A DNA stretch of 54,599 nucleotides, from positions 1 to 54,599 of the IMG/VR virus record IMGVR_UViG_3300032224_000681. One strand, given 5' to 3'. Below the pieces are notes generated by a model. It saw only the letters and a program-made list of their open reading frames with translations, had not been told where the DNA came from and made no database searches. The stretch is from a virus (Duplodnaviria > Caudoviricetes). A program made the translations under genes and the position numbers. Shown one piece after another: positions 1 through 54,599 of this stretch; the first letter of the stretch is position 1; every line of letters starts with the position of its first letter.

Positions 1-1
1 C

Positions 2-397
2 TGGGTAATTTTAGGTGCTCAACATAAGATTGTAGAAGTAGAAAGAAACGTGTTTACCTACGTTACCGAGCTATTTATAGGCACTGATTCTTTGGGTTCT
101 GCTGAAAGATTTGGCGGTTCTTTAGTATCGGCCCCTCCTTCAAAAAAGATAAGAACAATAAAACCTGGGGTTGCTCAAACTAGAGTTAAACCAAAAAGTA
201 AAATAGTTAAAAATAACATTAAAGCTAATAAAAGAAATGTTACAAGCTTTGGTAAGATAGGAAACCGAACAAAGCCGACATCAGGTGTAAAAGCGCCTTC
301 TGTATGGAAGACTACTTCTCCAGTAAAAAAGATAACCTTTACTGAAAAGAAACGTTCTGTGGCTGTTACTACAAGATTACAAAAGAGGGTTGGTTAA
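2..397 (+). CDS. C-terminal part of a tail/baseplate hub-type protein (5' truncated by window edge)
   Basis: Frame 2 is open from base 2 (WVILGAQHKIVEVERNVFTY...); lies directly before the spike/gp25/J genes; basic C-terminus. Confidence 0.55.
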   Translation, partial: WVILGAQHKIVEVERNVFTYVTELFIGTDSLGSAERFGGSLVSAPPSKKIRTIKPGVAQTRVKPKSKIVKNNIKANKRNVTSFGKIGNRTKPTSGVKAPSVWKTTSPVKKITFTEKKRSVAVTTRLQKRVG

Positions 398-921
398 TGG
401 ACGAACTAAAGTTCTATGGTATCTATCAAGGTATCTGCGCTGACGTTGATGACCCAGAAAAAGATAGCCGTATTAAGCTGCAGGTTCCTCAGGTTATGGG
501 TGAAGAGATTACTGAGTGGGCCCGCCCTTGCCTGCCAGTAACTTCTAATTCAAACCATCCTGACCACAAGAAGCATTTAGCTGCTGAGGTAGCTGCCCTT
601 TTACTTGGGCACGGAGACCACTCGGTATCTGTATCTGGAACAACTGGTTCTGGTGGAACCCCAAGTCATACACATTCTTTTAGTGCTACCCAGACTTTAT
701 CTCACACCAACAATCACACAGGTAACAGCCTAAGCCTTGACCATGAGCACGAAACTGCTGTTGATAAAGACAATAAATGGAATGATGACCAGGAGACAAA
801 CCAGACTCCTGAGCATACACCGCATAGACTTGTACCTAGAGTTGGTCAAAAGGTGTGGGTTATGTTTGTAGGCGGAGACCCTAATTATCCAGTATGGATG
901 GGAGTAGAATTAGATGGCTGA
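397..921 (+). CDS. Baseplate spike, gp5/Vgr OB-fold (gpV-like) protein with His-rich insert
   Basis: FYGIYQGIC..DDPEKDSRIKLQVPQV..TEWARP and VPRVGQKVWVMFVGGDPNYPVWMG are typical OB-fold halves; gene order. Confidence 0.85.
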   Translation: MDELKFYGIYQGICADVDDPEKDSRIKLQVPQVMGEEITEWARPCLPVTSNSNHPDHKKHLAAEVAALLLGHGDHSVSVSGTTGSGGTPSHTHSFSATQTLSHTNNHTGNSLSLDHEHETAVDKDNKWNDDQETNQTPEHTPHRLVPRVGQKVWVMFVGGDPNYPVWMGVELDG

Positions 922-1324
922 AGAACGCGCTATATCCCTACCCTTCTCATTTAACAGTGCTGGAGAAATTGGGTATACAACTGATTTAAAAAAGATTATT
1001 CAAGACAGAGTAGTTTTAGCTGTAATGACTAAACTTCAAGAAAGAGTTATGCGACCAAACTTCGGTAGCGATGTCTACGACTCATTGTTTGAAACTCAAT
1101 CAACAGCTGAAGGCATTGTTAGACAAGCTATTACTGGATGCTTTTCTACTTGGTTTCCGTATTTAAATTTAAGAACTATCCAGGCAACCCTTATAGATGA
1201 GGTATTAGAGTTTGATATTTACTACTCTAAAGGTAAGGGTAATGAGATTGAATCAGTAAACGTAAAGACAAGCTTGCTCACAAGAGCTGGTGAAGTTATT
1301 AAGGAGATATCAAATGGCAAGTAA
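914..1324 (+). CDS. Baseplate wedge protein, gp25/GPW family
   Basis: AISLPFSF...ERVMRPNFGS motif; position between spike and J. Confidence 0.88.
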   Translation: MAEERAISLPFSFNSAGEIGYTTDLKKIIQDRVVLAVMTKLQERVMRPNFGSDVYDSLFETQSTAEGIVRQAITGCFSTWFPYLNLRTIQATLIDEVLEFDIYYSKGKGNEIESVNVKTSLLTRAGEVIKEISNGK

Positions 1325-3029
1325 TTATGTCCCACAGGTGGATTACACATCTAGAGACTACGAAGCTATTAGAAATGATTTGATAGCTCTTATTCCAAAC
1401 TTTGCACCTAAGTGGACTAACCGCGACCCTGCAGATTTTGGTATGACAATGATTGAGCTATTCTCTTATATCGGAGATGAGCTTAACTTCTACATTGACC
1501 GCGCTCTTAATGAGTCATTCCTATCAACTGCTAGCCAAAGAAATAGCGTTCTTCAAATTGCAAAGATTTTAGGTTATGTACCTACAGGAGCTACAGCTGC
1601 AACGGTACTTCTTACTTTTCAAAACTCTACAAATTCTGCAATTACAGTACCAGCAAAAACCCAAGTTGCTACTAGCACAATGAACAATGGTCAAAGAACT
1701 CAAATTGTATTTGAAACAGATACTGAAGTAGTAGTGCCCGCAAAAGCAAATTCAATTAACGGTTCGGCAACTGTATATGCTACACAGGGTGAAACAATTC
1801 TTTCTGATTCAATTGGTACATCTGACGGAAGTGCTAATCAACAGTTTGAACTAGGTGAGAGCCCAGTAATTAATGGGAGTGTTTCTATTACTATTTCTGG
1901 AGTTAACTACTCTCAAGTCCCTTACCTCATTGACCATCAGGAATATGACCCTGTTTTTATTGCAGAAACTGATGCTGATAACGTCACATATGTAACATTT
2001 GGAGACGGTATTAGTGGTCGCATTCCTCCTAATGGTGCTGAAATTTTTGCATCCTATAGAGTTGGTGGGGGTGTAGCTGGAAACGTATCAGCTAACACTA
2101 TTAAATATATTATTAGTAATCAGGTAACTGGTCTAACTGTTATAAATCAAAATGTAGGTCAGACATCGGGGGCGGCATCTGGAGGTGCTGACCCAGAATC
2201 TACAGACTCTATTAGAATAAACGCGCCTCAAAGTATCCGTGCTCTGGGTCGTGCGGTGTCTTTATCAGACTACTCTTCTCTAGCCATTCAAGTTCCTGGG
2301 GTTGCCAAAGCAATTTCTATTGCAGAAGTTTATAGCAGCATCACTCTTTATATTGCCCCTTATGGTGACTCGGGTCTTCAATCTGATGGGTTGACATCTT
2401 CTACCGTGTTTAACAACTTGGTGGAAAAAGTCTATGCATTTTTTGCAGATAAAACTCCACCAGGAACAACTCTTACATTCCAACCACCTAAATATGTTCC
2501 AGCTAAATTAAAAGTTGATTCTGTTATCCTCCCTCAATATACAAAGGCTAAAGTTACTGCGGATATTCAAGCAGCTATTGCAGAGCTTTTTGCTTTTGAT
2601 AACGTTGCATTTAATGACCGCATTACTCTTCAAGATGTTCTTGGAACCATTAATGCGGTCCCAGGTGTATCAAGAGCCAATGTGTATAAGTTAGTGCGTT
2701 CTGATGAAGAGCAGACATTTTCTATTAGCAATAAGGTTCTTACAAGCAATGTTGCAACCCTTACAACCTCTGCAACTCACAACCTATCTGTAGGACAAAC
2801 CGTATTGATAAGCAACGTTGATACCACATTTAACGGTACTTACGTTGTAACAGCTACACCTGCTTCAAATACTTTTAGCTATGGATGTATTGCAACTAAC
2901 GTAAACACTACAGCAGTTACAGGTCTTGCAGCAGTAACTGCCCTTACAGTTCGTGACATTATCTGTACTACTAATGAGCTTCCACAACTAGGAGCACTAG
3001 AGCTAACTACAACAGGAGGCATCGAATAA
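1314..3029 (+). CDS. Baseplate J-like wedge protein
   Basis: VDYTSRDYEAIR, FGDGISGRIP, GGADPES..IRINAP, RAVSLSDY motifs; start moved to ATG 1314 after GGAGA RBS. Confidence 0.9.
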   Translation: MASNYVPQVDYTSRDYEAIRNDLIALIPNFAPKWTNRDPADFGMTMIELFSYIGDELNFYIDRALNESFLSTASQRNSVLQIAKILGYVPTGATAATVLLTFQNSTNSAITVPAKTQVATSTMNNGQRTQIVFETDTEVVVPAKANSINGSATVYATQGETILSDSIGTSDGSANQQFELGESPVINGSVSITISGVNYSQVPYLIDHQEYDPVFIAETDADNVTYVTFGDGISGRIPPNGAEIFASYRVGGGVAGNVSANTIKYIISNQVTGLTVINQNVGQTSGAASGGADPESTDSIRINAPQSIRALGRAVSLSDYSSLAIQVPGVAKAISIAEVYSSITLYIAPYGDSGLQSDGLTSSTVFNNLVEKVYAFFADKTPPGTTLTFQPPKYVPAKLKVDSVILPQYTKAKVTADIQAAIAELFAFDNVAFNDRITLQDVLGTINAVPGVSRANVYKLVRSDEEQTFSISNKVLTSNVATLTTSATHNLSVGQTVLISNVDTTFNGTYVVTATPASNTFSYGCIATNVNTTAVTGLAAVTALTVRDIICTTNELPQLGALELTTTGGIE

Positions 3030-3030
3030 G

Positions 3031-5574
3031 ATGTCACGTTACGGTCTTGATTACTATAGCTCCTCAAGTTTTCCTTTAAGTTACTACGGTAGCGATAACG
3101 CATTATCGTTTGATGCTGCACCCGTAACAGCTATTTCTTCAGGCTACCTACAAATTACAGTTAAGTGGGCATCACCCCTTGGCAATTGGGATACCTTAAA
3201 AGTTATGAGAAGCCCATATGGTTACCCAGTAAATATTACTGATGGTATAAACGTAACCACAACAACTAAATCACAAAATAATCTTTTTTATATTGATAAT
3301 ATTGGTTTAAACAAAGCTAAGTTTTATTACTATTCTTTATTTGTACACGAAACCACACAAGATTCATGGGTGTTGGCTGGAAAAGTAATTGGGTTTGCAG
3401 TTCCAAATTATGGAACTGGTGACCGCCTGTACGATTTAATGCCCAACATTACTAAAATAACTACACCTTATGTAGCTTCACAACCTGAAGATAATGATGA
3501 CCTTAGGTCTTTCTTATCTTTGTTTGGTTATCAGTTTGACTATGTTAAGGGACTAACTAACACCATCTATCAACGCTACAACTTTGAACAGATGTCAGAT
3601 ACTGTAATCCCTTTGATACTAGAGCAGTTTGGTATTAAATACGAACCTGAAATTGGGTTTCAAAATTCACGTGTAATAGCTCGTGATTCTGTACAGCTAT
3701 CAAAAGAAAAAGGTTCTTCACAAGGTATTAGAGAATATATAAAAGCTTTTACTGGTTGGGCATGCCCTTCTCCAATTGAAGGTGCAATTAACCCAGTCGT
3801 AGAAGGTATTCAAACTGGTCATAATCTTATGCTTGATTACAACGACTCTTCATTTGAAGAGAGTATTGGACGTTGGGCATCTCGAGATGGAAGCGGTAGT
3901 TTAAAGCAGATAGCGGTTGACACTGTTACTTCTTATTATGTAAACGCCAATACCCTTCACTTAAACATTGGTACTAATGGGTATCGTGTTGGTGATTACA
4001 TAACTTTAAGTGGCTTTAAAATCCCTAAATTTAATTCTATTACTCCTATAGCAATTACTGGAAGTGATTCAACTGGTATTGATATATCCATGGTTGCTCC
4101 AAATATTGCTGTGGTATCTGGATATAACGCAGATACACAAGCTTATCCAATAGTAACCCCATATCCTGCACCACGTGCTGAATCTACAGCACCAGCTTTA
4201 TACCCTAATAAACAAAAGGGTTACCTTTCAGTTTCTAATGCTGGGTCTAGTGCAGCGGTAGTAACTATTACTTGCGGTTCAACTAATCCTATTGTTTACG
4301 GAATTCCAGTTATTTCTGGAGACCCGTATACCTTTAGTGCTTACTCTGCAGCTAGCGTAACTTCTAGAACATTTACTACAGGCATTAGCTGGTATGACCG
4401 TCTAGGTAACTTTATGGCTACAAGCACAGGAACCTCTGTCTCTAACGTAGCTGGTTCTTTTTCTGCTAGAGCAACAGTTTCTACAACGGCTCCATGTAAC
4501 ATCACATTTAACTCTTTTAATACCACAACTGGAACAGGGTATGCGGATGGTTCATACGCAAATATCCCTCTTACATACGTGTCTGGAAAACAACCCTCTA
4601 TTCTTCCTAGAGTTAACGTAACCATCTACCAAGGGGCTGTGCTATCTGTTTCTGTAATCAATGGTGGAAAGGGTGCGGACACAACAACCGTTTTCACTAT
4701 AAATAAAACAGACATTGGCAGCGCTACTGGTTCTGGGTTCCTTGTTACAACTAAACTTGTACAAGAGTCCTATTACGCTGTACCTGTTATTACAGTATCT
4801 AACGTAGCTAACGCAGCCTCTAATGAGCGTCACTACTTTGATAATTGCCAATTTGAACAGGCTAACTCTGTTACTGATTTTGATGAAGCTCGTCAATCCC
4901 ACATTACTCTTAAAGCTAACCGTATTAATGAGCTTATCAATCCTAATTTCTACAATGTAAGCAGCTATGCCCCTTGGTCAGTGACTAACGGTTCTCTTTC
5001 ACGACCAGCTGATACAACAATAATGACCTCAACTGCATCAGGTAACGTAACTCTTAAATCGTTTTCTAATAGTAATCAGTATATGAAAATCTTTTATCCA
5101 AACTCTGCTTACACATTTAGTTTGTATGCTAAAGGTGGGTTTGCCAGCTACGGCACAGTTAACATCCTTTGGTATAACTCATCAAAGACTTTATTATCTA
5201 CTACAACAGCTAATGCAGAAAACATTATTACTACTGATTGGACTCGCTATAGCGTATCTGGGTTAGCCCCAGCTACTGCTGCTTATGCAACTGTCAGCTT
5301 TACATGGTTCTGTAGCGCCTCTGGTAGAACCATGCAGGTAAAAGAAGCTTTGTTTGAGAACTCTGGACTATTGCTAGATTACTTTGACGGCACTAATGGT
5401 CGCATCATTCCAAGCACGGACCTGTTCTGGGAGGGTGGACAACCTAACCAGGGACGTAGCCATTACTACAAGAACCGCACAGCCATCCAAGTACGTATTA
5501 CCAAGGGCGCTTTGGATGAGTGGATTACTAGCGGTTCTACCTACGCGATATACCTAGCACAGCCTAATACGTAG
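3031..5574 (+). CDS. Baseplate wedge/tail protein (P2 gpI-like region plus probable carbohydrate-binding beta domains)
   Basis: LYDLMP..DDLRSFLSLFG..KGSSQGIREYI region; S/T-rich beta segments; follows baseplate J. Confidence 0.7.
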   Translation: MSRYGLDYYSSSSFPLSYYGSDNALSFDAAPVTAISSGYLQITVKWASPLGNWDTLKVMRSPYGYPVNITDGINVTTTTKSQNNLFYIDNIGLNKAKFYYYSLFVHETTQDSWVLAGKVIGFAVPNYGTGDRLYDLMPNITKITTPYVASQPEDNDDLRSFLSLFGYQFDYVKGLTNTIYQRYNFEQMSDTVIPLILEQFGIKYEPEIGFQNSRVIARDSVQLSKEKGSSQGIREYIKAFTGWACPSPIEGAINPVVEGIQTGHNLMLDYNDSSFEESIGRWASRDGSGSLKQIAVDTVTSYYVNANTLHLNIGTNGYRVGDYITLSGFKIPKFNSITPIAITGSDSTGIDISMVAPNIAVVSGYNADTQAYPIVTPYPAPRAESTAPALYPNKQKGYLSVSNAGSSAAVVTITCGSTNPIVYGIPVISGDPYTFSAYSAASVTSRTFTTGISWYDRLGNFMATSTGTSVSNVAGSFSARATVSTTAPCNITFNSFNTTTGTGYADGSYANIPLTYVSGKQPSILPRVNVTIYQGAVLSVSVINGGKGADTTTVFTINKTDIGSATGSGFLVTTKLVQESYYAVPVITVSNVANAASNERHYFDNCQFEQANSVTDFDEARQSHITLKANRINELINPNFYNVSSYAPWSVTNGSLSRPADTTIMTSTASGNVTLKSFSNSNQYMKIFYPNSAYTFSLYAKGGFASYGTVNILWYNSSKTLLSTTTANAENIITTDWTRYSVSGLAPATAAYATVSFTWFCSASGRTMQVKEALFENSGLLLDYFDGTNGRIIPSTDLFWEGGQPNQGRSHYYKNRTAIQVRITKGALDEWITSGSTYAIYLAQPNT

Positions 5575-5586
5575 TAGGATAGGCTC

Positions 5587-5868
5587 ATGCTTGAGCTACT
5601 TCTTATCGGATGCTTCACAGGATTCTTCCTAGCTGGAGTACGCCCGCTACTGGATGTCCTTAGTATCTTCATAGGTATTCAAATATTAAATGCAGTGTTC
5701 TCTATTTTGTTTTCTGCTGTAGCTGTGTATTTAGTTGAAGTTTCAACTATTAAAAGCTACATCCTCTACACCATAGCTGGGGCTTTTCTAGGGGCGGCTT
5801 TACTAGCCCTTGTAGAAAGGGTTAACACCTATAGGCCAGCAGTCATTAATAGCGCCCGCCAAGATTAG
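5587..5868 (+). CDS. Small membrane protein with about 3 TM helices (holin-like by position)
   Basis: Hydrophobic stretches, charged C-terminus; leaderless-type promoter TAGGAT-N6-ATG. Confidence 0.55.
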   Translation: MLELLLIGCFTGFFLAGVRPLLDVLSIFIGIQILNAVFSILFSAVAVYLVEVSTIKSYILYTIAGAFLGAALLALVERVNTYRPAVINSARQD

Positions 5869-5900
5869 GTGTAGTATGTGGGCGACCTAAGGAGGTCCAC

Positions 5901-6578
5901 ATGGATAAGTACTATGTACTGGTAGCAGGTAATGGAGCTACAAGTCGTGCAAATGTTGAAGCGTTAATGGAAGACCACTTCTATGCCAATGGCGCAGATG
6001 GTTTTGTTGTTATGCCAATCTTTGGTAACCCAACACCTTCACAAGTATTTGTAGCGCAATACGCAAAAGAAAAGAACAAGGAAGTTGTTTACGTAGCATC
6101 TGAGGGCGCTAACCTAACTAACCTTCCAGCAGCATCAATGATTAATGATGCTGACCCAATTAACAAAGCGGTTGAAATTGTTATTGGAGAGAAGGCTTCT
6201 GGCTTTCTTCTATGGTCTGATGAAGACAATACATCCCTTGACATTCTAGTTGCTTGCAAGAAAGCTGATATCAAATGCTTTGACCTTACTGACGGCCTGG
6301 TCCCTATTAATCCATCTGCTGATATTAAAAAGGCAGAAGAGGTTAAGTTTCCTGAAAAAGAAGTTGTTACAAAAGTTGAGGAGGATGAGGACGATGGCGC
6401 GGAGGAAGAAGAAAGCGGTGAAGATGAAGAGGACGACGACGAAGAGTACGAAGACGACGAAGAAGAAGCCGAAAGTCTTGAAAATCTCTATACGGGAGTC
6501 GAAGAAATAGCCCGCATCTTTGCCCGTGCTTTCAAAGAGGAGTTTAGCCGTAATGACACAGAGACCCCTAAGCCCTAA
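5901..6578 (+). CDS. Hypothetical protein with very acidic C-terminal tract
   Basis: AAGGAGG RBS; long D/E run. Confidence 0.7.
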   Translation: MDKYYVLVAGNGATSRANVEALMEDHFYANGADGFVVMPIFGNPTPSQVFVAQYAKEKNKEVVYVASEGANLTNLPAASMINDADPINKAVEIVIGEKASGFLLWSDEDNTSLDILVACKKADIKCFDLTDGLVPINPSADIKKAEEVKFPEKEVVTKVEEDEDDGAEEEESGEDEEDDDEEYEDDEEEAESLENLYTGVEEIARIFARAFKEEFSRNDTETPKP

Positions 6579-7458
6579 GGCTTTGGGTCTCCTCGTCCAG
6601 ATTTACTTAGAGGGGGCCCCAGGAGGCGCTGAGGGCCTCGCTAAGACCTTTTCAGTAGGCGTCAAGTATGTTCTGTCAGGACTGAAGGAACTACGCTCTA
6701 TGGGCCTTGTAGACACAATTAAAGGCAAGGGGTCTAACGGGCAGTTCTGGGCTGAGCTAAACGTTACTGAGGAAGGAGTGCGGTACTGTGAAAACATGGT
6801 CAACCGCATGCCAAAAAGGAGTGCGGAACCGCATGCCATTTTAGGCTCATCCATTTCACAGAATAGCTACCTAGCAGATACTCCGTATAGTAAAGGAGCT
6901 AATTCAGTAAAAAGAAGAACGAACGGAGTTCGTTCCAAAAAGAAATACAAAACCATGGAGGTTAACGTGAACGATTTTGGCGGGACACCAATGGACCCTG
7001 ACGATATCGCGGAACTACAGGCTAAGGATAAAAAACGTAAGAGGGAAGAACGCCTTAGTCGCAAGACACAGAAGGTTGAAGAACGGGCTAAGTCCCGCGC
7101 TTCTAAGACTGTTCAAGAATGGACTGCCCAAGATAGCGTTAGTTATTTTGCGGAACAGGTTACTCACTTCTGGCAGATACCTGACCATCATGTTGATATA
7201 CAAAAATTCTTTTTTGCACTTAGTAACTTTCAGGCTAAGTACAACACCGATGGTCCTCTTGAAAAAATTATGATTGACAACTACCTTTCCTCCATCAAGC
7301 AGGACACGGCAGTGCAAAGCGCTGACCACCTATGGCGTAGGTTCATGACCATGGCTCCATCTCTTGTTGAAGATGCGAGACGTGATAGTGTCACTCCTGA
7401 ACAGCTTGAAGAGATTCGTAATAACGCTTTGCAATCTAAGACCAGAAGGGATTTGTAA
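6553..7458 (+). CDS. Putative replication initiator (N-terminal winged HTH)
   Basis: LSPKALGLL..LAKTFSVG..VLSGLKELRSMGLV HTH pattern; directly upstream of a DnaC-like ATPase; start reassigned to ATG 6553. Confidence 0.6.
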   Translation: MTQRPLSPKALGLLVQIYLEGAPGGAEGLAKTFSVGVKYVLSGLKELRSMGLVDTIKGKGSNGQFWAELNVTEEGVRYCENMVNRMPKRSAEPHAILGSSISQNSYLADTPYSKGANSVKRRTNGVRSKKKYKTMEVNVNDFGGTPMDPDDIAELQAKDKKRKREERLSRKTQKVEERAKSRASKTVQEWTAQDSVSYFAEQVTHFWQIPDHHVDIQKFFFALSNFQAKYNTDGPLEKIMIDNYLSSIKQDTAVQSADHLWRRFMTMAPSLVEDARRDSVTPEQLEEIRNNALQSKTRRDL

Positions 7459-8144
7459 TGTATTTGCTAGAAACCCAGAAGGTTCGCCGTCGTACTTGGA
7501 TACAGGCATCTTCAATTCCTAAAGCTCGTATCGGTTGGACTATGCAAGACTGCGTAGATTTTAATCCTGCTGATATTGTTGACATTAAAAAGTGGATGAC
7601 TCGTTTACAAAAGGGTGAGGTCATCCGTGCCTCTGGTAATCCATATTGCGGTCGTGGGTTGTTATTGGCTGGTAAGCCTGGTCGTGGAAAGTCCACAGTA
7701 GCCGCAGCAGTTATTCAAACTCTTATGCTTACCACAGACCCAAAAGCTTTTGATATTAAAGACCATGAGGTTTTGGTACGCCCTTGCTACTTTATGACCT
7801 TTAACGACATTATTGCTTTGCAAGGTCGCATGATGGATAGCCCGACAGACTGGGAGGAAGTCCTCTACTATGGTGTCTTAGGCGAAGCGCATGACCCCTA
7901 TAACATCAGGGTCCTAGTGATTGATGATGTGGGGCGAGAGCATTCAAGCTTAAGTGGTTGGCAGAAAAACGTTCTGCATCATGTACTCCGTACACGGTTC
8001 AATCGCGGTCTTCCTACCATAGTTACTACTAACATTATGCTAGAAGACTGGGCAGGATTATATGGAGATGCAACCGCTAGCTTTGCTAAAGAAGCTTTCG
8101 TTTACTTCCCTATGGACAAGAGCCAAGGAGACCTACGAGGATGA
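7458..8144 (+). CDS. DnaC/IstB-like helicase loader ATPase
   Basis: Walker A GKPGRGKS, Walker B LVIDDVGRE, RFNRGLPTIVTTN. Confidence 0.85.
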   Translation: MYLLETQKVRRRTWIQASSIPKARIGWTMQDCVDFNPADIVDIKKWMTRLQKGEVIRASGNPYCGRGLLLAGKPGRGKSTVAAAVIQTLMLTTDPKAFDIKDHEVLVRPCYFMTFNDIIALQGRMMDSPTDWEEVLYYGVLGEAHDPYNIRVLVIDDVGREHSSLSGWQKNVLHHVLRTRFNRGLPTIVTTNIMLEDWAGLYGDATASFAKEAFVYFPMDKSQGDLRG

Positions 8145-8452
8145 GCAACGTCGTGTCAGATAATAAACTTGTACAAGTTTTTCTTAGCCAGACACAGACC
8201 CCTGGTCCAGGCATCTATGAAGTATCTGTAGATGAAGACAATAAGTTCTACTGCACATGCCAGGGTTACCAAGGTCGTAACACATGCAAGCATGTTAAGT
8301 TTGTACAAGCCCGTGTAAAATCAAATGGGGGCAACAATTATCCGCTAGAGTTCTCTAGCCGTGCTACCAAAGACGACGTTATTAAGGCTAAGCAATCTAA
8401 AGAAGATTTCCGTGACTTCGTAATTCGCTTCGGTAAGATAGAAGTTTTTTAA
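8141..8452 (+). CDS. SWIM zinc-finger protein
   Basis: YCTCQGYQGRNTCKHV fits CxC-xn-CxH. Confidence 0.8.
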   Translation: MSNVVSDNKLVQVFLSQTQTPGPGIYEVSVDEDNKFYCTCQGYQGRNTCKHVKFVQARVKSNGGNNYPLEFSSRATKDDVIKAKQSKEDFRDFVIRFGKIEVF

Positions 8453-8860
8453 ATGAAGCACGGGGATATCAGTAACGAGCTCCCCAAAAGGATGTTAGTT
8501 ACAACAGATGTAATAATGGATGTAGAAATTTCTGTAAAGAAAAAACTACTTATCATTCCTACAATAAAAGTTAATAAAAAGTTTAGACGCGATGTCTTAA
8601 GCTACCTATACATCTATACATCACGTATGGGTGTTACGCTTGAACTCGTATCATATGAACTAGACGAAGAAAATTTATCTGAGGCTATGGACTCACTTGA
8701 CAAGGTGGGCACTAATCCCTTTAGATACTTTACGGCATACGAATCGGTTAATCATTTGGTCAACGAACTTCCCTACAGACCTGAAGTTCTTGGCGTTGTT
8801 GATGTAGACTCGCGCCTCTTACAGTACGGTCGATGGGGAAGGACATTTAAGGAACTATGA
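8453..8860 (+). CDS. Hypothetical protein
   Basis: Tightly coupled ORF between the SWIM gene and the helicase. Confidence 0.7.
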   Translation: MKHGDISNELPKRMLVTTDVIMDVEISVKKKLLIIPTIKVNKKFRRDVLSYLYIYTSRMGVTLELVSYELDEENLSEAMDSLDKVGTNPFRYFTAYESVNHLVNELPYRPEVLGVVDVDSRLLQYGRWGRTFKEL

Positions 8861-10083
8861 ACAATGAAGCAAAGCTACTAAGCAAGGTACTTGCTGACCG
8901 AGACCTATCCCCGCTATTTAATAGAGGCGTAAGCGATAGCTGGTTTGTTGACTCAGAGATAAAGCGTGTATGGATTTTTACACGTCAGCATTTTTTTAAC
9001 TACGCAGAGTGCCCAAGCCTTGACGTTATCGCAGGCAATTTTCCTTCCTATAATTTACTAGAAGTAAACGACAGCGTTGATTATTTAATTGATACGGTAA
9101 TCTCAGACAGACGTAAAGCCGCAACTATCAATATGATGGATGAAACCATCAACATTTTAGAAAAAGAAAAAGACCACGAAAAAGCACTGTTTGTTATTCA
9201 AGGTAACCTAGCTAAGCTAGAAGAAGACGGGCTTAGTAAGACCAGTGACTTAGACCTTACTGACAATCCATTAGAGCGTTTCAATGAGTATGAGTTTAGA
9301 AAGAACAACCCAGGAATGCTTGGTGTTCCTACTGGCTTCCCAACTATGGACCAGGCAACTAACGGATTACAAGATGGTCAGTTAATTGTTATTGTTGCTC
9401 CACCTAAGACTGGTAAATCAACTCTTGCTTTGCAGGTTGCACAGAATATCCATATGCAGGATAAGTGCGTTATGTTCCAATCTTTTGAAATGAGTAACCA
9501 CGAACAACAGACACGTTACGACGCTATGCGAGCGCGTATCTCCCATACACGTTTATTAACTGGTGACCTATCTGGAGAAGAAGAAGCACGATACAAGCAG
9601 AAGCTTCAGTCATTAGAAAACATGCGTAAGAAGTTTTGGTTAGTTGACTCCGCTAACGGCTCTACTGTTTCTGGCATTGCTAATAAGATTCAGGTTTTAC
9701 ATCCAGACATTGTATTTATTGATGGTACCTATTTGATGATTGATGAACAGACAGGTGAGCAGAACACTCCACAAGCTATCACTAACATCACGCGTTCATT
9801 GAAGCGTATGGCTCAGCGATACAAGGTTCCAGTAGTTATCTCTACACAGGTACTTAATTGGAAAATGAAAAAGGGGCAGGTAACTTCTGACTCTATTGGT
9901 TACTCATCTTCATTCCATCAGGATGCTGACGTAATCTTTGGTCTACAACGTGAGGATGAGCATGTAGACGACACTCGTGTTCTAAAGATTCTTGATAGCC
10001 GTAACTCTGGTCGCGTAGATGTATCACTTCTATGGGACTGGGGCACAGGTACCTTCCGCGAAATTGATGCAAGTGATATCTAA
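8857..10083 (+). CDS. dnaB: Replicative DnaB-like helicase
   Basis: GVPTGFPTMD, APPKTGKS, FEMS, IVFIDG, STQV, QDADVIFGL motifs. Confidence 0.93.
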   Translation: MNNEAKLLSKVLADRDLSPLFNRGVSDSWFVDSEIKRVWIFTRQHFFNYAECPSLDVIAGNFPSYNLLEVNDSVDYLIDTVISDRRKAATINMMDETINILEKEKDHEKALFVIQGNLAKLEEDGLSKTSDLDLTDNPLERFNEYEFRKNNPGMLGVPTGFPTMDQATNGLQDGQLIVIVAPPKTGKSTLALQVAQNIHMQDKCVMFQSFEMSNHEQQTRYDAMRARISHTRLLTGDLSGEEEARYKQKLQSLENMRKKFWLVDSANGSTVSGIANKIQVLHPDIVFIDGTYLMIDEQTGEQNTPQAITNITRSLKRMAQRYKVPVVISTQVLNWKMKKGQVTSDSIGYSSSFHQDADVIFGLQREDEHVDDTRVLKILDSRNSGRVDVSLLWDWGTGTFREIDASDI

Positions 10084-10997
10084 TGACAGTAGAGGAGATG
10101 AAGGACACCCTTCTTAATCTAGGATTAAACGTCAGCGATACCCGTGGCGATGAGATTCAGATTAATTGCCCTGCCCATAAGGAAAGAACAGGCAAAGAAG
10201 ACAACAACCCTTCACTATGGATAAACGCTGATAGCGGTGCGTTCATTTGTTTCTCATGTCAATGGAAGGGAAACATCTACACACTTATAGAGCAAGTTGG
10301 TGGCGTAATTGGTGGCGGTAATGCAGATATGGCAGCAAGAGTTGAATCATCTTTGCGCTCGCGTTTTCAACGTCTTACAAAACCTAAGGACACTAAAAAA
10401 GAAGAACCAATAATTATCCACGAGTCCATGCTCAGTGCGTTTAAGGGAGTGCCTGGCGCTACATGTTTAAGTAGAGGGTTGTTACCAGACCTTGTTTGGA
10501 AGTACGGCGTACGTTGGAACTCAGATGACAAGTCATGGATTATTCCTATTAGAGACCCGCTCACTAATAAGCTTATGGGATGGCAGGAGAAAGGCCATGA
10601 CCGACGCATCTTTAAAAACACCACCCGTGTAAAAAAAGGCGATGCACTCTTTGGGTATGACCTTTATGAGGGCGGAGACATGATTGTTGTTGAATCACCA
10701 CTAGATGTTATTCGCTTAGCTTCTGTGGGCTTCCCAGGTGGCGTAGCGGTCTATGGATGCATAGTCTCTGATGTGCAGTTTAATTTAATTCGCGGTGGTC
10801 AACGTGTAATTTTTGCTATGGACAATGATAAGGCTGGTAATGAGGCTACCCGTGACCTGTTAAAACGCTCCAAAGAAGCTGGTCTTGAGTGTTGGCTATT
10901 TAATTACTCTCAAACAGATATGAAAGACGTTGGCGGAATGTCCCAAGCTGAGATAGTCTGGGGACTTGAGAACGCCACCCATATGTTAAGGAGTTGA
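10083..10997 (+). CDS. DNA primase (zinc finger plus TOPRIM)
   Basis: CPAH..CFSC zinc finger; VVESPLD and MDNDKAG TOPRIM motifs. Confidence 0.9.
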   Translation: MTVEEMKDTLLNLGLNVSDTRGDEIQINCPAHKERTGKEDNNPSLWINADSGAFICFSCQWKGNIYTLIEQVGGVIGGGNADMAARVESSLRSRFQRLTKPKDTKKEEPIIIHESMLSAFKGVPGATCLSRGLLPDLVWKYGVRWNSDDKSWIIPIRDPLTNKLMGWQEKGHDRRIFKNTTRVKKGDALFGYDLYEGGDMIVVESPLDVIRLASVGFPGGVAVYGCIVSDVQFNLIRGGQRVIFAMDNDKAGNEATRDLLKRSKEAGLECWLFNYSQTDMKDVGGMSQAEIVWGLENATHMLRS

Positions 10998-10998
10998 A

Positions 10999-11541
10999 AT
11001 GATTATTGGATTAACTGGATATGCACAATCAGGTAAAGACTCAGTTGCTAATATCCTTGTAGAAAACTATGGGTATCAACGTATTGCTTTTGCAGACCCT
11101 ATTCGCAACCTTTTATATGAGATGAACCCTATTGTTAAAGATGGGGGCTACAGACTGCAAGGTGTAGTTGATGGATATGGTTGGGACGTAGCAAAGACTG
11201 CGTTTCCAGAAGTTCGTAATATGTTACAGACTTTAGGTGTTGGTGCTCGCAAAACGTTTGGTGATATGTTTTGGGTAAAACAGGCGTTAAGCGGACTTCA
11301 GTTGTTTGGAGAAGTTAACTACGTTATTACTGATGTTAGATATCCAAACGAAGCTAAAGCTATTAGAGATTATGACAGTTCTCAGATTTGGCGTATAAAA
11401 CGCACAGGGGTTGACCCAGTAAATACCCACGCATCAGAGACTGCTATGGATGGGGAAAAGGTTGACCAAATATTCCTCAACAACGGCACCCTTGATGACC
11501 TTAAGGTTCTTATACAAACTAGGATGAGAGCTTATGTCTGA
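10999..11541 (+). CDS. Deoxynucleoside monophosphate kinase
   Basis: IIGLTGYAQSGKDSVA, AFADPI, ITDVRYPNE, HASE motifs. Confidence 0.9.
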   Translation: MIIGLTGYAQSGKDSVANILVENYGYQRIAFADPIRNLLYEMNPIVKDGGYRLQGVVDGYGWDVAKTAFPEVRNMLQTLGVGARKTFGDMFWVKQALSGLQLFGEVNYVITDVRYPNEAKAIRDYDSSQIWRIKRTGVDPVNTHASETAMDGEKVDQIFLNNGTLDDLKVLIQTRMRAYV

Positions 11542-11815
11542 TAACAGATGTTCTGGTCATTGTTGGGTATGGGCAATGAAGACTTTGGATTGGGTTACCG
11601 ATGAAGGCAAGGTTTTTAAGGGTAACTATGTAATCCAGCGTTGCAATCACTGTCATAAGATGGGACAAGTACTTTGTAAGTATCGTCCTGAAGAGCATCA
11701 AAAGCTTATTCAAGGTTCTCAGGAAGGTTTTGCTAGAGTACATTCTCGTAGGCCGTGCCCATCCGTTGGTAGCATGGTTAAGAAAAAAGTAAAGGAGTAT
11801 CAGGATGACTTTTAA
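11534..11815 (+). CDS. Hypothetical Cys/His-rich protein
   Basis: Overlaps both neighbours by a few bases; CNHC motif. Confidence 0.55.
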   Translation: MSDNRCSGHCWVWAMKTLDWVTDEGKVFKGNYVIQRCNHCHKMGQVLCKYRPEEHQKLIQGSQEGFARVHSRRPCPSVGSMVKKKVKEYQDDF

Positions 11816-13397
11816 AGGCACCCTACTTCCTTATCAACCTGAGGCTGTAGACCGCATGTGCGAGCGCAACAAGATGTTAGTTGCTTATGACCTTGGTCTA
11901 GGAAAGACTGTTATCACCATTGCAGCTATAGAACGGTTGATGGATGAGAACAAAATTACGGAACCAGGTCTTATAATTTGCTTATCCTCATTGAAATATC
12001 AGTGGGCTAATCAGATTGAGAAATTTACAGATGGTACTTCACGAGCTTTGGTTATTGATGGAACGCCAAAGAAAAGAGCATCTCAGTACGCCGAAGCTAT
12101 GGACTGGCGGACTACGGGGGTTGATTACATCATCCTTAACTATGAGCAAGTTGTTAACGACTGGGATTCCATCAAAGATTTGCCACGAGGATTTGTCGTC
12201 CTCGACGAAGCCACAGCCATCAAGTCTTTTAAATCCAAACGCTCCCGAGCAGTAAAGAAACTAATCAATGCTAAATATAGATTTGCACTCACTGGTACTC
12301 CGATTGAGAATGGCAAGCCTGAAGAGCTGTACAGCATTATGCAGTTCGTTGACGCCAGCGTACTTGGTCGGTTTGATATCTTTGACGCTGCTTTTATCGT
12401 AAGAAATTCTTGGGGAGCACCTCAGTACTACCGTAATCTTTCTACACTACATACTAGGATGAAAGATGCTTGCGTACGTAAAGCACAGAAAGACCCAGAC
12501 GTAGCGCCATATCTACCTGACACTATTCACAAAGACCCTGTAAAAATTGTCTTTGATAGAGCATGCTCAAAGTTATATACGCGTATCTCACAGGACCTGT
12601 TAGCGGACCTAGACGAGGCGCAAGATTTGTTTGGTTCTAACTTTAATATCATGGCTCACTACGGTATGGAATCTAACCGTGGTGGACCGCAGGATGAGAT
12701 GCGCGGTAAGATTATGTCTAAGATTGGAGCATTAAAGATGCTCTGTTCTCACCCAGAGTTACTACGTAGTAGCGCTGCTAAGTTTAAACAAATGAATGGA
12801 GAGGGTTCTGCATATGTCACTGAGCTCGTTGATATGGGTCTTCTTGATAATACTGGTAACTCGCCTAAGCTTGACTACCTCATCCAGTACGTTAAAGACT
12901 TTTTGGAACAGAATCAGGAAAACAAAGTAGTTATCTTTGCTACCTACGTTGACATGCTTGACAAAATTGCTGAGGCTTTAGGTCCAGAGCAATGTCGTTT
13001 ATACTCAGGAAAGTTAGATGCTAAAACTAAAGAAGATAACAAAGTTGCTTTTAATACTGACCCTGCTGTTCGTGTTCTTATTTCTTCCGATGCTGGCGGT
13101 TATGGCGTAGACCTACCCGCAGCCAACATGTTGATTAACTATGACCTACCATGGTCATCAGGTACGGCTACCCAACGCAATGGTCGTATCAAACGTGCTT
13201 CTTCAACATGGCCTTCAATAGTAATTCAAGATATAGTTATTGCAGGGTCCATTGAGGAACGTCAATGGGAATCCCTACAACAAAAGAGTTCTATCGCTAA
13301 TGCTATTATTGATGGTGAAGGCGTAGATAATGATGAGACTAAGGTTTCAATGTCTGTAGGTAGTTTAAAAGCTTTCCTACAATCTTCTGACGTTTAA
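11805..13397 (+). CDS. SNF2-family helicase/ATPase
   Basis: LLPYQ, DLGLGKT, VLDEAT, ALTGTPIEN, AGGYGVDL, QRNGRIKR motifs. Confidence 0.92.
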   Translation: MTFKGTLLPYQPEAVDRMCERNKMLVAYDLGLGKTVITIAAIERLMDENKITEPGLIICLSSLKYQWANQIEKFTDGTSRALVIDGTPKKRASQYAEAMDWRTTGVDYIILNYEQVVNDWDSIKDLPRGFVVLDEATAIKSFKSKRSRAVKKLINAKYRFALTGTPIENGKPEELYSIMQFVDASVLGRFDIFDAAFIVRNSWGAPQYYRNLSTLHTRMKDACVRKAQKDPDVAPYLPDTIHKDPVKIVFDRACSKLYTRISQDLLADLDEAQDLFGSNFNIMAHYGMESNRGGPQDEMRGKIMSKIGALKMLCSHPELLRSSAAKFKQMNGEGSAYVTELVDMGLLDNTGNSPKLDYLIQYVKDFLEQNQENKVVIFATYVDMLDKIAEALGPEQCRLYSGKLDAKTKEDNKVAFNTDPAVRVLISSDAGGYGVDLPAANMLINYDLPWSSGTATQRNGRIKRASSTWPSIVIQDIVIAGSIEERQWESLQQKSSIANAIIDGEGVDNDETKVSMSVGSLKAFLQSSDV

Positions 13398-13470
13398 TGC
13401 CCCATAGCTCAGTTGGCAGAGCATCGCACTGTTAATGCGAGTGTCCCTGGTTCGAGTCCAGGTGGGGCAG
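13398..13470 (+). tRNA. tRNA-Asn(GTT), no encoded CCA
   Basis: Acceptor TGCCCCA/TGGGGCA; anticodon arm TCGCA-CTGTTAA-TGCGA; TTCGAGT T-loop. Confidence 0.95.
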
Positions 13471-13474
13471 CGAT

Positions 13475-13550
13475 GCGGTTGTAGCTCAGTTGGTAGAGCG
13501 GCACCTTGCCAAGGTGCAGGTCGCGAGTTCGAGCCTCGTCAACCGCTCCA
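13475..13550 (+). tRNA. tRNA-Gly(GCC) with CCA
   Basis: Acceptor GCGGTTG/CAACCGC; anticodon arm GCACC-TTGCCAA-GGTGC. Confidence 0.95.
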
Positions 13551-13551
13551 A

Positions 13552-13623
13552 TCTCCCTTCGTCTAATTGGCAAGACTGCGGATTCTGGTTCCGCCTATCG
13601 AGGTTCGAGTCCTTGGGGGAGAG
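13552..13623 (+). tRNA. tRNA-Gln(CTG), no encoded CCA
   Basis: Acceptor TCTCCCT/GGGGAGA; anticodon arm GCGGA-TTCTGGT-TCCGC. Confidence 0.93.
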
Positions 13624-13644
13624 CTTTTAGTCTATAATTATCTA

Positions 13645-13791
13645 ATGCCTAACGCACCTAAGACACCGACGCGTACTATCCGCGTATCAGACCAGCTCTG
13701 GACTGCTGTCCAGAAGAAAGCTGCAGCTGAAAAGATTACGGTTACCAGCATTATCATCGAAGCACTAGAAGCCTATATTAAAGAAGACTAA
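13645..13791 (+). CDS. Ribbon-helix-helix DNA-binding protein
   Basis: TPTRTIRVSDQLWTAVQKKAAAEKITVTSII is an RHH pattern; start at ATG 13645 because the listed ORF overlaps tRNA-Gln; TATAAT-N6-ATG. Confidence 0.8.
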   Translation: MPNAPKTPTRTIRVSDQLWTAVQKKAAAEKITVTSIIIEALEAYIKED

Positions 13792-13795
13792 TCAA

Positions 13796-13939
13796 ATGGG
13801 AAAACACAACGATAAGATTGTTAAGGCTCTAGAACAGCGCCGCGCAGCTACACCAAATGGCTCTGGCTACAAAAAGCCAGGCTCTATGAATAAAAAGAAA
13901 ACAGGTTATAGGGGTCAACGCGCCAAAGGCGCAAAGTAA
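13796..13939 (+). CDS. Small basic hypothetical protein (47 aa, not in ORF track)
   Basis: MGKHNDKIVKALEQRRAATPNGSGYKKPGSMNKKKTGYRGQRAKGAK fills the gap. Confidence 0.6.
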   Translation: MGKHNDKIVKALEQRRAATPNGSGYKKPGSMNKKKTGYRGQRAKGAK

Positions 13940-13940
13940 C

Positions 13941-13969
13941 TTGACAGGCATTTAGCCATACATTAAGTT
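13941..13969 (+). promoter_or_regulatory. Sigma70/SigA-type promoter
   Basis: TTGACA-N17-TAAGTT upstream of ORF 14000. Confidence 0.75.
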
Positions 13970-13999
13970 CTACCTAACAACCTAAACGTTAGGAAACTT

Positions 14000-14392
14000 A
14001 TGAATCAAGATGCCGTAGTAGAAGATGTAAAGCAATTTACAGCTCTCAAAGACCAAATTACACAACTGACAGAACGTCAAACAGTTATTAAAAAGCGTCT
14101 TACAGATGCAATCGACGAGTTCGGTGCAGAAGACGAAAAAGGTCACATTGTTCTTAACTACAATGAAGACCAGCAGATAATGAAACAACGTCGTGTGTCT
14201 AAGAACCTTGACCTTGCTGCTGCAGAAATTATCCTTAACAAAAAGGGTATTAAAGATACCTGTATCAAGATGATTCCAACTCTTGATGAGTCAGCCATCA
14301 TGGCTGCTTTCTACAATGGACACTTAACAGAAGAAGATATTGATACTATGTTCCCTTCTAAAGTAAGTTACGCGTTCATCGTAGGAAAATAA
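14000..14392 (+). CDS. Hypothetical coiled-coil protein
   Basis: AGGA RBS; N-terminal heptads; follows a clear promoter. Confidence 0.7.
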   Translation: MNQDAVVEDVKQFTALKDQITQLTERQTVIKKRLTDAIDEFGAEDEKGHIVLNYNEDQQIMKQRRVSKNLDLAAAEIILNKKGIKDTCIKMIPTLDESAIMAAFYNGHLTEEDIDTMFPSKVSYAFIVGK

Positions 14393-14854
14393 ATGACAGA
14401 CAAGATTGATAACTTTTTATCTGATTTGGATGAGTACTACCCAAACAGTAAGCGCAAGCGTCGCACAAAAGAAGTTAAAGTAAAAAAAGAAGTTTCTGAT
14501 TGGACAATCAATCCAATTAAGAAAACGTTACCTAATGGTAGGGACATGGAGTTCTACACCATTGGTGCGTTAGCAGTAGCGTTAGGTCGCCCGCTTGTTA
14601 CTATCCGTTACTGGATGAAAGAGGGTTACTTACCTGCTCCTTCTTATCGCTTAGGTGATAAGAAAGATGCCACGGGAAAGGAAATCAAAGGCCGTAGGTT
14701 ATACTCACGTGCCCAGATTGATGTAGCAGTTGACTTGTTTGGAAAGGCTGGCGCCCTAGATAAAACTAGGATAAAGTGGCCTAACCAGCAATTGACTGAT
14801 GCAATTGCAGAGGCGTGGAGTAACATCCGCGCAGAAGAAACTAAAAATAACTAA
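14393..14854 (+). CDS. MerR-like HTH DNA-binding protein
   Basis: FYTIGALAVALGRPLVTIRYWMKEGYLP...GRRLYS. Confidence 0.8.
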   Translation: MTDKIDNFLSDLDEYYPNSKRKRRTKEVKVKKEVSDWTINPIKKTLPNGRDMEFYTIGALAVALGRPLVTIRYWMKEGYLPAPSYRLGDKKDATGKEIKGRRLYSRAQIDVAVDLFGKAGALDKTRIKWPNQQLTDAIAEAWSNIRAEETKNN

Positions 14855-14868
14855 AACAAAGGAAACAA

Positions 14869-15534
14869 ATGGCTATCAATAGAACAGATGAATACATGCC
14901 TGCTACTGATGACTTTACTATCGATGCGGTAGTTGAAGGTCGTCCAGCGCAAGCAACATCTTCAGCGGTACAATCAGGTTGGGATGCAGCAGATAAGCTC
15001 TCAACTTCTTCAGGTGATTTCCCAACAGAGTTTAAGTTCACTGATGGTGAGTTCACAGTTATTAAGTTCATCGACCAGAACGGTCCATTCGCTATCTACA
15101 AACAACACTTCCTACAGCAGAAGACTGTTGGTAAGCGTTCATATGTGTCATTGGGTGCTAACGACCCGCTATGCACAAAGCTTGGCAGCAAGCCAGAAGA
15201 TAAGCGAGCATTTACAATTGCCGTTATTACCCCATCAGGTGTACAACGTCAGATGTTGATTGCAAGCCCACGTCTTTACAAGACACTTCACTCAGCAGAG
15301 TTCTCACCACAGGGTCCATTGACCAAGAACTACTGGGCTATCAGCCGTACAGGCAAAATGCAGCAAACTGTTTACAACCTTAACTCAATCAAGCCACGTG
15401 ACCTCATGGAGGACTGGGGCATTGATGAGAAGATGGCAGAAGAAGGCGTAGCAGCCATCCAACCTTTCGAGCGTTCCGTTATCAAGGAACACACATGGGA
15501 AGAGTTGGACGAAATTGCTAATTCCCTTCTCTAA
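14869..15534 (+). CDS. Probable single-stranded DNA-binding protein
   Basis: IKFIDQNGPFAIYKQHF..PLC pattern, acidic termini, position before the polymerase. Confidence 0.55.
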   Translation: MAINRTDEYMPATDDFTIDAVVEGRPAQATSSAVQSGWDAADKLSTSSGDFPTEFKFTDGEFTVIKFIDQNGPFAIYKQHFLQQKTVGKRSYVSLGANDPLCTKLGSKPEDKRAFTIAVITPSGVQRQMLIASPRLYKTLHSAEFSPQGPLTKNYWAISRTGKMQQTVYNLNSIKPRDLMEDWGIDEKMAEEGVAAIQPFERSVIKEHTWEELDEIANSLL

Positions 15535-15545
15535 TCTCTAGTAGT

Positions 15546-15590
15546 AGGCTGGGGGTAACACGTGCATTCGCCCCCAGCCTTCTTCTATTT
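15546..15590 (+). terminator. Probable intrinsic terminator
   Basis: AGGCTGGGGG/CCCCCAGCCT stem followed by TCTTCTATTT. Confidence 0.6.
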
Positions 15591-15599
15591 AAGGAACCC

Positions 15600-17573
15600 A
15601 TGAACATAATTACGACTAAAGAACAGTTAGATGAGATGGTGGCTTACTATCTTAAGCAGGATGCATATGCGTATGACTGCGAAACAGTAGGCCCACGCCG
15701 CGGTGTAACAGTGGTTAATGAAGTGTTGTGGTTAAGCTTTGCCACACATGGACGTGGAGATGTAATCCCAATGGGGCATCCCAACGGAGAGTTTATTGAA
15801 ACCATTCGTCCCCTTACAGGACAAGGACAAAAGCGCAAAGATAAAGGTTTAGAAGTAAGAGAGGCCGATTACTCTGCCGATGATAAAAAAGCTACACAGG
15901 TATTTGGTCCAGCACCAGACCAGCTCTATCCAGTAGAAGTATTTAAAGCCCTAGAGCCATTGTTTTTTAACAAAGAAATTTTAACTATTGGTCACAACCT
16001 AGTGTTTGACCTTACATCCGTTGCTAAGTATCTAGGTGGACGCATACCTGCGGGACCATATTTTGACACCATGGTTGGTTCATTTATCTATGACAACCGC
16101 AATAAGAATAAGTGCGGTCTTGATGACTGCCTAGAGCGTGAGCTTGGGTACAAGATGACCAAAGGTGTGGGAGCACAGGTAGAGATACATGCCTTTGACA
16201 TTGTTGCTAAATACGCATACCTAGATGCCAAGTACACTTTTGCTTTATGGAAGGTAGTAAAAGAAAAGATTAAGGCTGCAGATGTAGAGAACATCATGAA
16301 GCTAGAGATGGATGTTCTAGAGGTTCTTTGCCACATGAAGTTGGCAGGAGCACCTATTGATGAGAATGCTTTGGAAGAACTACATCAGCAACTAGAAAAA
16401 GATATTGAGTCAACAAGGGAAACCATTTACTCAGTAGCTGGTCGTGTTTTTAATCTTAATTCCAATCCAGAGAAACAAGAGTTGCTATACACATCTAAGG
16501 ACATGGGCGGTCGTGGATTAAAGCCTAAGGTTCTTACTGGCAAAGGTATCAAGAAAGACATGGAAGGTAGAGAGTTAGAAGTGTCTGACTACTCTGTATC
16601 AGCAGAGGCGCTTGAGCCATACCGTGAGAAAGACCCATTAGTAAAAGCACTACTGGAGTACGCAGACCTTAACAAATTGTTGAGCACTTACGTAATTCCT
16701 TATCTAGGAGGAGAAGTTGTCAGAACCACAGGTGGAAAATCTAAGATTGAAGTCAAAGACAGTCTCCTCGTCAAAGGTCGTCTACACTGCGACTTCATCC
16801 AGCATGGCGCAGAGACTGGTCGTTTCTCTAGTCGTAATCCAAATTTGCAGAACGTACCAAATCCAGCAACAGCACACGGAAAAGCAATCCGTAACCTCTT
16901 TTACGCTCCAGAAGGTTACAAGCTAGTAGTTGCTGACTACTCACAGATTGAACCACGCATCATTGCGTCTATGTCACAAGACCCCATCATGATGAAGAAC
17001 TACAAGGATGGCAGTGATATCTATACAACCGTTGGTGATGTAATGGGTGTTAATCGTCAGGGTGGTAAGACTTTGGTACTTGCCATGGCGTATGGCGTAG
17101 GGCCAGACAAAATTGCCCGTTCTATTGGATGTTCTATTACAGAGGCTAAAAACCTGCTCAGTGACTTTGCCGTTAAGTTTGCCAACATCAATCGATACAG
17201 AATTAAAGTCATTGGGGCTACTAAGGTTAAGAACTACGTGACAACCATCATGGGTCGTAAACGTTACATCCCTGAGATTAACTCCAAGAACTTTGCTGAG
17301 CGTGGCAGTGCTGAGCGTCAGGCGTTCAACACACGTATCCAGGGGTCAGCAGCAGATATCATGAAGCTTGCTATGATTAGGGCACACCAGATGATTCCAA
17401 AAGAATCACATATTCTATTGACAGTGCACGATGAATTGGTCACCATTACACCTGACCATTTAGTTGATGAAACAAAAGAAGCAATTAGAGAAGCTATGGA
17501 AGGTATCAATATGCTAGACGTACCGTTGATTGCAGACGTTAAGGTTGTTCAACGGTGGGGAGAAGCAAAGTGA
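15600..17573 (+). CDS. polA: Family A DNA polymerase with 3'-5' exonuclease domain
   Basis: YDCET, GHNLVFD, TGRFSSRNPNLQN, ADYSQIE, IQGSAADIMK, TVHDEL. Confidence 0.95.
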   Translation: MNIITTKEQLDEMVAYYLKQDAYAYDCETVGPRRGVTVVNEVLWLSFATHGRGDVIPMGHPNGEFIETIRPLTGQGQKRKDKGLEVREADYSADDKKATQVFGPAPDQLYPVEVFKALEPLFFNKEILTIGHNLVFDLTSVAKYLGGRIPAGPYFDTMVGSFIYDNRNKNKCGLDDCLERELGYKMTKGVGAQVEIHAFDIVAKYAYLDAKYTFALWKVVKEKIKAADVENIMKLEMDVLEVLCHMKLAGAPIDENALEELHQQLEKDIESTRETIYSVAGRVFNLNSNPEKQELLYTSKDMGGRGLKPKVLTGKGIKKDMEGRELEVSDYSVSAEALEPYREKDPLVKALLEYADLNKLLSTYVIPYLGGEVVRTTGGKSKIEVKDSLLVKGRLHCDFIQHGAETGRFSSRNPNLQNVPNPATAHGKAIRNLFYAPEGYKLVVADYSQIEPRIIASMSQDPIMMKNYKDGSDIYTTVGDVMGVNRQGGKTLVLAMAYGVGPDKIARSIGCSITEAKNLLSDFAVKFANINRYRIKVIGATKVKNYVTTIMGRKRYIPEINSKNFAERGSAERQAFNTRIQGSAADIMKLAMIRAHQMIPKESHILLTVHDELVTITPDHLVDETKEAIREAMEGINMLDVPLIADVKVVQRWGEAK

Positions 17574-18043
17574 GTTTTTTTGACAGATTTAAGAAGAGAG
17601 AAGAAAACTTTGAAATCTTCACTAGGGATATCCCACTTAGCACTATCCTTCGTTGGTATATCTATGACACTGAATTAGGTGAGCCTAATGAAGTAGTAGA
17701 GCTTATGGGTCTTAATAGGGCTAGTGAAGAAGGTGATGAGAAAGAACGTGAAGACTCCGATGCTCGCATGGATAATATAGCCTACCTACTTCCCTATTTA
17801 AATTCTATCGGTGATATTGCATCCGATGTTATTACTGGTATTCAGGTAGATGAGATTACTAAAAACAACCCTGATAATTCAGAAGAAATTGAGCGTGAAG
17901 TAGACACAATGCGAACCCTGTATAAAGTTGTCAGCTTATCCGCTATTATTGGGGCATTCGCTTCGGCTATGGAAATAGGTTTGATTGAGCCAGGCGATAT
18001 ACAAAAAACAGAGTGGGAGAATCGGGTACTAGATGAGCAGTAA
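17570..18043 (+). CDS. Hypothetical protein
   Basis: GTG start overlapping the polA stop (GTGA). Confidence 0.65.
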   Translation: MSFFDRFKKREENFEIFTRDIPLSTILRWYIYDTELGEPNEVVELMGLNRASEEGDEKEREDSDARMDNIAYLLPYLNSIGDIASDVITGIQVDEITKNNPDNSEEIEREVDTMRTLYKVVSLSAIIGAFASAMEIGLIEPGDIQKTEWENRVLDEQ

Positions 18044-18398
18044 TTGGTGGGCAACTAAACTAGGCACACCTGCAACACCGCAGGCTGCCCCAACTCAACC
18101 AACATATGTAGCACCGCAACCCGCAACGTATGTTCAACCTTCACAGCCACAGTATCCACCTACACAGCAAGCAACACCGCAAGCGGAACGTTGCCCTGGG
18201 TGTGGAAGCGGTAACTATGGTGGTTCATCACCAGAAGCACGTAAGCGTTGTTACGACTGTGGATACCCAATTCAACAATCAGGTTCAGGAGTAGGTAAAG
18301 GTATTGTAGGAGGTCAGTCTTCTGGCGGACCTGCTCAACCTGCAAAGCAAGTGCAATCAGGCGGATTTAACCCACAGACAATCATTGGACACATTTAA
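18033..18398 (+). CDS. Pro/Gln-rich zinc-ribbon protein
   Basis: CPGC...CYDC. Confidence 0.7.
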   Translation: MSSNWWATKLGTPATPQAAPTQPTYVAPQPATYVQPSQPQYPPTQQATPQAERCPGCGSGNYGGSSPEARKRCYDCGYPIQQSGSGVGKGIVGGQSSGGPAQPAKQVQSGGFNPQTIIGHI

Positions 18399-19462
18399 TG
18401 AACGCAGAACTAACTAAACTAATAACAAAGATTAATAAGAAATACGGTTCTGACACTATAGTTATTGGCTCTGATATTACTGAAGGCATTGGGCGTTTAA
18501 CCACTGGCTCAGTATCTTTAGATGTAGCACTAGGTGGTGGATGGCCTACTAATCAGTGGCATGAGATTATTGGTGAGGCTAGCAACGGAAAGACTGCTAT
18601 TGCACTTAAGACAATTGCTGCTAATCAAAAGAAAGACCCTAACTTTACTGCGGTATGGATTGCTGCAGAACAGTGGGTTCCAGAGTATGCAGAGCTTTGC
18701 GGTGTAGATGTATCCCGTTTGTATGTAGTTTCTACCAACATCATGGAGGAAGCCTATGAAACCGTCATTGAGATTACTGGCTCTAAAACGGTCGATTGTA
18801 TTGTTATTGATTCACTACCTGCCTTGGTCCCTTCAGCAGAAGACGATAAGGAGATGGAGGAATCTACTGTAGGACGCTCAGCGCTTCTTACTAACAAGTT
18901 CTTCCGTAAGGTAGGCAAGGCGTCTAAGCGTTCCCTAATTGAGGCTGAACGTCCATTTATTGGCATCCTAATCAACCAGTGGCGCTCAAAGATTGGCGTT
19001 ATGTATGGAGACCCACGCACTACCCCAGGTGGTCTAGGCAAGGATTATGCTTTCTTCACACGTATGGAAGTACGTCGTGATAGTGAGTGGATTGAGGTTG
19101 GTACTGGACAGGATAAGAAGCGCATTGGTCAGACTATTAAAGCCAGAGTTATTAAAAATAAGTCAGCCCCACCATCACAAGTTGCTACCTTTGACTTCTA
19201 TTTTGCAAGTGGCGGAGACGTACCTGCTGGAGAGATTGACTTTGGTAAAGAGATTATGGCTATGGGTATCCTTAACAAGGTTATTACCCGAGCTGGTGCT
19301 TACTATCGCTATGAGTATCAAGGCGAGACTCGACAGTGGATGGGTCAGGATGCTATGCTTGCCTCTATACGGGAAGAGATAGACCTGAAAGAAACTTTAG
19401 AACGCGACGTGCTGGACTCTATTAAAGCAGGGTCTAAGTTTGTAGCATCCGATGAGGACTAA
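18398..19462 (+). CDS. recA: RecA/UvsX recombinase
   Basis: TGSVSLDVALGGG, GEASNGKT, IVIDS, INQWRSKIGVMYGDPRTTPGG. Confidence 0.95.
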   Translation: MNAELTKLITKINKKYGSDTIVIGSDITEGIGRLTTGSVSLDVALGGGWPTNQWHEIIGEASNGKTAIALKTIAANQKKDPNFTAVWIAAEQWVPEYAELCGVDVSRLYVVSTNIMEEAYETVIEITGSKTVDCIVIDSLPALVPSAEDDKEMEESTVGRSALLTNKFFRKVGKASKRSLIEAERPFIGILINQWRSKIGVMYGDPRTTPGGLGKDYAFFTRMEVRRDSEWIEVGTGQDKKRIGQTIKARVIKNKSAPPSQVATFDFYFASGGDVPAGEIDFGKEIMAMGILNKVITRAGAYYRYEYQGETRQWMGQDAMLASIREEIDLKETLERDVLDSIKAGSKFVASDED

Positions 19463-19793
19463 AGGACAAAAGGAATCTAAGAAGCACGAGGACAGACTTG
19501 CAAAGGCAGTCGGTGGACAGCGTTCAGCTGGAAGCGGCGCCTTTTGGAGTCGTAAAGGCGATGTTAGGTCTAAGGACTTGTTAATAGAACACAAGTGGAC
19601 TGGCAAAGCCTCCGTAACCGTAAAGGCTGCGGTTCTGGAAAAGATTGTCAACGAAGCTATCGTTGAGAGTCGGACACCTGTCCTCGGCTTCAGTCTTAAC
19701 AATAACAATTACATAATGTTAACTGAAGATGATTATCTGGAAATGCGCCAGAAACTTCAGGAGTGTAATTGTACGACGACATTGGGCACGTAG
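19452..19793 (+). CDS. PD-(D/E)XK Holliday-junction-resolvase-like nuclease
   Basis: HEDRLAK..GSGA..KGDV..LIEHK. Confidence 0.75.
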   Translation: MRTKGQKESKKHEDRLAKAVGGQRSAGSGAFWSRKGDVRSKDLLIEHKWTGKASVTVKAAVLEKIVNEAIVESRTPVLGFSLNNNNYIMLTEDDYLEMRQKLQECNCTTTLGT

Positions 19794-20086
19794 AAGGCTG
19801 GAGACATAACGCCAAGTGCCGAGGCATGGACACAGAGCTTTGGTTTCCACCAAGAGACAAAGCAAAATATAAAAAGATAGCAACCATTTCTAAAGCTACA
19901 TGCTATGGAAAAGACGGTTTGCCTGAATGCCCTGTGCGTAAACAATGTTTACTGTACGCAGACAAGATGGATGAACAACACGGTATCTGGGGTGGTATGT
20001 CTCACCGTGAACGCAATGCATTAAAGCGCAAAGCAAATAAAGAAGGAAAAACCTTTAGGGAATGGGTAACGGAGGATAAGTTGTGA
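19769..20086 (+). CDS. whiB: WhiB-family transcription factor
   Basis: AKCRG.DTELWFP..C..CPVRKQC..HGIWGG..ER: four Cys plus G(I/V)WGG turn. Confidence 0.92.
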   Translation: MYDDIGHVEGWRHNAKCRGMDTELWFPPRDKAKYKKIATISKATCYGKDGLPECPVRKQCLLYADKMDEQHGIWGGMSHRERNALKRKANKEGKTFREWVTEDKL

Positions 20087-20098
20087 TAGGTTGTATCT

Positions 20099-20956
20099 AT
20101 GAAAACAAGCAAACCTCAGCAGATAACAGGCTCCCTGAAAGCCTTCGTAGACGTGGCTAAAAAGAACAGCAGAGTACTGGGTTCAGTAGAACGTCACTTA
20201 ATTTCTAAACCGCGGGACATGAGTCGTAGAACAGATGTTCTGCACCCATCCGATATGGTTAGCGATGAGTGGTGTTACCGCGCTTCTTATTTTCATTTAA
20301 AAGGTCATGCACCTTTAAGTAATCGTGTAATGAAACTACAGACACATTCTGTATTTGCTGAAGGCCACGCTATCCATGCAAAGTGGCAGAAGTGGTTTCA
20401 GGAAATGGGAACCCTGTATGGTAAGTGGTATTGCATTGAGTGTGAAGAAGAATTCTGGGGCGGTTCTGATTGTCACGATGGGCCATTGGAATATCGTGAA
20501 GTACCCCTGTTTTATGAGCCACTACGTATTAGCGGTCACTCAGATGGTTGGCTAGTAAATCTAGGCGACCCATTGATGCTGGAGATTAAGTCAATTGGTG
20601 CTGGCACTATCCGTTGGGAAGACCCACAGTTGATGGCTCAGCACGGTGGAGATATGTCTAAGATATGGCCTGAGATTAAAGCGCCATTTACAAAGCATAT
20701 TAATCAGGTACAGATTTACATGAAGCTTGCAGAGTTAATCGGGTATCCAGATGTGCCGCAAGAAGCTGTGCTTATCTACGAAAATAAAGCAGACCAATCA
20801 GCTAAAGAATTTGTAGTACCTAAATCTGATTTTGCTATTGCACCATTGTTAGAGGCTGCTGCTATGATTGTAGAAGCAGTTAAAAATAACACCCCACCAC
20901 CGTGTAATATCGATGTTTGGGGACAATGCTCACGATGCGGAGGATTTAATGACTGA
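20099..20956 (+). CDS. Cas4-like PD-(D/E)XK exonuclease
   Basis: HPSD..C; GHSDG..LEIKS; QVQIYM; C-terminal C..CxxC. Confidence 0.82.
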   Translation: MKTSKPQQITGSLKAFVDVAKKNSRVLGSVERHLISKPRDMSRRTDVLHPSDMVSDEWCYRASYFHLKGHAPLSNRVMKLQTHSVFAEGHAIHAKWQKWFQEMGTLYGKWYCIECEEEFWGGSDCHDGPLEYREVPLFYEPLRISGHSDGWLVNLGDPLMLEIKSIGAGTIRWEDPQLMAQHGGDMSKIWPEIKAPFTKHINQVQIYMKLAELIGYPDVPQEAVLIYENKADQSAKEFVVPKSDFAIAPLLEAAAMIVEAVKNNTPPPCNIDVWGQCSRCGGFND

Positions 20957-21443
20957 ATTAGTTGTCACAGGTATTAGCAAAGAAGTGCTAAAGGTATTGG
21001 AAAACCAAGGGCTTCCTATCAAACGTTCTATAAAGCTAGATATGCCTGATTTCCCAGAAGACATTACAGCAATTGATGAGCAAGAGCTTATGATTATGGC
21101 TAGCAAGTACATGGAGAACCTTAACTTCATCCGTACACAGGTAGCCTGCGCTACCCTTGCAGAGGCTGAGGCTAACAGCGCTTATGACATGACTGTAGCC
21201 AAAGGTCTGCTAGGAAAGACAACAGGCAAGAGCACAGAGAAGTCTGTAATGCTTAAGGCAGCCGTTGTAACAGAGCCTGAGGTAGTTGAACTAGCTAAAG
21301 CTAAAGACTTTGCGTATGCCTATCGTAAGCTCCTAGAGACCCACCTAGAGAACCTAGAACGTTACTACTCACTCACTAGCCGTGAGTTGACACGTCGTAC
21401 TTCAAACTCCCGTAATAACTCGTTTAATAGGTATGTCCCTTAA
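20949..21443 (+). CDS. Helical protein, possibly a UvsY-like recombination mediator
   Basis: All-helical, ends SRELTRR, sits among recombination genes; start reassigned to ATG 20949 (GGAGG RBS). Confidence 0.45.
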   Translation: MTELVVTGISKEVLKVLENQGLPIKRSIKLDMPDFPEDITAIDEQELMIMASKYMENLNFIRTQVACATLAEAEANSAYDMTVAKGLLGKTTGKSTEKSVMLKAAVVTEPEVVELAKAKDFAYAYRKLLETHLENLERYYSLTSRELTRRTSNSRNNSFNRYVP

Positions 21444-21978
21444 AAAAATTGAAGGAGGTCTCGACCTGGCTGGCAGTAGCCCAGTTTATTTAGGTATAGA
21501 CCAATCCTTTACAGGTTTTGCAATGTGCGCCTATAAAGATGGTAAGTATTACGCAGAGGTCTACAAATCCACTAATCGCGGCATGCCACGTATGTTAGAT
21601 ATACGTGCATTTATACGTGACTGGATATCCAAGATAGAAATTATCGATGTAGCCATGGAAGGCTACGCAATGGGCGCCAAAGGCAAGGTATTCCATCTAG
21701 GTGAGCTTGGTGGCCTAGTTAAAATGGAGTTGGCAGATATTGACAAATACCCGTTGATAATCCCACCAACCACGCTAAAGAAGTATGTGACAGGTGCGGG
21801 CACAGGACAGAAAAACCAAATGATTTTGCATACCTACAAAAAGTGGGGGCAGACATTTACTGACGATAACGCTTGTGACGCATATGGACTTGCAAGGCTA
21901 TGCTCAGGGGATGGTAAGCTTGCGTATGAAAAAGCAATATACCAACAAGTACAAAGTCCAGATTATCGGGAGATTTAA
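21433..21978 (+). CDS. ruvC: RuvC-like Holliday junction resolvase
   Basis: YLGIDQSFTGF, VAMEGY, PTTLKKYVTG.G..K, DNACDAYGLA. Confidence 0.85.
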   Translation: MSLKKIEGGLDLAGSSPVYLGIDQSFTGFAMCAYKDGKYYAEVYKSTNRGMPRMLDIRAFIRDWISKIEIIDVAMEGYAMGAKGKVFHLGELGGLVKMELADIDKYPLIIPPTTLKKYVTGAGTGQKNQMILHTYKKWGQTFTDDNACDAYGLARLCSGDGKLAYEKAIYQQVQSPDYREI

Positions 21979-22146
21979 ATGCCAAAATATGATTTTGTCT
22001 GCATACCTTGCGACAGTACTGTAGAGATGCATTTAAATTTTGATTCTTCAGAACGACCAGCATGCGACAGGTGCGGAAATTTTATGACTAAAGTCTATAC
22101 ACCGCCTTCCGTACAATTTAAAGGCGGAGGTTGGGGAGGACAATGA
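21979..22146 (+). CDS. FmdB-family zinc-ribbon regulator (55 aa, not in ORF track)
   Basis: MPKYDFVCIPC...CDRCG...VQFKGGGW. Confidence 0.85.
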   Translation: MPKYDFVCIPCDSTVEMHLNFDSSERPACDRCGNFMTKVYTPPSVQFKGGGWGGQ

Positions 22147-22373
22147 GTAAAACCCAGGAAAAACGCGCTCGCCGTGCTGCAGAACGCGACGTTTTTATTA
22201 AAGAACGTCGTCAGGTACAGCTGGCAGTGTTTGAATCTAATTTTAAAGTAGGCCTTGAGTTCTTTGAAGCTAATAAAGACAAGATGAGCCCAGAAGAAAT
22301 TGCACAGGTAGAAGAAGAGATTGAAAAAAACCGTAAGTTGATTGAAGAATGGAAGGAAAAATGGGATGCTTGA
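22143..22373 (+). CDS. Hypothetical protein
   Basis: ATGA overlap with the FmdB-like gene; GGAGG RBS. Confidence 0.65.
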   Translation: MSKTQEKRARRAAERDVFIKERRQVQLAVFESNFKVGLEFFEANKDKMSPEEIAQVEEEIEKNRKLIEEWKEKWDA

Positions 22374-22509
22374 TGCCAACCTACCAATTTTAGTTGCAGA
22401 TGATGACTTTATTGAGCACCTGCATGAAAATGGATTTAGCGAAACTATTGAAATGGACGAGCTAGTTTTTGAATGGCTTGATTGGGAAGCTGATAACGTT
22501 GAAGCATAA
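22366..22509 (+). CDS. Small acidic hypothetical protein (47 aa, not in ORF track)
   Basis: MLDANLPILVADDDFIEHLHENG...; fills the gap with short overlaps. Confidence 0.55.
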   Translation: MLDANLPILVADDDFIEHLHENGFSETIEMDELVFEWLDWEADNVEA

Positions 22510-22723
22510 GCAGAAAGACCTACTTGAAGATGGTTGGATGACCATCGATGATTTTGTAGATTCCCTATCCCTAGGTATGCGTGACTATCTGCATAATAAT
22601 TGGGGAAAAATTAGCAAGAAAGACGACCTACATCACCCAGAAGACCTAGCCACTAACGCATCTATTTACACGGAAATTGCCTACCGTGTATTAGCTGATT
22701 TTACTAAGTGCAGACATGGCTAA
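22499..22723 (+). CDS. Hypothetical protein
   Basis: TTG start chosen to minimise overlap; start uncertain. Confidence 0.5.
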   Translation: MKHKQKDLLEDGWMTIDDFVDSLSLGMRDYLHNNWGKISKKDDLHHPEDLATNASIYTEIAYRVLADFTKCRHG

Positions 22724-22937
22724 GAATATACGAGAGCTAAAGCCCGATTTTACGGGAACTATGGCCTATGAAAATGAGGTTTGCCACGAGTGCCCTCATT
22801 GTGAGTCCAGCCTATGGAATATAAAGGCTAGCTTTCAGGACTATGAGATATCCCAATATTTACTAGATATGGAATGTTCCATCTGTGGCACATATGCCAA
22901 GGCACCTACACCTTTAGACAGACCTAATTTAATATAG
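22716..22937 (+). CDS. Zinc-ribbon protein
   Basis: CPHC...CSIC. Confidence 0.7.
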   Translation: MAKNIRELKPDFTGTMAYENEVCHECPHCESSLWNIKASFQDYEISQYLLDMECSICGTYAKAPTPLDRPNLI

Positions 22938-22989
22938 CCTTCATAATTGTACCTACGGGGTTTCACACTATACGTAAACCGAGGTACAA

Positions 22990-23268
22990 ATGACCGAACA
23001 ACCAGAAGAGCAAATCCTTCGCGTCAGCGCAGGAAGTAACCCACAGGCTGTTGCTTCAGCCATTGCTCACAGCATTTATGAAACCCGCGCCTGCAAGATT
23101 CGTGCAGTTGGCGCAGGAGCTATCAACCAAGCAGTAAAAGCGATTGCTATCGCTCGCGGATATACAGCCCCTCGTGGCCTTGACCTTATCTGCATCCCAG
23201 GATTTACCAGCATTGAAAGTCATGATGGGCAGATTTCTGCCATTATCTTTGATGTCAAGGCTAGTTAA
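22990..23268 (+). CDS. spoVS: SpoVS-family protein
   Basis: LRVSAGSNPQAVASAIA..AVGAGAINQAVKAIAIARG..IPGF matches the SpoVS signature. Confidence 0.9.
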   Translation: MTEQPEEQILRVSAGSNPQAVASAIAHSIYETRACKIRAVGAGAINQAVKAIAIARGYTAPRGLDLICIPGFTSIESHDGQISAIIFDVKAS

Positions 23269-23329
23269 TACTGTATTTCCCTATTTAATACCCTACTCTG
23301 TTAGGTACTCCTAGGCCAAAGGAAACTAA

Positions 23330-23656
23330 ATGAAAACAGATTCAAAGAAGAACCCAGCACCGATTGCTCCGACATCTGCGGAACCATCAAACGCTTCAGG
23401 TTCAAAGCCACGCGTTGCTATGCCTGAAAAGGGCACTCTTGTAAAGAAGAAGAACACCGCAGCTGGCGACCCAACAAAGATGGCTAAGCCATCTCGTTCT
23501 CATATTACTGCTACAAGTGGAGCTCGCTACGGTATCCGTGTGAAGTTCCAGAAGTCCACAGCTCCAGAAGCTGGTGCCGTACAGGGTAATGGACGTATAA
23601 TTCCTTCAGCAGTAAAGCGCTCAGCTCCTAACTTCAAAGATGGAATGGCTGAGTAG
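23330..23656 (+). CDS. Basic, probably disordered hypothetical protein
   Basis: AAGGA RBS; terminator follows. Confidence 0.7.
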   Translation: MKTDSKKNPAPIAPTSAEPSNASGSKPRVAMPEKGTLVKKKNTAAGDPTKMAKPSRSHITATSGARYGIRVKFQKSTAPEAGAVQGNGRIIPSAVKRSAPNFKDGMAE

Positions 23657-23672
23657 TTACAACTAAATAGCG

Positions 23673-23699
23673 CAAAGCCCCGCCATGTGCGGGGCTTTG
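23673..23699 (+). terminator. Intrinsic terminator (possibly bidirectional)
   Basis: CAAAGCCCCGC-N5-GCGGGGCTTTG. Confidence 0.75.
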
Positions 23700-23797
23700 G
23701 CATTTGTGGAATATATTCTAAATTAGATTGTTGTATACTATTGCTGACCGCTCACAAGGAGGGTCACAAAAAGTTATATCGTCTAAGGAGATATATT

Positions 23798-24322
23798 ATG
23801 GCTTCAGGCTACCCAATGGGTGGATATCCAAAAGGTTCACCTCATGAACCAAATCAATGGCCCCATCACCCAAAGCAAATTGGCGCACTAGGTTCTATTG
23901 CTGTCACAGACCCATTTAAAGCGCTACACAATATGTTAGACCCATGGACTTTTGGGTTTGAGCGTCACTTAGAGTTCTTCCAGAACCTAGAAGATGTACG
24001 TATTAAGTCCAATTACCCGCCGTACAACATCAAGACCCTGCCTAACGACAAGGCAGAAATTGAACTTGCTATTGCGGGATTTAAGAAGGATGATGTTAAG
24101 ATTACATACAAAGAAAACATTATCACCGTCGAAGGTAACCGTGGCGAAGACGATGCTGAATACTCATATAAGGGTATTGCAGCACGTAACTTTGTCCAGA
24201 AGTTTGCAGTTGCAGACGACGTACTTGTAGGAGATGCAAAGCTAGCTGATGGATTCCTAACCATTGAACTACAGCGCATTCTTCCAGAAGAAAAGAAAGA
24301 AAAGACAATCAAAATTAAGTAA
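23798..24322 (+). CDS. Small heat-shock protein, Hsp20/IbpA family
   Basis: NYPPYNI, IELAIAGF, YKGIAARNF, A.LADGFLTIEL.R.LPEEKK..I.I; start ATG 23798 after AAGGAG. Confidence 0.93.
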   Translation: MASGYPMGGYPKGSPHEPNQWPHHPKQIGALGSIAVTDPFKALHNMLDPWTFGFERHLEFFQNLEDVRIKSNYPPYNIKTLPNDKAEIELAIAGFKKDDVKITYKENIITVEGNRGEDDAEYSYKGIAARNFVQKFAVADDVLVGDAKLADGFLTIELQRILPEEKKEKTIKIK

Positions 24323-24347
24323 AGATAAGCAAAGCTTGTTAATACTT

Positions 24348-24385
24348 AGCAAGAAGCCCTCGACCAATGTCGAGGGCTTTTTGCT
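24348..24385 (+). terminator. Intrinsic terminator
   Basis: AAGCCCTCGAC-CAAT-GTCGAGGGCTTTTT. Confidence 0.85.
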
Positions 24386-24451
24386 GTTGCAAAATAAAAA
24401 CCTGTGATAGGCTTGAGCCAACAACGTCACATCACTGAGAGGGTGGGGGCT

Positions 24452-24706
24452 ATGGCAAAAAACAATCTGGGTGCCATCTTGGACCAGTTTATTGAACAGT
24501 CAAAACAGCCTGGAAAATGCTGTATTGCAATGTGGATACAGTCATTACCAAAAGAAGATGCACAGAAGTTTGAATCGTTAAGAACAGAAAATACAAAAGT
24601 ACCTATTAAAAATTTATATGAAGCGTTGATAGCGTCAGGACATGAACTACCAGGAAAGCTCACAGCGTTTCGTTCCCATTTCAAAGGATATTGCACATGC
24701 AAATAG
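24452..24706 (+). CDS. Hypothetical protein with possible zinc site
   Basis: CC..H..CTC; ATG after GGGGG RBS. Confidence 0.65.
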   Translation: MAKNNLGAILDQFIEQSKQPGKCCIAMWIQSLPKEDAQKFESLRTENTKVPIKNLYEALIASGHELPGKLTAFRSHFKGYCTCK

Positions 24707-25725
24707 AGCCAAAGCTTTCTATATCAGAGATTTTAGATTCATTAAAGGTAGAACAGGTTGCTGATTGGGCATGGCCCCCAATTCAACCAGCAAAGCCAAC
24801 AGTAATTAAGCCAGCAGAATATAAAGAACGTCAGGCCACTAAAAACGGATTTAAGTTATTTGTATTTGTACCAGACCCACAGATTGGCTACCGCAAGTAT
24901 GAAGACGGTACGCTAGACCCATTCCACGATGAAGCAGCAATTGACGTACACTTCCAGTTGCTTGCATATTTAGAAAAGCGTTATGGCGTAGATGAAATTG
25001 TGCACCTAGGTGATTACCTAGACCTACCAACAATGGGTAAGTATGCACAAGAAGAGATGTTTGCACACACAGTACAACCAGCACTTGATTACGGTCATAA
25101 CCTATTGGCTAAGCAACGTGCTACCTGCCCAACTGCAAAGATTACTTTGCTAGAAGGTAACCACGATTGTCGTATGCAGAAGTATGTAATTATGAATGCA
25201 ATGGCATCAAAGGGAATTAAGCGAGCTAACGCTACACCTGAGGATTGGCCTGTTATGTCTATTCCATATCTACTTCGCCTTGATGAGATTAATGTAAATT
25301 ACATTGGCGCATACCCAGCAGGGGAGTATTGGATTACCCCACACCTTCGCGCAATCCACGGAACTACCGTACGTTCTAACGGTTCTACAGCATCAGCATA
25401 TGTAAATAAGAACCCACACGTATCAACTGTGTTTGGTCACGCACATCGCCAGGAATTGCAGTATAAAACCGTGGCTAATGGTGACGGCCCTATTCGTTCT
25501 GTATCAGCATCCCCAGGATGCCTATGCCGTGTAGATGGTGCTGTTCCTTCTTATGGTTCAGGTCTTAACGACAATGGTCGCCCAGTAAAGCATTGGGAAG
25601 ACTGGCAGCAGGGAATTATGATTGGCTGGGTCCACGAGGACGACGGTCACTTTACCTTGCAACCTATTCATATCATGGATGGCGAAGCTATTTACGAGGG
25701 TAAAGAGTTTAAGGCTACGTTCTAG
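24697..25725 (+). CDS. Calcineurin-like metallophosphoesterase
   Basis: PDPQIG, LGDYLD, EGNHD, IHG, FGHAHR motifs. Confidence 0.9.
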   Translation: MQIEPKLSISEILDSLKVEQVADWAWPPIQPAKPTVIKPAEYKERQATKNGFKLFVFVPDPQIGYRKYEDGTLDPFHDEAAIDVHFQLLAYLEKRYGVDEIVHLGDYLDLPTMGKYAQEEMFAHTVQPALDYGHNLLAKQRATCPTAKITLLEGNHDCRMQKYVIMNAMASKGIKRANATPEDWPVMSIPYLLRLDEINVNYIGAYPAGEYWITPHLRAIHGTTVRSNGSTASAYVNKNPHVSTVFGHAHRQELQYKTVANGDGPIRSVSASPGCLCRVDGAVPSYGSGLNDNGRPVKHWEDWQQGIMIGWVHEDDGHFTLQPIHIMDGEAIYEGKEFKATF

Positions 25726-25748
25726 ACATACAGGCGTATCATTGAGAT

Positions 25749-26282
25749 ATGCCAAATCCTAACCAAAACACTCAAAGCCTTGGTGCTAATGGGATGTACG
25801 GCACCTACACCAATTATGGTGCAGGTGGTACTCCTGTTGCACGTGGTGAACTTGATGGCTTGCGTATGGGTGTTGGTCGCGCACCACAGGCTGAATACCC
25901 AGACGGTTACCTAGGAACAATTCGCACACGTCGTGATGACCGTGGTCGTCCTAATGGTCAATCAGAAAATGTATTAGATAGCCTAAAGATACGTATTGGT
26001 CAGCGTTCGTATCAACGTGGCGTTCACCGTGGTGAACGTATTGATATGCAAGATTATTATTATCCAGAAGGTTTGGATAACATGGCTGGCATTCGTCGTC
26101 AGATGAAAGCTGCAAAGAATGGCGTACGTTCACAACGTCATGCGCCAGTTTCTAAATTAGTTCCTGCTCCTCATCTTCCTAATGATGGTAAAGCAGGTCC
26201 GACAGTTAAGAGCGATTCACCTATGCAGATTAACCAGGCCCGTCAGGACCAGATGGCGCGTATGCGTCCTCAGTGGAAGTAA
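25749..26282 (+). CDS. Hypothetical protein
   Basis: Leaderless-type promoter TATCAT-N6-ATG; first gene of a tightly coupled operon. Confidence 0.75.
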   Translation: MPNPNQNTQSLGANGMYGTYTNYGAGGTPVARGELDGLRMGVGRAPQAEYPDGYLGTIRTRRDDRGRPNGQSENVLDSLKIRIGQRSYQRGVHRGERIDMQDYYYPEGLDNMAGIRRQMKAAKNGVRSQRHAPVSKLVPAPHLPNDGKAGPTVKSDSPMQINQARQDQMARMRPQWK

Positions 26283-26283
26283 C

Positions 26284-26664
26284 ATGCCAGGTAAATATGC
26301 AGATGGAGTCTATGGTCATAAGCCGTGGGATAAAGACCGTCCTGGTATCAACACCCCAGAAGAAGCAGCGTTTCCTCCACAGGAATATTTAGGGCCATTT
26401 CAGTCTAATCAAGACCGCCTACTTAATCAGGCGCTTGCTACTTGGACAATGAGCAGTGAAGAACTGCAAGAGTATGTTCGACCTAATCTACCTCAGATTA
26501 ACCTATTTCCAGATAGATATGGTTACACAGACCAAGAATTAACTATTGAAGACGTAATTGGGTTACCAGGTTCTCGTAGCGCTCAGCGTGTAGAATCAGA
26601 CTTTAGCAACACACCAAATAGCCAGCAATCAAGTAGTCGAAATACGTTAGGAAACACAATATAA
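26284..26664 (+). CDS. Hypothetical protein
   Basis: Start reassigned to ATG 26284, just after the previous stop. Confidence 0.65.
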   Translation: MPGKYADGVYGHKPWDKDRPGINTPEEAAFPPQEYLGPFQSNQDRLLNQALATWTMSSEELQEYVRPNLPQINLFPDRYGYTDQELTIEDVIGLPGSRSAQRVESDFSNTPNSQQSSSRNTLGNTI

Positions 26665-26867
26665 TGGGACGTAATAACGGAGATTTTTTTGATTGGGATA
26701 CCCCAACAACTACACAAGGTTCTCCCAGCAACAAAGAATTAATGGACCGTAAGAAACCATTTAGCCCAAAAGGTTCTGAGCCTGTAAATTCTACAACTTC
26801 AAATTATGAAGAACGCAAGGCTCCGCCAGGAAATGAATATCGTTTACGAAGCTATGGGGATGACTAA
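26664..26867 (+). CDS. Hypothetical protein
   Basis: TAATG coupling. Confidence 0.6.
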   Translation: MGRNNGDFFDWDTPTTTQGSPSNKELMDRKKPFSPKGSEPVNSTTSNYEERKAPPGNEYRLRSYGDD

Positions 26868-27105
26868 AATGAAGAGCGACCCAGGTTTATTTACAGACAG
26901 CACTGGCGAAGGCATGGCTGGGGCTGAAGACGTCGCTTTAAGTACCCAACAGCAGCTTAAAAACACCGTTTACAACGGTTCCAAGGCCTGTAAAGCCTGT
27001 GGTTCCGTGATGAACCCAGTACAATCTTTGAAGGACCAAAGCATTTGCCCTACGTGCAATCGCCGTAAAGCCCAACGCCTATTGAAAGGACGCATGTCCC
27101 AATGA
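26860..27105 (+). CDS. Zinc-ribbon hypothetical protein
   Basis: CKAC...CPTC; start uncertain (26860 or 26869). Confidence 0.6.
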   Translation: MTKMKSDPGLFTDSTGEGMAGAEDVALSTQQQLKNTVYNGSKACKACGSVMNPVQSLKDQSICPTCNRRKAQRLLKGRMSQ

Positions 27106-27311
27106 CAGTTAACATCTCACGTTCACAGAACGAGGAACTAAATGAAGGTGCAACAGACGGCAAGTACCGTAAGCGTCGCCCTAATACAACCGTACAGCCA
27201 GGTGCAGGTGATGAACTTGTACAGAAGAACCGCGCAGGCTTGCACCCATACATGAACTATGGTTTTATTAACTCTGAAGAACCATCAAAGGTAAATCCAG
27301 GGAGCAACTAA
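27102..27311 (+). CDS. Hypothetical protein
   Basis: ATGA coupling. Confidence 0.65.
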   Translation: MTVNISRSQNEELNEGATDGKYRKRRPNTTVQPGAGDELVQKNRAGLHPYMNYGFINSEEPSKVNPGSN

Positions 27312-27685
27312 TGGCTGAGGCATACGACCGCGCCTATGACCCTAGTCGTGTACCTCAAATAGAGGCACGCTTATCTAACAGTGCTGCTATTAGAGGCGTA
27401 GATATGTCTCCAGATGCACATAGAGACCTTAATTATCTCCATGGTTTTACTGGTCCAGCAAAAAATGGTGTAAGAACACGCCCTCAAGAACCTGGTGACC
27501 GACGTAGTACATATCAATGGGAGCAATCACCAGCAACCTATAATGAGGTTAGCACAGCACTTGTTAATCGTGCTAAATCTGGAGCTGCTGTAAAAGATGC
27601 AGAGGCTCGTGAAGCTGTAAAACGTAAGCATGTTATAGGACGTAATGTAGTTAAAATTAATACTGACCCAGCAAAGGGTAAGTAA
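27311..27685 (+). CDS. Hypothetical protein
   Basis: TAATG coupling. Confidence 0.65.
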   Translation: MAEAYDRAYDPSRVPQIEARLSNSAAIRGVDMSPDAHRDLNYLHGFTGPAKNGVRTRPQEPGDRRSTYQWEQSPATYNEVSTALVNRAKSGAAVKDAEAREAVKRKHVIGRNVVKINTDPAKGK

Positions 27686-27945
27686 TGATTAAGGGTATTC
27701 GTAGAGAATTAGATGCTCGTCGTCAATCAAAAGCAGACGTAGAATCAGCTAATACACATAAAGAGACTATGCTTGGTCTACTTCGTGCTTCTCAAACATA
27801 CCCATCAGATAAGGGCGAAGTTCGTAACCGTCGTCTAGTAGTCGCAGGAGACCCAGAAGCGGTTGCCCATCATAAAGATGGTACGGAAATTCGTACAAAA
27901 AATCCTAGTCCACGTGACTCAGGCGGACATGTAGAGGTTAAATAA
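27685..27945 (+). CDS. Hypothetical protein
   Basis: TAATG coupling. Confidence 0.65.
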   Translation: MIKGIRRELDARRQSKADVESANTHKETMLGLLRASQTYPSDKGEVRNRRLVVAGDPEAVAHHKDGTEIRTKNPSPRDSGGHVEVK

Positions 27946-28550
27946 TGGGACTAAAAGACGTTTCAAAAGTTGCTGCTAATGCTGTAAAGCGTGAAGATTT
28001 ACGTGAAGCCGCAATTTCTATGCCAAATCCACCAACTGATGCCAGTCGTCAATTTAGTCAACAAGCAACCGATTTATCAAGAAGAATTAAACCTCGTACA
28101 AGCGAACCTGATGATGTCTCAGGTCATAGAGGTTTTAAATTTGATAGTAAAAACCCATTTCACAAAGACTTACTAAACCACCTTTATGAGAATGGCACTG
28201 TTGGAGATTTAACTTTTCATGAAGATGGAACATTATCTTTACCAAATAAAGTTGCATATAGTGAAGAAAATGCTAAAAAGTTTGAAATAGCTACAAAGAC
28301 TGGCGGAGGAAAAGTAAGTTTTCCAAATAAACCGTCTACAGCCGTTACCCCTGCGCCACGTGCTTCTGAAAAAGACTCAAAGAGGCCTGGTACACGCCCA
28401 GGAAAGACCGTACTAGAAACTGTTGGAGACGCCCTTTTAGCAGGTGCCCCACTTAATGTAGACCAACAACGTGCTCAAAAGCGTCGTGAGATGGAAGCTC
28501 GTCAGGCAAAAATTAGTGAGACCATACGCCGAAAGCGTGAGGGTAAATAG
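27945..28550 (+). CDS. Hypothetical basic protein
   Basis: TAATG coupling, GAGG RBS. Confidence 0.7.
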   Translation: MGLKDVSKVAANAVKREDLREAAISMPNPPTDASRQFSQQATDLSRRIKPRTSEPDDVSGHRGFKFDSKNPFHKDLLNHLYENGTVGDLTFHEDGTLSLPNKVAYSEENAKKFEIATKTGGGKVSFPNKPSTAVTPAPRASEKDSKRPGTRPGKTVLETVGDALLAGAPLNVDQQRAQKRREMEARQAKISETIRRKREGK

Positions 28551-28574
28551 CAACTTTTGTGGTAGGCTAGCGTC

Positions 28575-29132
28575 ATGGGTAACATCGTTGACGAACTAGA
28601 GCCAGATAGAATTAACCTGCTTGTGTGTAAGCAGTGTAAAACTATCCAGGAAATTCCATACACCAAGACTGGTAAAGCGCTTGGTGAAGGTCGTTATGAC
28701 CAATCTGATAATCCATTTATTGATATGTATATCGGTGAGTGCCAGAAGGCTGGTCACTTTGGTATTCTTACAGACTGCCTTACAGTTGCGTGGATGGGTA
28801 ATGCCCCATTAAAAGAGAAGATTCTAAGTCAGATTAAAGAACAAATCCTAGGTGGCGGTTCTAAAGGACTAGACATCTTGGGAACCAATTTCTACGACGT
28901 CAAAGACACTTATTCGTCAGATGCTATGAAATGCTATGCGTTACATAACCGACCACAGGGTCAGTGTTCAGACTATAAATCAGACCGCAAAGAGTTAAAA
29001 CCAGATACAAATAAAGAACGTGCAGAAGCAGGGTTAAAGGCAACAAATACAAAGATTCACCTATGTGACTTCTGCCCTGTTAAGATGTACAACCAAAAGA
29101 AGGCATACCAATCGAGAGGGCTATACAAATAA
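28575..29132 (+). CDS. Hypothetical Cys-rich (metal-binding) protein
   Basis: CKQC, C..H...C, LCDFCP; leaderless-type promoter. Confidence 0.75.
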   Translation: MGNIVDELEPDRINLLVCKQCKTIQEIPYTKTGKALGEGRYDQSDNPFIDMYIGECQKAGHFGILTDCLTVAWMGNAPLKEKILSQIKEQILGGGSKGLDILGTNFYDVKDTYSSDAMKCYALHNRPQGQCSDYKSDRKELKPDTNKERAEAGLKATNTKIHLCDFCPVKMYNQKKAYQSRGLYK

Positions 29133-29446
29133 TGTCAGACGAAATCATCAACGAAGAAGATATCACTACAGAAGATATCAATATCGAACTAACCCCAGAA
29201 CAACTATTGGGAGCGCCAGAAGAGGGCGTAACAGCTTTTCTAGTAATTAAGCGTCCTAACAACGCTGGATGGTACGCAACTGCTAACCTTAACGTTCGAC
29301 CTAATATTGAGCGTCCAGCCGCTATGGAAGACATCAAGCATGGGTGTAGAGACATCACGGATAGCATGAATAACACCGATATTGCCCATATGGTGCTTGC
29401 CATGGCAAAAGACCTGATTGTAAAGCAGGATAATCAAACAGAATAA
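29132..29446 (+). CDS. Hypothetical protein
   Basis: TAATG coupling. Confidence 0.7.
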   Translation: MSDEIINEEDITTEDINIELTPEQLLGAPEEGVTAFLVIKRPNNAGWYATANLNVRPNIERPAAMEDIKHGCRDITDSMNNTDIAHMVLAMAKDLIVKQDNQTE

Positions 29447-29509
29447 CCCTTACAGTCGGCTGTAACTCAGGATATACTGTATGTACAGACTAGGGATAGG
29501 CGGCAAGTC

Positions 29510-29734
29510 ATGGCGTTCATTGAAATGACATGTAATTGTGTAGCAAGTTTTCAAGCGGATATTTCTGATGCCGCTAACGAAGCGATGGTGCTCATGTGGG
29601 CCCAACAATTCGTTAGCGCACATCAGCAGTGTGGTTATATGAACCCTATTCGCACAGATGCACCAGAAAAGCATCGCAAATTTGAGTTTGAATCCGATGT
29701 TATGTACAAGGAATCAAAGGAAAAAGAACTATAA
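29510..29734 (+). CDS. Hypothetical protein
   Basis: CNC..H..C pattern; co-oriented with neighbours. Confidence 0.65.
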   Translation: MAFIEMTCNCVASFQADISDAANEAMVLMWAQQFVSAHQQCGYMNPIRTDAPEKHRKFEFESDVMYKESKEKEL

Positions 29735-29741
29735 TACATAG

Positions 29742-30671
29742 ATGAACTTCTACGATGCCCTTGTCGCGCAGGCGCGACCTGTATCCGTAGAACCATCTGA
29801 GACTTCCTACTTTACAAGACCAGGAGCAGGCTTAGACCCGCGGCTATTCCGCGATGGCAGACTTATCCCATCTGTACGCTCAATGGTATTGCGTATCCTA
29901 ACCGAGCATTTAAATCAGCATTTTAAAAACCCAACAGCCTATACCCATGTTTGGTTGGCAGGCTCAGCAGTCTCATATCAATGGTCAGCAGCTCGTAAGC
30001 CAGCAGACCTAGACTGTTTGATTGGGGTTAATTATTTACAATTCCGTCAATCTAATCCAGATTACAAAGCACTTAGCGATAAACAGATATCACAGCTGTT
30101 CAACGAAACTTTTCAAGAGCTGCATCCTACAACTAACAACTTTCTAGATTCCTATGAACTTACATTCTATGTTAATGTTCAATCCGATATTCGTTCCATC
30201 AAACCTTACGCAGCATACTCACTGACTAACGATGATTGGACTGTGCAACCAGAACTTAAAGGTGCACCCTCTAACAAGCAGTGGGATAGAAAAGTAGAGT
30301 CTGATAAGTCAATGGCGTTAGAGATACTTTCACGATACTCACGTGCATTAAGTGATATCGGAGCAGCAACTACAGACACAGCAAGACGCAATGCTGAAGC
30401 TGCATTAAAACTTGCAGTAGAACAAGGTGCTTCTTTATTTGAAGATATACATCATGGTCGTAAATACGCATTTAGCCCTAGTGGACAAGGCTATGCAGAT
30501 ATACATAATTACCGTTGGCAAGCGGGCAAATCATCTTGTACTGTGCAGGCATTAAAGCAATTGAAAGAGATTGCTACTATGACTAAACAGCAATTTGAAG
30601 AGCAAACCTATGGACAAGAACTGCCATCTGCCGATACGCTTATCAGACGTGCATTAATTAATAAACGTTAA
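29742..30671 (+). CDS. Pol-beta-superfamily nucleotidyltransferase-like protein
   Basis: VWLAGSAVSY...ADLDCLI (GS plus DxD); third acidic residue in ELTFYV. Confidence 0.75.
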   Translation: MNFYDALVAQARPVSVEPSETSYFTRPGAGLDPRLFRDGRLIPSVRSMVLRILTEHLNQHFKNPTAYTHVWLAGSAVSYQWSAARKPADLDCLIGVNYLQFRQSNPDYKALSDKQISQLFNETFQELHPTTNNFLDSYELTFYVNVQSDIRSIKPYAAYSLTNDDWTVQPELKGAPSNKQWDRKVESDKSMALEILSRYSRALSDIGAATTDTARRNAEAALKLAVEQGASLFEDIHHGRKYAFSPSGQGYADIHNYRWQAGKSSCTVQALKQLKEIATMTKQQFEEQTYGQELPSADTLIRRALINKR

Positions 30672-30692
30672 TAACAACAAGGAGCACTAATC

Positions 30693-31154
30693 GTGGCAAT
30701 TTTATTATTTATGGAAGGCGTTCTACGCAACGAAAAACACTTTCCTATTGCTGATGGACTTGCTCTATATAAGATTCTAAAAGAAAAAAACAGAGTCTTG
30801 GTCATGTGTGAAAACAAAGAAAAAAGCGACCACTGGCTACGCCAGCAACGCATTAACAACATGGATGACCTAGTAGATATTGCTGATGTACCAGCGCCAG
30901 GAGATTTCCCTAAACTACGTCAGGTAGAATGGGTAAGGTCTCAAGGCCCAGTGGAGTATGTGATAACATCCGACCCAGAATTAACATCTAAATTATTAGA
31001 AAAGGGTATTACCACATTAGTTTTCCTTAACCCAACCTATGCAAAAGAAGAATTTAGACCAGATAGCCGTAAAGGCGTTCGCTCATGGTCTGAGATAGTT
31101 ACAGAACTAGAACGCCAACAGGACCAATTTCAGGAGGATGAACGATTACTATGA
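30693..31154 (+). CDS. HAD-fold-like protein (motif I degenerate)
   Basis: ILLFMEGVLR resembles hhhDxDGVL but lacks the Asp nucleophile; PIADGLALY; AAGGAG RBS. Confidence 0.5.
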   Translation: MAILLFMEGVLRNEKHFPIADGLALYKILKEKNRVLVMCENKEKSDHWLRQQRINNMDDLVDIADVPAPGDFPKLRQVEWVRSQGPVEYVITSDPELTSKLLEKGITTLVFLNPTYAKEEFRPDSRKGVRSWSEIVTELERQQDQFQEDERLL

Positions 31155-31624
31155 GATTAACATTTGAACCACTACCAGACGACTCTAAAATAATTTACAC
31201 TGTCGCTAGTTGGAATCAGGCTTATTGGGGTACTCAATACCCAGACATCTTTGATGGTGATGACTTCCAGGCTACCTTTGAGGAGCATGCTAAAAATAAA
31301 GAAGGTCTGCCACGTACCTATATTGCAAAGTTAAATGGGGAATTAGCAGGGGTTATATCTATAGAATCAGAGCCAGCAATGGATGATTGGGATTTTAATC
31401 CATGGGTGGGCAATCTGTACGTAGCTGAAGACCTACGCAACCAGGGCATCGGCAACTATCTATTAGAGATGGCTTTAATTAAACTAAAAGAACTTAAATA
31501 TGAAAAAGCCTATATTTGGACTGATGCTTCCAATGAAGAGTATTACACCCGCCGCCTCTGGACAGCTGTAGCTGGGACGGAACTAGGCGAACGACGCATT
31601 TTGGTATTTGAAAAGACCTTGTAA
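31151..31624 (+). CDS. GNAT-family acetyltransferase
   Basis: PWVGNLYVAEDLRNQGIGNYLL acetyl-CoA motif A. Confidence 0.9.
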   Translation: MRLTFEPLPDDSKIIYTVASWNQAYWGTQYPDIFDGDDFQATFEEHAKNKEGLPRTYIAKLNGELAGVISIESEPAMDDWDFNPWVGNLYVAEDLRNQGIGNYLLEMALIKLKELKYEKAYIWTDASNEEYYTRRLWTAVAGTELGERRILVFEKTL

Positions 31625-33079
31625 ATGCGGATTATATATTTGGGATGTGAGATTCCAAGTAACCGCACCCTGCTAGAGTCGACTACAGCTAACCATGTGG
31701 GCCTGAGCTTCTATGGCCTGGTAAAGCGCGGATTACCTAAAACCAAAGAATATCTATTAGAGAATTACTTTTCTAAAGATTCCTATATTTATGTATACCC
31801 AGGGCTACCCAAAAACATCAACCTGTCCAGGGTAGAGCTCGAGGAGTTCGCTGCCGCCTATGAGCACATGATTGCCATGAACATAGACCGCATATCTATA
31901 TTTGCTGAGATTAATTCCGCATTTGTTGACCCAGCCTTTGTGGAGGAGCAGCGCCGCACAGCTTGGGCCCAGGTGCCGCCAAGTAAGTTTTTGCCCGTTT
32001 GGAATCCTGAATCTAAGTTAGAAACCCTAGAAAAAATGGGAGATGACTACCTAGACATAGGCATACCAGGCGATGTGCTGGACGTAGAGACCAGACTGGC
32101 GTCAGTTACAAGGCGTATGGCTAAGCGCGATGGAAGTCGCTTCCATGCGCTAGGCTGTGCCAAGCCAGACAACCTACGCTCTGTGCCCTTTGAGACTGCT
32201 AGTACCCTCTCATGGCTATCGCCAATGATGCATGGGGAAACTATCGTCTGGGATGGTACAAGGCTCATGCGCTATCCCAAGCGCATGAAAGACCAAGCCC
32301 GCTCACGCTATAACCATGTGTATGAGAAGGCTGGCATAGACGCAGATAAAATTGCTGAAGATGACCCACAAGAAGTGTGTCGCCTTGCAGTGTGGTCATA
32401 CGAACAGTTCGAGGTTAGGATAAACAAAGTGGGCGATTCTTATCATGATAATAACGATGAAACTAACATGGTAGATAGTGCGGAAGTAGCCACTACCAAT
32501 GCTGATAATAAGGGTATCCAAATGCGGAAACTTAACCCACGAAATCCAGAAGAAATGGGAAATTTACCCGTCTTTGGATACGAGGTAAAAACCGAAGTTG
32601 ATGCTGATGGAGTCATATCAGATACCACTCATGTGTCTTCACAAGCAACTTCAATTAGAGCATGCGATACATGCTTTATTGCTTCTAACTGCCCTGCTTA
32701 CAAGCCTCAATCTGCCTGTGCTTTTAAGTTACCTATCGAGGTAAAGACTAAAGACCAACTAAAGAGTCTTATCAATTCAATTATAGAAATGCAAGGACAA
32801 AGGGTCGCTTTTATGCGTTTTGCTGAAGAAATGAACGGTGGATACGCTGACCCTAACGTTTCTCAAGAGATTGACCGCCTGTTCAAACTGATTAAAACAA
32901 CCAAAGAATTGGATGACTCACGTGAGTTTATTCGCATGACTGTGGAGCGCCAAGGCTCTTCTGGTGTGCTATCTTCTATCTTCGGAGACAAGGCTCAAGC
33001 CTTAAAAGAACTCCCTGAAGGTGGGTTAAATGAAATCCAGACAACCAAAATAATCAAGGATTTAACCGAAGATAATTAA
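31625..33079 (+). CDS. tRNA-guanine-transglycosylase-like TIM-barrel protein with C-terminal Cys cluster
   Basis: FLPVW, FHALGC, PFETASTLSW resemble the TGT-like H.LG...S.DS.SW pattern; CDTC..C..C cluster. Confidence 0.5.
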   Translation: MRIIYLGCEIPSNRTLLESTTANHVGLSFYGLVKRGLPKTKEYLLENYFSKDSYIYVYPGLPKNINLSRVELEEFAAAYEHMIAMNIDRISIFAEINSAFVDPAFVEEQRRTAWAQVPPSKFLPVWNPESKLETLEKMGDDYLDIGIPGDVLDVETRLASVTRRMAKRDGSRFHALGCAKPDNLRSVPFETASTLSWLSPMMHGETIVWDGTRLMRYPKRMKDQARSRYNHVYEKAGIDADKIAEDDPQEVCRLAVWSYEQFEVRINKVGDSYHDNNDETNMVDSAEVATTNADNKGIQMRKLNPRNPEEMGNLPVFGYEVKTEVDADGVISDTTHVSSQATSIRACDTCFIASNCPAYKPQSACAFKLPIEVKTKDQLKSLINSIIEMQGQRVAFMRFAEEMNGGYADPNVSQEIDRLFKLIKTTKELDDSREFIRMTVERQGSSGVLSSIFGDKAQALKELPEGGLNEIQTTKIIKDLTEDN

Positions 33080-33188
33080 ATTTAATTATCATGATAATAA
33101 CAACTAAATAGGTACGGAATCACACAGTCTGAAAAGGGCTGTAACTCATCGCTAAAATATACGACCCACCCCCACGAATGGAGAACAC

Positions 33189-35222
33189 ATGGCACTATCT
33201 TTCCGACTAGCCGAAGACTTTTTAAAGGAGTACCGTGCTAAACAAGTGCCTTGGGGATACAAGGATGCTGGTGGTAATTCCGTTGGTGAAATTACTTTTC
33301 TCCGCACCTACTCTCGTCTAAAGGCTGACGGAACTAAGGAGACATGGACTGATGTTTGCCAGCGAGTAATCGAGGGCATGTACTCAATCCAAAAAGACCA
33401 CTGCAAATCTCAACGTCTTCCATGGAATGACTCTCGTGCTCAGGCGTCTGCTAAGGAAGCCTTTGACCGCCTGTTTAACTTAAAGTGGACTCCACCAGGA
33501 CGCGGACTCTGGGTAATGGGTACTCCCCTAGTGAATGAACAAAAGAACTCCGCTGCTTTGCAGAACTGCTCTTTCGTATCCACGGGCTCTATGACTAAGT
33601 TAGACCCTGCTAAGCCTTTCACCTTTCTCATGGAAGCATCCATGTTGGGAGTGGGCGTTGGCTTTGATGATAAGGGTGCGGACAAAGACTTCCCTATTTA
33701 CGAGCCTTCTAAAGATGAATCCAACCACCAGTTGTGGGAAATCCCAGATACCCGTGAGGGATGGGTGGACTCTGTTGGCATGCTCATTAACTCTTACTTA
33801 AAACCAGACCAGCCTAGATGGGTATTTGATTACACACTTATCCGCCCAGAAGGAGAACAAATCAAAACTTTCGGCGGCACAGCTGCGGGCCCAGCTCCGC
33901 TAGTTAAGTTGCACGACTATATCTCTACTATATTTGAAGGTCGGGCTACTCAAAAGTTAACCCGTAAAGATATTGCGGATATAGGAAATCTCATTGGCGT
34001 TTGTGTGGTCTCTGGCAACGTCCGCCGCTCAGCGGAACTTCTCATGGGTCGTTTAGATGATAAAGACTTCTTAAATTTAAAGAACCCTGCCGTCTATCCT
34101 GAACGCAACTCCTATGACCCTGCTAAGCCTGGTTGGGCATGGATGTCTAACAACTCTGTCGAGGTAAAGGTTGGGGATGACTTCTCTGGAATCATTGAGG
34201 GAATCTCTCTTAACGGAGAGCCTGGGGTTATCTGGATGGATGTTACCCGTCAATATGGTCGCCTCATTGACCCAATCAACAACAAAGACCATCGAGCTTC
34301 TGGTTACAATCCGTGTGCCGAACAGTCCCTTGAATCATTTGAGTGCTGTACTTTGGTTGAAACTTACCTCAACCGCCACGACTCTATAGATGACTATAAG
34401 CGCACATTGAAGTTTGCATATCTATATGCAAAAACTGTGACACTGCTTCCTACCCATTGGGAAGAAACTAATGCAATCATGCAACGCAATCGTCGTATTG
34501 GAACTTCTATGTCTGGTGTGGCTAACTTTGCAGACCGCGTTGGGCTTCCAACTCTCCGTTTATGGATGGACGAGGGTTATCAGACAATCCAACAGTATGA
34601 TAAGACTTATTCAGAGTGGCTAGGAATCCGCGAATCTATTAAGACTACTACTGTGAAGCCAAGTGGAACTGTATCTATCCTTGCTGGAGAATCTCCTGGA
34701 GTGCATTGGACGCCAGGTGGAGAATACTTTAACCGCGCAATCCGCTTTTCTAATGATGACCCTATGCTACCTCTCTTTAAAGCGTCGGGATATAAAATAG
34801 AAAAGGCGTCGGAATCTCCAAAAACCACTTCTGTGGTCTTCTTCCCTATTCATAGCTCAGCGTTACGCAGCGAAAAAGATGTTTCTATTTATGAAAAGAC
34901 TTCTCTCGCGGCTATGGCTCAACGTCATTGGTCGGACAACTCCGTATCTGTAACTGTATCCTTTGACGCAGATAAAGAAAAAGACGCAGTAGGAACTGTA
35001 CTTCACATGTTTGACGGGCAACTCAAAACCGTTTCCTTCTTACCTATGGGGAACGCGACTTACCCGCAAATGCCATATACACAGATAACTAAAGATGAAT
35101 ACGAGAAATCTACTATGAAGTTACTGCCTATTGACTTTACTGACGTATATGCAGGGATGGCAGCGGATGCAATCGGTGAGAAATACTGCTCAACTGACTT
35201 CTGTGAAGTACCTAAATCATAA
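33189..35222 (+). CDS. nrdJ: Class II (adenosylcobalamin-dependent) monomeric ribonucleotide reductase
   Basis: RTYSR, PPGRGLW, LQNC, GNVRRSAE, NPCAEQSL, TVKPSGTVS, C-terminal CxxxxC. Confidence 0.95.
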   Translation: MALSFRLAEDFLKEYRAKQVPWGYKDAGGNSVGEITFLRTYSRLKADGTKETWTDVCQRVIEGMYSIQKDHCKSQRLPWNDSRAQASAKEAFDRLFNLKWTPPGRGLWVMGTPLVNEQKNSAALQNCSFVSTGSMTKLDPAKPFTFLMEASMLGVGVGFDDKGADKDFPIYEPSKDESNHQLWEIPDTREGWVDSVGMLINSYLKPDQPRWVFDYTLIRPEGEQIKTFGGTAAGPAPLVKLHDYISTIFEGRATQKLTRKDIADIGNLIGVCVVSGNVRRSAELLMGRLDDKDFLNLKNPAVYPERNSYDPAKPGWAWMSNNSVEVKVGDDFSGIIEGISLNGEPGVIWMDVTRQYGRLIDPINNKDHRASGYNPCAEQSLESFECCTLVETYLNRHDSIDDYKRTLKFAYLYAKTVTLLPTHWEETNAIMQRNRRIGTSMSGVANFADRVGLPTLRLWMDEGYQTIQQYDKTYSEWLGIRESIKTTTVKPSGTVSILAGESPGVHWTPGGEYFNRAIRFSNDDPMLPLFKASGYKIEKASESPKTTSVVFFPIHSSALRSEKDVSIYEKTSLAAMAQRHWSDNSVSVTVSFDADKEKDAVGTVLHMFDGQLKTVSFLPMGNATYPQMPYTQITKDEYEKSTMKLLPIDFTDVYAGMAADAIGEKYCSTDFCEVPKS

Positions 35223-35237
35223 ACTAATATAAAAAGT

Positions 35238-35277
35238 AGAGAGCCCCTAGTTACCCGAAAACTAGGGGCTCTCTTTA
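35238..35277. terminator. Terminator at the convergence of plus- and minus-strand blocks
   Basis: AGAGAGCCCCTAGTT-N7-AACTAGGGGCTCTCT. Confidence 0.8.
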
Positions 35278-35369
35278 TTGGGAGAGGCGCAGGTCTATCT
35301 ATCCGAAGGGGTGGGTCATGGATAGCCTTAGAGGAAGCAATGAAAAACCTCTTTGACGCCTATATTAAG

Positions 35370-35528
35370 TTATTTACATTTAACGCAGTAATTAGGTGCG
35401 CGTAGGTTCTCGGGGTAAGTCCTATACATACGACCGCAGTGATAGCAAAGTACCGATACCTCACGGCTATCAGGAAACTCTCTCTTTAATATATAGATAG
35501 GGCTACGGAACTTAAACTTAATCTTCAT
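35370..35528 (-). CDS. Small zinc-ribbon protein (52 aa, not in ORF track)
   Basis: MKIKFKFRSP...CYHCG...YCVKCK. Confidence 0.55.
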   Translation of the reverse strand: MKIKFKFRSPIYILKREFPDSREVSVLCYHCGRMYRTYPENLRAPNYCVKCK

Positions 35529-35633
35529 CGTCTTCTAATTCATCATCATCATAGACATCATCATCTTCAATACTAGGTGAAGGTCTGCCCCACTCAGGGT
35601 CAGGAACTATAGGGTCAAAAGAATATCCCATGA

Positions 35634-35921
35634 TTAAATCTCTCTCTTGTACCCAACACTACCGATAAATAGTGCTGGCTTATCTTTAGCGTCTTTAATA
35701 TCTCCTGCAATCATCTTGCATGACTTTTTAGGGGTTAATGCAATTACCTGTTCTTTAATCCAACGCTTACCTGCGCTAGCGTTACTGAACGCCTCAAATT
35801 GCACATGGTTAGGTTCTACAATTCCTTCATCATAGGTAGTGATAGAACCTAGCCATGCGCCACCTTTATTAAGGTTCTTTACGAGTTTAGCGTCAAATCT
35901 TGCTGATACTTTTTTAGCCAT
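35634..35921 (-). CDS. Hypothetical protein
   Basis: AAGGAG RBS. Confidence 0.7.
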   Translation of the reverse strand: MAKKVSARFDAKLVKNLNKGGAWLGSITTYDEGIVEPNHVQFEAFSNASAGKRWIKEQVIALTPKKSCKMIAGDIKDAKDKPALFIGSVGYKREI

Positions 35922-36342
35922 TTAATTGCTCCTTAGTGATAGGCCAAACATACGGAAGGTTCTCGTCAATCGTAGGAAAATACTTGCGATAGTGCTCGGG
36001 TAACTTCCTAACTAGGTTCGCTTGGTGCGACTTATGGAAGTCGGGGTCGCCTAGCCATGACGGATAGACTACAGGTTCAACGGGGAACTTGTCTAGTAGG
36101 TTATCTACATACCCACGTCTGCGCCACTCAACACAAACTATGCGCCCGTACTCGTACAGGGCAGGGAGATTATCTCTCCACATAAGGACGGCAGGGTGGT
36201 TGCGCCACCCACCTCTCTCTCCGCTCTCTCCATTAAGCACACGCATAATTTGATAAGCCTCAACTCTCTGCTTACCTAATCGGCGCATATCTAATATCTT
36301 TGCGGTTCTCTCAAAACTCTCATACGGCAGGAAGGTCTGCAA
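35914..36342 (-). CDS. Pyrimidine-dimer DNA glycosylase / MSMEG_6728-like protein
   Basis: QTFLPY..LDMRRLGKQRVEAYQI..WRNHPAVLMW..WLG..FHKSHQANLVRK..YVWP; the family starts MQTFLP, so TTG at 36342 is the likely start. Confidence 0.85.
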   Translation of the reverse strand: MQTFLPYESFERTAKILDMRRLGKQRVEAYQIMRVLNGESGERGGWRNHPAVLMWRDNLPALYEYGRIVCVEWRRRGYVDNLLDKFPVEPVVYPSWLGDPDFHKSHQANLVRKLPEHYRKYFPTIDENLPYVWPITKEQLNG

Positions 36343-36366
36343 TCTCTCTCTCTCTCTCTCTCTCTC
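36343..36366. repeat. (TC)12 / (GA)12 microsatellite
   Basis: 24-bp perfect dinucleotide run between AAGGAG and the TTG start on the minus strand. Confidence 0.95.
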
Positions 36367-36368
36367 CT

Positions 36369-36512
36369 TTAGATAGACGCAGGACTCCCCTGCGGTACTA
36401 GGCACATCACGCAAAAGGCTAGTCCAACTGCTACCGCTTCGTCAATATCCATATCGTCGGGTGCAATTAACTCTCCCCTGTCGTATTCAATAAAACAACG
36501 ACCGCATCTCAT
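36369..36512 (-). CDS. Small zinc-binding protein (47 aa, not in ORF track)
   Basis: MRCGRCF...FCVMC; ATGA coupling with the upstream gene. Confidence 0.6.
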   Translation of the reverse strand: MRCGRCFIEYDRGELIAPDDMDIDEAVAVGLAFCVMCLVPQGSPASI

Positions 36513-36961
36513 TTTTCAATACCGAAATCTTCTAGGTTCTCATCAGTAATAGGTGTAGTGGGTTCTAATTTAATCTCCGTACCATATCCCTGATAAATAA
36601 CATTTCCTTCTTCATCTTTAATCATAACTACTTCTCTCGCTGTTGTAATAAAATCTTGTAGGTAGTGGCTATCAACAATAACTTCTACTGTTGCTTTGCT
36701 CTCTCCTTTATATTTAATTCCTTCGGGCAATTCAATAAGGCTATCCCACTCCCCTTCGTTAGCGTATGCGATAGCCGATATGCAGGTATCCACCATTGCT
36801 AGTGGTACGGGTGGGGTAAGGTTATTTTGTAGGTGGTACGCGACGGACTTCCAATAGTCGCTTACTTCCTCTGCTACTTCCTGTTCGTCGTTGATAATCT
36901 CGCCTTCGATAATCTCATTACCTTGTGCGTCGTGACCAATAACCTCATAGTCGTTAGACAT
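36509..36961 (-). CDS. Acidic hypothetical protein
   Basis: AGGAG RBS. Confidence 0.75.
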   Translation of the reverse strand: MSNDYEVIGHDAQGNEIIEGEIINDEQEVAEEVSDYWKSVAYHLQNNLTPPVPLAMVDTCISAIAYANEGEWDSLIELPEGIKYKGESKATVEVIVDSHYLQDFITTAREVVMIKDEEGNVIYQGYGTEIKLEPTTPITDENLEDFGIEK

Positions 36962-37415
36962 GATAGGACACTCCTGTTCTTAGGTTTCTTTGATACATAA
37001 CTTCGGTAATTGTATCCCGTGTTAGACAATTATTACAATCGCATGCTAACGGGTGTCCTTCAATAAGCCTATCTAACTCATCTAATAAGTCTGTTACGTT
37101 CATGCTATCTCCTTTACAATAAGGTTAGCCTTGTGGATAAGGTCGCCGTATTCCTGACGCACCCACTCATCTGCTAACGCTAGGGCTTCCGCGCTTGTAT
37201 CTGTATTCCACGCGGTTGATATATCCGCTACAACTCTTACTTCGTACTTAGGCATATTCCTCTACCTCTCGTTCAATTACGCCTTCTACAATAAGGCTAT
37301 CTAATAGGTCTGTTACATTTCCTAGACGACCTTTTAACTTTGGGTCATTTACTGCGAATCTTGCTTCCTCTATCGCGTTAATCATGGAGTATAGGTTTGC
37401 TTTAGTGTAGTCCAT
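36954..37415 (-). other. Three small coupled ORFs below the track cutoff (36954-37103, 37100-37255, 37248-37415)
   Basis: Stop/start overlaps and RBS-like sequences; MNVTDLLD.., MPKYEVRV.., MDYTKANL.. Confidence 0.6.
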
Positions 37416-37690
37416 TAGTAGTTATCCATTTCTCTATCTAACTCATTTAAGTAGCCTACAATAGGCGGTTCTATATCTAATTCCTGCATTAGTCCATAGA
37501 TACTGTCGTTAGCCTCATCTAGCACCATGCGTTCGTCATGGTAGTCAAGGCTCTCTAGGCGTTCGTCGTCTGCACCACGAAGGTATGCGGTATCCAACGC
37601 TACTCCTAGCGCGGTATCTACTAGGGTTTTCGCGTTCTCGTCACCCTCTAGGTATTTCTTTAGTAGTTCTGTATATAGTGGTACTTTCAT
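37415..37690 (-). CDS. Hypothetical protein
   Basis: Coupled to neighbours; a further 52-aa ORF lies at 37687-37845. Confidence 0.7.
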   Translation of the reverse strand: MKVPLYTELLKKYLEGDENAKTLVDTALGVALDTAYLRGADDERLESLDYHDERMVLDEANDSIYGLMQELDIEPPIVGYLNELDREMDNY

Positions 37691-37922
37691 TTGCTTTTAT
37701 CCTCTAGGTAGAATAAGTAATCTAACGCGCTATCGCATGCGTTCATGCCGTATAGGTCGCCTTCCGCTTCCTCATGGGCTTTTAATCGGGTTAGTAGTTC
37801 TTTTAGTAGTTCTTTGTAATCTATATTTGGGTCTATATATTCCATATTTACTGCCCTTCTGTTTGTGTTGTAGCGGATACCTGCACTTTCAACTGCAAGT
37901 ATCCGCCCGAACGTCTGTTCGC

Positions 37923-39809
37923 TTAGTGCCTCTTACCCATTACCAACTGCACTAGGTCTTTGGCAATATCCACTAGGTCGCGTGGCTCTGATACTACACG
38001 CATTACCTGTGCTTCGTGACGTACTTCCTTCGTATAACGTTGCCACGCGTCGTAGTCGCGCTCTTTGTACCAATCAAGGTCACCGAGGAAGGCTACGCTA
38101 GTCATAACACCTTCGTTAGATAGTTCTTTAATAATCCTATCGTTCTGTTCGGTCATATCCCATGAGCCGTCGGTTACCACGAATAGAATCTTTACGCCAC
38201 GACGGCTAGTGCGAAGTATGCGTTGCGCTTCTAATAGGGCTTTGTAAGGGTTAGTGCCACCGCTACTCTGAACGTATCGGTACTCTGTTGGCTTTGCTTT
38301 GTCCTCTGCACTATAAATTAGGCGAGAGTCATGGTTAAACTTATAAACGGATACGCGCCCGTTGATACGTTCGATACCGCGCTTGATAGTCCATGCGCTT
38401 TCCATAGTTCTCTGCATTTGCCACGACATGCTACCGCTAGTATCTACTAGGACTACCGCTTCTATGTCGTTGTTGGAGTTACCTTCCGACCACCTGTCGA
38501 ATAGGCGGTTAATATCGTTAATATCTGCCTTCATGGCACGACCTATATTTAACCGACCGCTTTCTACTTCTAACTCCCATGCAGGGTCGTTATCTATGCG
38601 TAGGCGTTCCATAGCCACGGCGAACGCTCTCGCGCTTACCTGCAACTTAGGGCTAACTGTGCTATTGGTATATGAACCCTGCTTAATAGCACTATGAGAG
38701 TTAGAATTACTGCGGATAGCCTTACGGACTTCCTGTGTATCTCGCTTAACGTCGTCACTCTTAATAAGATTATCTAGTGCGTTGTTAATCTTATCTTTAA
38801 GTTCCTTATCATCTGCGCTCTGCTTATCTGATAAGCCTGTTGTATCGTTGTTGTTAGTGTGGTCGGTTGGTTCGTCAAGGTTCTCATTACCTGCGCCACT
38901 ACCATTTTCTTGATTAGTAGCCTTATCTTGTAGTTTCTGTTGTTCCTTGTTACCTTCCATGCGACCTTTATCCATAAGTCCGCGCTCACCATGTCCACCG
39001 CCGTCCTGTGGGATAGGGCTATTACCTTGCGGTTGCTCATCTGTGCCGACTATCTGTGCGAATTGTCGGAGAATATCCAACGCTCTCGCATAGTCGCGTG
39101 GGAATACTAGGGTGCGGTATTCATGGATAATTACGGATAGTAACTGTGCAGTTTCTACACCATGCTTCTTAATAAATCTATCTGCGAGTTCCTGTCGTAA
39201 CTCTATATCTAAATACTTACGTCCTGTAAATAGTGGGAAGTAATCGGCAAACTCATGGGAGTTACCTTTCAGGATATATTCTAGGCAGGAAGCCTCTAGG
39301 AAGGGTGCGGTTGCAGGATACTTAGCGATTAGTAGTCGTTCGATACGGCTATCCTCTAGGATATTGAAGGCTCTACCTAAGCCTTCCTTTCTGATAGTCG
39401 TACCAAACTCACTACCACCACGGGGAGTCCATAGGACATGCGCGACCTCATGGTAGTTGAACCCATGAAGGCTCACGATACTTTCGTCGGTTACGTCCTC
39501 TAGTAGGTGCGCGTTGAACACGATATTCTTGCCGTCGTTATAGGCGGTCGTATCCATGTCGGGGTTATCCTCAACGCGTACTTCTACGGGGTCGCCTGTA
39601 ATAATCCTATCTGCTTTAGAATAGACGATACCAACGCTCTGTAACTTTTCGATATGAGCATTAACTTCGTCGGCTCTCGCTTCGATAGCGTCATAGTCGG
39701 TGACCCAATTACCTTCATCATCACGGCTAGAATAATTACCGCCGTAACGAAGTTCGTTAATAAGGTTATCTAATATGTCGTTCTGATTAGCCTTAGGCAT
39801 TTGCGTCAC
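37923..39809 (-). CDS. vWA-domain protein with N-terminal HEXXH metallopeptidase-like motif (CobT-like architecture)
   Basis: TAYNDG, YHEVAHV, NILEDSRIE; MIDAS DTSGSMS, GGT, VTDG. Confidence 0.85.
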   Translation of the reverse strand: MTQMPKANQNDILDNLINELRYGGNYSSRDDEGNWVTDYDAIEARADEVNAHIEKLQSVGIVYSKADRIITGDPVEVRVEDNPDMDTTAYNDGKNIVFNAHLLEDVTDESIVSLHGFNYHEVAHVLWTPRGGSEFGTTIRKEGLGRAFNILEDSRIERLLIAKYPATAPFLEASCLEYILKGNSHEFADYFPLFTGRKYLDIELRQELADRFIKKHGVETAQLLSVIIHEYRTLVFPRDYARALDILRQFAQIVGTDEQPQGNSPIPQDGGGHGERGLMDKGRMEGNKEQQKLQDKATNQENGSGAGNENLDEPTDHTNNNDTTGLSDKQSADDKELKDKINNALDNLIKSDDVKRDTQEVRKAIRSNSNSHSAIKQGSYTNSTVSPKLQVSARAFAVAMERLRIDNDPAWELEVESGRLNIGRAMKADINDINRLFDRWSEGNSNNDIEAVVLVDTSGSMSWQMQRTMESAWTIKRGIERINGRVSVYKFNHDSRLIYSAEDKAKPTEYRYVQSSGGTNPYKALLEAQRILRTSRRGVKILFVVTDGSWDMTEQNDRIIKELSNEGVMTSVAFLGDLDWYKERDYDAWQRYTKEVRHEAQVMRVVSEPRDLVDIAKDLVQLVMGKRH

Positions 39810-41340
39810 CTTCTGCTAGGACTTCCATAAGCGCATTAAGCGACTTTAGTTCATCATCAAGTGCCTGTACGGCGGTAACGTCGGGGTCGTTAGTGCTAAC
39901 GACGGACTCGTATGAAGCGACCTGTGTGCCTACTTCTGTATTAGCAATAGCCTGTTCTAAATTAGTATTGCCAAACACACTAGCCTTATTAGTAACTTCT
40001 AGTCCTAGTTCCTCTGCGATATTGTCGCGGTGGGTATTGACGACTAGGCGAACGCTATTGCGTTCCTCATCACCCTCAAACGAATTAACGTAAGTGTAGG
40101 TAGCGAAGTCCATGCCAAACTGCTTTGCATGCTTTACGAACGCTACGAGTGAGCGAGTAGATACGGGGGTCAATAACGTACCCTTATTAAACTCATCACG
40201 AAGTAGGTTAGCCATATCTACTAGGGCTTTGTTACCGAGTAACTTCTGTTCGATAGGCTTATCGTATGGGAAGGATAGGCGTACTGCGAAGCGGTCGGCT
40301 AGTGCCTGATTAAGCGGACGTGTGCCACGATAGTCGGGGTTCATGTCTGCCACGATTAGTAGGTCGGGGTGAGCCTTGATAACTTCCCCACCATTTTCCA
40401 TAAGTTGTATCTCACGGCGGTAATCTAATAGGCTAAAGATAAAGGTAAGGAATCTTTCGGGTGCGAAGTTAATTTCGTTAAATAGTAGTACGCCACCATT
40501 ACGGACAATTTCTGTAACTGCGCCGTCCTGCCAACGGAAGTGACCTTCGGGGGTTGGAATCCAACGACCGATAAGGTGGGAAGCCTCTAGTCCAATATGG
40601 CATGCCACGTTGAAGTAGCGCATGCCACGGGCAGACGCATAAGCCTGAACGCTCATAGTCTTACCTGACCCTGCGTGACCTTCGATAAGGATATTCATAT
40701 CGTTGGCGTTGGCGTAGTCATATACCTCAAAGTCGGTGAGGTTACCCACGACCTTGCGGTTGATATATTCCTTAGCCCACTTCTTGTCGGGTACGGATAC
40801 CATAGCCGTAACTAGGCTATTAGATAGGTTGGCATTGTTAATAGTCGTAGTAGATACGACGGGTACTTCGATAACCTTAGTAGCGACCTCTGTTTCTACT
40901 GCCTTTGCGATAGGCTTAATAGATACACCGCCTGTACGACGCTTATCTGTAATGAAGTCGGCAAGGGTATTGTCGCCTTCCTCTAGGCGTGTAATAAGAC
41001 TATCTACTGCCTCATTGTGTGCCATTGGCGCGGTTGCTTCGGGTGCGCTTTCTAACGCATATAGGGCTTTGATACCGATATTGGTAATTTGCCCAAACTT
41101 CATCATTTCAATATCCCTATCTGATAGGACTACGGCGCATGGCGCGTGGCTAATATCGGTGGTTGGGATAGTGCTATCTGTAAGTCGTTGCCATGATTGA
41201 CCGCGACCCTTCTGTCCATTGGATACGCGGTGGTATCCAATAACCTCTGTATCTGTACCGATAATGAGAGTCTGCGCCTGTGCAGGTACTCCTTCTAGTT
41301 CGGCGTTAGACACTACGAGTAGTGCTAGATTTGTATTCAT
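39793..41340 (-). CDS. MoxR-type AAA+ ATPase (CbbQ/NirQ/CobS-like)
   Basis: GHAGSGKT, WQDGAVT, LLFNEIN, MNPDYRGTRPLNQALADRF, STRSL. Confidence 0.9.
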   Translation of the reverse strand: MNTNLALLVVSNAELEGVPAQAQTLIIGTDTEVIGYHRVSNGQKGRGQSWQRLTDSTIPTTDISHAPCAVVLSDRDIEMMKFGQITNIGIKALYALESAPEATAPMAHNEAVDSLITRLEEGDNTLADFITDKRRTGGVSIKPIAKAVETEVATKVIEVPVVSTTTINNANLSNSLVTAMVSVPDKKWAKEYINRKVVGNLTDFEVYDYANANDMNILIEGHAGSGKTMSVQAYASARGMRYFNVACHIGLEASHLIGRWIPTPEGHFRWQDGAVTEIVRNGGVLLFNEINFAPERFLTFIFSLLDYRREIQLMENGGEVIKAHPDLLIVADMNPDYRGTRPLNQALADRFAVRLSFPYDKPIEQKLLGNKALVDMANLLRDEFNKGTLLTPVSTRSLVAFVKHAKQFGMDFATYTYVNSFEGDEERNSVRLVVNTHRDNIAEELGLEVTNKASVFGNTNLEQAIANTEVGTQVASYESVVSTNDPDVTAVQALDDELKSLNALMEVLAEGDANA

Positions 41341-41438
41341 GTTGCCCTTCGGTGCGGTAACGGAAAACGCTTTATTACGTTCTCTCTATGGCAGATACTA
41401 GGGCATAATCTCTCTATATTAAAGACGGCTCTCTAATC

Positions 41439-41458
41439 TGTTCACCTAGTTATCCACA
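41439..41458 (-). promoter_or_regulatory. Element copy 1: DnaA box (41450-41458) with TGTTCAC flank
   Basis: TGTTCACCTAGTTATCCACA; associated -10 unclear. Confidence 0.8.
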
Positions 41459-41594
41459 ACCCCCCTCTCTCTACGGCTGAACAACCTATGAACAACTTAT
41501 CATCATAATAAGCCTATCCCATAGCCGTACATCTGGTCGTATCCCTACACACCTCATAAGCCTATTAGACAGTAGCCGAGGTGGCTCTCTCATC

Positions 41595-41857
41595 TCTCAT
41601 TATCATGGCTCTCTCTGCTAGTCAAATCTTTGTTAACCGAGTTATCCACAGGCGCGGCGGGTTTGTGTTGGGCAATAGCCTACGGCTTATTGCCCAACAA
41701 TGAAATGAGCCCTTTTTTAATATAAAAAAGGCTCAAAAAGGGTGGGTTAGTGAATAATGTATAATTGAATACATTATGAACGATGGGTGGGCCAACACAA
41801 ACATCCAGGCCCGCGGCATGAGAAAGCCCCTTGCTAGTCCAAATAGCAAGGGGCTTT
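41595..41857 (-). repeat. Element copy 2: promoter, DnaA box (41642-41650), multi-branched inverted repeat (41661-41802), terminator (41822-41857)
   Basis: TTGACT -35; TGTTAACCGAGTTATCCACAGG; GTTTGTGTTGG/CCAACACAAAC enclosing three hairpins. Confidence 0.85.
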
Positions 41858-41911
41858 GGTGGTATCACCCGAAGGGGACGGAGATACTACAACCTAGTAC
41901 CACCACTAGGA

Positions 41912-42316
41912 TTATGATAGACCCATTTTCTTCTGTATTTCTATTGCTAGGTCTAAATCTATGGGTTTGATAGTCTTATCTGAGTAGTCCTCGCCGTACT
42001 GATAGGTCTTGTTATCTTGTACGCTTATTAGATACATAGCACCTAGGCACTCCATACTCCAATTAGCGTCGTTCCAATCCCTATCCTCAGGTGTGAGGTT
42101 CATGTATTCGCGGATTAGCACTCCGTCGGGGTCTTTCTCCTCGTCCCACTCTGCGTCCTCGTCCCATGAGAAGTACAACGCATGAGCCTCTGCCATGTGT
42201 TCTGCCTCATCTGATGAGTTAGCCGTGCCGTGTGCGATACAGGAATCGCAATACCATATCCACCCACTAATAGTGCTACTACATGTGTTTGGGGTAATCA
42301 GGTCTTTAATTTGCAT
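41912..42316 (-). CDS. Hypothetical protein
   Basis: AGGAG RBS; CDSC..H. Confidence 0.7.
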   Translation of the reverse strand: MQIKDLITPNTCSSTISGWIWYCDSCIAHGTANSSDEAEHMAEAHALYFSWDEDAEWDEEKDPDGVLIREYMNLTPEDRDWNDANWSMECLGAMYLISVQDNKTYQYGEDYSDKTIKPIDLDLAIEIQKKMGLS

Positions 42317-42485
42317 TGGTGGTCTCCTCTACCTCTGTACATTGGGCTATCTTACTAATATCAAAACCATACTGTTCTAGTAGGTTCTCAATCGCGTATT
42401 CCACCGCGTCGTCCTCATCTACGGCGTTAATAGTCGTATGAAGTGTGAAGTAGTCAGCCACAAAGGTTACGTTCCAGTATTTCAT
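42306..42485 (-). CDS. Hypothetical acidic protein
   Basis: Start reassigned to MKYWNV (ATGA coupling). Confidence 0.65.
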   Translation of the reverse strand: MKYWNVTFVADYFTLHTTINAVDEDDAVEYAIENLLEQYGFDISKIAQCTEVEETTNAN

Positions 42486-42706
42486 TGTGCCACTTCTAAC
42501 ATCATATATGACCAACCCTCATTGGATTTCTCCATTACGGGCTTAATGCTATCTAATAGGGTTGATTTACCCGCCTCTACCATAGCCTCATTGGGGATAC
42601 CGCTAGTTACATACTCTAGATACTTGTGTTCCTCAATACATACATTGAACTGTACTGTGAAGGGTACTTCTACCAGTTTTACGCCGTTAATAACCTTAGT
42701 CGTCAT
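42482..42706 (-). CDS. Hypothetical protein
   Basis: Coupled ORF. Confidence 0.65.
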   Translation of the reverse strand: MTTKVINGVKLVEVPFTVQFNVCIEEHKYLEYVTSGIPNEAMVEAGKSTLLDSIKPVMEKSNEGWSYMMLEVAQ

Positions 42707-43208
42707 TTTTCACCATTTGTTCTAGTAAATCCTCTAGCCCTGCGTCTAGTAGAAAGATTGGGTCGAACTTCTGTGCCTTTGCCTCTACCGAAGCGTTAGG
42801 ACGGAATATGAGTGGTAGGTCGTCAGGTACTTCTACGTCCATAACTGCCAACATCTTACCTAACCCACCTAATAGCATTAGCATTGGTGTTAGAGCACCG
42901 CTAGCCCATGCGATATGGATTGCTAGGGTTATTGCACCCAAGTCGTCGTCATTGACCTGTTCGTCAGCGTCATGCTTGTTTCTGCAAGACTCGAAGCCTG
43001 TATTGGCGAGCGCGTTAATAAGGTTACCACGGAAGTCGTCGTCCTCTCTCATAGCCTGTGCCATGATAGCGGTCTTTAGATTGCCGTCTGATAAGCCTAG
43101 TGTGCCGTTAGGAAACATAGGCTCGTAACTCTCGTCCTCAAAATCAGGAAGTAGTTCGATTGTCGTCATTAACTCTGTAAAACGCGCTTTGCGTTCTGTG
43201 CTGTCCAT
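42696..43208 (-). CDS. Hypothetical acidic protein
   Basis: Start reassigned to MDSTERK after AAGGAG; the listed upstream start lies inside the promoter. Confidence 0.75.
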   Translation of the reverse strand: MDSTERKARFTELMTTIELLPDFEDESYEPMFPNGTLGLSDGNLKTAIMAQAMREDDDFRGNLINALANTGFESCRNKHDADEQVNDDDLGAITLAIHIAWASGALTPMLMLLGGLGKMLAVMDVEVPDDLPLIFRPNASVEAKAQKFDPIFLLDAGLEDLLEQMVKNDD

Positions 43209-43236
43209 AGTATCTCCTTTACTAAGTAACGGCGTA

Positions 43237-43428
43237 ACTATAATCCTCTCCCCCTCTCTCACCTAATATCTGTTCATGTAGTTATCCACAGGTGTTTGTG
43301 TTGGGGCTATTAGATGGCGCTTTGATAGATAAATCTATCAAAGCAATAAAAGCTTTAAATAGCCATCTAATAGCCCCAACACAAACTTTTACGGCATGAA
43401 AAAACCCCCGCCTTGCGGCGGGGGCTTC
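43237..43428 (-). repeat. Element copy 3: -10 TATAGT, DnaA box (43282-43290), 25-bp inverted repeat (43294-43318/43362-43386), terminator
   Basis: GTTTGTGTTGGGGCTATTAGATGGC and its exact reverse complement; stem CCCCCGCC/GGCGGGGG. Confidence 0.9.
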
Positions 43429-43444
43429 CTAGTAGGGGTATCTA

Positions 43445-43930
43445 CTAAGCCTCGTAAATCTCGACCTCGAGGTTATCATTTAGGAAATCATCTAAATCCC
43501 ATGTACCCACACGGAATGATGCGGAGTCATTTAAGACCGATAGGTCACCGCGAACTTCGATATCGTTGAAAGAGATATCGTCTAGAACCTGTTGCTTTGC
43601 GGCTTCTTCATCATCAGCCTCGATGTCATCAAGTTCAAGTACAACTTCACCCAAGAGGCTAACCTCTGCGCGAAATCGTGTGATAAGGTCGCTAGCCTCG
43701 GCTGTCTCCCAACCGCATGCAATCGCAATCTTATTAAATAGGTCAAGCGCGTCTTCTTCGGTCATTGAGGTACGAGCCTCGACTTTGAAGATATTAAGGA
43801 CATCTGCGCGGTTTTCTGCGCGGAGTGAATTACGTGCCATTTCTATAGCACGTGAGCGTTCTTCCTCTATGCGGGGAGCAATGTCGCTCTCCTCATAGTA
43901 GGTTATGTCGTTGAGTGTGAACATACCCAT
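43445..43930 (-). CDS. Hypothetical acidic protein
   Basis: Single-gene unit between two element copies. Confidence 0.75.
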   Translation of the reverse strand: MGMFTLNDITYYEESDIAPRIEEERSRAIEMARNSLRAENRADVLNIFKVEARTSMTEEDALDLFNKIAIACGWETAEASDLITRFRAEVSLLGEVVLELDDIEADDEEAAKQQVLDDISFNDIEVRGDLSVLNDSASFRVGTWDLDDFLNDNLEVEIYEA

Positions 43931-43969
43931 TCTTTCTCTTTTATAAGCACCCCTTGTGCTTATGGGATA

Positions 43970-44147
43970 AGAGTATTGGTTACTCGTCAGTAACTAAAAC
44001 TCTTGTTTACCTAGTTATCCACAGCCCCGTGTTTGTGTTGGGCTTGGGTATAAATAAGAGAGGCATTAATACATAGCTTTTAAATATACCCATCCCCAAG
44101 CCCAACACAAACAAATTAGCCCCCCGACTCCACTTCGGGGGGCTAAT
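43970..44147 (-). repeat. Element copy 4: -10 TACTCT, DnaA box (44015-44023), 19-bp inverted repeat (44030-44048/44095-44113), terminator
   Basis: TGTTTGTGTTGGGCTTGGG and its exact reverse complement; ATTAGCCCCCCGA/TCGGGGGGCTAAT. Confidence 0.9.
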
Positions 44148-44210
44148 CTGAGAACGGACTGTATGTCAACACAGTAAGCCTTTTATACTCATGCTCAGGA
44201 GTTAATAGTC

Positions 44211-44690
44211 TTACCAAGACGACTGATAGTAGAAACTCAAGTCGTCGATATTAGGCAAGGCAAGTATGCGGTCAATCTGTTTGATAGTGCTTTTTAGCCC
44301 GTTCCAATACCACTCGTCAATATCTGTAGTACCAAAGAAAAACCCTTCCATAGGCTTGATTAGCAGAGGATTTTTATGAAAGATAGCCTGACGGCATGCT
44401 TCACGCAATTCCTCTAACTTAGCCTTAGAAACGTAGTAGTTACCGCAATCGTCGTTGCCACCCTGAACGTTCTGTACGAACCAACCATGAACGGCGTTGA
44501 CCTTACGCCAGTAGGCGCAGGTAACTGAAACCTCTGCCCCATAGATGTCTGTATGGACTGCTTCTAAGCCAGCCTCTGTAACAACCTTATCAAATTGTTC
44601 CATAGTAACCCAAGCGTCGCTATCGCCCTTTGCGTTGTAGTCAATCTTGTTGATGTAAGTTGTTGCCCTTAGATACATATCTAGACCCAT
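44211..44690 (-). CDS. Conserved phage protein (MGLDMYL...YWRK.N..HGWF...YYQSSW type), function unknown
   Basis: Recognisable motif family; AGGGG RBS. Confidence 0.75.
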   Translation of the reverse strand: MGLDMYLRATTYINKIDYNAKGDSDAWVTMEQFDKVVTEAGLEAVHTDIYGAEVSVTCAYWRKVNAVHGWFVQNVQGGNDDCGNYYVSKAKLEELREACRQAIFHKNPLLIKPMEGFFFGTTDIDEWYWNGLKSTIKQIDRILALPNIDDLSFYYQSSW

Positions 44691-44737
44691 GTGATACCCC
44701 TTTGGTAGTTAAATCTCTCGCTCGGTGCGAGCCCCCA

Positions 44738-44920
44738 AGTATAATCACACATCTAATTCTCTTACCATATTCTGTTAACCCAGTTATCCACAGGCGAATG
44801 TTTGTGTTGGGTTGTTTGGATAATGGCTGATTTTGAGAGAATAAGCTTTCCCTATTTATTAACTACTAGCCAAACAACCCAACACAAACAAAAAAGCTCC
44901 GCACCTTTCGGTGCGGAGCC
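44738..44920 (-). repeat. Element copy 5: -10 TATACT, DnaA box (44784-44792), 21-bp inverted repeat (44799-44819/44870-44890), terminator
   Basis: TGTTTGTGTTGGGTTGTTTGG and its exact reverse complement; GCTCCGCACC/GGTGCGGAGC. Confidence 0.9.
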
Positions 44921-44935
44921 TTCTTGCTAGGCTTG

Positions 44936-45943
44936 CTAGACCCCAGCGTACTCGCGGACGGCGCGTAGGATACGAGCCTTCTCAGCGTTCACAGTAGGGT
45001 CGAAACCAGCAGCAGCGCCAACGATAGCCTCGTTATTGCTTGTACGACCAGCGCGGAAATAATCCAAGCGCTCAGTCAGTGCGTTAAGGGCGCCCCAGTA
45101 ATTGCCCTTGATATTGGTCTGGGTAGGGGACTGGAAATAAATATCATCCAGTAGGTCGCGCTTGGCTTGCCACTTGGTAAGTGACTGAGGCGCTGATTGT
45201 GCGTCAGGCTTAGGATAAATTGCGTTCACCAATTTATCCCATGCAACTGAGTCCATAGAGGACTGGAAAAGGTCTTTCGCAATGGTCTCGAAAGTGTCCA
45301 TGTGATTGAAAGTAAGCCCAAGAACGCGACGAGCCTCAGCGGTACGCTCGCCAGCCTTGAGAGTATGGCGCAACTTGAAAGATTGCTTAACGCCCTTGAG
45401 CGCCATATTGAGAGTGTTTTGGCAGACTACGCGAACTGGCGTAATCGACGCGGTAACACTGGCAGACCCGTCGTGTGAAGATGAGACGAGCAGATATGTA
45501 ATGGTCTTATCGTTCGCACCCTTAGGGTCGAGGATAAACTCACGAGGTACGACGAGGGAGCCGAAAACTACCTTGCCGTTTTTAATAGAGCCAGCAGATT
45601 CCCATGAGGCACCGCCGTCGAGGATATTGTCCCCGAACGCGAATAAATCCTCGTTTTGGAATACGCGATAGCGCTTACCAACGACCGCAAGGACATCCTT
45701 GCCAGCGTCGAATGGATTGGTGCGTGTGACCATGAATAGGTCAGTGGATGAGCGGTAATCCGCTGGATACTGGACAGGCTCGAGGTCTACACCCCAGCCA
45801 GCCAATTTGGCACTTTCCAGCATGTCGCTAGTAGAGACATGCTCGTCAATGCCGAAAGTACGATTAGCCAACTTATGCCATGCGGGCGCACCGCGCAAAG
45901 CAAAAGCCACCTCACCGTTTTGAACCTCGAGCGCATGAGCCAC
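44936..45943 (-). CDS. DUF932-family phage/plasmid protein
   Basis: MAH..AWH.L, VGKRY..QNEDLF, SAGSI, SSHDGS, TPVRVVCQNTL, WGALNALTE. Confidence 0.88.
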   Translation of the reverse strand: MAHALEVQNGEVAFALRGAPAWHKLANRTFGIDEHVSTSDMLESAKLAGWGVDLEPVQYPADYRSSTDLFMVTRTNPFDAGKDVLAVVGKRYRVFQNEDLFAFGDNILDGGASWESAGSIKNGKVVFGSLVVPREFILDPKGANDKTITYLLVSSSHDGSASVTASITPVRVVCQNTLNMALKGVKQSFKLRHTLKAGERTAEARRVLGLTFNHMDTFETIAKDLFQSSMDSVAWDKLVNAIYPKPDAQSAPQSLTKWQAKRDLLDDIYFQSPTQTNIKGNYWGALNALTERLDYFRAGRTSNNEAIVGAAAGFDPTVNAEKARILRAVREYAGV

Positions 45944-45990
45944 GAGAGTCCCCCTTCGGTAAATAACGCGAGACCTTCTCGCGTGTGCAT

Positions 45991-46175
45991 ATCTTAACCC
46001 TATCTCTCGTCTCTTATAATAATCTTGTTAACCTACTTATCCACAGGGCGCCGATTGTTTGTGTTGGGCTTGTTGCTAGTAGTTAAAGAAAGAAAGAAAG
46101 CTATTCCACTCAACATCAACCATTAACAACAAGCCCAACACAAACAAATAGCCCCAGCCGATTGGCTGGGGCTAT
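45991..46175 (-). repeat. Element copy 6: -10 TAAGAT, DnaA box (46037-46045), 21-bp inverted repeat (46055-46075/46127-46147), terminator
   Basis: TTGTTTGTGTTGGGCTTGTTG and its exact reverse complement; ATAGCCCCAGCC/GGCTGGGGCTAT. Confidence 0.9.
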
Positions 46176-46202
46176 GTTTTTTACACGGGGGGTGTAAAAC
46201 CC

Positions 46203-46604
46203 TTAGACGAGAGGCTCGTCAATTTTGAACAGGTCGCGTAGCGCCTGAAGTTGCTTTTGGTACTTGCGGGCTTGCGCCTTGTAGTTATCGCGTTCAGCGA
46301 TTAGGTCGGCTATCATTTTATCGACAGTACCGATTGCGCCTTCTTGCTTAGCCTTTTTGGTCTTATACTTACCGCGTGTCTTAGGCTTAGCATTAGCAGG
46401 ATTGTGTGTGCCTACGTGAATAGACATTTGTGGACGTGAGAGCGTTTGCTCACCACATGTGAGGCAACCATAACTGACTAGAATGTTGTTGCTTTCTTCT
46501 AGCCATGTTAATTCAACCATATTGTTGAAGAATGTACCTGCTCGCATTGGATTAGGTACAGTATTGCGCTCGCATAGAATTGCGTTTTTGCGTGTGAATT
46601 GCAT
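46203..46604 (-). CDS. C2H2-like zinc-finger plus coiled-coil protein
   Basis: CLTC-x12-HVGTH, basic linker, C-terminal heptads; start reassigned to MQFTRK. Confidence 0.7.
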   Translation of the reverse strand: MQFTRKNAILCERNTVPNPMRAGTFFNNMVELTWLEESNNILVSYGCLTCGEQTLSRPQMSIHVGTHNPANAKPKTRGKYKTKKAKQEGAIGTVDKMIADLIAERDNYKAQARKYQKQLQALRDLFKIDEPLV

Positions 46605-46709
46605 ATTATCACCCCCCTGTTGCACTAGAGTTTCTCCCTTAGGAGTTCGACGTATCTCGTCATGGTAGTTCTCCTATCTATCTAGATGAGCCGTGTTGCT
46701 CATGTGAGT

Positions 46710-46884
46710 ACTATAACCATAAATCCTAAATCTTATTCCCCCCTTGTTCATCTAGTTATCCACAGGCAGGAGTTTGTGTTGGGGCGTGTGTATATATAAA
46801 GAAGCTTTTAAGCCATACATACATACACACCCACACGCCCCAACACAAACAAGAAAGCCCCCTGTGACGGCAGGGGGCTTCTTG
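46710..46884 (-). repeat. Element copy 7: -10 TATAGT, DnaA box (46756-46764), 19-bp inverted repeat (46772-46790/46832-46850), terminator
   Basis: GTTTGTGTTGGGGCGTGTG and its exact reverse complement; AAGCCCCCTG/CAGGGGGCTT. Confidence 0.9.
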
Positions 46885-46896
46885 CAGGGGGTTTAG

Positions 46897-47199
46897 TTAT
46901 GCGGCTTGCCTTACGGCAAGCGCACGACGGATATAATTCTGTTGCTTGCTTGTAGTAGGGCTGAACTTCTGTTCTACTACATACCAGCCATTTTCCCCGA
47001 ACCATGCGATAGGCGTATTGTATGAGAAGACAATATAGGCGCCTTGCTTGAACTCGTTTGATAGTCTTATGAATTCATCGCCTAGACGTCCCGCGCCTGG
47101 TGTGTAATTCATATACTTACCGCTTAGAGATGAAGCCTCGAATGGCATGCGGTTGATAATGCGCTCGATTGCTTCTTTCTGATTAACGTGCATTTTCAT
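46897..47199 (-). CDS. Conserved phage hypothetical protein (SY.TPIA...S.TTSK type)
   Basis: YIVFSYNTPIAW..KFSPTTSKQQ; start reassigned to MKMHVN. Confidence 0.7.
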   Translation of the reverse strand: MKMHVNQKEAIERIINRMPFEASSLSGKYMNYTPGAGRLGDEFIRLSNEFKQGAYIVFSYNTPIAWFGENGWYVVEQKFSPTTSKQQNYIRRALAVRQAA

Positions 47200-47341
47200 A
47201 GTCGTAACCTTTCTGACTGTCCTCGTAACCCTCACTGTAACCCTTGAACCAGTAGGCGCGAGAGGTGAAGAAGAATACCGCTCCACCGATGATGATATCG
47301 ACGAGAAGATTGAAGCCGTTATAGAAGATGATTTCATGCAT
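47183..47341 (-). CDS. Small membrane protein
   Basis: One hydrophobic segment then GYSEGY..GY repeats; GGAG RBS. Confidence 0.6.
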   Translation of the reverse strand: MHEIIFYNGFNLLVDIIIGGAVFFFTSRAYWFKGYSEGYEDSQKGYDYENAR

Positions 47342-47513
47342 TGACTCGCTCCGCTTCCTTGTTAGCACACTCGTAGCAGATTTGTTCAATTCTATCCATG
47401 CAACCTAATAGAAACGCGTCTACGCCACTATGCACGATGTTTTCTGTTGTGCCACATATTGAACACTTGTTCATTTGATACCCCTATCTGTGAGCCCCTT
47501 GCTCACTGTCTGT

Positions 47514-47601
47514 AATTTATAGTTTTGTGTCGGTCTGTGCAACTATCTGTTAACTTAGTTATCCACAGGGTTTTAATGTGGGGGCAGGTTGCCCTGCCCC
47601 C
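47514..47601 (-). promoter_or_regulatory. Element copy 8: TTGCAC-N17-TAAATT promoter, DnaA box (47559-47567), hairpin; no long inverted repeat
   Basis: TGTTAACTTAGTTATCCACAGG; GGGGGCAGG/CCTGCCCCC. Confidence 0.8.
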
Positions 47602-47608
47602 TTGCGGG

Positions 47609-47797
47609 CTACGCCGTAATTTCTGCGATAGCCTTATTGATTGCCTTTTCTACCGCGTCGCTTGTAATTGTTTCGATAACCTTTTGGGAAACCGCATCTA
47701 CACGCGCCTGTAGGTCTGCGTTATCTAAAACGCCCTTAGAGATTGCTAGCGCTGAAAGTATCATCGCCCAATCCTCAGGTGTAAATTTATCCATATA
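47609..47797 (-). CDS. Small helical hypothetical protein
   Basis: GGGGTG RBS; start uncertain within a few codons; single-gene unit. Confidence 0.6.
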   Translation of the reverse strand, partial: YMDKFTPEDWAMILSALAISKGVLDNADLQARVDAVSQKVIETITSDAVEKAINKAIAEITA

Positions 47798-47846
47798 TAT
47801 CACCCCCTTGCCGTCATCTAGTAGGTCATTATTAAGTTATGAGAGA

Positions 47847-47959
47847 AGACTATTTGAAAGGCTTATTAGATGCAAACGCCCGTTAACCTAGTTATCCACA
47901 GGCTCTCTTGTTCTTGGGGTTCTTTTGCCAGTCCCTATGCCGTTCTAATGTTTGTGTTG
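47847..47959 (-). promoter_or_regulatory. Element copy 9: TTGCAT-N17-TAGTCT promoter, DnaA box (47892-47900), orphan half arm TGTTTGTGTTG (47949-47959)
   Basis: CGTTAACCTAGTTATCCACAGG. Confidence 0.8.
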
Positions 47960-48026
47960 ACCCACCCTCCCCATACCCCTACGGGGAATCGAGAGAGAGG
48001 CTGGGGGGGAAGTCCCAGCCTCTGCT

Positions 48027-48389
48027 CTACTTGATTACAGTAACCATATCTTTCCACGTGTAGTTTATGGTTAAAGCCTCGTGCCATTCGCACCACCATT
48101 CGCCGTTATATTCGGCGCCACACCATTCAGGTTCATCGCAGGTAACCCATACCACGATATCGTCTGACCGCTTGTACTTGCGCCATTCATCGTCGGGTGC
48201 ATGTAGTGCAGGTGCTGCCTTGCAACCTACCTTGATTACATCGTCAGTAATGCCGTAGTTGCGTGGGTTGTCCTGTATATCCAACAGGAGCGCGTCTACT
48301 GACTCGTACAACATGTTGTCATAGTCGGTGACGATTATGTCCGCGTTATATATCTTGCCCTTGATAGTGGGCGCTGTCTCGTATGCCAT
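48027..48389 (-). CDS. Hypothetical protein
   Basis: C..C..C..H pattern; TAATG coupling to a small upstream ORF. Confidence 0.65.
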   Translation of the reverse strand: MAYETAPTIKGKIYNADIIVTDYDNMLYESVDALLLDIQDNPRNYGITDDVIKVGCKAAPALHAPDDEWRKYKRSDDIVVWVTCDEPEWCGAEYNGEWWCEWHEALTINYTWKDMVTVIK

Positions 48390-48566
48390 TATTCGCCACG
48401 TCCCGTCAATAGTAGGAAAGCCTTACCTAGTTTGCTATTGCGATAGCACTCGCGCTTAGCGCATGTATCGCATAGGTGAAAGCGAGTTACTAGATGATAT
48501 TCGATTGCTCGTATCATGTTATCCCCCATGCTATTCGGTGAGCCCCTTGCTCACCTTGTATTGCAT

Positions 48567-48622
48567 ACACTATGCCATAGCCCTATTACATGCAAACGTT
48601 TGTTAACCTGGTTATCCACAGG
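48567..48622 (-). promoter_or_regulatory. Element copy 10: TTGCAT-N17-TAGTGT promoter and DnaA box (48612-48620)
   Basis: TGTTAACCTGGTTATCCACAGG; last copy before the strand switch. Confidence 0.82.
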
Positions 48623-48975
48623 TCTCCCGCTAGTCTCAGACCCCCCCACCCTTAAACGAAGTTACTGGCGAGTAGGCCACCAGGGCGCACCTATACCTGT
48701 ACATATATTAGAGAAGGCAGTAGCCTAAGGGGCATGAGTGCGGTTTATCTGGAATGGGTGCGGGAACGCAATAAAGTGCGGATGGCTAAGTGTGCCTGTG
48801 GAGCGCCTGCCGTAGACCTTCGATGTGAAGGCGCGTTGCTATTTCCTGCCTGTGAGAAACATGTGTAAAGAGTGCGGGAACTGTAGTCGGGAACACACCC
48901 GTACGATTGATGATGCCGTTGATGAGATTTTAGATTCACCCATTTAGGCAGTAGCTTTTCTGTCACTATACGGTT

Positions 48976-49203
48976 GTGAGTTTCATAGATTATCTAGAGG
49001 AAGCCCAGGACTTTGATGGTCGTGTGGCTAAGTTTGCCTATATCGTTTTTCAGGATATTTCTAACGGATGTGGCTCCTCTAAGTTCGATGCGATTGCATG
49101 GAAGGCCCATTTCATTGATAAACACACAGAGAAATCAGGTGTATTAGTTGATTTGTTGTTAGTCGCTTATACCTCGTATGTCCTTACTATAAAAGCAAAA
49201 TAG
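48976..49203 (+). CDS. Small helical hypothetical protein (YozE-like pattern possible)
   Basis: MSFIDYL..D..VAKFA..D; extended -10 TGtCACTAT-N6-GTG. Confidence 0.55.
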   Translation: MSFIDYLEEAQDFDGRVAKFAYIVFQDISNGCGSSKFDAIAWKAHFIDKHTEKSGVLVDLLLVAYTSYVLTIKAK

Positions 49204-49217
49204 GAGATACTCATCTT

Positions 49218-49451
49218 ATGGACGATATGACAACACCAGGACCTAACCATCCAGCTAATCGCGGAATTCGTAATCGTGGCGGAGGAGAGAATCGTCGTCA
49301 CGAATTTTTTGACCAGAACCTAACTGATGCTCAGAACAATGTTCAGAACGCTCACTTTGGTAATACTACAAATTCAGCAATCGCACCGAATGTGGTCTCC
49401 ATGGCAGCGTACAAGCGAGCTAAAGATTCACGTCGCCCAGAGGGATACTAA
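49218..49451 (+). CDS. Hypothetical protein
   Basis: AGGAG RBS. Confidence 0.7.
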   Translation: MDDMTTPGPNHPANRGIRNRGGGENRRHEFFDQNLTDAQNNVQNAHFGNTTNSAIAPNVVSMAAYKRAKDSRRPEGY

Positions 49452-49539
49452 TGTCAAAAATCAAATGCACCGTCTGTGACCATGAAATGGGTTACGCGGT
49501 ATGTCTAGAGGAGGATTGCACCTGCGTGTGCACTACATC

Positions 49540-49809
49540 ATGAGCGAAGCATGGACAAAGAAAGCTGGTAAGAACCCTAAGGGTGGTCTCAATGAAAAGG
49601 GACGTAAGTCTTATGAGAAAGCACATCCTGGTTCTAATTTAAAACCTCCAGTATCAAAAGAGAAAGCAAAGAAGTCTCCTGCATCTGCAGCACGACGTAA
49701 GTCTTTCTGTGCACGTATGGAAGGTATGAAGAAGGTTAATACATCTTCCAAGACTGCAAAAGACCCTAATAGCCGTATTAATAAATCTCTACGTAAGTGG
49801 GATTGTTAA
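49540..49809 (+). CDS. Conserved basic phage protein (KNPKGGLN.KGR...RRKSFCARM...SLRKW.C type)
   Basis: Recognisable motif family; start reassigned to MSEAWTKK, coupled to a 30-aa Cys-rich ORF at 49451-49543. Confidence 0.75.
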   Translation: MSEAWTKKAGKNPKGGLNEKGRKSYEKAHPGSNLKPPVSKEKAKKSPASAARRKSFCARMEGMKKVNTSSKTAKDPNSRINKSLRKWDC

Positions 49810-50048
49810 TGAAAGACCCAGCAGTTGGGCGTTCTAAAGCAGAACGTGCTTTTGGTAAAGATGCACCTAAGAAGGGTGTAAACACCAAAAAGGCTCCCGC
49901 GTCAAAGAAGCTTAAGAAAGCTAATACTAAGCGTGTTAATGCTTTAGGAATGTTTGACGGACCACGCCCATCCTATGGCAAGTACAATGTATCTGAACAA
50001 GCGAGTGATATTCTCAACCGCTCAATCAACAAGAAAGGCACAAAATAA
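49809..50048 (+). CDS. Basic hypothetical protein
   Basis: TAATG coupling. Confidence 0.6.
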   Translation: MKDPAVGRSKAERAFGKDAPKKGVNTKKAPASKKLKKANTKRVNALGMFDGPRPSYGKYNVSEQASDILNRSINKKGTK

Positions 50049-50263
50049 TGGCAGCAGCAGCAGGATTGCTAGCACGACTAGCGCCGATGTTAACAAGAGT
50101 TGGTGGCTCAGCAGCTGGACAAGCTGCAAAGTCTGGCGCAATTAAAGGCGTTGAATATGGAGTTGCTGGACGTACAGCAAATCTTATTCAAGGAAAAGAT
50201 AAAGATAGCAATAACACCACACCACGCAATGAGAGCCTTGAGGGCTGGTTCCCAGGTAGATAA
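50048..50263 (+). CDS. Ala/Gly-rich hypothetical protein
   Basis: TAATG coupling. Confidence 0.6.
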   Translation: MAAAAGLLARLAPMLTRVGGSAAGQAAKSGAIKGVEYGVAGRTANLIQGKDKDSNNTTPRNESLEGWFPGR

Positions 50264-50514
50264 TGAAAAAGAATTCTGACCAGTTTCCTACCTGTGATGG
50301 GTGCGGACGTGAAATCCGTGGAGAAGCTAAATCTGTTAGCTTAAAGCATGGGGGTTCACAAAGTTTTCACCCTGATGCACATGCGTGTGCATCGGCTCCT
50401 GAAAAGCGCCCAGCTAAGACATTTTCTAAAGACGGAGCTATGCATACTCCAAATTACAGTATTGCAGACTCAGTTAACTTAGGATACGAGGGTAACAGTG
50501 CCAAAGGTTATTAA
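50263..50514 (+). CDS. Hypothetical zinc-binding protein
   Basis: CDGC...H...C. Confidence 0.6.
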   Translation: MKKNSDQFPTCDGCGREIRGEAKSVSLKHGGSQSFHPDAHACASAPEKRPAKTFSKDGAMHTPNYSIADSVNLGYEGNSAKGY

Positions 50515-50686
50515 AGCAGCTGGTGAGAAGCACACTATTAAAAAAAATAAAAAAGGCGAAATTATTGTCGACCATGCTGGCAATAAGGGAAAGTACGATA
50601 AAATTAATCTTACAAAGAAAGCTGGCGCTAAAACTATAAAGCAGGGCGTAAAAGCAACTAAAGATTGGCACAAGAAAAATGGCTAA
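50498..50686 (+). CDS. Lys-rich hypothetical protein
   Basis: GAGGG RBS, GTG start. Confidence 0.6.
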   Translation: MPKVIKAAGEKHTIKKNKKGEIIVDHAGNKGKYDKINLTKKAGAKTIKQGVKATKDWHKKNG

Positions 50687-50825
50687 AGATTCTAATCCTT
50701 GCTGGGACGGTTACGTTCAAGTAGGTATGAAGATGAAGGGCGGCAAGAAGGTCCCTAATTGCGTACCTGCAAGTTCTGGTAAGAGTAAAGTTGCAAAACC
50801 TACAAAGAAAGCGACTAAGAAATAA
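50679..50825 (+). CDS. Small protein with CWDGY...KKVPNCVP motif (48 aa, not in ORF track)
   Basis: MAKDSNPCWDGYVQVGMKMKGGKKVPNCVPASS... Confidence 0.7.
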   Translation: MAKDSNPCWDGYVQVGMKMKGGKKVPNCVPASSGKSKVAKPTKKATKK

Positions 50826-51049
50826 TGGCTGAAGATAGAGCAAACCATCCAGGTCGTACACCCAAGTACTCTGAGGTAAGAGATGCAGTCGTTAAAGGAT
50901 TCATTACTCGCTCAGAGGCTACCGATTTAGGAAAAACAGTAATATCTGACGGAAAGTTTGATAACAAACCTGGTCGTGCACGTCAAAGTGAAGAAACCAT
51001 TGCAAGAAAAGTTCACAAAAACGCTGGGCTTTCGCAAGGAGATTGGTAA
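50825..51049 (+). CDS. Hypothetical protein
   Basis: TAATG coupling. Confidence 0.6.
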   Translation: MAEDRANHPGRTPKYSEVRDAVVKGFITRSEATDLGKTVISDGKFDNKPGRARQSEETIARKVHKNAGLSQGDW

Positions 51050-51051
51050 CC

Positions 51052-51345
51052 ATGGCTGAAACAAAAAAATTCGGTCCCTACAAGGGCTCTGATGCTAATG
51101 GCGGACGTCCTATCTATGTTTATAAGAAAAAGGTTGGCGGTAAGTGGGTAACCACTTCAAAGAACAAAGCCCGCGCAGATTATGAGTCTAAAAACGGTAA
51201 AATTAAATCTAAAGATGTTACTGTTGACCATAAGGACAACAACCACAATAATGATTCTAAGGGAAACCTTCGTGCTATCTCCCGCAGTAAAAATACTGCT
51301 AAAGAAAACAAGCGCCGAGCAGGTAAGAAAGAGAATGAAAAATGA
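51052..51345 (+). CDS. HNH endonuclease
   Basis: VDHKDNNHNNDSKGNLRAISRSKN HNH motif; AGGAG RBS. Confidence 0.85.
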   Translation: MAETKKFGPYKGSDANGGRPIYVYKKKVGGKWVTTSKNKARADYESKNGKIKSKDVTVDHKDNNHNNDSKGNLRAISRSKNTAKENKRRAGKKENEK

Positions 51346-51487
51346 ACCACAATGGTAACCAGTTCGGTATGAGTGCCGAAGAAGAAGCTGAAGAAAAGAA
51401 CGCTAAGCTTGTTGCCAAGTATGGTAATGAAGGCAGCGCTAATTCTGAAGAAGAACAAGAGTATCTAGAGAAGAAGAGACCTCACTA

Positions 51488-51784
51488 ATGCCTATCTATC
51501 GTAAGGGCGATGACTTAGCACCACTACATAAAGCTGCTCTTGCTCAGCAGTTAGGTGAGGCCACTGCACGTCGTAATATGACTGGCAATGAACTACGTGA
51601 GTATGACTACAACACTGGTCGTACAGGCGCAGAACGCGCTGTTACAGCAGGTCCTGCTTTTGACCCACGTAAAGATACAATTGGTCCAGTTAGCGCTGAC
51701 CATATGAACCGTTTTAAGGACAGTGTAAAACGCGGTAAGCAAGAAACAGAAAAAGAGACTAAAAGAATTCAAGGAAGACCATAA
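51488..51784 (+). CDS. Hypothetical protein (paralog A, starts MPIYRKGDD)
   Basis: TAATG coupling. Confidence 0.7.
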   Translation: MPIYRKGDDLAPLHKAALAQQLGEATARRNMTGNELREYDYNTGRTGAERAVTAGPAFDPRKDTIGPVSADHMNRFKDSVKRGKQETEKETKRIQGRP

Positions 51785-52074
51785 TGCCTATTTATCGTAA
51801 AGGTGATGACCAGTTCCCACTATGGAACCGCGCTAAAGAACAAGAAGCTTCACATAAGAAAAATGAAGCTGATGATAATGGTCATTTAATAGGTGCTAAC
51901 CCTTCTATGACTGTAGAAGAGTTTAAGGGCATAGGCGGAGGACCAGTTAGCGCTAAAGGTATGCGTATGGGTGCTGAAACTCTTCATTGGCAGCGTCAAA
52001 ACCCACAGGTATGGAAAGCCGCTGGTCTTACCACTTTTGATGAACGTGAAGCAGCAAAGAATAAGGAGAAGTAA
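51784..52074 (+). CDS. Hypothetical protein (paralog B, starts MPIYRKGDD)
   Basis: TAATG coupling. Confidence 0.7.
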   Translation: MPIYRKGDDQFPLWNRAKEQEASHKKNEADDNGHLIGANPSMTVEEFKGIGGGPVSAKGMRMGAETLHWQRQNPQVWKAAGLTTFDEREAAKNKEK

Positions 52075-52076
52075 CA

Positions 52077-52277
52077 ATGGTAATCACAGAGGTAACCCGC
52101 GAGTTAACAGCTCAAGACCGCTGTGATTCTTGCAGCGCCGCTGCACAAGTAGTTGTTACATTTCTTAACGGAGAGCTTATGTTCTGCGGACATCATGCTA
52201 AAGAAAAGCGTGATGCACTAATTGCTAAGTCCGCAACAGTGTTTGACCCAAATAATTTTTTAAATATTGTAGAATAG
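52077..52277 (+). CDS. Small actinobacterial-type zinc-binding protein
   Basis: LTAQDRCDSC.AAA...GELMFCGHH motif; AAGGAG RBS. Confidence 0.75.
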   Translation: MVITEVTRELTAQDRCDSCSAAAQVVVTFLNGELMFCGHHAKEKRDALIAKSATVFDPNNFLNIVE

Positions 52278-52305
52278 TCTTACCTTTTAGGAGAGAGAAG
52301 ACAAG

Positions 52306-54599
52306 ATTCTTCCACTGCGTCTATTCGCAGCACTATTCCTTACATTATTTCTTTATTTACTAGGGCAACAATCTGCCTACGCCGACGACCCTGTTGTAGA
52401 ACAACAGGTCATTTCCCCTGCTCCCGTTGATGGAGCAACAGTAACGAGTACTCCTGCGCCCTCCGAGACTCCTGTTGTAACCAGTTCTCCTGCGCCTTCT
52501 GTAACTCCAGAACCAACTCTTTCGCCTCAGACGTCTCCTTCTTCAAGTGGTGCAGCTGAAGTACCAACCGTAACTTCATCCAGCGGAACGCCATCAACCA
52601 ACCAATCAACCACACAACAGGGAGAAACAACAAGTACACCAGCTCCTGAGACACCTACAACTACCTCCATACAGACTAAGATTGATAGTGCAACTGTAAC
52701 AGTAAACACTGCTGTTAGTGGAGCTGAATCTGCGGTTTCTACTCTTCTTCCTACCCCTCAGATGGCTCAAGCTGTAGCTTCTACCACATCAGTAGTTCAG
52801 GCTGTTTCTACAGCAACAACAAAATTAAGTGAGGCTGCTACTGCCATAAATGCGGCTCAATCTTCTTTAGAAACAGCCACAGTATTAGTGCAACAGGCTG
52901 AAAGCGCTACTGCACTTATAGCACCCGCAGCAGCAACAGTAGAAACCGCTACCTCCGCTGTTGCTGTTGCGGTCTCAAATAACCAAGCTGCTGAGACTGC
53001 GCTTAATACACAGACTCCAATTACTATTGCAGCCCAAGAAGCTAATGCTGTAGCTCGTGATGCTAACGATGTTGCACAGGCTGCTGTAGCTCCAGCTAAT
53101 GAAGCTGTTGCTGCACAGATTCCTGTTGTTGCTGCAGCTCAATCAGTTAAAAATACAGCTCAGGCTGCAGTAGATGTTAATACATCTTCAGGATTAAAGG
53201 TAGAGGTTTACAACGTACAGGGTCAAAATAATGCCCCAGTACTTCCAGCAAACGCTGTTCCTATTCGTACATTTACAGATACCAATGGTATTAATGAACA
53301 ATGGGGCAGCGGAAACGTTGCTGGTTCTACTCGTTCAGAAGATGTAATTGTTAAGTATTCTGGCAATATTACTTTTCCAGTTGGCGGAACTATACGTTTT
53401 TATGCTCCTGGAGATGACGGAGTAAGAGTCATTATTGATGATAAAACAATTATAAATGACTGGTATGACAAAGGTGGAGGCGGTTCAACCTCCATGGAAA
53501 ACTTTAATTCTAATACCCCTTACCCATTTACACTTTGGTATTATGAAAATGGTGGCGGAGCTTGGGTACAGTTTTATTGGCATATTGGACAGGGATACAC
53601 AATTGTTCCTGGTTCAGCATTTACACAATCATCTGCTACCCCAGAACAGTTAGCTACCCTTGCATCTGCTAAAACAGTGCTAACAACAGAGACAAATGTT
53701 CTAACTCAGTTACAAGAAGCGGCCACTACAGCGCAAACAAATGCATCTAATGCCCTTGAAACTTACATACAAGCTAACAAAGATATGGTGGCTGCGGAGG
53801 CTGTGCAAGCACCAATTCAACAAGCTGCTTGGGATACTCGTGCTGCTGTAGAAACTGCCAACACAAACTTAACAAACGCACAAACTAACCTAACAACTGT
53901 TACTAATGCTGCTAGTGAGGCTACAAGTGTTGCTAATACTGCTTTAGATACAGCTAATCAATTAGCTAACACTGCGGTTGTAAAGGCAAATGAGGCTAAA
54001 ACCGCATTAGAAACCGCAACTACCACAGTCTCCATTGCTGCTTCTCAGTATGTTGCCGAACAGCTTCGTTTGCAAGCTCTGAGAGATGCTGAAGCTGCTG
54101 CTCGGTTAAAGGCTCAGCAGGAGGCTGCTGCTGCTGCTGAGGCTGCTCGTCTTGCTGCAGAAGCTGCTGCTCAAGCAGCTGCTTCTTCTTCAACGCCAGT
54201 TGAGCCACCAGCTCCAAATACTCCACAGACTCCTGTTGTCGATGAGCCAACCACTCCTGCTCAGACAGATTCTGAAAATCCATCTACTGAGTCACCCACA
54301 GAAGAGCCATCACAACCCACAGAAGAGCAACCACCCGTGGAAGAGCCCGAAACGCCACCCGTAGCACCCGAGGAGCCTCCTGTGGAACCTGAGCAACCTG
54401 TGGAAGAACCACAAGAACCAGTGACACCAGAGCCAGAGCCACAAAATCCGATAGAAGAACCATCACAACCTCCTGTAGAAGAACCTGCCCCAGAGCATAC
54501 CACACCAGCAGAAGAAGCTACCGCTGCCGTAGAAGCTGTTCTATCTGACGGCAAGCTTTCTGCTGCCGATGCTGACAAAGTTATGGCTGCTTTAAATGC
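52306..54599 (+). CDS. Large exported/surface protein: signal peptide, P/S/T linker, Ala-rich coiled coils, PA14 domain, Pro/Glu-rich stalk (3' truncated, not in ORF track)
   Basis: Frame 1 is open from 52291 to the end; LRLFAALFLTLFLYLLGQQSAYA-DD signal peptide; about 53191-53620 GLKVEVYN..INEQWGSG..YSGNI..GDDGVRVIID..INDW..WYYENGGGA is PA14-like; start codon uncertain. Confidence 0.8.
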   Translation, partial: MLPLRLFAALFLTLFLYLLGQQSAYADDPVVEQQVISPAPVDGATVTSTPAPSETPVVTSSPAPSVTPEPTLSPQTSPSSSGAAEVPTVTSSSGTPSTNQSTTQQGETTSTPAPETPTTTSIQTKIDSATVTVNTAVSGAESAVSTLLPTPQMAQAVASTTSVVQAVSTATTKLSEAATAINAAQSSLETATVLVQQAESATALIAPAAATVETATSAVAVAVSNNQAAETALNTQTPITIAAQEANAVARDANDVAQAAVAPANEAVAAQIPVVAAAQSVKNTAQAAVDVNTSSGLKVEVYNVQGQNNAPVLPANAVPIRTFTDTNGINEQWGSGNVAGSTRSEDVIVKYSGNITFPVGGTIRFYAPGDDGVRVIIDDKTIINDWYDKGGGGSTSMENFNSNTPYPFTLWYYENGGGAWVQFYWHIGQGYTIVPGSAFTQSSATPEQLATLASAKTVLTTETNVLTQLQEAATTAQTNASNALETYIQANKDMVAAEAVQAPIQQAAWDTRAAVETANTNLTNAQTNLTTVTNAASEATSVANTALDTANQLANTAVVKANEAKTALETATTTVSIAASQYVAEQLRLQALRDAEAAARLKAQQEAAAAAEAARLAAEAAAQAAASSSTPVEPPAPNTPQTPVVDEPTTPAQTDSENPSTESPTEEPSQPTEEQPPVEEPETPPVAPEEPPVEPEQPVEEPQEPVTPEPEPQNPIEEPSQPPVEEPAPEHTTPAEEATAAVEAVLSDGKLSAADADKVMAALN

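Follow-up and report, generated by a model that had tools for sequence, protein, structure and literature searches.

Genes and promoter cassettes of the leftward module

The window analysed here is a 54.6-kb IMG/VR contig from an uncultured lake phage, with positions counted from its first letter. The contig is no whole genome; it is a fragment with an estimated completeness of 57%, and the whole genome is estimated at 96 kb. Its sole leftward-transcribed module (35230..48970, minus strand, ~25 ORFs) contains mostly small genes of unknown function, together with a gene for a pyrimidine-dimer DNA glycosylase (DenV-like; 35914..36414), a VWA-domain (CobT-like) protein gene (37923..39809) that overlaps an AAA_5 (MoxR/CobS-like) ATPase gene (39793..41340), and a DUF932 protein gene (44936..45943) that served as the query for related loci, all on the minus strand. 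When 20 module ORFs were compared with Pfam and PHROGs, none matched a known anti-restriction family. The phage carries baseplate-wedge genes, and the largest ORF in the fragment is of 847 aa. A ribonucleotide reductase gene is found on the plus strand; 11 of its 19 cellular relatives, including all 6 from isolate genomes, belong to Actinomycetota, a weak hint that the host does as well.

The module is made up of repeated cassettes, each consisting of a terminator, a long perfect inverted repeat, a DnaA-box word, a promoter-like sequence and a gene. The perfect 9-mer TTATCCACA, which matches the DnaA-box consensus TTWTNCACA, occurs in 11 copies against 0.54 expected, all of them in the module, and is the part that is invariant across clades. 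On the minus strand, it is found before the AAA/VWA operon (41450..41458, TTATCCACA being read on the plus strand), next to a composite element (41642..41650), 3 nt downstream of hairpin H1 on the coding strand (43282..43290), downstream of hairpins H2 to H5 (44015..44023, 44784..44792, 46037..46045 and 46756..46764), in two promoter cassettes without a long hairpin (47559..47567 and 47892..47900) and in the promoter cassette furthest to the right, which is the module's first (48612..48620). The single copy in the opposite orientation (37132..37140, plus strand) lies inside coding DNA and is conserved in two relatives (L023, L024). Each DnaA-box word adjoins an AT-rich stretch (62.7% A+T). Candidate promoters consist of a conserved box followed by TTGnnn-N17/18-TAnnnT, and terminator-like hairpins with T runs are present in the cassettes. 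A perfect 9-mer consensus beside an AT-rich stretch makes these putative DnaA boxes resemble those at promoters and those next to the oriC unwinding element; unlike those of oriC, they are single, one per promoter, and form no origin-type cluster. Clusters of 3-4 boxes do occur in distant relatives.

Five long hairpins on the minus strand lie at 43294..43386 (H1, with a 25-bp perfect stem and an inner hairpin), 44031..44112 (H2), 44800..44889 (H3), 46057..46145 (H4) and 46772..46850 (H5). The composite element (41661..41805, minus strand) has conserved arm words and nested small hairpins, and is associated with two of the four residual GGCC sites (41790 and 41808) and no AGCT. Homologous hairpins, of which 36 are distinct, enclose interiors of 30-51 nt between perfect 19-25-bp stems, and no stem contains a wobble pair or mismatch. 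In all 9 elements with a substitution the conserved arms have changed in a compensatory way, by three kinds of change; a single element, counted once per strand, accounts for two of the 9. RNase III processing hairpins, as in the T7 early region, which sit within a transcript between genes and tolerate wobble pairs and internal loops in their stems, were rejected as an identity for these repeats: the hairpins stand after the terminator and before the next promoter-like site, and the 36 stems are free of wobble and mismatch. N4-type hairpin promoters, which have a 5-7-bp stem, a 3-nt loop and a giant virion RNA polymerase, were rejected on stem and interior length and on the size of the largest ORF.

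PeSL (promoter-early stem-loop) cassettes of T4-type phages are described as repeated composite units of a promoter and a stem-loop/terminator, placed between small non-essential genes and with a suggested role in modular shuffling (PMC2839356). Compared by description, the cassettes here are similar in that units of candidate promoter and terminator stem-loop are repeated between small genes without known families. They may also act as joints of gene gain and loss, in the single case of the one-gene cassette 44024-44878, which is absent, with its gene at 44211-44690, from L024, L025 and L010 and has both end points at hairpin arms. In contrast to PeSL (sigma-70 promoter plus terminator), these cassettes also have the 19-25-bp perfect repeat with its 30-51-nt interior and the DnaA-box word, and they lie in a purged block.

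Depletion of AGCT and other short words in the module

An exact search found 224 AGCT across the contig, of which six fall between 34,858 and 48,952, a stretch of 14,095 nt. In order, the sites around and within this block are at 34854, 43351, 44075, 44844, 44895, 46099, 46803 and 48953. The last site before the block (34854..34857) is inside the ribonucleotide reductase gene, and the first one after it (48953..48956) is at the promoter-proximal edge of the module. The first-pass annotation had reported by eye that AGCT is common elsewhere and reduced to six copies in about 14 kb; the exact count gave the same six positions, and no extra sites turned up in the block. A maximal-order Markov model expects 45.0 AGCT in this stretch where 6 are seen, and 244.3 outside it where 218 are observed. 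When all 4- and 5-mers were ranked by their longest site-free gap, AGCT (34854-43351) came 4th, behind CCAG, AGCTG and CAGC, and in this unbiased scan the longest gaps of all four words were inside the purged block. From the ORF and AGCT maps, the AGCT-free stretch coincides sharply with one transcription module; this block takes up ~14 kb of the estimated 96-kb genome.

Synonymous codons were shuffled 300 times within each of 26 minus-strand and 64 plus-strand ORFs. In the module ORFs the shuffles expect 43.7 +/- 5.4 AGCT (minimum 28) and one is observed, at 48953 on the module edge, so the gap is not due to codon usage or protein sequence, an explanation that the first-pass annotation had raised against its own proposal. 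In the 64 plus-strand ORFs, 180 AGCT are observed against 180.4 +/- 10.0. The depletion extends to non-coding DNA outside the hairpins, which holds one of the seven module AGCT, the terminator site at 44895. The hairpins cover 475 of the 13,741 nt of the module yet hold five of the seven. The proposal that AGCT is selected against in this block is borne out by the codon-aware test, by this non-coding DNA and by relatives at 67-85% DNA identity.

The purge includes other words. GGCC is found 3 times in module ORFs against 22.5 +/- 3.5 expected from the same shuffles, while GATC (0 vs 33.1) and CCGG (0 vs 9.5) are missing there and are found nowhere on the contig. Of the six-bp palindromes, 48 are free of all four purged tetramers; together these are observed 67 times in the module against 128.4 +/- 11.0 expected, and 346 times elsewhere on the contig against 414.5 +/- 17.1. 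Selection against short restriction-type palindromes is much stronger in the module than in the remaining contig. The operon of the AAA_5 ATPase gene is the most heavily purged. A left sub-block (35675..41533) lacks CCAG/CTGG as well, and its stretch 36639-41476 also lacks CAGC/GCTG; in the count behind this, CAGC is seen 3 times against 31.2 expected and CCAG once against 23.0. The left half of the module is also poor in coding-strand CTG. The loss of these non-palindromic words is outside the reach of classical palindromic type II sites, and the left half is only partly explained.

Relatives down to ~67% DNA identity keep the AGCT purge; at greater distances the module is purged of other palindromes. 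Ten relatives that share 67-85% DNA identity with the window (L023, L025, L026, L024, L010, L002, L004, L017, L027 and L028) have AGCT densities of 0-2 per kb in the homologous module and 2-16 per kb in the flanks, and the purge boundaries are unchanged in relatives at 67-75% identity. The purged set is AGCT (plus GGCC) in the window, L027, L026, L002 and L029; L023 adds ACGT (5 vs 44), the L030 module purges TGCA (3 vs 22), and the L031 module purges AATT, ACGT, ATAT, CGCG, GGCC, GTAC and TGCA. Flanks in relatives are not purged of the lineage-specific words. The relatives' modules are less clean than that of the window: seven of them together retain 51 AGCT, of which 20 fall within ORFs (predicted with a crude caller), 15 within hairpins and 16 elsewhere in the non-coding DNA. 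Direct terminal repeats are assigned to two complete relatives, although the point at which an assembly is cut is arbitrary.

AGCT in the hairpin interiors

The residual AGCT of the block are arranged as the first-pass annotation described them. Five lie one each in the interiors of the long hairpins (H1, 43351-43354; H2, 44075-44078; H3, 44844-44847; H4, 46099-46102; H5, 46803-46806), and the sixth (44895-44898) spans the A/T run and stem of the DUF932 gene terminator (44895..44919, minus strand). The shared context WAGCTTT is on the plus strand at four of the hairpin sites and on the minus strand at 46099. The surviving sites are between transcription units, mainly in the AT-rich interiors of inverted repeats, where the word is enriched.

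AGCT is the most enriched tetramer of hairpin interiors, present in 24 of the 36 distinct hairpins, where shuffles average 5.4, and in 10 of 16 hairpin families against 2.44 expected, and none of 5000 shuffles reached either count. Of the AGCT copies, 23 are wholly within an interior, and 17 of these are unpaired in the predicted fold. The core GCT is found in 33 of 36 hairpins against 18.0 expected, and the base in front of GCT is A in 25 of 63 cases, more than predicted from the composition of the loops (p 0.007). The part of the earlier proposal in which AGCT is kept in the spacers is supported by this enrichment, and in homologous spacers the word is present in 24 of 36 and absent from 12 of 36. 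Its further step, that AGCT is an indispensable functional core, is not supported: besides these 12 hairpins, one orthologous hairpin family alternates between AGCT, CGCT and TGCT at an equivalent position, the orthologue of H2 in a relative (L009:1913) has lost AGCT, the position of the word ranges from 0 to 0.76 of interior length, and only GCT is near-universal. The loops favour AGCT but can do without it.

Probable restriction avoidance and its alternatives

The reading we favour, at somewhat better than even confidence, is that the module is DNA that works while host type II enzymes are active, and that the surviving AGCT represent a loosely conserved loop word. The purge fits what would be ongoing, host-specific restriction avoidance aimed at one module, as in T5 first-step-transfer DNA, and two marks of restriction-site avoidance were found, namely depletion beyond codon-aware expectation and a purged set that differs by lineage. 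The module would enter first, or would be expressed before a protective function acts; its early expression is something we infer from its architecture alone. In this model restriction sites are costly only inside the module, and the purge would be local because sites cost only in DNA exposed to active host enzymes. The loop word, a GCT core with A preferred in front, may be read by some factor or may aid repeat opening. In an extruded repeat AGCT would be single-stranded and safe from an enzyme that cuts duplex DNA, so that the word would be less costly to retain there. The six or seven residual AGCT could still be cut when duplex.

The analogy with first-injected DNA, already drawn in the first-pass annotation, has experimental precedent. 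T5-like phages are described as resisting restriction-modification unless sites fall in the first-step-transfer region (PMC10644984), and in Murciavirus (Autographiviridae) motifs are reported to count only in the first-injected, highly variable early region (PMC12455610). The T5 region is described as containing TTATCCACA boxes and inverted repeats with spacers (bioRxiv 10.1101/866236). The likeness to T5 includes the confinement of site absence to one block, seen here in sequence alone (1 vs 43.7; 180 vs 180.4), as well as DnaA boxes, spaced inverted repeats and many small genes of unknown function. The T5 block, however, makes up an 8% terminal repeat and contains the A1/A2 genes and a single injection-stop region, with paired DnaA boxes inside inverted repeats, whereas the module is of ~14 kb and is known from assembled contigs without termini, and its DnaA boxes are single, outside the repeats and recur at ten promoters or more. 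No A1/A2-type genes for second-step transfer were found among 20 module ORFs with PHROGs and Pfam, a search that distant relatives would escape. Leading regions of Autographiviridae (Murciavirus, T7-like) are similar in that restriction motifs matter in one early region, but Murciavirus is a podovirus with a Type I motif and transcription-driven entry, and here the words are type II-like palindromes and the phage has baseplate-wedge genes. Genome-wide palindrome avoidance in phages likewise has 4- and 6-bp palindromes below composition-aware expectation; here the whole contig lacks two words, but avoidance is strongest in one sharp-edged module, and defined non-coding elements are enriched in one of the purged words.

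Alternatively, the phage's own early nuclease might degrade host DNA at words like AGCT, with the coexisting module avoiding them and the sites near DnaA boxes serving as deliberate cleavage points, which corresponds to Davison's hypothetical A1 restriction-enzyme model for T5. Residual AGCT do lie 20-60 nt from DnaA-box words, and their enrichment in loops goes beyond mere tolerance. Against this, the scan of 20 module ORFs turned up no such nuclease, the AGCT in the rest of the contig, at expected frequency (180 vs 180.4), would need separate protection, the variation of the purged set among close lineages would require co-varying nuclease specificities, and a third of the hairpins (12/36) do not have the word. 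We consider this unlikely.

It is also improbable, in our estimate, that protection differs and entry order does not, with the bulk of the genome shielded by modification, for example with 7-deazaguanine through a DpdA-like protein, and a module that is unmodified, or that avoids the modification motif, having to do without sites in its sequence. The ORF at 31625-33079 matches phrog_887, annotated as queuine tRNA-ribosyltransferase (E 4e-54), and phage DpdA enzymes are reported to modify G in short motifs and to protect against restriction (PMC7544227; PMC10484667). The two non-palindromic G-containing words missing from the left half of the module could be such a modification motif. However, the 31625-33079 protein does not match the TGT family in Pfam, solved structures include none related to it in sequence, and neither preQ0-synthesis genes nor DNA methyltransferase domains were found in the fragment. 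A modification tied to a motif would not account for a regional boundary, and the contig-wide avoidance of GATC and CCGG means that sequence avoidance is also used outside the module.

The first-pass annotation itself had read AGCT as a phage signal in the loops (a nick or cleavage site, or a sensor), in which case the purge elsewhere would keep the signal unique. Purging from 14 kb combined with loop enrichment, and the preference for A before GCT, would agree with such a signal. If a 4-base word were recognised through the structure around it, however, its duplex copies would need no purge; the block is also purged of GGCC and of 6-bp palindromes generally, in distant relatives the purge affects other words, and the absences, the variable A and the unfixed loop position described above all weigh against a signal, which makes this reading very unlikely. 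That present selection is absent, the module being a mosaic piece from a lineage of other composition or host history and its loop AGCT chance survivors, is highly improbable and disfavoured: block G+C is slightly higher (0.44-0.49 vs 0.39-0.46) and cassettes such as that of the 44211-44690 gene are gained and lost, but the purge boundaries do not shift in relatives at 67-75% DNA identity, 43.7 AGCT are expected even when shuffling preserves the codon usage of the block itself, and 0 of 5000 shuffles reach the loop enrichment.

Beyond the favoured reading, of a module working while host type II enzymes are active, a more speculative and rather doubtful possibility is that the inverted repeats are designed weak points in a cut-tolerant, sacrificial early block, with the loop AGCT as the place of cutting or release. 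A restriction-type word would then be retained solely in AT-rich interiors flanked by DnaA boxes, which separate self-sufficient cassettes of promoter, gene and terminator. If this were true, each cassette would still be expressible after a cut in the exposed early DNA, whether the enzyme came from the host, with AGCT as its site, or from the phage, as Davison's T5 model has it; alternatively, DnaA-assisted opening of the repeats would hide AGCT as single strand.

AGCT and other words depleted from the leftward gene block

An exact search of the 54,599 nt located 224 AGCT sites in the window, and those around the gap fall at 34854, then at 43351, 44075, 44844, 44895, 46099 and 46803, then at 48953, agreeing site for site with the list of the first-pass annotation. 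Between 34858 and 48952 there are 6 sites where a maximal-order Markov model expects 45.0, whereas the remainder of the contig holds 218 for 244.3 expected. The AGCT-poor stretch is the contig's sole leftward gene group: plus-strand genes stop at 35222 and restart at 48976, with approximately 25 minus-strand ORFs between them. The first-pass annotation had named codon usage as a possible source of the depletion. Our codon-aware control, in which synonymous codons were shuffled within each ORF so that proteins and per-gene codon usage were preserved (300 shuffles), still expects 43.7 ± 5.4 AGCT in the 26 minus-strand ORFs (minimum 28), where 1 is found, whereas the 64 plus-strand ORFs contain 180 for 180.4 ± 10.0 expected. 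When all 4- and 5-mers are compared over the whole contig, CCAG/CTGG, AGCTG, CAGC/GCTG and AGCT have the longest site-free gaps, all of them in the block.

Other words are affected on different scales. GATC and CCGG are missing from the entire contig (174 and 63 expected, respectively, under the Markov model), while GGCC is nearly gone inside the module (3 versus 22.5) and moderately depleted outside it (39 versus 70.0). Three of the four residual module GGCC are intergenic (41790, 41808 and 48675), two belonging to a composite hairpin element (41661-41805). The 48 six-bp palindromes free of AGCT, GGCC, GATC and CCGG are found 67 times in module ORFs for 128.4 ± 11.0 expected, and 346 times outside the module for 414.5 ± 17.1. 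TTCGAA, TCGCGA, TGCGCA and GCGCGC have no copies in the called ORFs of the window, and depletion of TCGA (33 versus 74.3) is confined to DNA outside the module. The module's left half (35.3-41.4 kb), which takes in the AAA_5/VWA operon and the small genes that follow, is also short of two non-palindromic words, CAGC/GCTG (3 versus 31.2) and CCAG/CTGG (1 versus 23.0), neither of which is depleted in the right half. Coding-strand CTG is likewise depleted in the left half (18 versus 45.1), and supplies 3 of 168 Leu codons; positions 35675-41533 are also poor in CATC, CATT and ACAT. The block thus has a nested, general deficit of restriction-type words, of which AGCT is the cleanest member.

Gene content, contig ends and related loci

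Pfam and PHROGs searches assigned a DenV-like pyrimidine-dimer glycosylase (35914-36414), a VWA protein (37923-39809), an AAA_5 ATPase (39793-41340) and a DUF932 protein (44936-45943), all on the minus strand, leaving 16 of the 20 module ORFs scanned without a named function. A CT-dinucleotide run at 36335-36377 lies in the 5′ part of the DenV-like ORF, and the contigs of the source run break there. On the plus strand are genes for replication and repair (a DnaB-type helicase, a primase, PolA, a UvsX-like recombinase, a RuvC-like resolvase and a helicase), together with a ribonucleotide reductase, a baseplate wedge protein and a PHROG 887 protein; the 25 of 64 plus-strand ORFs scanned include no capsid, portal or terminase gene. 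Three adjacent tRNA genes (Asn-GTT, Gly-GCC and Gln-CTG) lie at 13398-13624 in the plus-strand replication region, and an Rfam search returned these three tRNAs and nothing else.

The IMG/VR record is classed as a linear fragment with an estimated completeness of 57%, and complete relatives measure 96-98 kb. One ORF runs off the contig end and another, in frame with it, enters at the contig start; in the three related loci inspected for circularity (L016, L027 and L001), nothing homologous to the first ORFs was found past the end ORF. The contigs of the window and of the related loci L023, L025 and L026 all terminate within a repeat-rich ORF (52762-54597) that is very dense in GCWGC, CAGCAG and CTGCTG, and we read this shared stop as an assembly break and not a DNA end.

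Among 19 cellular loci carrying relatives of the reductase gene, 11 belong to Actinomycetota, including all six from isolate genomes, and the other eight are metagenome-bin contigs of assorted phyla, which weakly hints at an actinobacterial host. A cyanobacterial host was also considered, orphan GATC, GGCC and CCGG methylases being known in that group, and was dropped in favor of this hint. The 21 sequencing runs listed with related DNA, each taken as assembled contigs, are labelled freshwater metagenome, and related DNA mostly accounts for a small share of the words sampled from them. In the four runs examined, the contigs show no molecule ends.

Against 50,697 phage records, megablast with the block DNA gave no match and blastn only two, of 76-121 nt. 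The phage collection holds no close cultured relative, the best PolA matches being approximately 41% identical and from Streptomyces phages. Scanning IMG/VR by pattern and by protein seed identified 36 related loci (L001-L036). In ten of them (L023, L025, L026, L024, L010, L002, L004, L017, L027 and L028), which are 67-85% identical to the window at the DNA level, AGCT density is 0-2 per kb in the homologous module and 2-16 per kb in the flanks. The AAA_5/VWA operon again shows the CAGC and CCAG gaps and, in each relative examined, is where the purge is heaviest. Contigs of relatives from RNA libraries match module genes (e.g. 43380-43912 and 45504-45974), though as assembled contigs they are uninformative on transcripts, starts or levels.

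Most informative of all, the purged set varies by lineage while its location stays fixed. Scoring observed against Markov-expected counts and keeping words depleted in the module only, we found AGCT and GGCC purged in the window and L027, AGCT in L026, L002 and L029, and AGCT, GGCC and ACGT (5 versus 44) in L023. The module of L031 is instead purged of AATT, ACGT, ATAT, CGCG, GGCC, GTAC and TGCA (0 versus 15), and that of L030 of TGCA (3 versus 22). The flanks of all these loci retain the words purged in the module.

Intergenic cassettes and the AGCT of hairpin interiors

On the coding strand, each intergenic cassette begins at a stop codon and runs through a terminator hairpin, G+C-rich and with a T run, into a long inverted repeat; the word TGTGGATAA comes 2-21 nt after the repeat, and the start codon 60-90 nt after that word. 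TGTGGATAA is the reverse complement of the DnaA-box consensus TTATCCACA, and its 11 copies (0.54 expected) all lie within the module. The 9-mer is invariant across clades and the sequence 3′ of it differs, the window's clade having CTAGGT(G/T)AACA. At least 11 nt further 3′ are candidate promoter hexamers, TTGnnn and TAnnnT separated by 17-18 nt. A simple sigma-70 scan missed the cassettes, returning 13 promoter-like sites, fewer than in shuffles (24.0). Given this order of elements, the inverted repeats sit between one terminator and the next promoter-like site. In several relatives TGAACA (TTAACA in the window) occurs twice with 11-nt spacing directly after the DnaA-box word (e.g. L005:113, L026:5000 and L026:6552, coding strand). 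Distant relatives have clusters of three or four boxes within approximately 130 nt, some of the boxes being tandem with 11-nt spacing (L033:16033-16167, L035:5674-5803, L036:15641-15768 and L006), which look like an origin, unlike the one-per-promoter layout of the window.

The inverted repeats share a conserved base, GTTTGTGTTGGG / CCCAACACAAAC, followed by a variable, perfectly paired extension. The 36 distinct hairpins of the window and the 36 related loci have perfect stems of 19-25 bp and interiors of 30-51 nt (62.7% A+T), dimensions that led us to reject a reading as N4-type hairpin promoters. Nine elements are substituted in the conserved arm, and in each the opposite arm has the compensating change; the nine represent three kinds of change, two being one element read on both strands. 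Because none of the 36 stems has a wobble pair or mismatch, and because the repeats lie outside transcription units, pairing at the DNA level would fit them better than an RNA processing site, and the RNase III-type RNA-hairpin reading was rejected. A transposable, MITE-like origin also fits poorly, as the copies have only the 12-nt arm base in common and the rest of the stem differs while remaining perfectly paired. The window and L023 have a whole cassette (44024-44878 in the window, comprising the gene 44211-44690, a hairpin and a box) that is absent from L024, L025 and L010 (three loci on two other contigs), and both end points of this gain or loss fall at conserved hairpin arms. Its presence and absence recall the modular shuffling described for the PeSL cassettes of T4-type phages (PMC2839356).

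Hairpins account for 475 of the 13,741 nt of 35230-48970 and hold five of its seven AGCT, in the elements at 43294-43386, 44031-44112, 44800-44889, 46057-46145 and 46772-46850; the other two lie in a terminator and at the edge of the module. The first-pass annotation had proposed that AGCT is kept in these spacers and may be their functional core. Its enrichment is borne out across relatives: AGCT is the top enriched tetramer of hairpin interiors, occurring in 24 of 36 against a mean of 5.40 in mononucleotide shuffles (0 of 5000 reach 24), and in 10 of 16 against 2.44 when one hairpin per family is counted (0 of 5000 reach 10). Among the 23 AGCT that fall entirely within an interior, fold prediction leaves 17 unpaired. 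The idea of an indispensable core is not supported, as 12 of the 36 hairpins lack AGCT and its position ranges from 0 to 0.76 of the interior length. Within one orthologous hairpin family, two phages have AGCT, one CGCT and one TGCT, and the counterpart of the 44031-44112 hairpin in a relative has lost it. GCT is near-universal (33 of 36 interiors, 18.0 expected), and an A precedes it in 25 of 63 cases, above the prediction from 25% A content (p = 0.007) and far from always. In the modules of seven relatives, hairpins hold 15 of the 51 residual AGCT, ORFs as assigned by a crude caller 20, and the remaining non-coding DNA 16, so that the restriction to spacers seen in the window is the clean extreme of a tendency. 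Our claim for the loop AGCT goes no further than this: it is a favored element of a loop word under constraint, retained within DNA-level inverted repeats at sites where cutting would leave every transcription unit intact. The interiors also contain TAGTAG (8 of 36) and GTGTGT (11 of 36), each with 0.6 expected; TAGTAG resembles the trinucleotide repeats bound by DnaA on single strands at origins.

Host restriction and alternative explanations

The best-supported reading is that the module DNA must function while host restriction remains active, in which case only sites inside the module would be costly. Host-specific restriction pressure acting on a single exposed module predicts just this, a word set that follows lineage at a fixed place. 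The sequence pattern and the conservation of the purge and the hairpins are direct observations; early expression, order of entry, DnaA binding and hairpin extrusion are steps that we infer. There is experimental precedent in T5-like phages, which resist Type I, II and III systems unless sites fall in the first-step-transfer region (PMC10644984), and in Murciavirus, for which only motifs in the first-injected region are reported to matter (PMC12455610). The first-step-transfer region of T5 likewise has TTATCCACA boxes and inverted repeats with a spacer, which, in the hypothetical model of Davison, tether the DNA to membrane-bound DnaA until a restriction-like cut at a nearby palindrome frees it (bioRxiv 10.1101/866236).

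Other explanations are possible for the contrast between module and flanks. That the module avoids the recognition words of a nuclease of the phage's own is unlikely. Slightly less likely again is that differential DNA modification, rather than entry order, sets the module apart. Here the 484-aa protein at 31625-33079, adjoining a GNAT acetyltransferase gene, matches PHROG 887, annotated as queuine tRNA-ribosyltransferase, the kind of enzyme that inserts 7-deazaguanine into phage DNA. This PHROG match is the one pointer to a possible DpdA: Pfam gave no TGT hit for the protein and solved structures no relative in sequence, genes for preQ0 synthesis were not seen nearby, and no C5 or N4/N6 methyltransferase domain was found in the fragment. 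We consider it very doubtful that AGCT is a unique phage signal in hairpin loops: its enrichment there would suit such a role, but the purged words change with lineage, which speaks against a phage-intrinsic AGCT signal as the cause of the purge. Mosaic ancestry of the block is the least credible, since an inherited gap would have filled at 67-85% identity, and the persistence of the purge at that distance argues that restriction avoidance in the module is under current maintenance.

Region-specific restriction avoidance is already published for T5-like and T7-like phages; our literature searches on this theme gave no account for this phage group, and none of a purged word enriched in inter-cassette hairpins. 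That enrichment is unexpected, and offers a concrete, mutable target for the function of the DnaA boxes and inverted repeats. Such avoidance can be read directly from sequence and would mark the part of the genome first exposed to host defences in uncultured phages, making this block of approximately 25 unknown genes a place to seek new anti-defence functions, and its lineage-dependent purge a record of the restriction systems met in hosts not yet brought into culture.

Follow-up and report, generated by a model that had tools for sequence, protein, structure and literature searches.

Integron attC sites consist of conserved outer boxes around a variable inner sequence, with a consensus and a length range of their own. 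REP sequences (with RAYT), BIMEs and Correia-type MITEs are short extragenic palindromes found after genes, in which constant inverted motifs are joined by variable linkers. In quasipalindrome template-switch mutation, familiar from the genetics of E. coli and phage T4, an imperfect inverted repeat becomes perfect by copying of one arm to the other; it is known for mutational hotspots and, to our knowledge, it is undescribed as a standing mode of evolution of a conserved element family. In T4-type phages, the promoter-early stem-loops (PeSL) are regulatory cassettes (Arbiol et al. 2010, PMC2839356; Comeau et al. 2014, PMC4122927). PeSL are repeated composite terminator/promoter junctions that lie in a plastic region and flank small early genes, most of them of unknown function; they border insertions, deletions and replacements, with exchange credited to homologous recombination, and the stem-loop is itself the terminator, overlapping or abutting the promoter (PMC2839356; PMC4122927).

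The elements described here lie between small early genes of an uncultured, freshwater phage family, and were analysed in one stretch of 54,599 nt (hereafter, the window), the record of a myovirus of ~95 kb at 57% completeness. They share with PeSL the composite junctions, the plastic early region and the bordering of exchanged segments; however, the phage is not T4-like, and the element is a separate palindrome, 59–142 nt long across the family, located between a normal terminator and the promoter and composed of invariant 11-nt ends, a perfect stem unique to each copy and a structured interior. The likeness to attC extends to one site 3' of each cassette, conserved outer boxes, covarying inner pairing, a variable and sometimes branched apex, a similar length range and the implied relevance of folded DNA. 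By contrast, the ends have unrelated sequences and the opposite polarity (here GTT...AAC is outside), the stems are perfect and free of extrahelical bases, each cassette comes with its own promoter and terminator, and a tyrosine recombinase was not found in four complete genomes. No known repeat family matches the palindromic element.

Anatomy of the elements

Six inverted repeats with constant ends were located on the minus (gene) strand between positions 41661 and 46850 of the window, as claimed in a first-pass annotation and with exactly the inner arms quoted there. All have GTTTGTGTTGG at the 5' end and CCAACACAAAC at the 3' end, the same 11 nt in every copy, and the inner arm sequences are unrelated among the five copies with perfect stems. 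These five, identified by repeat search, by reading of the sequence and by DNA folding, are a 93-nt element at 43294..43386 (25-bp stem, inner arm GGCTATTAGATGGC), an 82-nt element at 44031..44112 (18 bp, GCTTGGG), a 90-nt element at 44800..44889 (20 bp, GTTGTTTGG), an 89-nt element at 46057..46145 (19 bp, GCTTGTTG) and a 79-nt element at 46772..46850 (19 bp, GGCGTGTG). The spans of 93, 79 and 142 nt in that annotation are correct; its values of 84, 92 and 93 denote the same elements plus one or two flanking T-A pairs. The interior of the 43294 element is made of an unpaired 17-nt 5' segment and an 11-bp inner hairpin, and that of the 44800 element is an inverted copy of the interior at 46057 (reverse score 46–52 vs. 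11–13 forward).

The sixth and last element of the array, at 41661..41802 (minus strand, 142 nt), is a long 'branched' form with 11-nt arms, two CCCACCC motifs and two internal hairpins. Its arms can pair with each other over 11 nt only; a local hairpin of the type TTGG-X-loop-X'-CCAA overlaps the 3' arm, and the DNA minimum-energy fold consists of three local hairpins, one of which uses the CCAA of that arm. Positional orthologues of 105–142 nt are present in L010, L011, L014, L022, L023, L025, L027, L029, L032 and L035, and three-way-junction forms, with an outer stem and two inner hairpins, are conserved in L009 and L011.

The 11-mer was matched 16 times at ≤1 mismatch (13 exact) against 1.03 expected, a count reached in 0/100 shuffles. 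Folding of the six elements as ssDNA gave z-scores from −6.8 to −13.9, equalled by 0/200 shuffles.

Pairing and concerted evolution of the arms

In agreement with the first-pass annotation, the pairing of the arms is far beyond chance and co-varies; it does so among the copies of the genome, among orthologues and, indeed, in the 'constant' arm itself. In the outer stems of 73 unique elements, all 1271 pairs were Watson-Crick with zero G-T, and at positions 12–18 all 336 cells were paired, where a swapped-partner null gave a mean of 160.6 and a maximum of 193; these statistics count related sequences and not independent events. Stem lengths were concentrated at 18–26 bp, and 36 distinct inner arms occurred in 48 long elements; a variable arm was shared within a locus in none of 187 pairs of long elements. 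In the wider set, a single in-register mismatch was observed in at most two of 184 unique elements, both doubtful members, while uncompensated arm changes do occur in the 'short' type (12/184). In alignments of orthologues, 13 of 35 predicted pairs showed double changes and none a one-sided change; the covariation score was reached by 0/500 shuffles, and slid controls paired in 33–45% of cells. In the orthologues of the 43294 element (alignment A1) the outer helix of 25 pairs was 100% paired, with six pairs double-changed and none changed on one side. Covariation was found also in the inner hairpins, where 7/10 pairs of helix 2 were double-changed, and in the 'constant' arm, with the variants GTGCTGG..CCAGCAC and GTGTCGG..CCGACAC.

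The two arms evolve in concert. Three pairs of elements have identical interiors and one compensated double change each, and indels are symmetric, each arm carrying one of 3 bp in A1 and one of 2 nt where the interior is 98% identical. Since these double substitutions and symmetric indels separate orthologues, some of them on identical interiors, the arms have been copied from each other; quasipalindrome mutation yields the same simultaneous complementary changes and symmetric indels. The pattern points to pairing of DNA over base-by-base selection, and strongly suggests that the elements fold in vivo. The earlier proposal that the pairing is probably of DNA is the better reading of outer stems with no G-T, orthologues with no one-sided change, and double changes and symmetric indels on identical or near-identical interiors, but the accompanying idea that selection acts on the pairing is unneeded, as templated copying from arm to arm would give the same pattern.

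The constant arm behaves differently from the stem: its divergence was 0.019, 0.022 and 0.020 across three divergence classes, compared with 0.049, 0.057 and 0.242 for the variable stem, in element pairs selected for the identity of their interiors, a choice that limits how far these can diverge. Since the arm remains at ~2% while the stem ranges from 5% to 24%, it is under selection for its sequence. Thus, of the suggestion that this arm is a protein-binding or recombination site, the sequence-specific behaviour stood, also considering the lone arms described below, and the recombinase did not: Phage_integrase, Resolvase, Y1_Tnp and rve domains had matches in 0/5 records (the window and four complete relatives), and no HUH nuclease or tyrosine/serine recombinase was found in them. 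A RecA/UvsX-like gene is present in the window at 18398-19462.

Organisation of the junctions

On the gene strand each junction has the order stop codon, intrinsic terminator, palindrome, clade-specific operator-like motifs, promoter and next gene. By terminator scan, the intrinsic terminator of the upstream gene was placed at 46854..46881 (minus strand), with equivalents at 46148-46175 and 44112-44150 (minus strand); the tails of the three are CTTGTTTGTG, TTGTTTGTGT and TTTGTGTTGG, and the first bases of the element lie within the T tract. The other three minus-strand terminators, at 44896-44919, ~43401-43431 and 41823-41857, were obtained by repeat search and read from the sequence, the scan having scored the one at 44896-44919 on the plus strand only. 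A promoter-associated 20-mer, TGTGGATAACTnnnTnAACA, was detected by motif search at 46745..46764 (minus strand), beside the other elements at 46026-46045, 44773-44792, 44004-44023, 43271-43290 and 41631-41650, and without an element at 41439-41458, 47548-47567, 47881-47900 and 48601-48620; the window contains 11 matches, 10 of them on the minus strand, vs. 0.01 expected. This motif is found 3–11 nt downstream of each element in the window, the spacing being fixed overall at 3–36 nt, and a TAnnnT hexamer, read from the sequence, follows 28–29 nt past it. The claim that the elements lie outside predicted transcripts agrees with the terminators before and the promoter motif after them, and rests on such sequence signals.

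The operator-like repeats immediately downstream of the elements are clade-specific, and the arm is retained by clades whose promoter motif has been replaced. Moreover, lone arms after terminators are conserved. A perfect complement of TTATCCACA, which we take to be a match to the E. coli DnaA box, adjoins every element in the clade of the window; several clades keep the elements and lack this motif.

Early-gene cassettes and distribution of the element

According to the ORF list and the cassette maps, the cassettes separated by the elements occupy 41912..47337 (minus strand) and encode proteins of 146 aa (46897-47337), 140 aa (46203-46625), 335 aa with DUF932 (44936-45943), 159 aa (44211-44690) and 161 aa (43445-43930), followed by three ORFs retained in the map, of 188, 74 and 134 aa (41912-43262). 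The small array proteins had no match in Pfam at E ≤ 0.001.

The arrays are mosaic, and element-bounded cassettes are gained, lost and reordered among relatives. In the maps, which cover 17 array stretches from about 13 phage records, nearly all junctions with differing gene content have an element. DUF932 has the 140-aa gene before it in three records and after it in three; two arrays contain the 159-aa gene, one lacks the 161-aa gene, and an indel between the window and L023 has its breaks at element edges. The identity with the closest relative goes from cassette to cassette as 0.80, 0.86, 0.92, 0.78 and 0.67, and the support of three-taxon sites changes at the 46772 and 43294 elements, but also within genes. 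The orthologous elements are 0.99, 0.89, 0.94 and 0.97 identical, vs. 0.67–0.92 for the adjacent genes, and their interiors are strongly conserved, in places above coding DNA.

The arms recur at 31 viral loci; in metagenomes they were found at 120 loci at least, this count being a lower bound. In five complete or near-complete relatives (99–100%, CheckV) the paired elements form a single array of 3–5, with some lone arms elsewhere. More distant relatives with the DUF932 gene have plain terminator-operator-promoter junctions, and a perfect repeat of ≥14 bp was absent in 6/15 loci; therefore, the element is not required for the expression of the cassettes as such. No Rfam family matched above threshold, the sole matches being weak ones to generic microRNA-precursor hairpins and leader models.

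Discussion

We propose, with a probability of about 45%, that the palindrome is a boundary element of early-gene cassettes, recognised by a protein and folding as DNA, which doubles as an exchange junction. The arms would pair in DNA, either in a cruciform or in an ssDNA hairpin formed while the DNA replicates or recombines, and one arm would serve as the template on which differences in the other are corrected; such correction would leave the stems perfectly Watson-Crick and yet free to drift. The functional sequence would be the invariant basal 11 bp (GTTTGTGTTGG / CCAACACAAAC), which a putative conserved protein of phage or host would recognise either as two inverted copies or at the base of the folded structure. 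The folded or bound element may insulate adjacent transcription units, and cassettes could be exchanged, gained, lost and reordered at it via the general recombination of the phage, with no need of a site-specific recombinase. The anatomy, the conservation, the concerted change of the arms and the mosaic cassettes are observed, and protein binding, insulation and a causal part in exchange are what we infer from them; the exchange role is suggested by the element being the sole sequence common to all junctions across clades. On the other hand, viable gene indels break between genes anyway, so that elements at break points are partly expected, and the signal switches inside genes imply that exchange extends beyond the elements. 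A length of 11–12 bp is short for homologous recombination and counts against the exchange role, and the conserved orthologous interiors, unaccounted for by a generic boundary or exchange site, hint at a position-specific function as regulatory site or RNA.

It is rather unlikely that the element acts as RNA, i.e., as a hairpin in read-through transcripts or as a small RNA of the opposite strand. As a hairpin, its 19–25 bp of perfect dsRNA would be subject to RNase III-type processing or retroregulation, uncoupling the adjacent units, and the stems of 18–26 bp would suit this role, RNase III substrates measuring about two helical turns. The small RNAs, instead, would be ended by the adjoining bidirectional terminator, and promoter-like hexamers score about equally on the two strands of the spacer (7.6 vs. 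7.3), which makes antisense transcription towards the element possible. In both cases the stems would be kept perfect by copying at the DNA level and the interiors would be functional RNA parts, consistent with orthologous interiors more conserved than the adjacent genes and with covarying inner hairpins. The gene-sense strand forms the more stable fold in 29 of 46 oriented elements (the less stable in 10, with 7 ties); however, the whole gene block is skewed (G>C and T>A), which may account for this bias. Moreover, the position after intrinsic terminators and before promoters, the lack of G-U in the outer stems and of one-sided changes in orthologues, and the subthreshold Rfam matches argue against RNA.

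A site of purely regulatory or topological function, whose palindromy is a by-product and whose part in exchange is incidental, is likewise doubtful. Two inverted 11-bp operators, 57–120 bp apart and at about −65 to −160 of a strong early promoter, would be bound by a regulator, a nucleoid protein or a topoisomerase, for activation, early shut-off or torsional relief between tandem units, and the DNA between them would have become palindromic by templated correction of nearby inverted repeats. The constant arm beside a variable stem fits this, as do the regular spacing to the promoter motif, the operator-like repeats directly downstream, the lone arms at other terminator-promoter junctions and the survival of the arm where the promoter motif was replaced. 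The narrow range of stem lengths, the three-way junctions in L009 and L011 and the conserved interiors would remain unexplained; moreover, no candidate regulator was found, and the two basic array proteins (pI 10.3 and 9.5) are missing from several element-bearing arrays.

The option of a selfish MITE- or REP-like element, mobilised in trans and spread into safe sites after terminators, was already raised in the first-pass annotation and appears very improbable. The constant ends of the terminal inverted repeats, which can often be extended to TG...CA, the location directly after terminators and the restriction to one phage lineage agree with it, and, like REP, BIME and Correia elements, these are short extragenic palindromes after genes, with constant inverted motifs and variable linkers, and possible protein-binding or topological sites. 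However, they are phage-borne, in one array per genome, and a scan of 185,579 bacterial and archaeal species genomes gave 0 matches; stem and interior differ from copy to copy, the flanks have no target-site duplication, the copies are positional orthologues under purifying selection, and Y1, rve, serine and tyrosine recombinases were found in none of the five records.

Very improbable, too, is a replication or entry signal, in which single-strand initiation or priming sites, DnaA-box origins, or pauses in stepwise entry with the long last element as a stop would account for the TTATCCACA complement, the distinct, conserved and larger last structure and the early location of the array, since the box is missing in several element-bearing clades, a stretch of 6 kb would have no need of four to six origins or pauses, the GC skew depends on gene strand only, and nothing links the array to a genome end, the contig ends being assembly ends.

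Finally, a lone arm with one mismatch and no partner lies at 47950..47960 (plus strand), by a CCCACCC-type motif, between a terminator and the promoter motif; this half-element is conserved in G003, and half-elements of the opposite type are present in both G003 and G004.

Organisation of the elements and of the junctions

All six inverted repeats reported by the first-pass annotation, each starting with GTTTGTGTTGG and ending with CCAACACAAAC, were found on the minus strand, at 43294, 44031, 44800, 46057 and 46772, with a long last element of 142 nt at 41661–41802. In five of the six, the constant outer arm of 11 nt (the 11-mer) continues into an inner arm, forming perfect stems of 18–25 bp, and the inner arms are unrelated to one another; in the 142-nt element the complementarity between the arms is of 11 nt only, and local hairpins are present in the interior, that is, between the stems. 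When the six were folded as single-stranded DNA, z values between −6.8 and −13.9 were obtained for all of them, and none of 200 shuffles folded equally well.

On the gene strand, the parts of each junction follow one another in a fixed order: stop codon, terminator, element, TGTGGATAACTnnnTnAACA motif, TAnnnT hexamer, next gene. The intrinsic terminators (three called by scan, the others read from sequence) lie about 40–50 nt after the stop codon, and their T tract often reaches the first bases of the element. The TGTGGATAACTnnnTnAACA motif follows the element in the window after 3–11 nt, and the hexamer, as read from sequence, comes about 28–29 nt later. The sigma-70 consensus score of the spacers was weak, 7.6 vs 7.3 on the two strands, and promoter direction was indistinguishable.

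An AT-rich centre acting as a nucleus for cruciform extrusion was considered and rejected, as the interiors are 57.8% AT in a window of about 39–49% GC, which is little or no enrichment. Flip/flop orientation of the interiors, as in hairpin-replicating genomes, had a single real case, the interior of the 44800 element being an inverted copy of that of the 46057 element; three more reverse matches came from a single locus without settable orientation. In G001, the genome of a relative, the elements of loci L009 and L011 are complete three-way junctions, made of an outer stem and two perfect inner hairpins, one of which begins with an A tract, with almost nothing unpaired. The layout A-B-B'-C-C'-A' of the elements in this clade resembles that of parvovirus terminal hairpins.

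Single 11-mer arms without a partner were also observed, at 47950–47960 (plus strand) in the window and, in two other relatives, at ~13011 and ~13793 (L041, genome G003) and at ~86543 (L040, genome G004). They are joined to CCCACCC/CCCTCCC-type motifs and to a small CCCCTACGGGG hairpin, between terminator and promoter, and are kept across genomes, while the adjoining terminator stems co-vary. These CCCACCC motifs recur in the long element that closes each array.

Distribution of the elements

The arm-gap-arm pattern was found at 31 loci in viral contigs and at least 120 loci in metagenome contigs, so that what had been noticed in one genome is confirmed as a family-wide feature of these phages; 185,579 bacterial and archaeal species genomes gave 0 matches, and a bacterial repeat was discarded on this basis. 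Each of five complete or near-complete relatives has a single array, consisting of 3–5 paired elements. The layout of terminator, element, operator-like repeats and promoter is common to all clades; the downstream repeats are clade-specific, being single TGTGGATAA boxes, inverted box pairs, CGTTAT repeats or TTCCTGAGAG repeats, or else three tandem boxes followed by TTGACA-17-TAnnnT. The 11-nt arm is unchanged even in the clades from which the box is missing. In a more distant locus (L056, DUF932 protein 62% identical) the elements have a diverged, GTTTGTTGAGTTGG-like arm, and 6 of the 15 DUF932-bearing loci hold no perfect repeat of ≥14 bp. The degenerate pattern also matches GC-rich, REP-like repeats (GTTTGTGCCGGATG...CATCCGGCACAAA) in L102 and other loci above 52% GC, which seem unrelated to the phage family; loci of this composition were excluded before the divergence and pairing counts of the enlarged set, leaving 158 loci.

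The motif beside the elements includes TGTGGATAA, the exact complement of TTATCCACA, which we take to be the E. coli-type DnaA box, and is present in 10 minus-strand copies between 41439 and 48620 of the window; where three tandem copies occur, they are 14 bp apart and directly upstream of TTGACA-17-TAnnnT. The arrangement of the boxes suggests that the early promoters may be regulated by, or may titrate, host DnaA or a protein of the same specificity. Searches of the literature for the 11-mer as text returned unrelated matches only, and those directed at intergenic inverted repeats, cruciforms and early promoters of phages returned nothing comparable.

Base pairing and concerted change of the two arms

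In the first 73 unique elements, all 1271 pairs of the outer stems were Watson–Crick, with no bulge. Stem lengths were bimodal (8–12 bp, n = 25; 18–26 bp, n = 48), and 36 distinct inner arms were present among the 48 long elements. Positions 12–18 were paired in 336 of 336 cells, compared with a mean of 160.6 and a maximum of 193 when partners were swapped. The constant arm co-varies too (T8>C with A>G, T9>C with A>G), as do the inner hairpins. In an alignment of eight orthologues of the 43294 element, RNAalifold gave 35 pairs with 13 double changes and no one-sided change; the outer helix was 100% paired, slid controls paired in 33–45% of cells, and none of 500 shuffles reached the score. Covariation across homologues, which the annotation had proposed as a check, is thus beyond chance. 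When the set was enlarged to 184 unique elements, taken from the 158 loci of ≤52% GC, a single in-register mismatch of the stem was found in at most two elements, both doubtful members, and uncompensated arm positions in 12, all with stems of 7–8 bp.

A way in which these stems may stay perfect is suggested by pairs of similar elements. In three such pairs the interiors are identical and the only difference is one compensated double change, and symmetric indels were observed, of 3 bp in both arms in the alignment of orthologues and of 2 nt in both arms of elements whose interiors are 98% identical. Although the pairs compared were selected by interior identity and are not independent events, independent mutation followed by selection predicts double changes far rarer than single ones, with visible intermediates; since neither was seen, we suggest that one arm is templated on the other, through a template switch or through repair in the folded form, which would be the simplest account of these sequence comparisons. 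Such copying requires the arms to meet in DNA, and would thus be indirect evidence of folding. The earlier proposal that the pairing is of DNA is upheld by the double changes and the symmetric indels. By contrast, its statement that selection acts on pairing is not supported, because arm-to-arm copying would account for the covariation; the covariation, though real, is no evidence for selection on each pair.

The selected feature is the 11-mer. In pairs of elements with interior identity of ≥95% (n = 38), divergence was 0.036 in the interior, 0.019 in the constant arm and 0.049 in the variable stem, the corresponding values being 0.079, 0.022 and 0.057 at 90–95% (n = 21) and 0.158, 0.020 and 0.242 at 80–90% (n = 32), with the proviso that the choice of pairs by identity of the interior sets a ceiling on the interior values, and that the pairs are not independent events. 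The annotation's idea of a sequence-specific constant arm therefore holds, the divergence being about 0.02 in all classes and the lone arms conserved; further support for selection on the 11-mer comes from these partnerless arms, which stand beside CCCACCC-type motifs at other terminator–promoter junctions and are conserved between genomes. No variable arm was common to two long elements of one locus (0 of 187 pairs). Orthologous interiors are conserved equally to or more than the adjoining genes and, together with the co-varying inner hairpins, this indicates that there is probably also information specific to the position in every element.

Cassettes and exchange at the elements

The units between the elements are single small genes, encoding a DUF932 protein and several proteins without family, of which three are strongly acidic and two are basic; downstream of the long last element lie the genes for an AAA_5 ATPase and a VWA protein. 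The acidic proteins (minus strand, 43445–43930, 42696–43262 and 41912–42316) have a pI of 4.05–4.25, and the first contains 41 Asp + Glu in 161 aa; the basic ones are encoded at 46897–47337 (pI 10.3) and 46203–46625 (pI 9.5). Acidic early proteins of such size are often DNA mimics. Searches of the small array proteins against Pfam and PHROGs at E ≤ 0.001 returned only DUF932, AAA_5, VWA and unnamed PHROGs, with nothing further credible at E ≤ 0.5, and no paper on DUF932 function was evident from the literature listing.

When 17 stretches of array, belonging to about 13 phage records, were mapped, a conserved backbone emerged, with DUF932, a 161-aa gene, a 188-aa group, the long element and AAA_5 + VWA in this order. 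An element is present at nearly every unit junction, a few units consisting of two to four genes without an internal element. Around this backbone the content varies: the 140-aa gene precedes DUF932 in three records and follows it in another three; a 131-aa gene stands in for it, or beside it, in other arrays; only two arrays contain the 159-aa gene, of which G001 has a homologue outside its array; G003 is without the 161-aa gene, which in G004 is flanked by two direct paralogous elements with different stems. The window and L023, a related locus, differ by one element plus the 159-aa cassette, and the break points are the element edges.

In the comparison with the closest relative (L047), cassette identities were 0.80, 0.86, 0.92 (coding part 0.95–0.98), 0.78 and 0.67 and element identities 0.99, 0.89, 0.77, 0.94 and 0.97, as measured by segment; this and the three-taxon analysis were preferred to an ORF-level table, in which free end gaps distorted some values (1.00 and 0.88, for example). 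In a three-genome alignment the best-supported pairing changes at the 46772 and 43294 elements, and also within two genes. Exchange is frequent and often ends at elements, though elsewhere too. At 44113–44799 the 159-aa cassette is ~95–98% identical to that of L047, the cassettes on either side being 78–86% identical; judging from these identities, it looks like a recent single-cassette transfer.

Comparison with known systems and alternative explanations

The attC sites of integrons recombine as folded single-stranded DNA, and integrons encode their own tyrosine recombinase. As in attC, every cassette has a single site on its 3' side, conserved in structure and variable in sequence. However, the attC core boxes R''/R' (RYYYAAC ... 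GTTRRRY) are absent, only the GTT/AAC triplets recurring between GTTTGTGTTGG and CCAACACAAAC, in the opposite arrangement; the attC stem is imperfect, with extrahelical bases and an unpaired central spacer, unlike the bulge-free outer stems of the elements. An integron-type integrase (PF00589) was found in none of the five records, which include four complete ones, with control genomes positive in 14 of 14 cases, and PF01797, PF00665 and PF00239 were likewise found in 0 of 5 records each. A recombinase or HUH nuclease, for which the annotation had advised a search, did not emerge, and a site-specific recombination or transposition system is not supported: no tyrosine or serine recombinase, Y1 HUH or rve was detected in the window or in four complete relatives, and positive controls worked. 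No known RNA family reached its gathering score, the best match being a microRNA-precursor model at 41 bits against a threshold of 90. Membership of attC, MITE/REP or known RNA families fails on defining features.

As a whole, the junctions resemble in behaviour the promoter-early stem-loops (PeSLs) of T4-type phages (PMC2839356; PMC4122927). There, a PeSL is a composite of host-type early promoter and terminating stem-loop in a plastic region (PMC2839356), from which mini-circles arise by exchange between neighbouring motifs. Every junction here has a terminator and a promoter-associated motif (the promoter being predicted, with a weak consensus score), and indels or replacements between related phages are bordered by elements. 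The PeSL definition has no separate palindrome, and the element is a third, extra module.

The best explanation, to which we assign a probability of about 0.45, is that each element is a DNA-folding, protein-recognised boundary of early-gene cassettes, which would double as an exchange junction. An RNA function is unlikely. The G-U-free stems are compatible with it, since copying at the DNA level would remove the G-U signature usual in RNA helices; by sequence signals the elements lie after terminators, and in three metatranscriptome runs containing relatives at 85–95% identity contigs cover genes and none crosses an element, which weighs neither for nor against an RNA, as the data are unstranded contigs and in run X2 the DNA contigs break there too. 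Folding was more stable on the sense strand in 29 cases and on the antisense strand in 10, with 7 ties, a bias without information, given that G and T are enriched on the sense strand throughout the minus-strand block; GC skew, tried as an origin marker, tracks gene strand only.

That the elements are purely regulatory or topological sites is equally unlikely. It is rather doubtful that the array is a phage-borne cassette system parallel to integrons but mechanistically distinct, in which folded palindromic sites with an invariant base would be substrates of a dedicated, unrecognised recombination or nicking activity; this activity would insert, excise and reorder early genes, probably for anti-defence or host takeover, and the concerted evolution of the arms would result from this folding as well. 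A selfish element is very improbable: no direct repeat, hence no target-site duplication, is present on the two sides of any of the six copies, interiors are unrelated save for orthologues and a few paralogue pairs, none of the transposases searched for was found, and bacterial genomes hold no copy. The MITE-like (Correia-like) option raised at first falls for the first two of these reasons. A replication or entry signal is the least probable reading.

If the early-cassette boundary explanation is correct, the elements would clearly exemplify, in nature, a conserved family whose stems stay perfect through arm-to-arm copying rather than selection on each pair. This would be a caution against inferring selected structure from covariation, and would provide a signature of DNA folding in vivo that needs sequence only. 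In a widespread family of uncultured freshwater phages, they would also be a new type of punctuation of the plastic early region, in which genes for anti-defence and takeover are gained and lost. The invariant 11-mer would then be a handle on the protein that reads it, and would allow one to ask whether phages have dedicated boundary elements that keep tandem strong transcription units independent and exchangeable.

The phage and its genome

The window, an IMG/VR virus record of 54,599 bp with a completeness estimate of 57%, encodes baseplate proteins, a DnaB-like helicase, a family-A DNA polymerase, a RecA/UvsX-like protein, a class II ribonucleotide reductase and a queuine tRNA-ribosyltransferase-like protein; this gene set fits a myovirus of ~95 kb, like the five complete or near-complete relatives (CheckV 99–100%). 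Megablast found no cultured relative and blastn only two matches of 76–121 nt, in an unannotated record; the closest proteins are from Streptomyces phages (DNA polymerase 41%, DUF932 50%). The minus-strand gene block extends over ~35.6–48.4 kb. The 484-aa protein encoded at 31625–33079 (plus strand) matches a queuine tRNA-ribosyltransferase PHROG (E 4e-54), and phage genes of this type can signal 7-deazaguanine modification of DNA. Three tRNA genes (Asn-GTT, Gly-GCC and Gln-CTG) are located at 13398–13624 (plus strand), directly 3' of a SNF2-type helicase gene.
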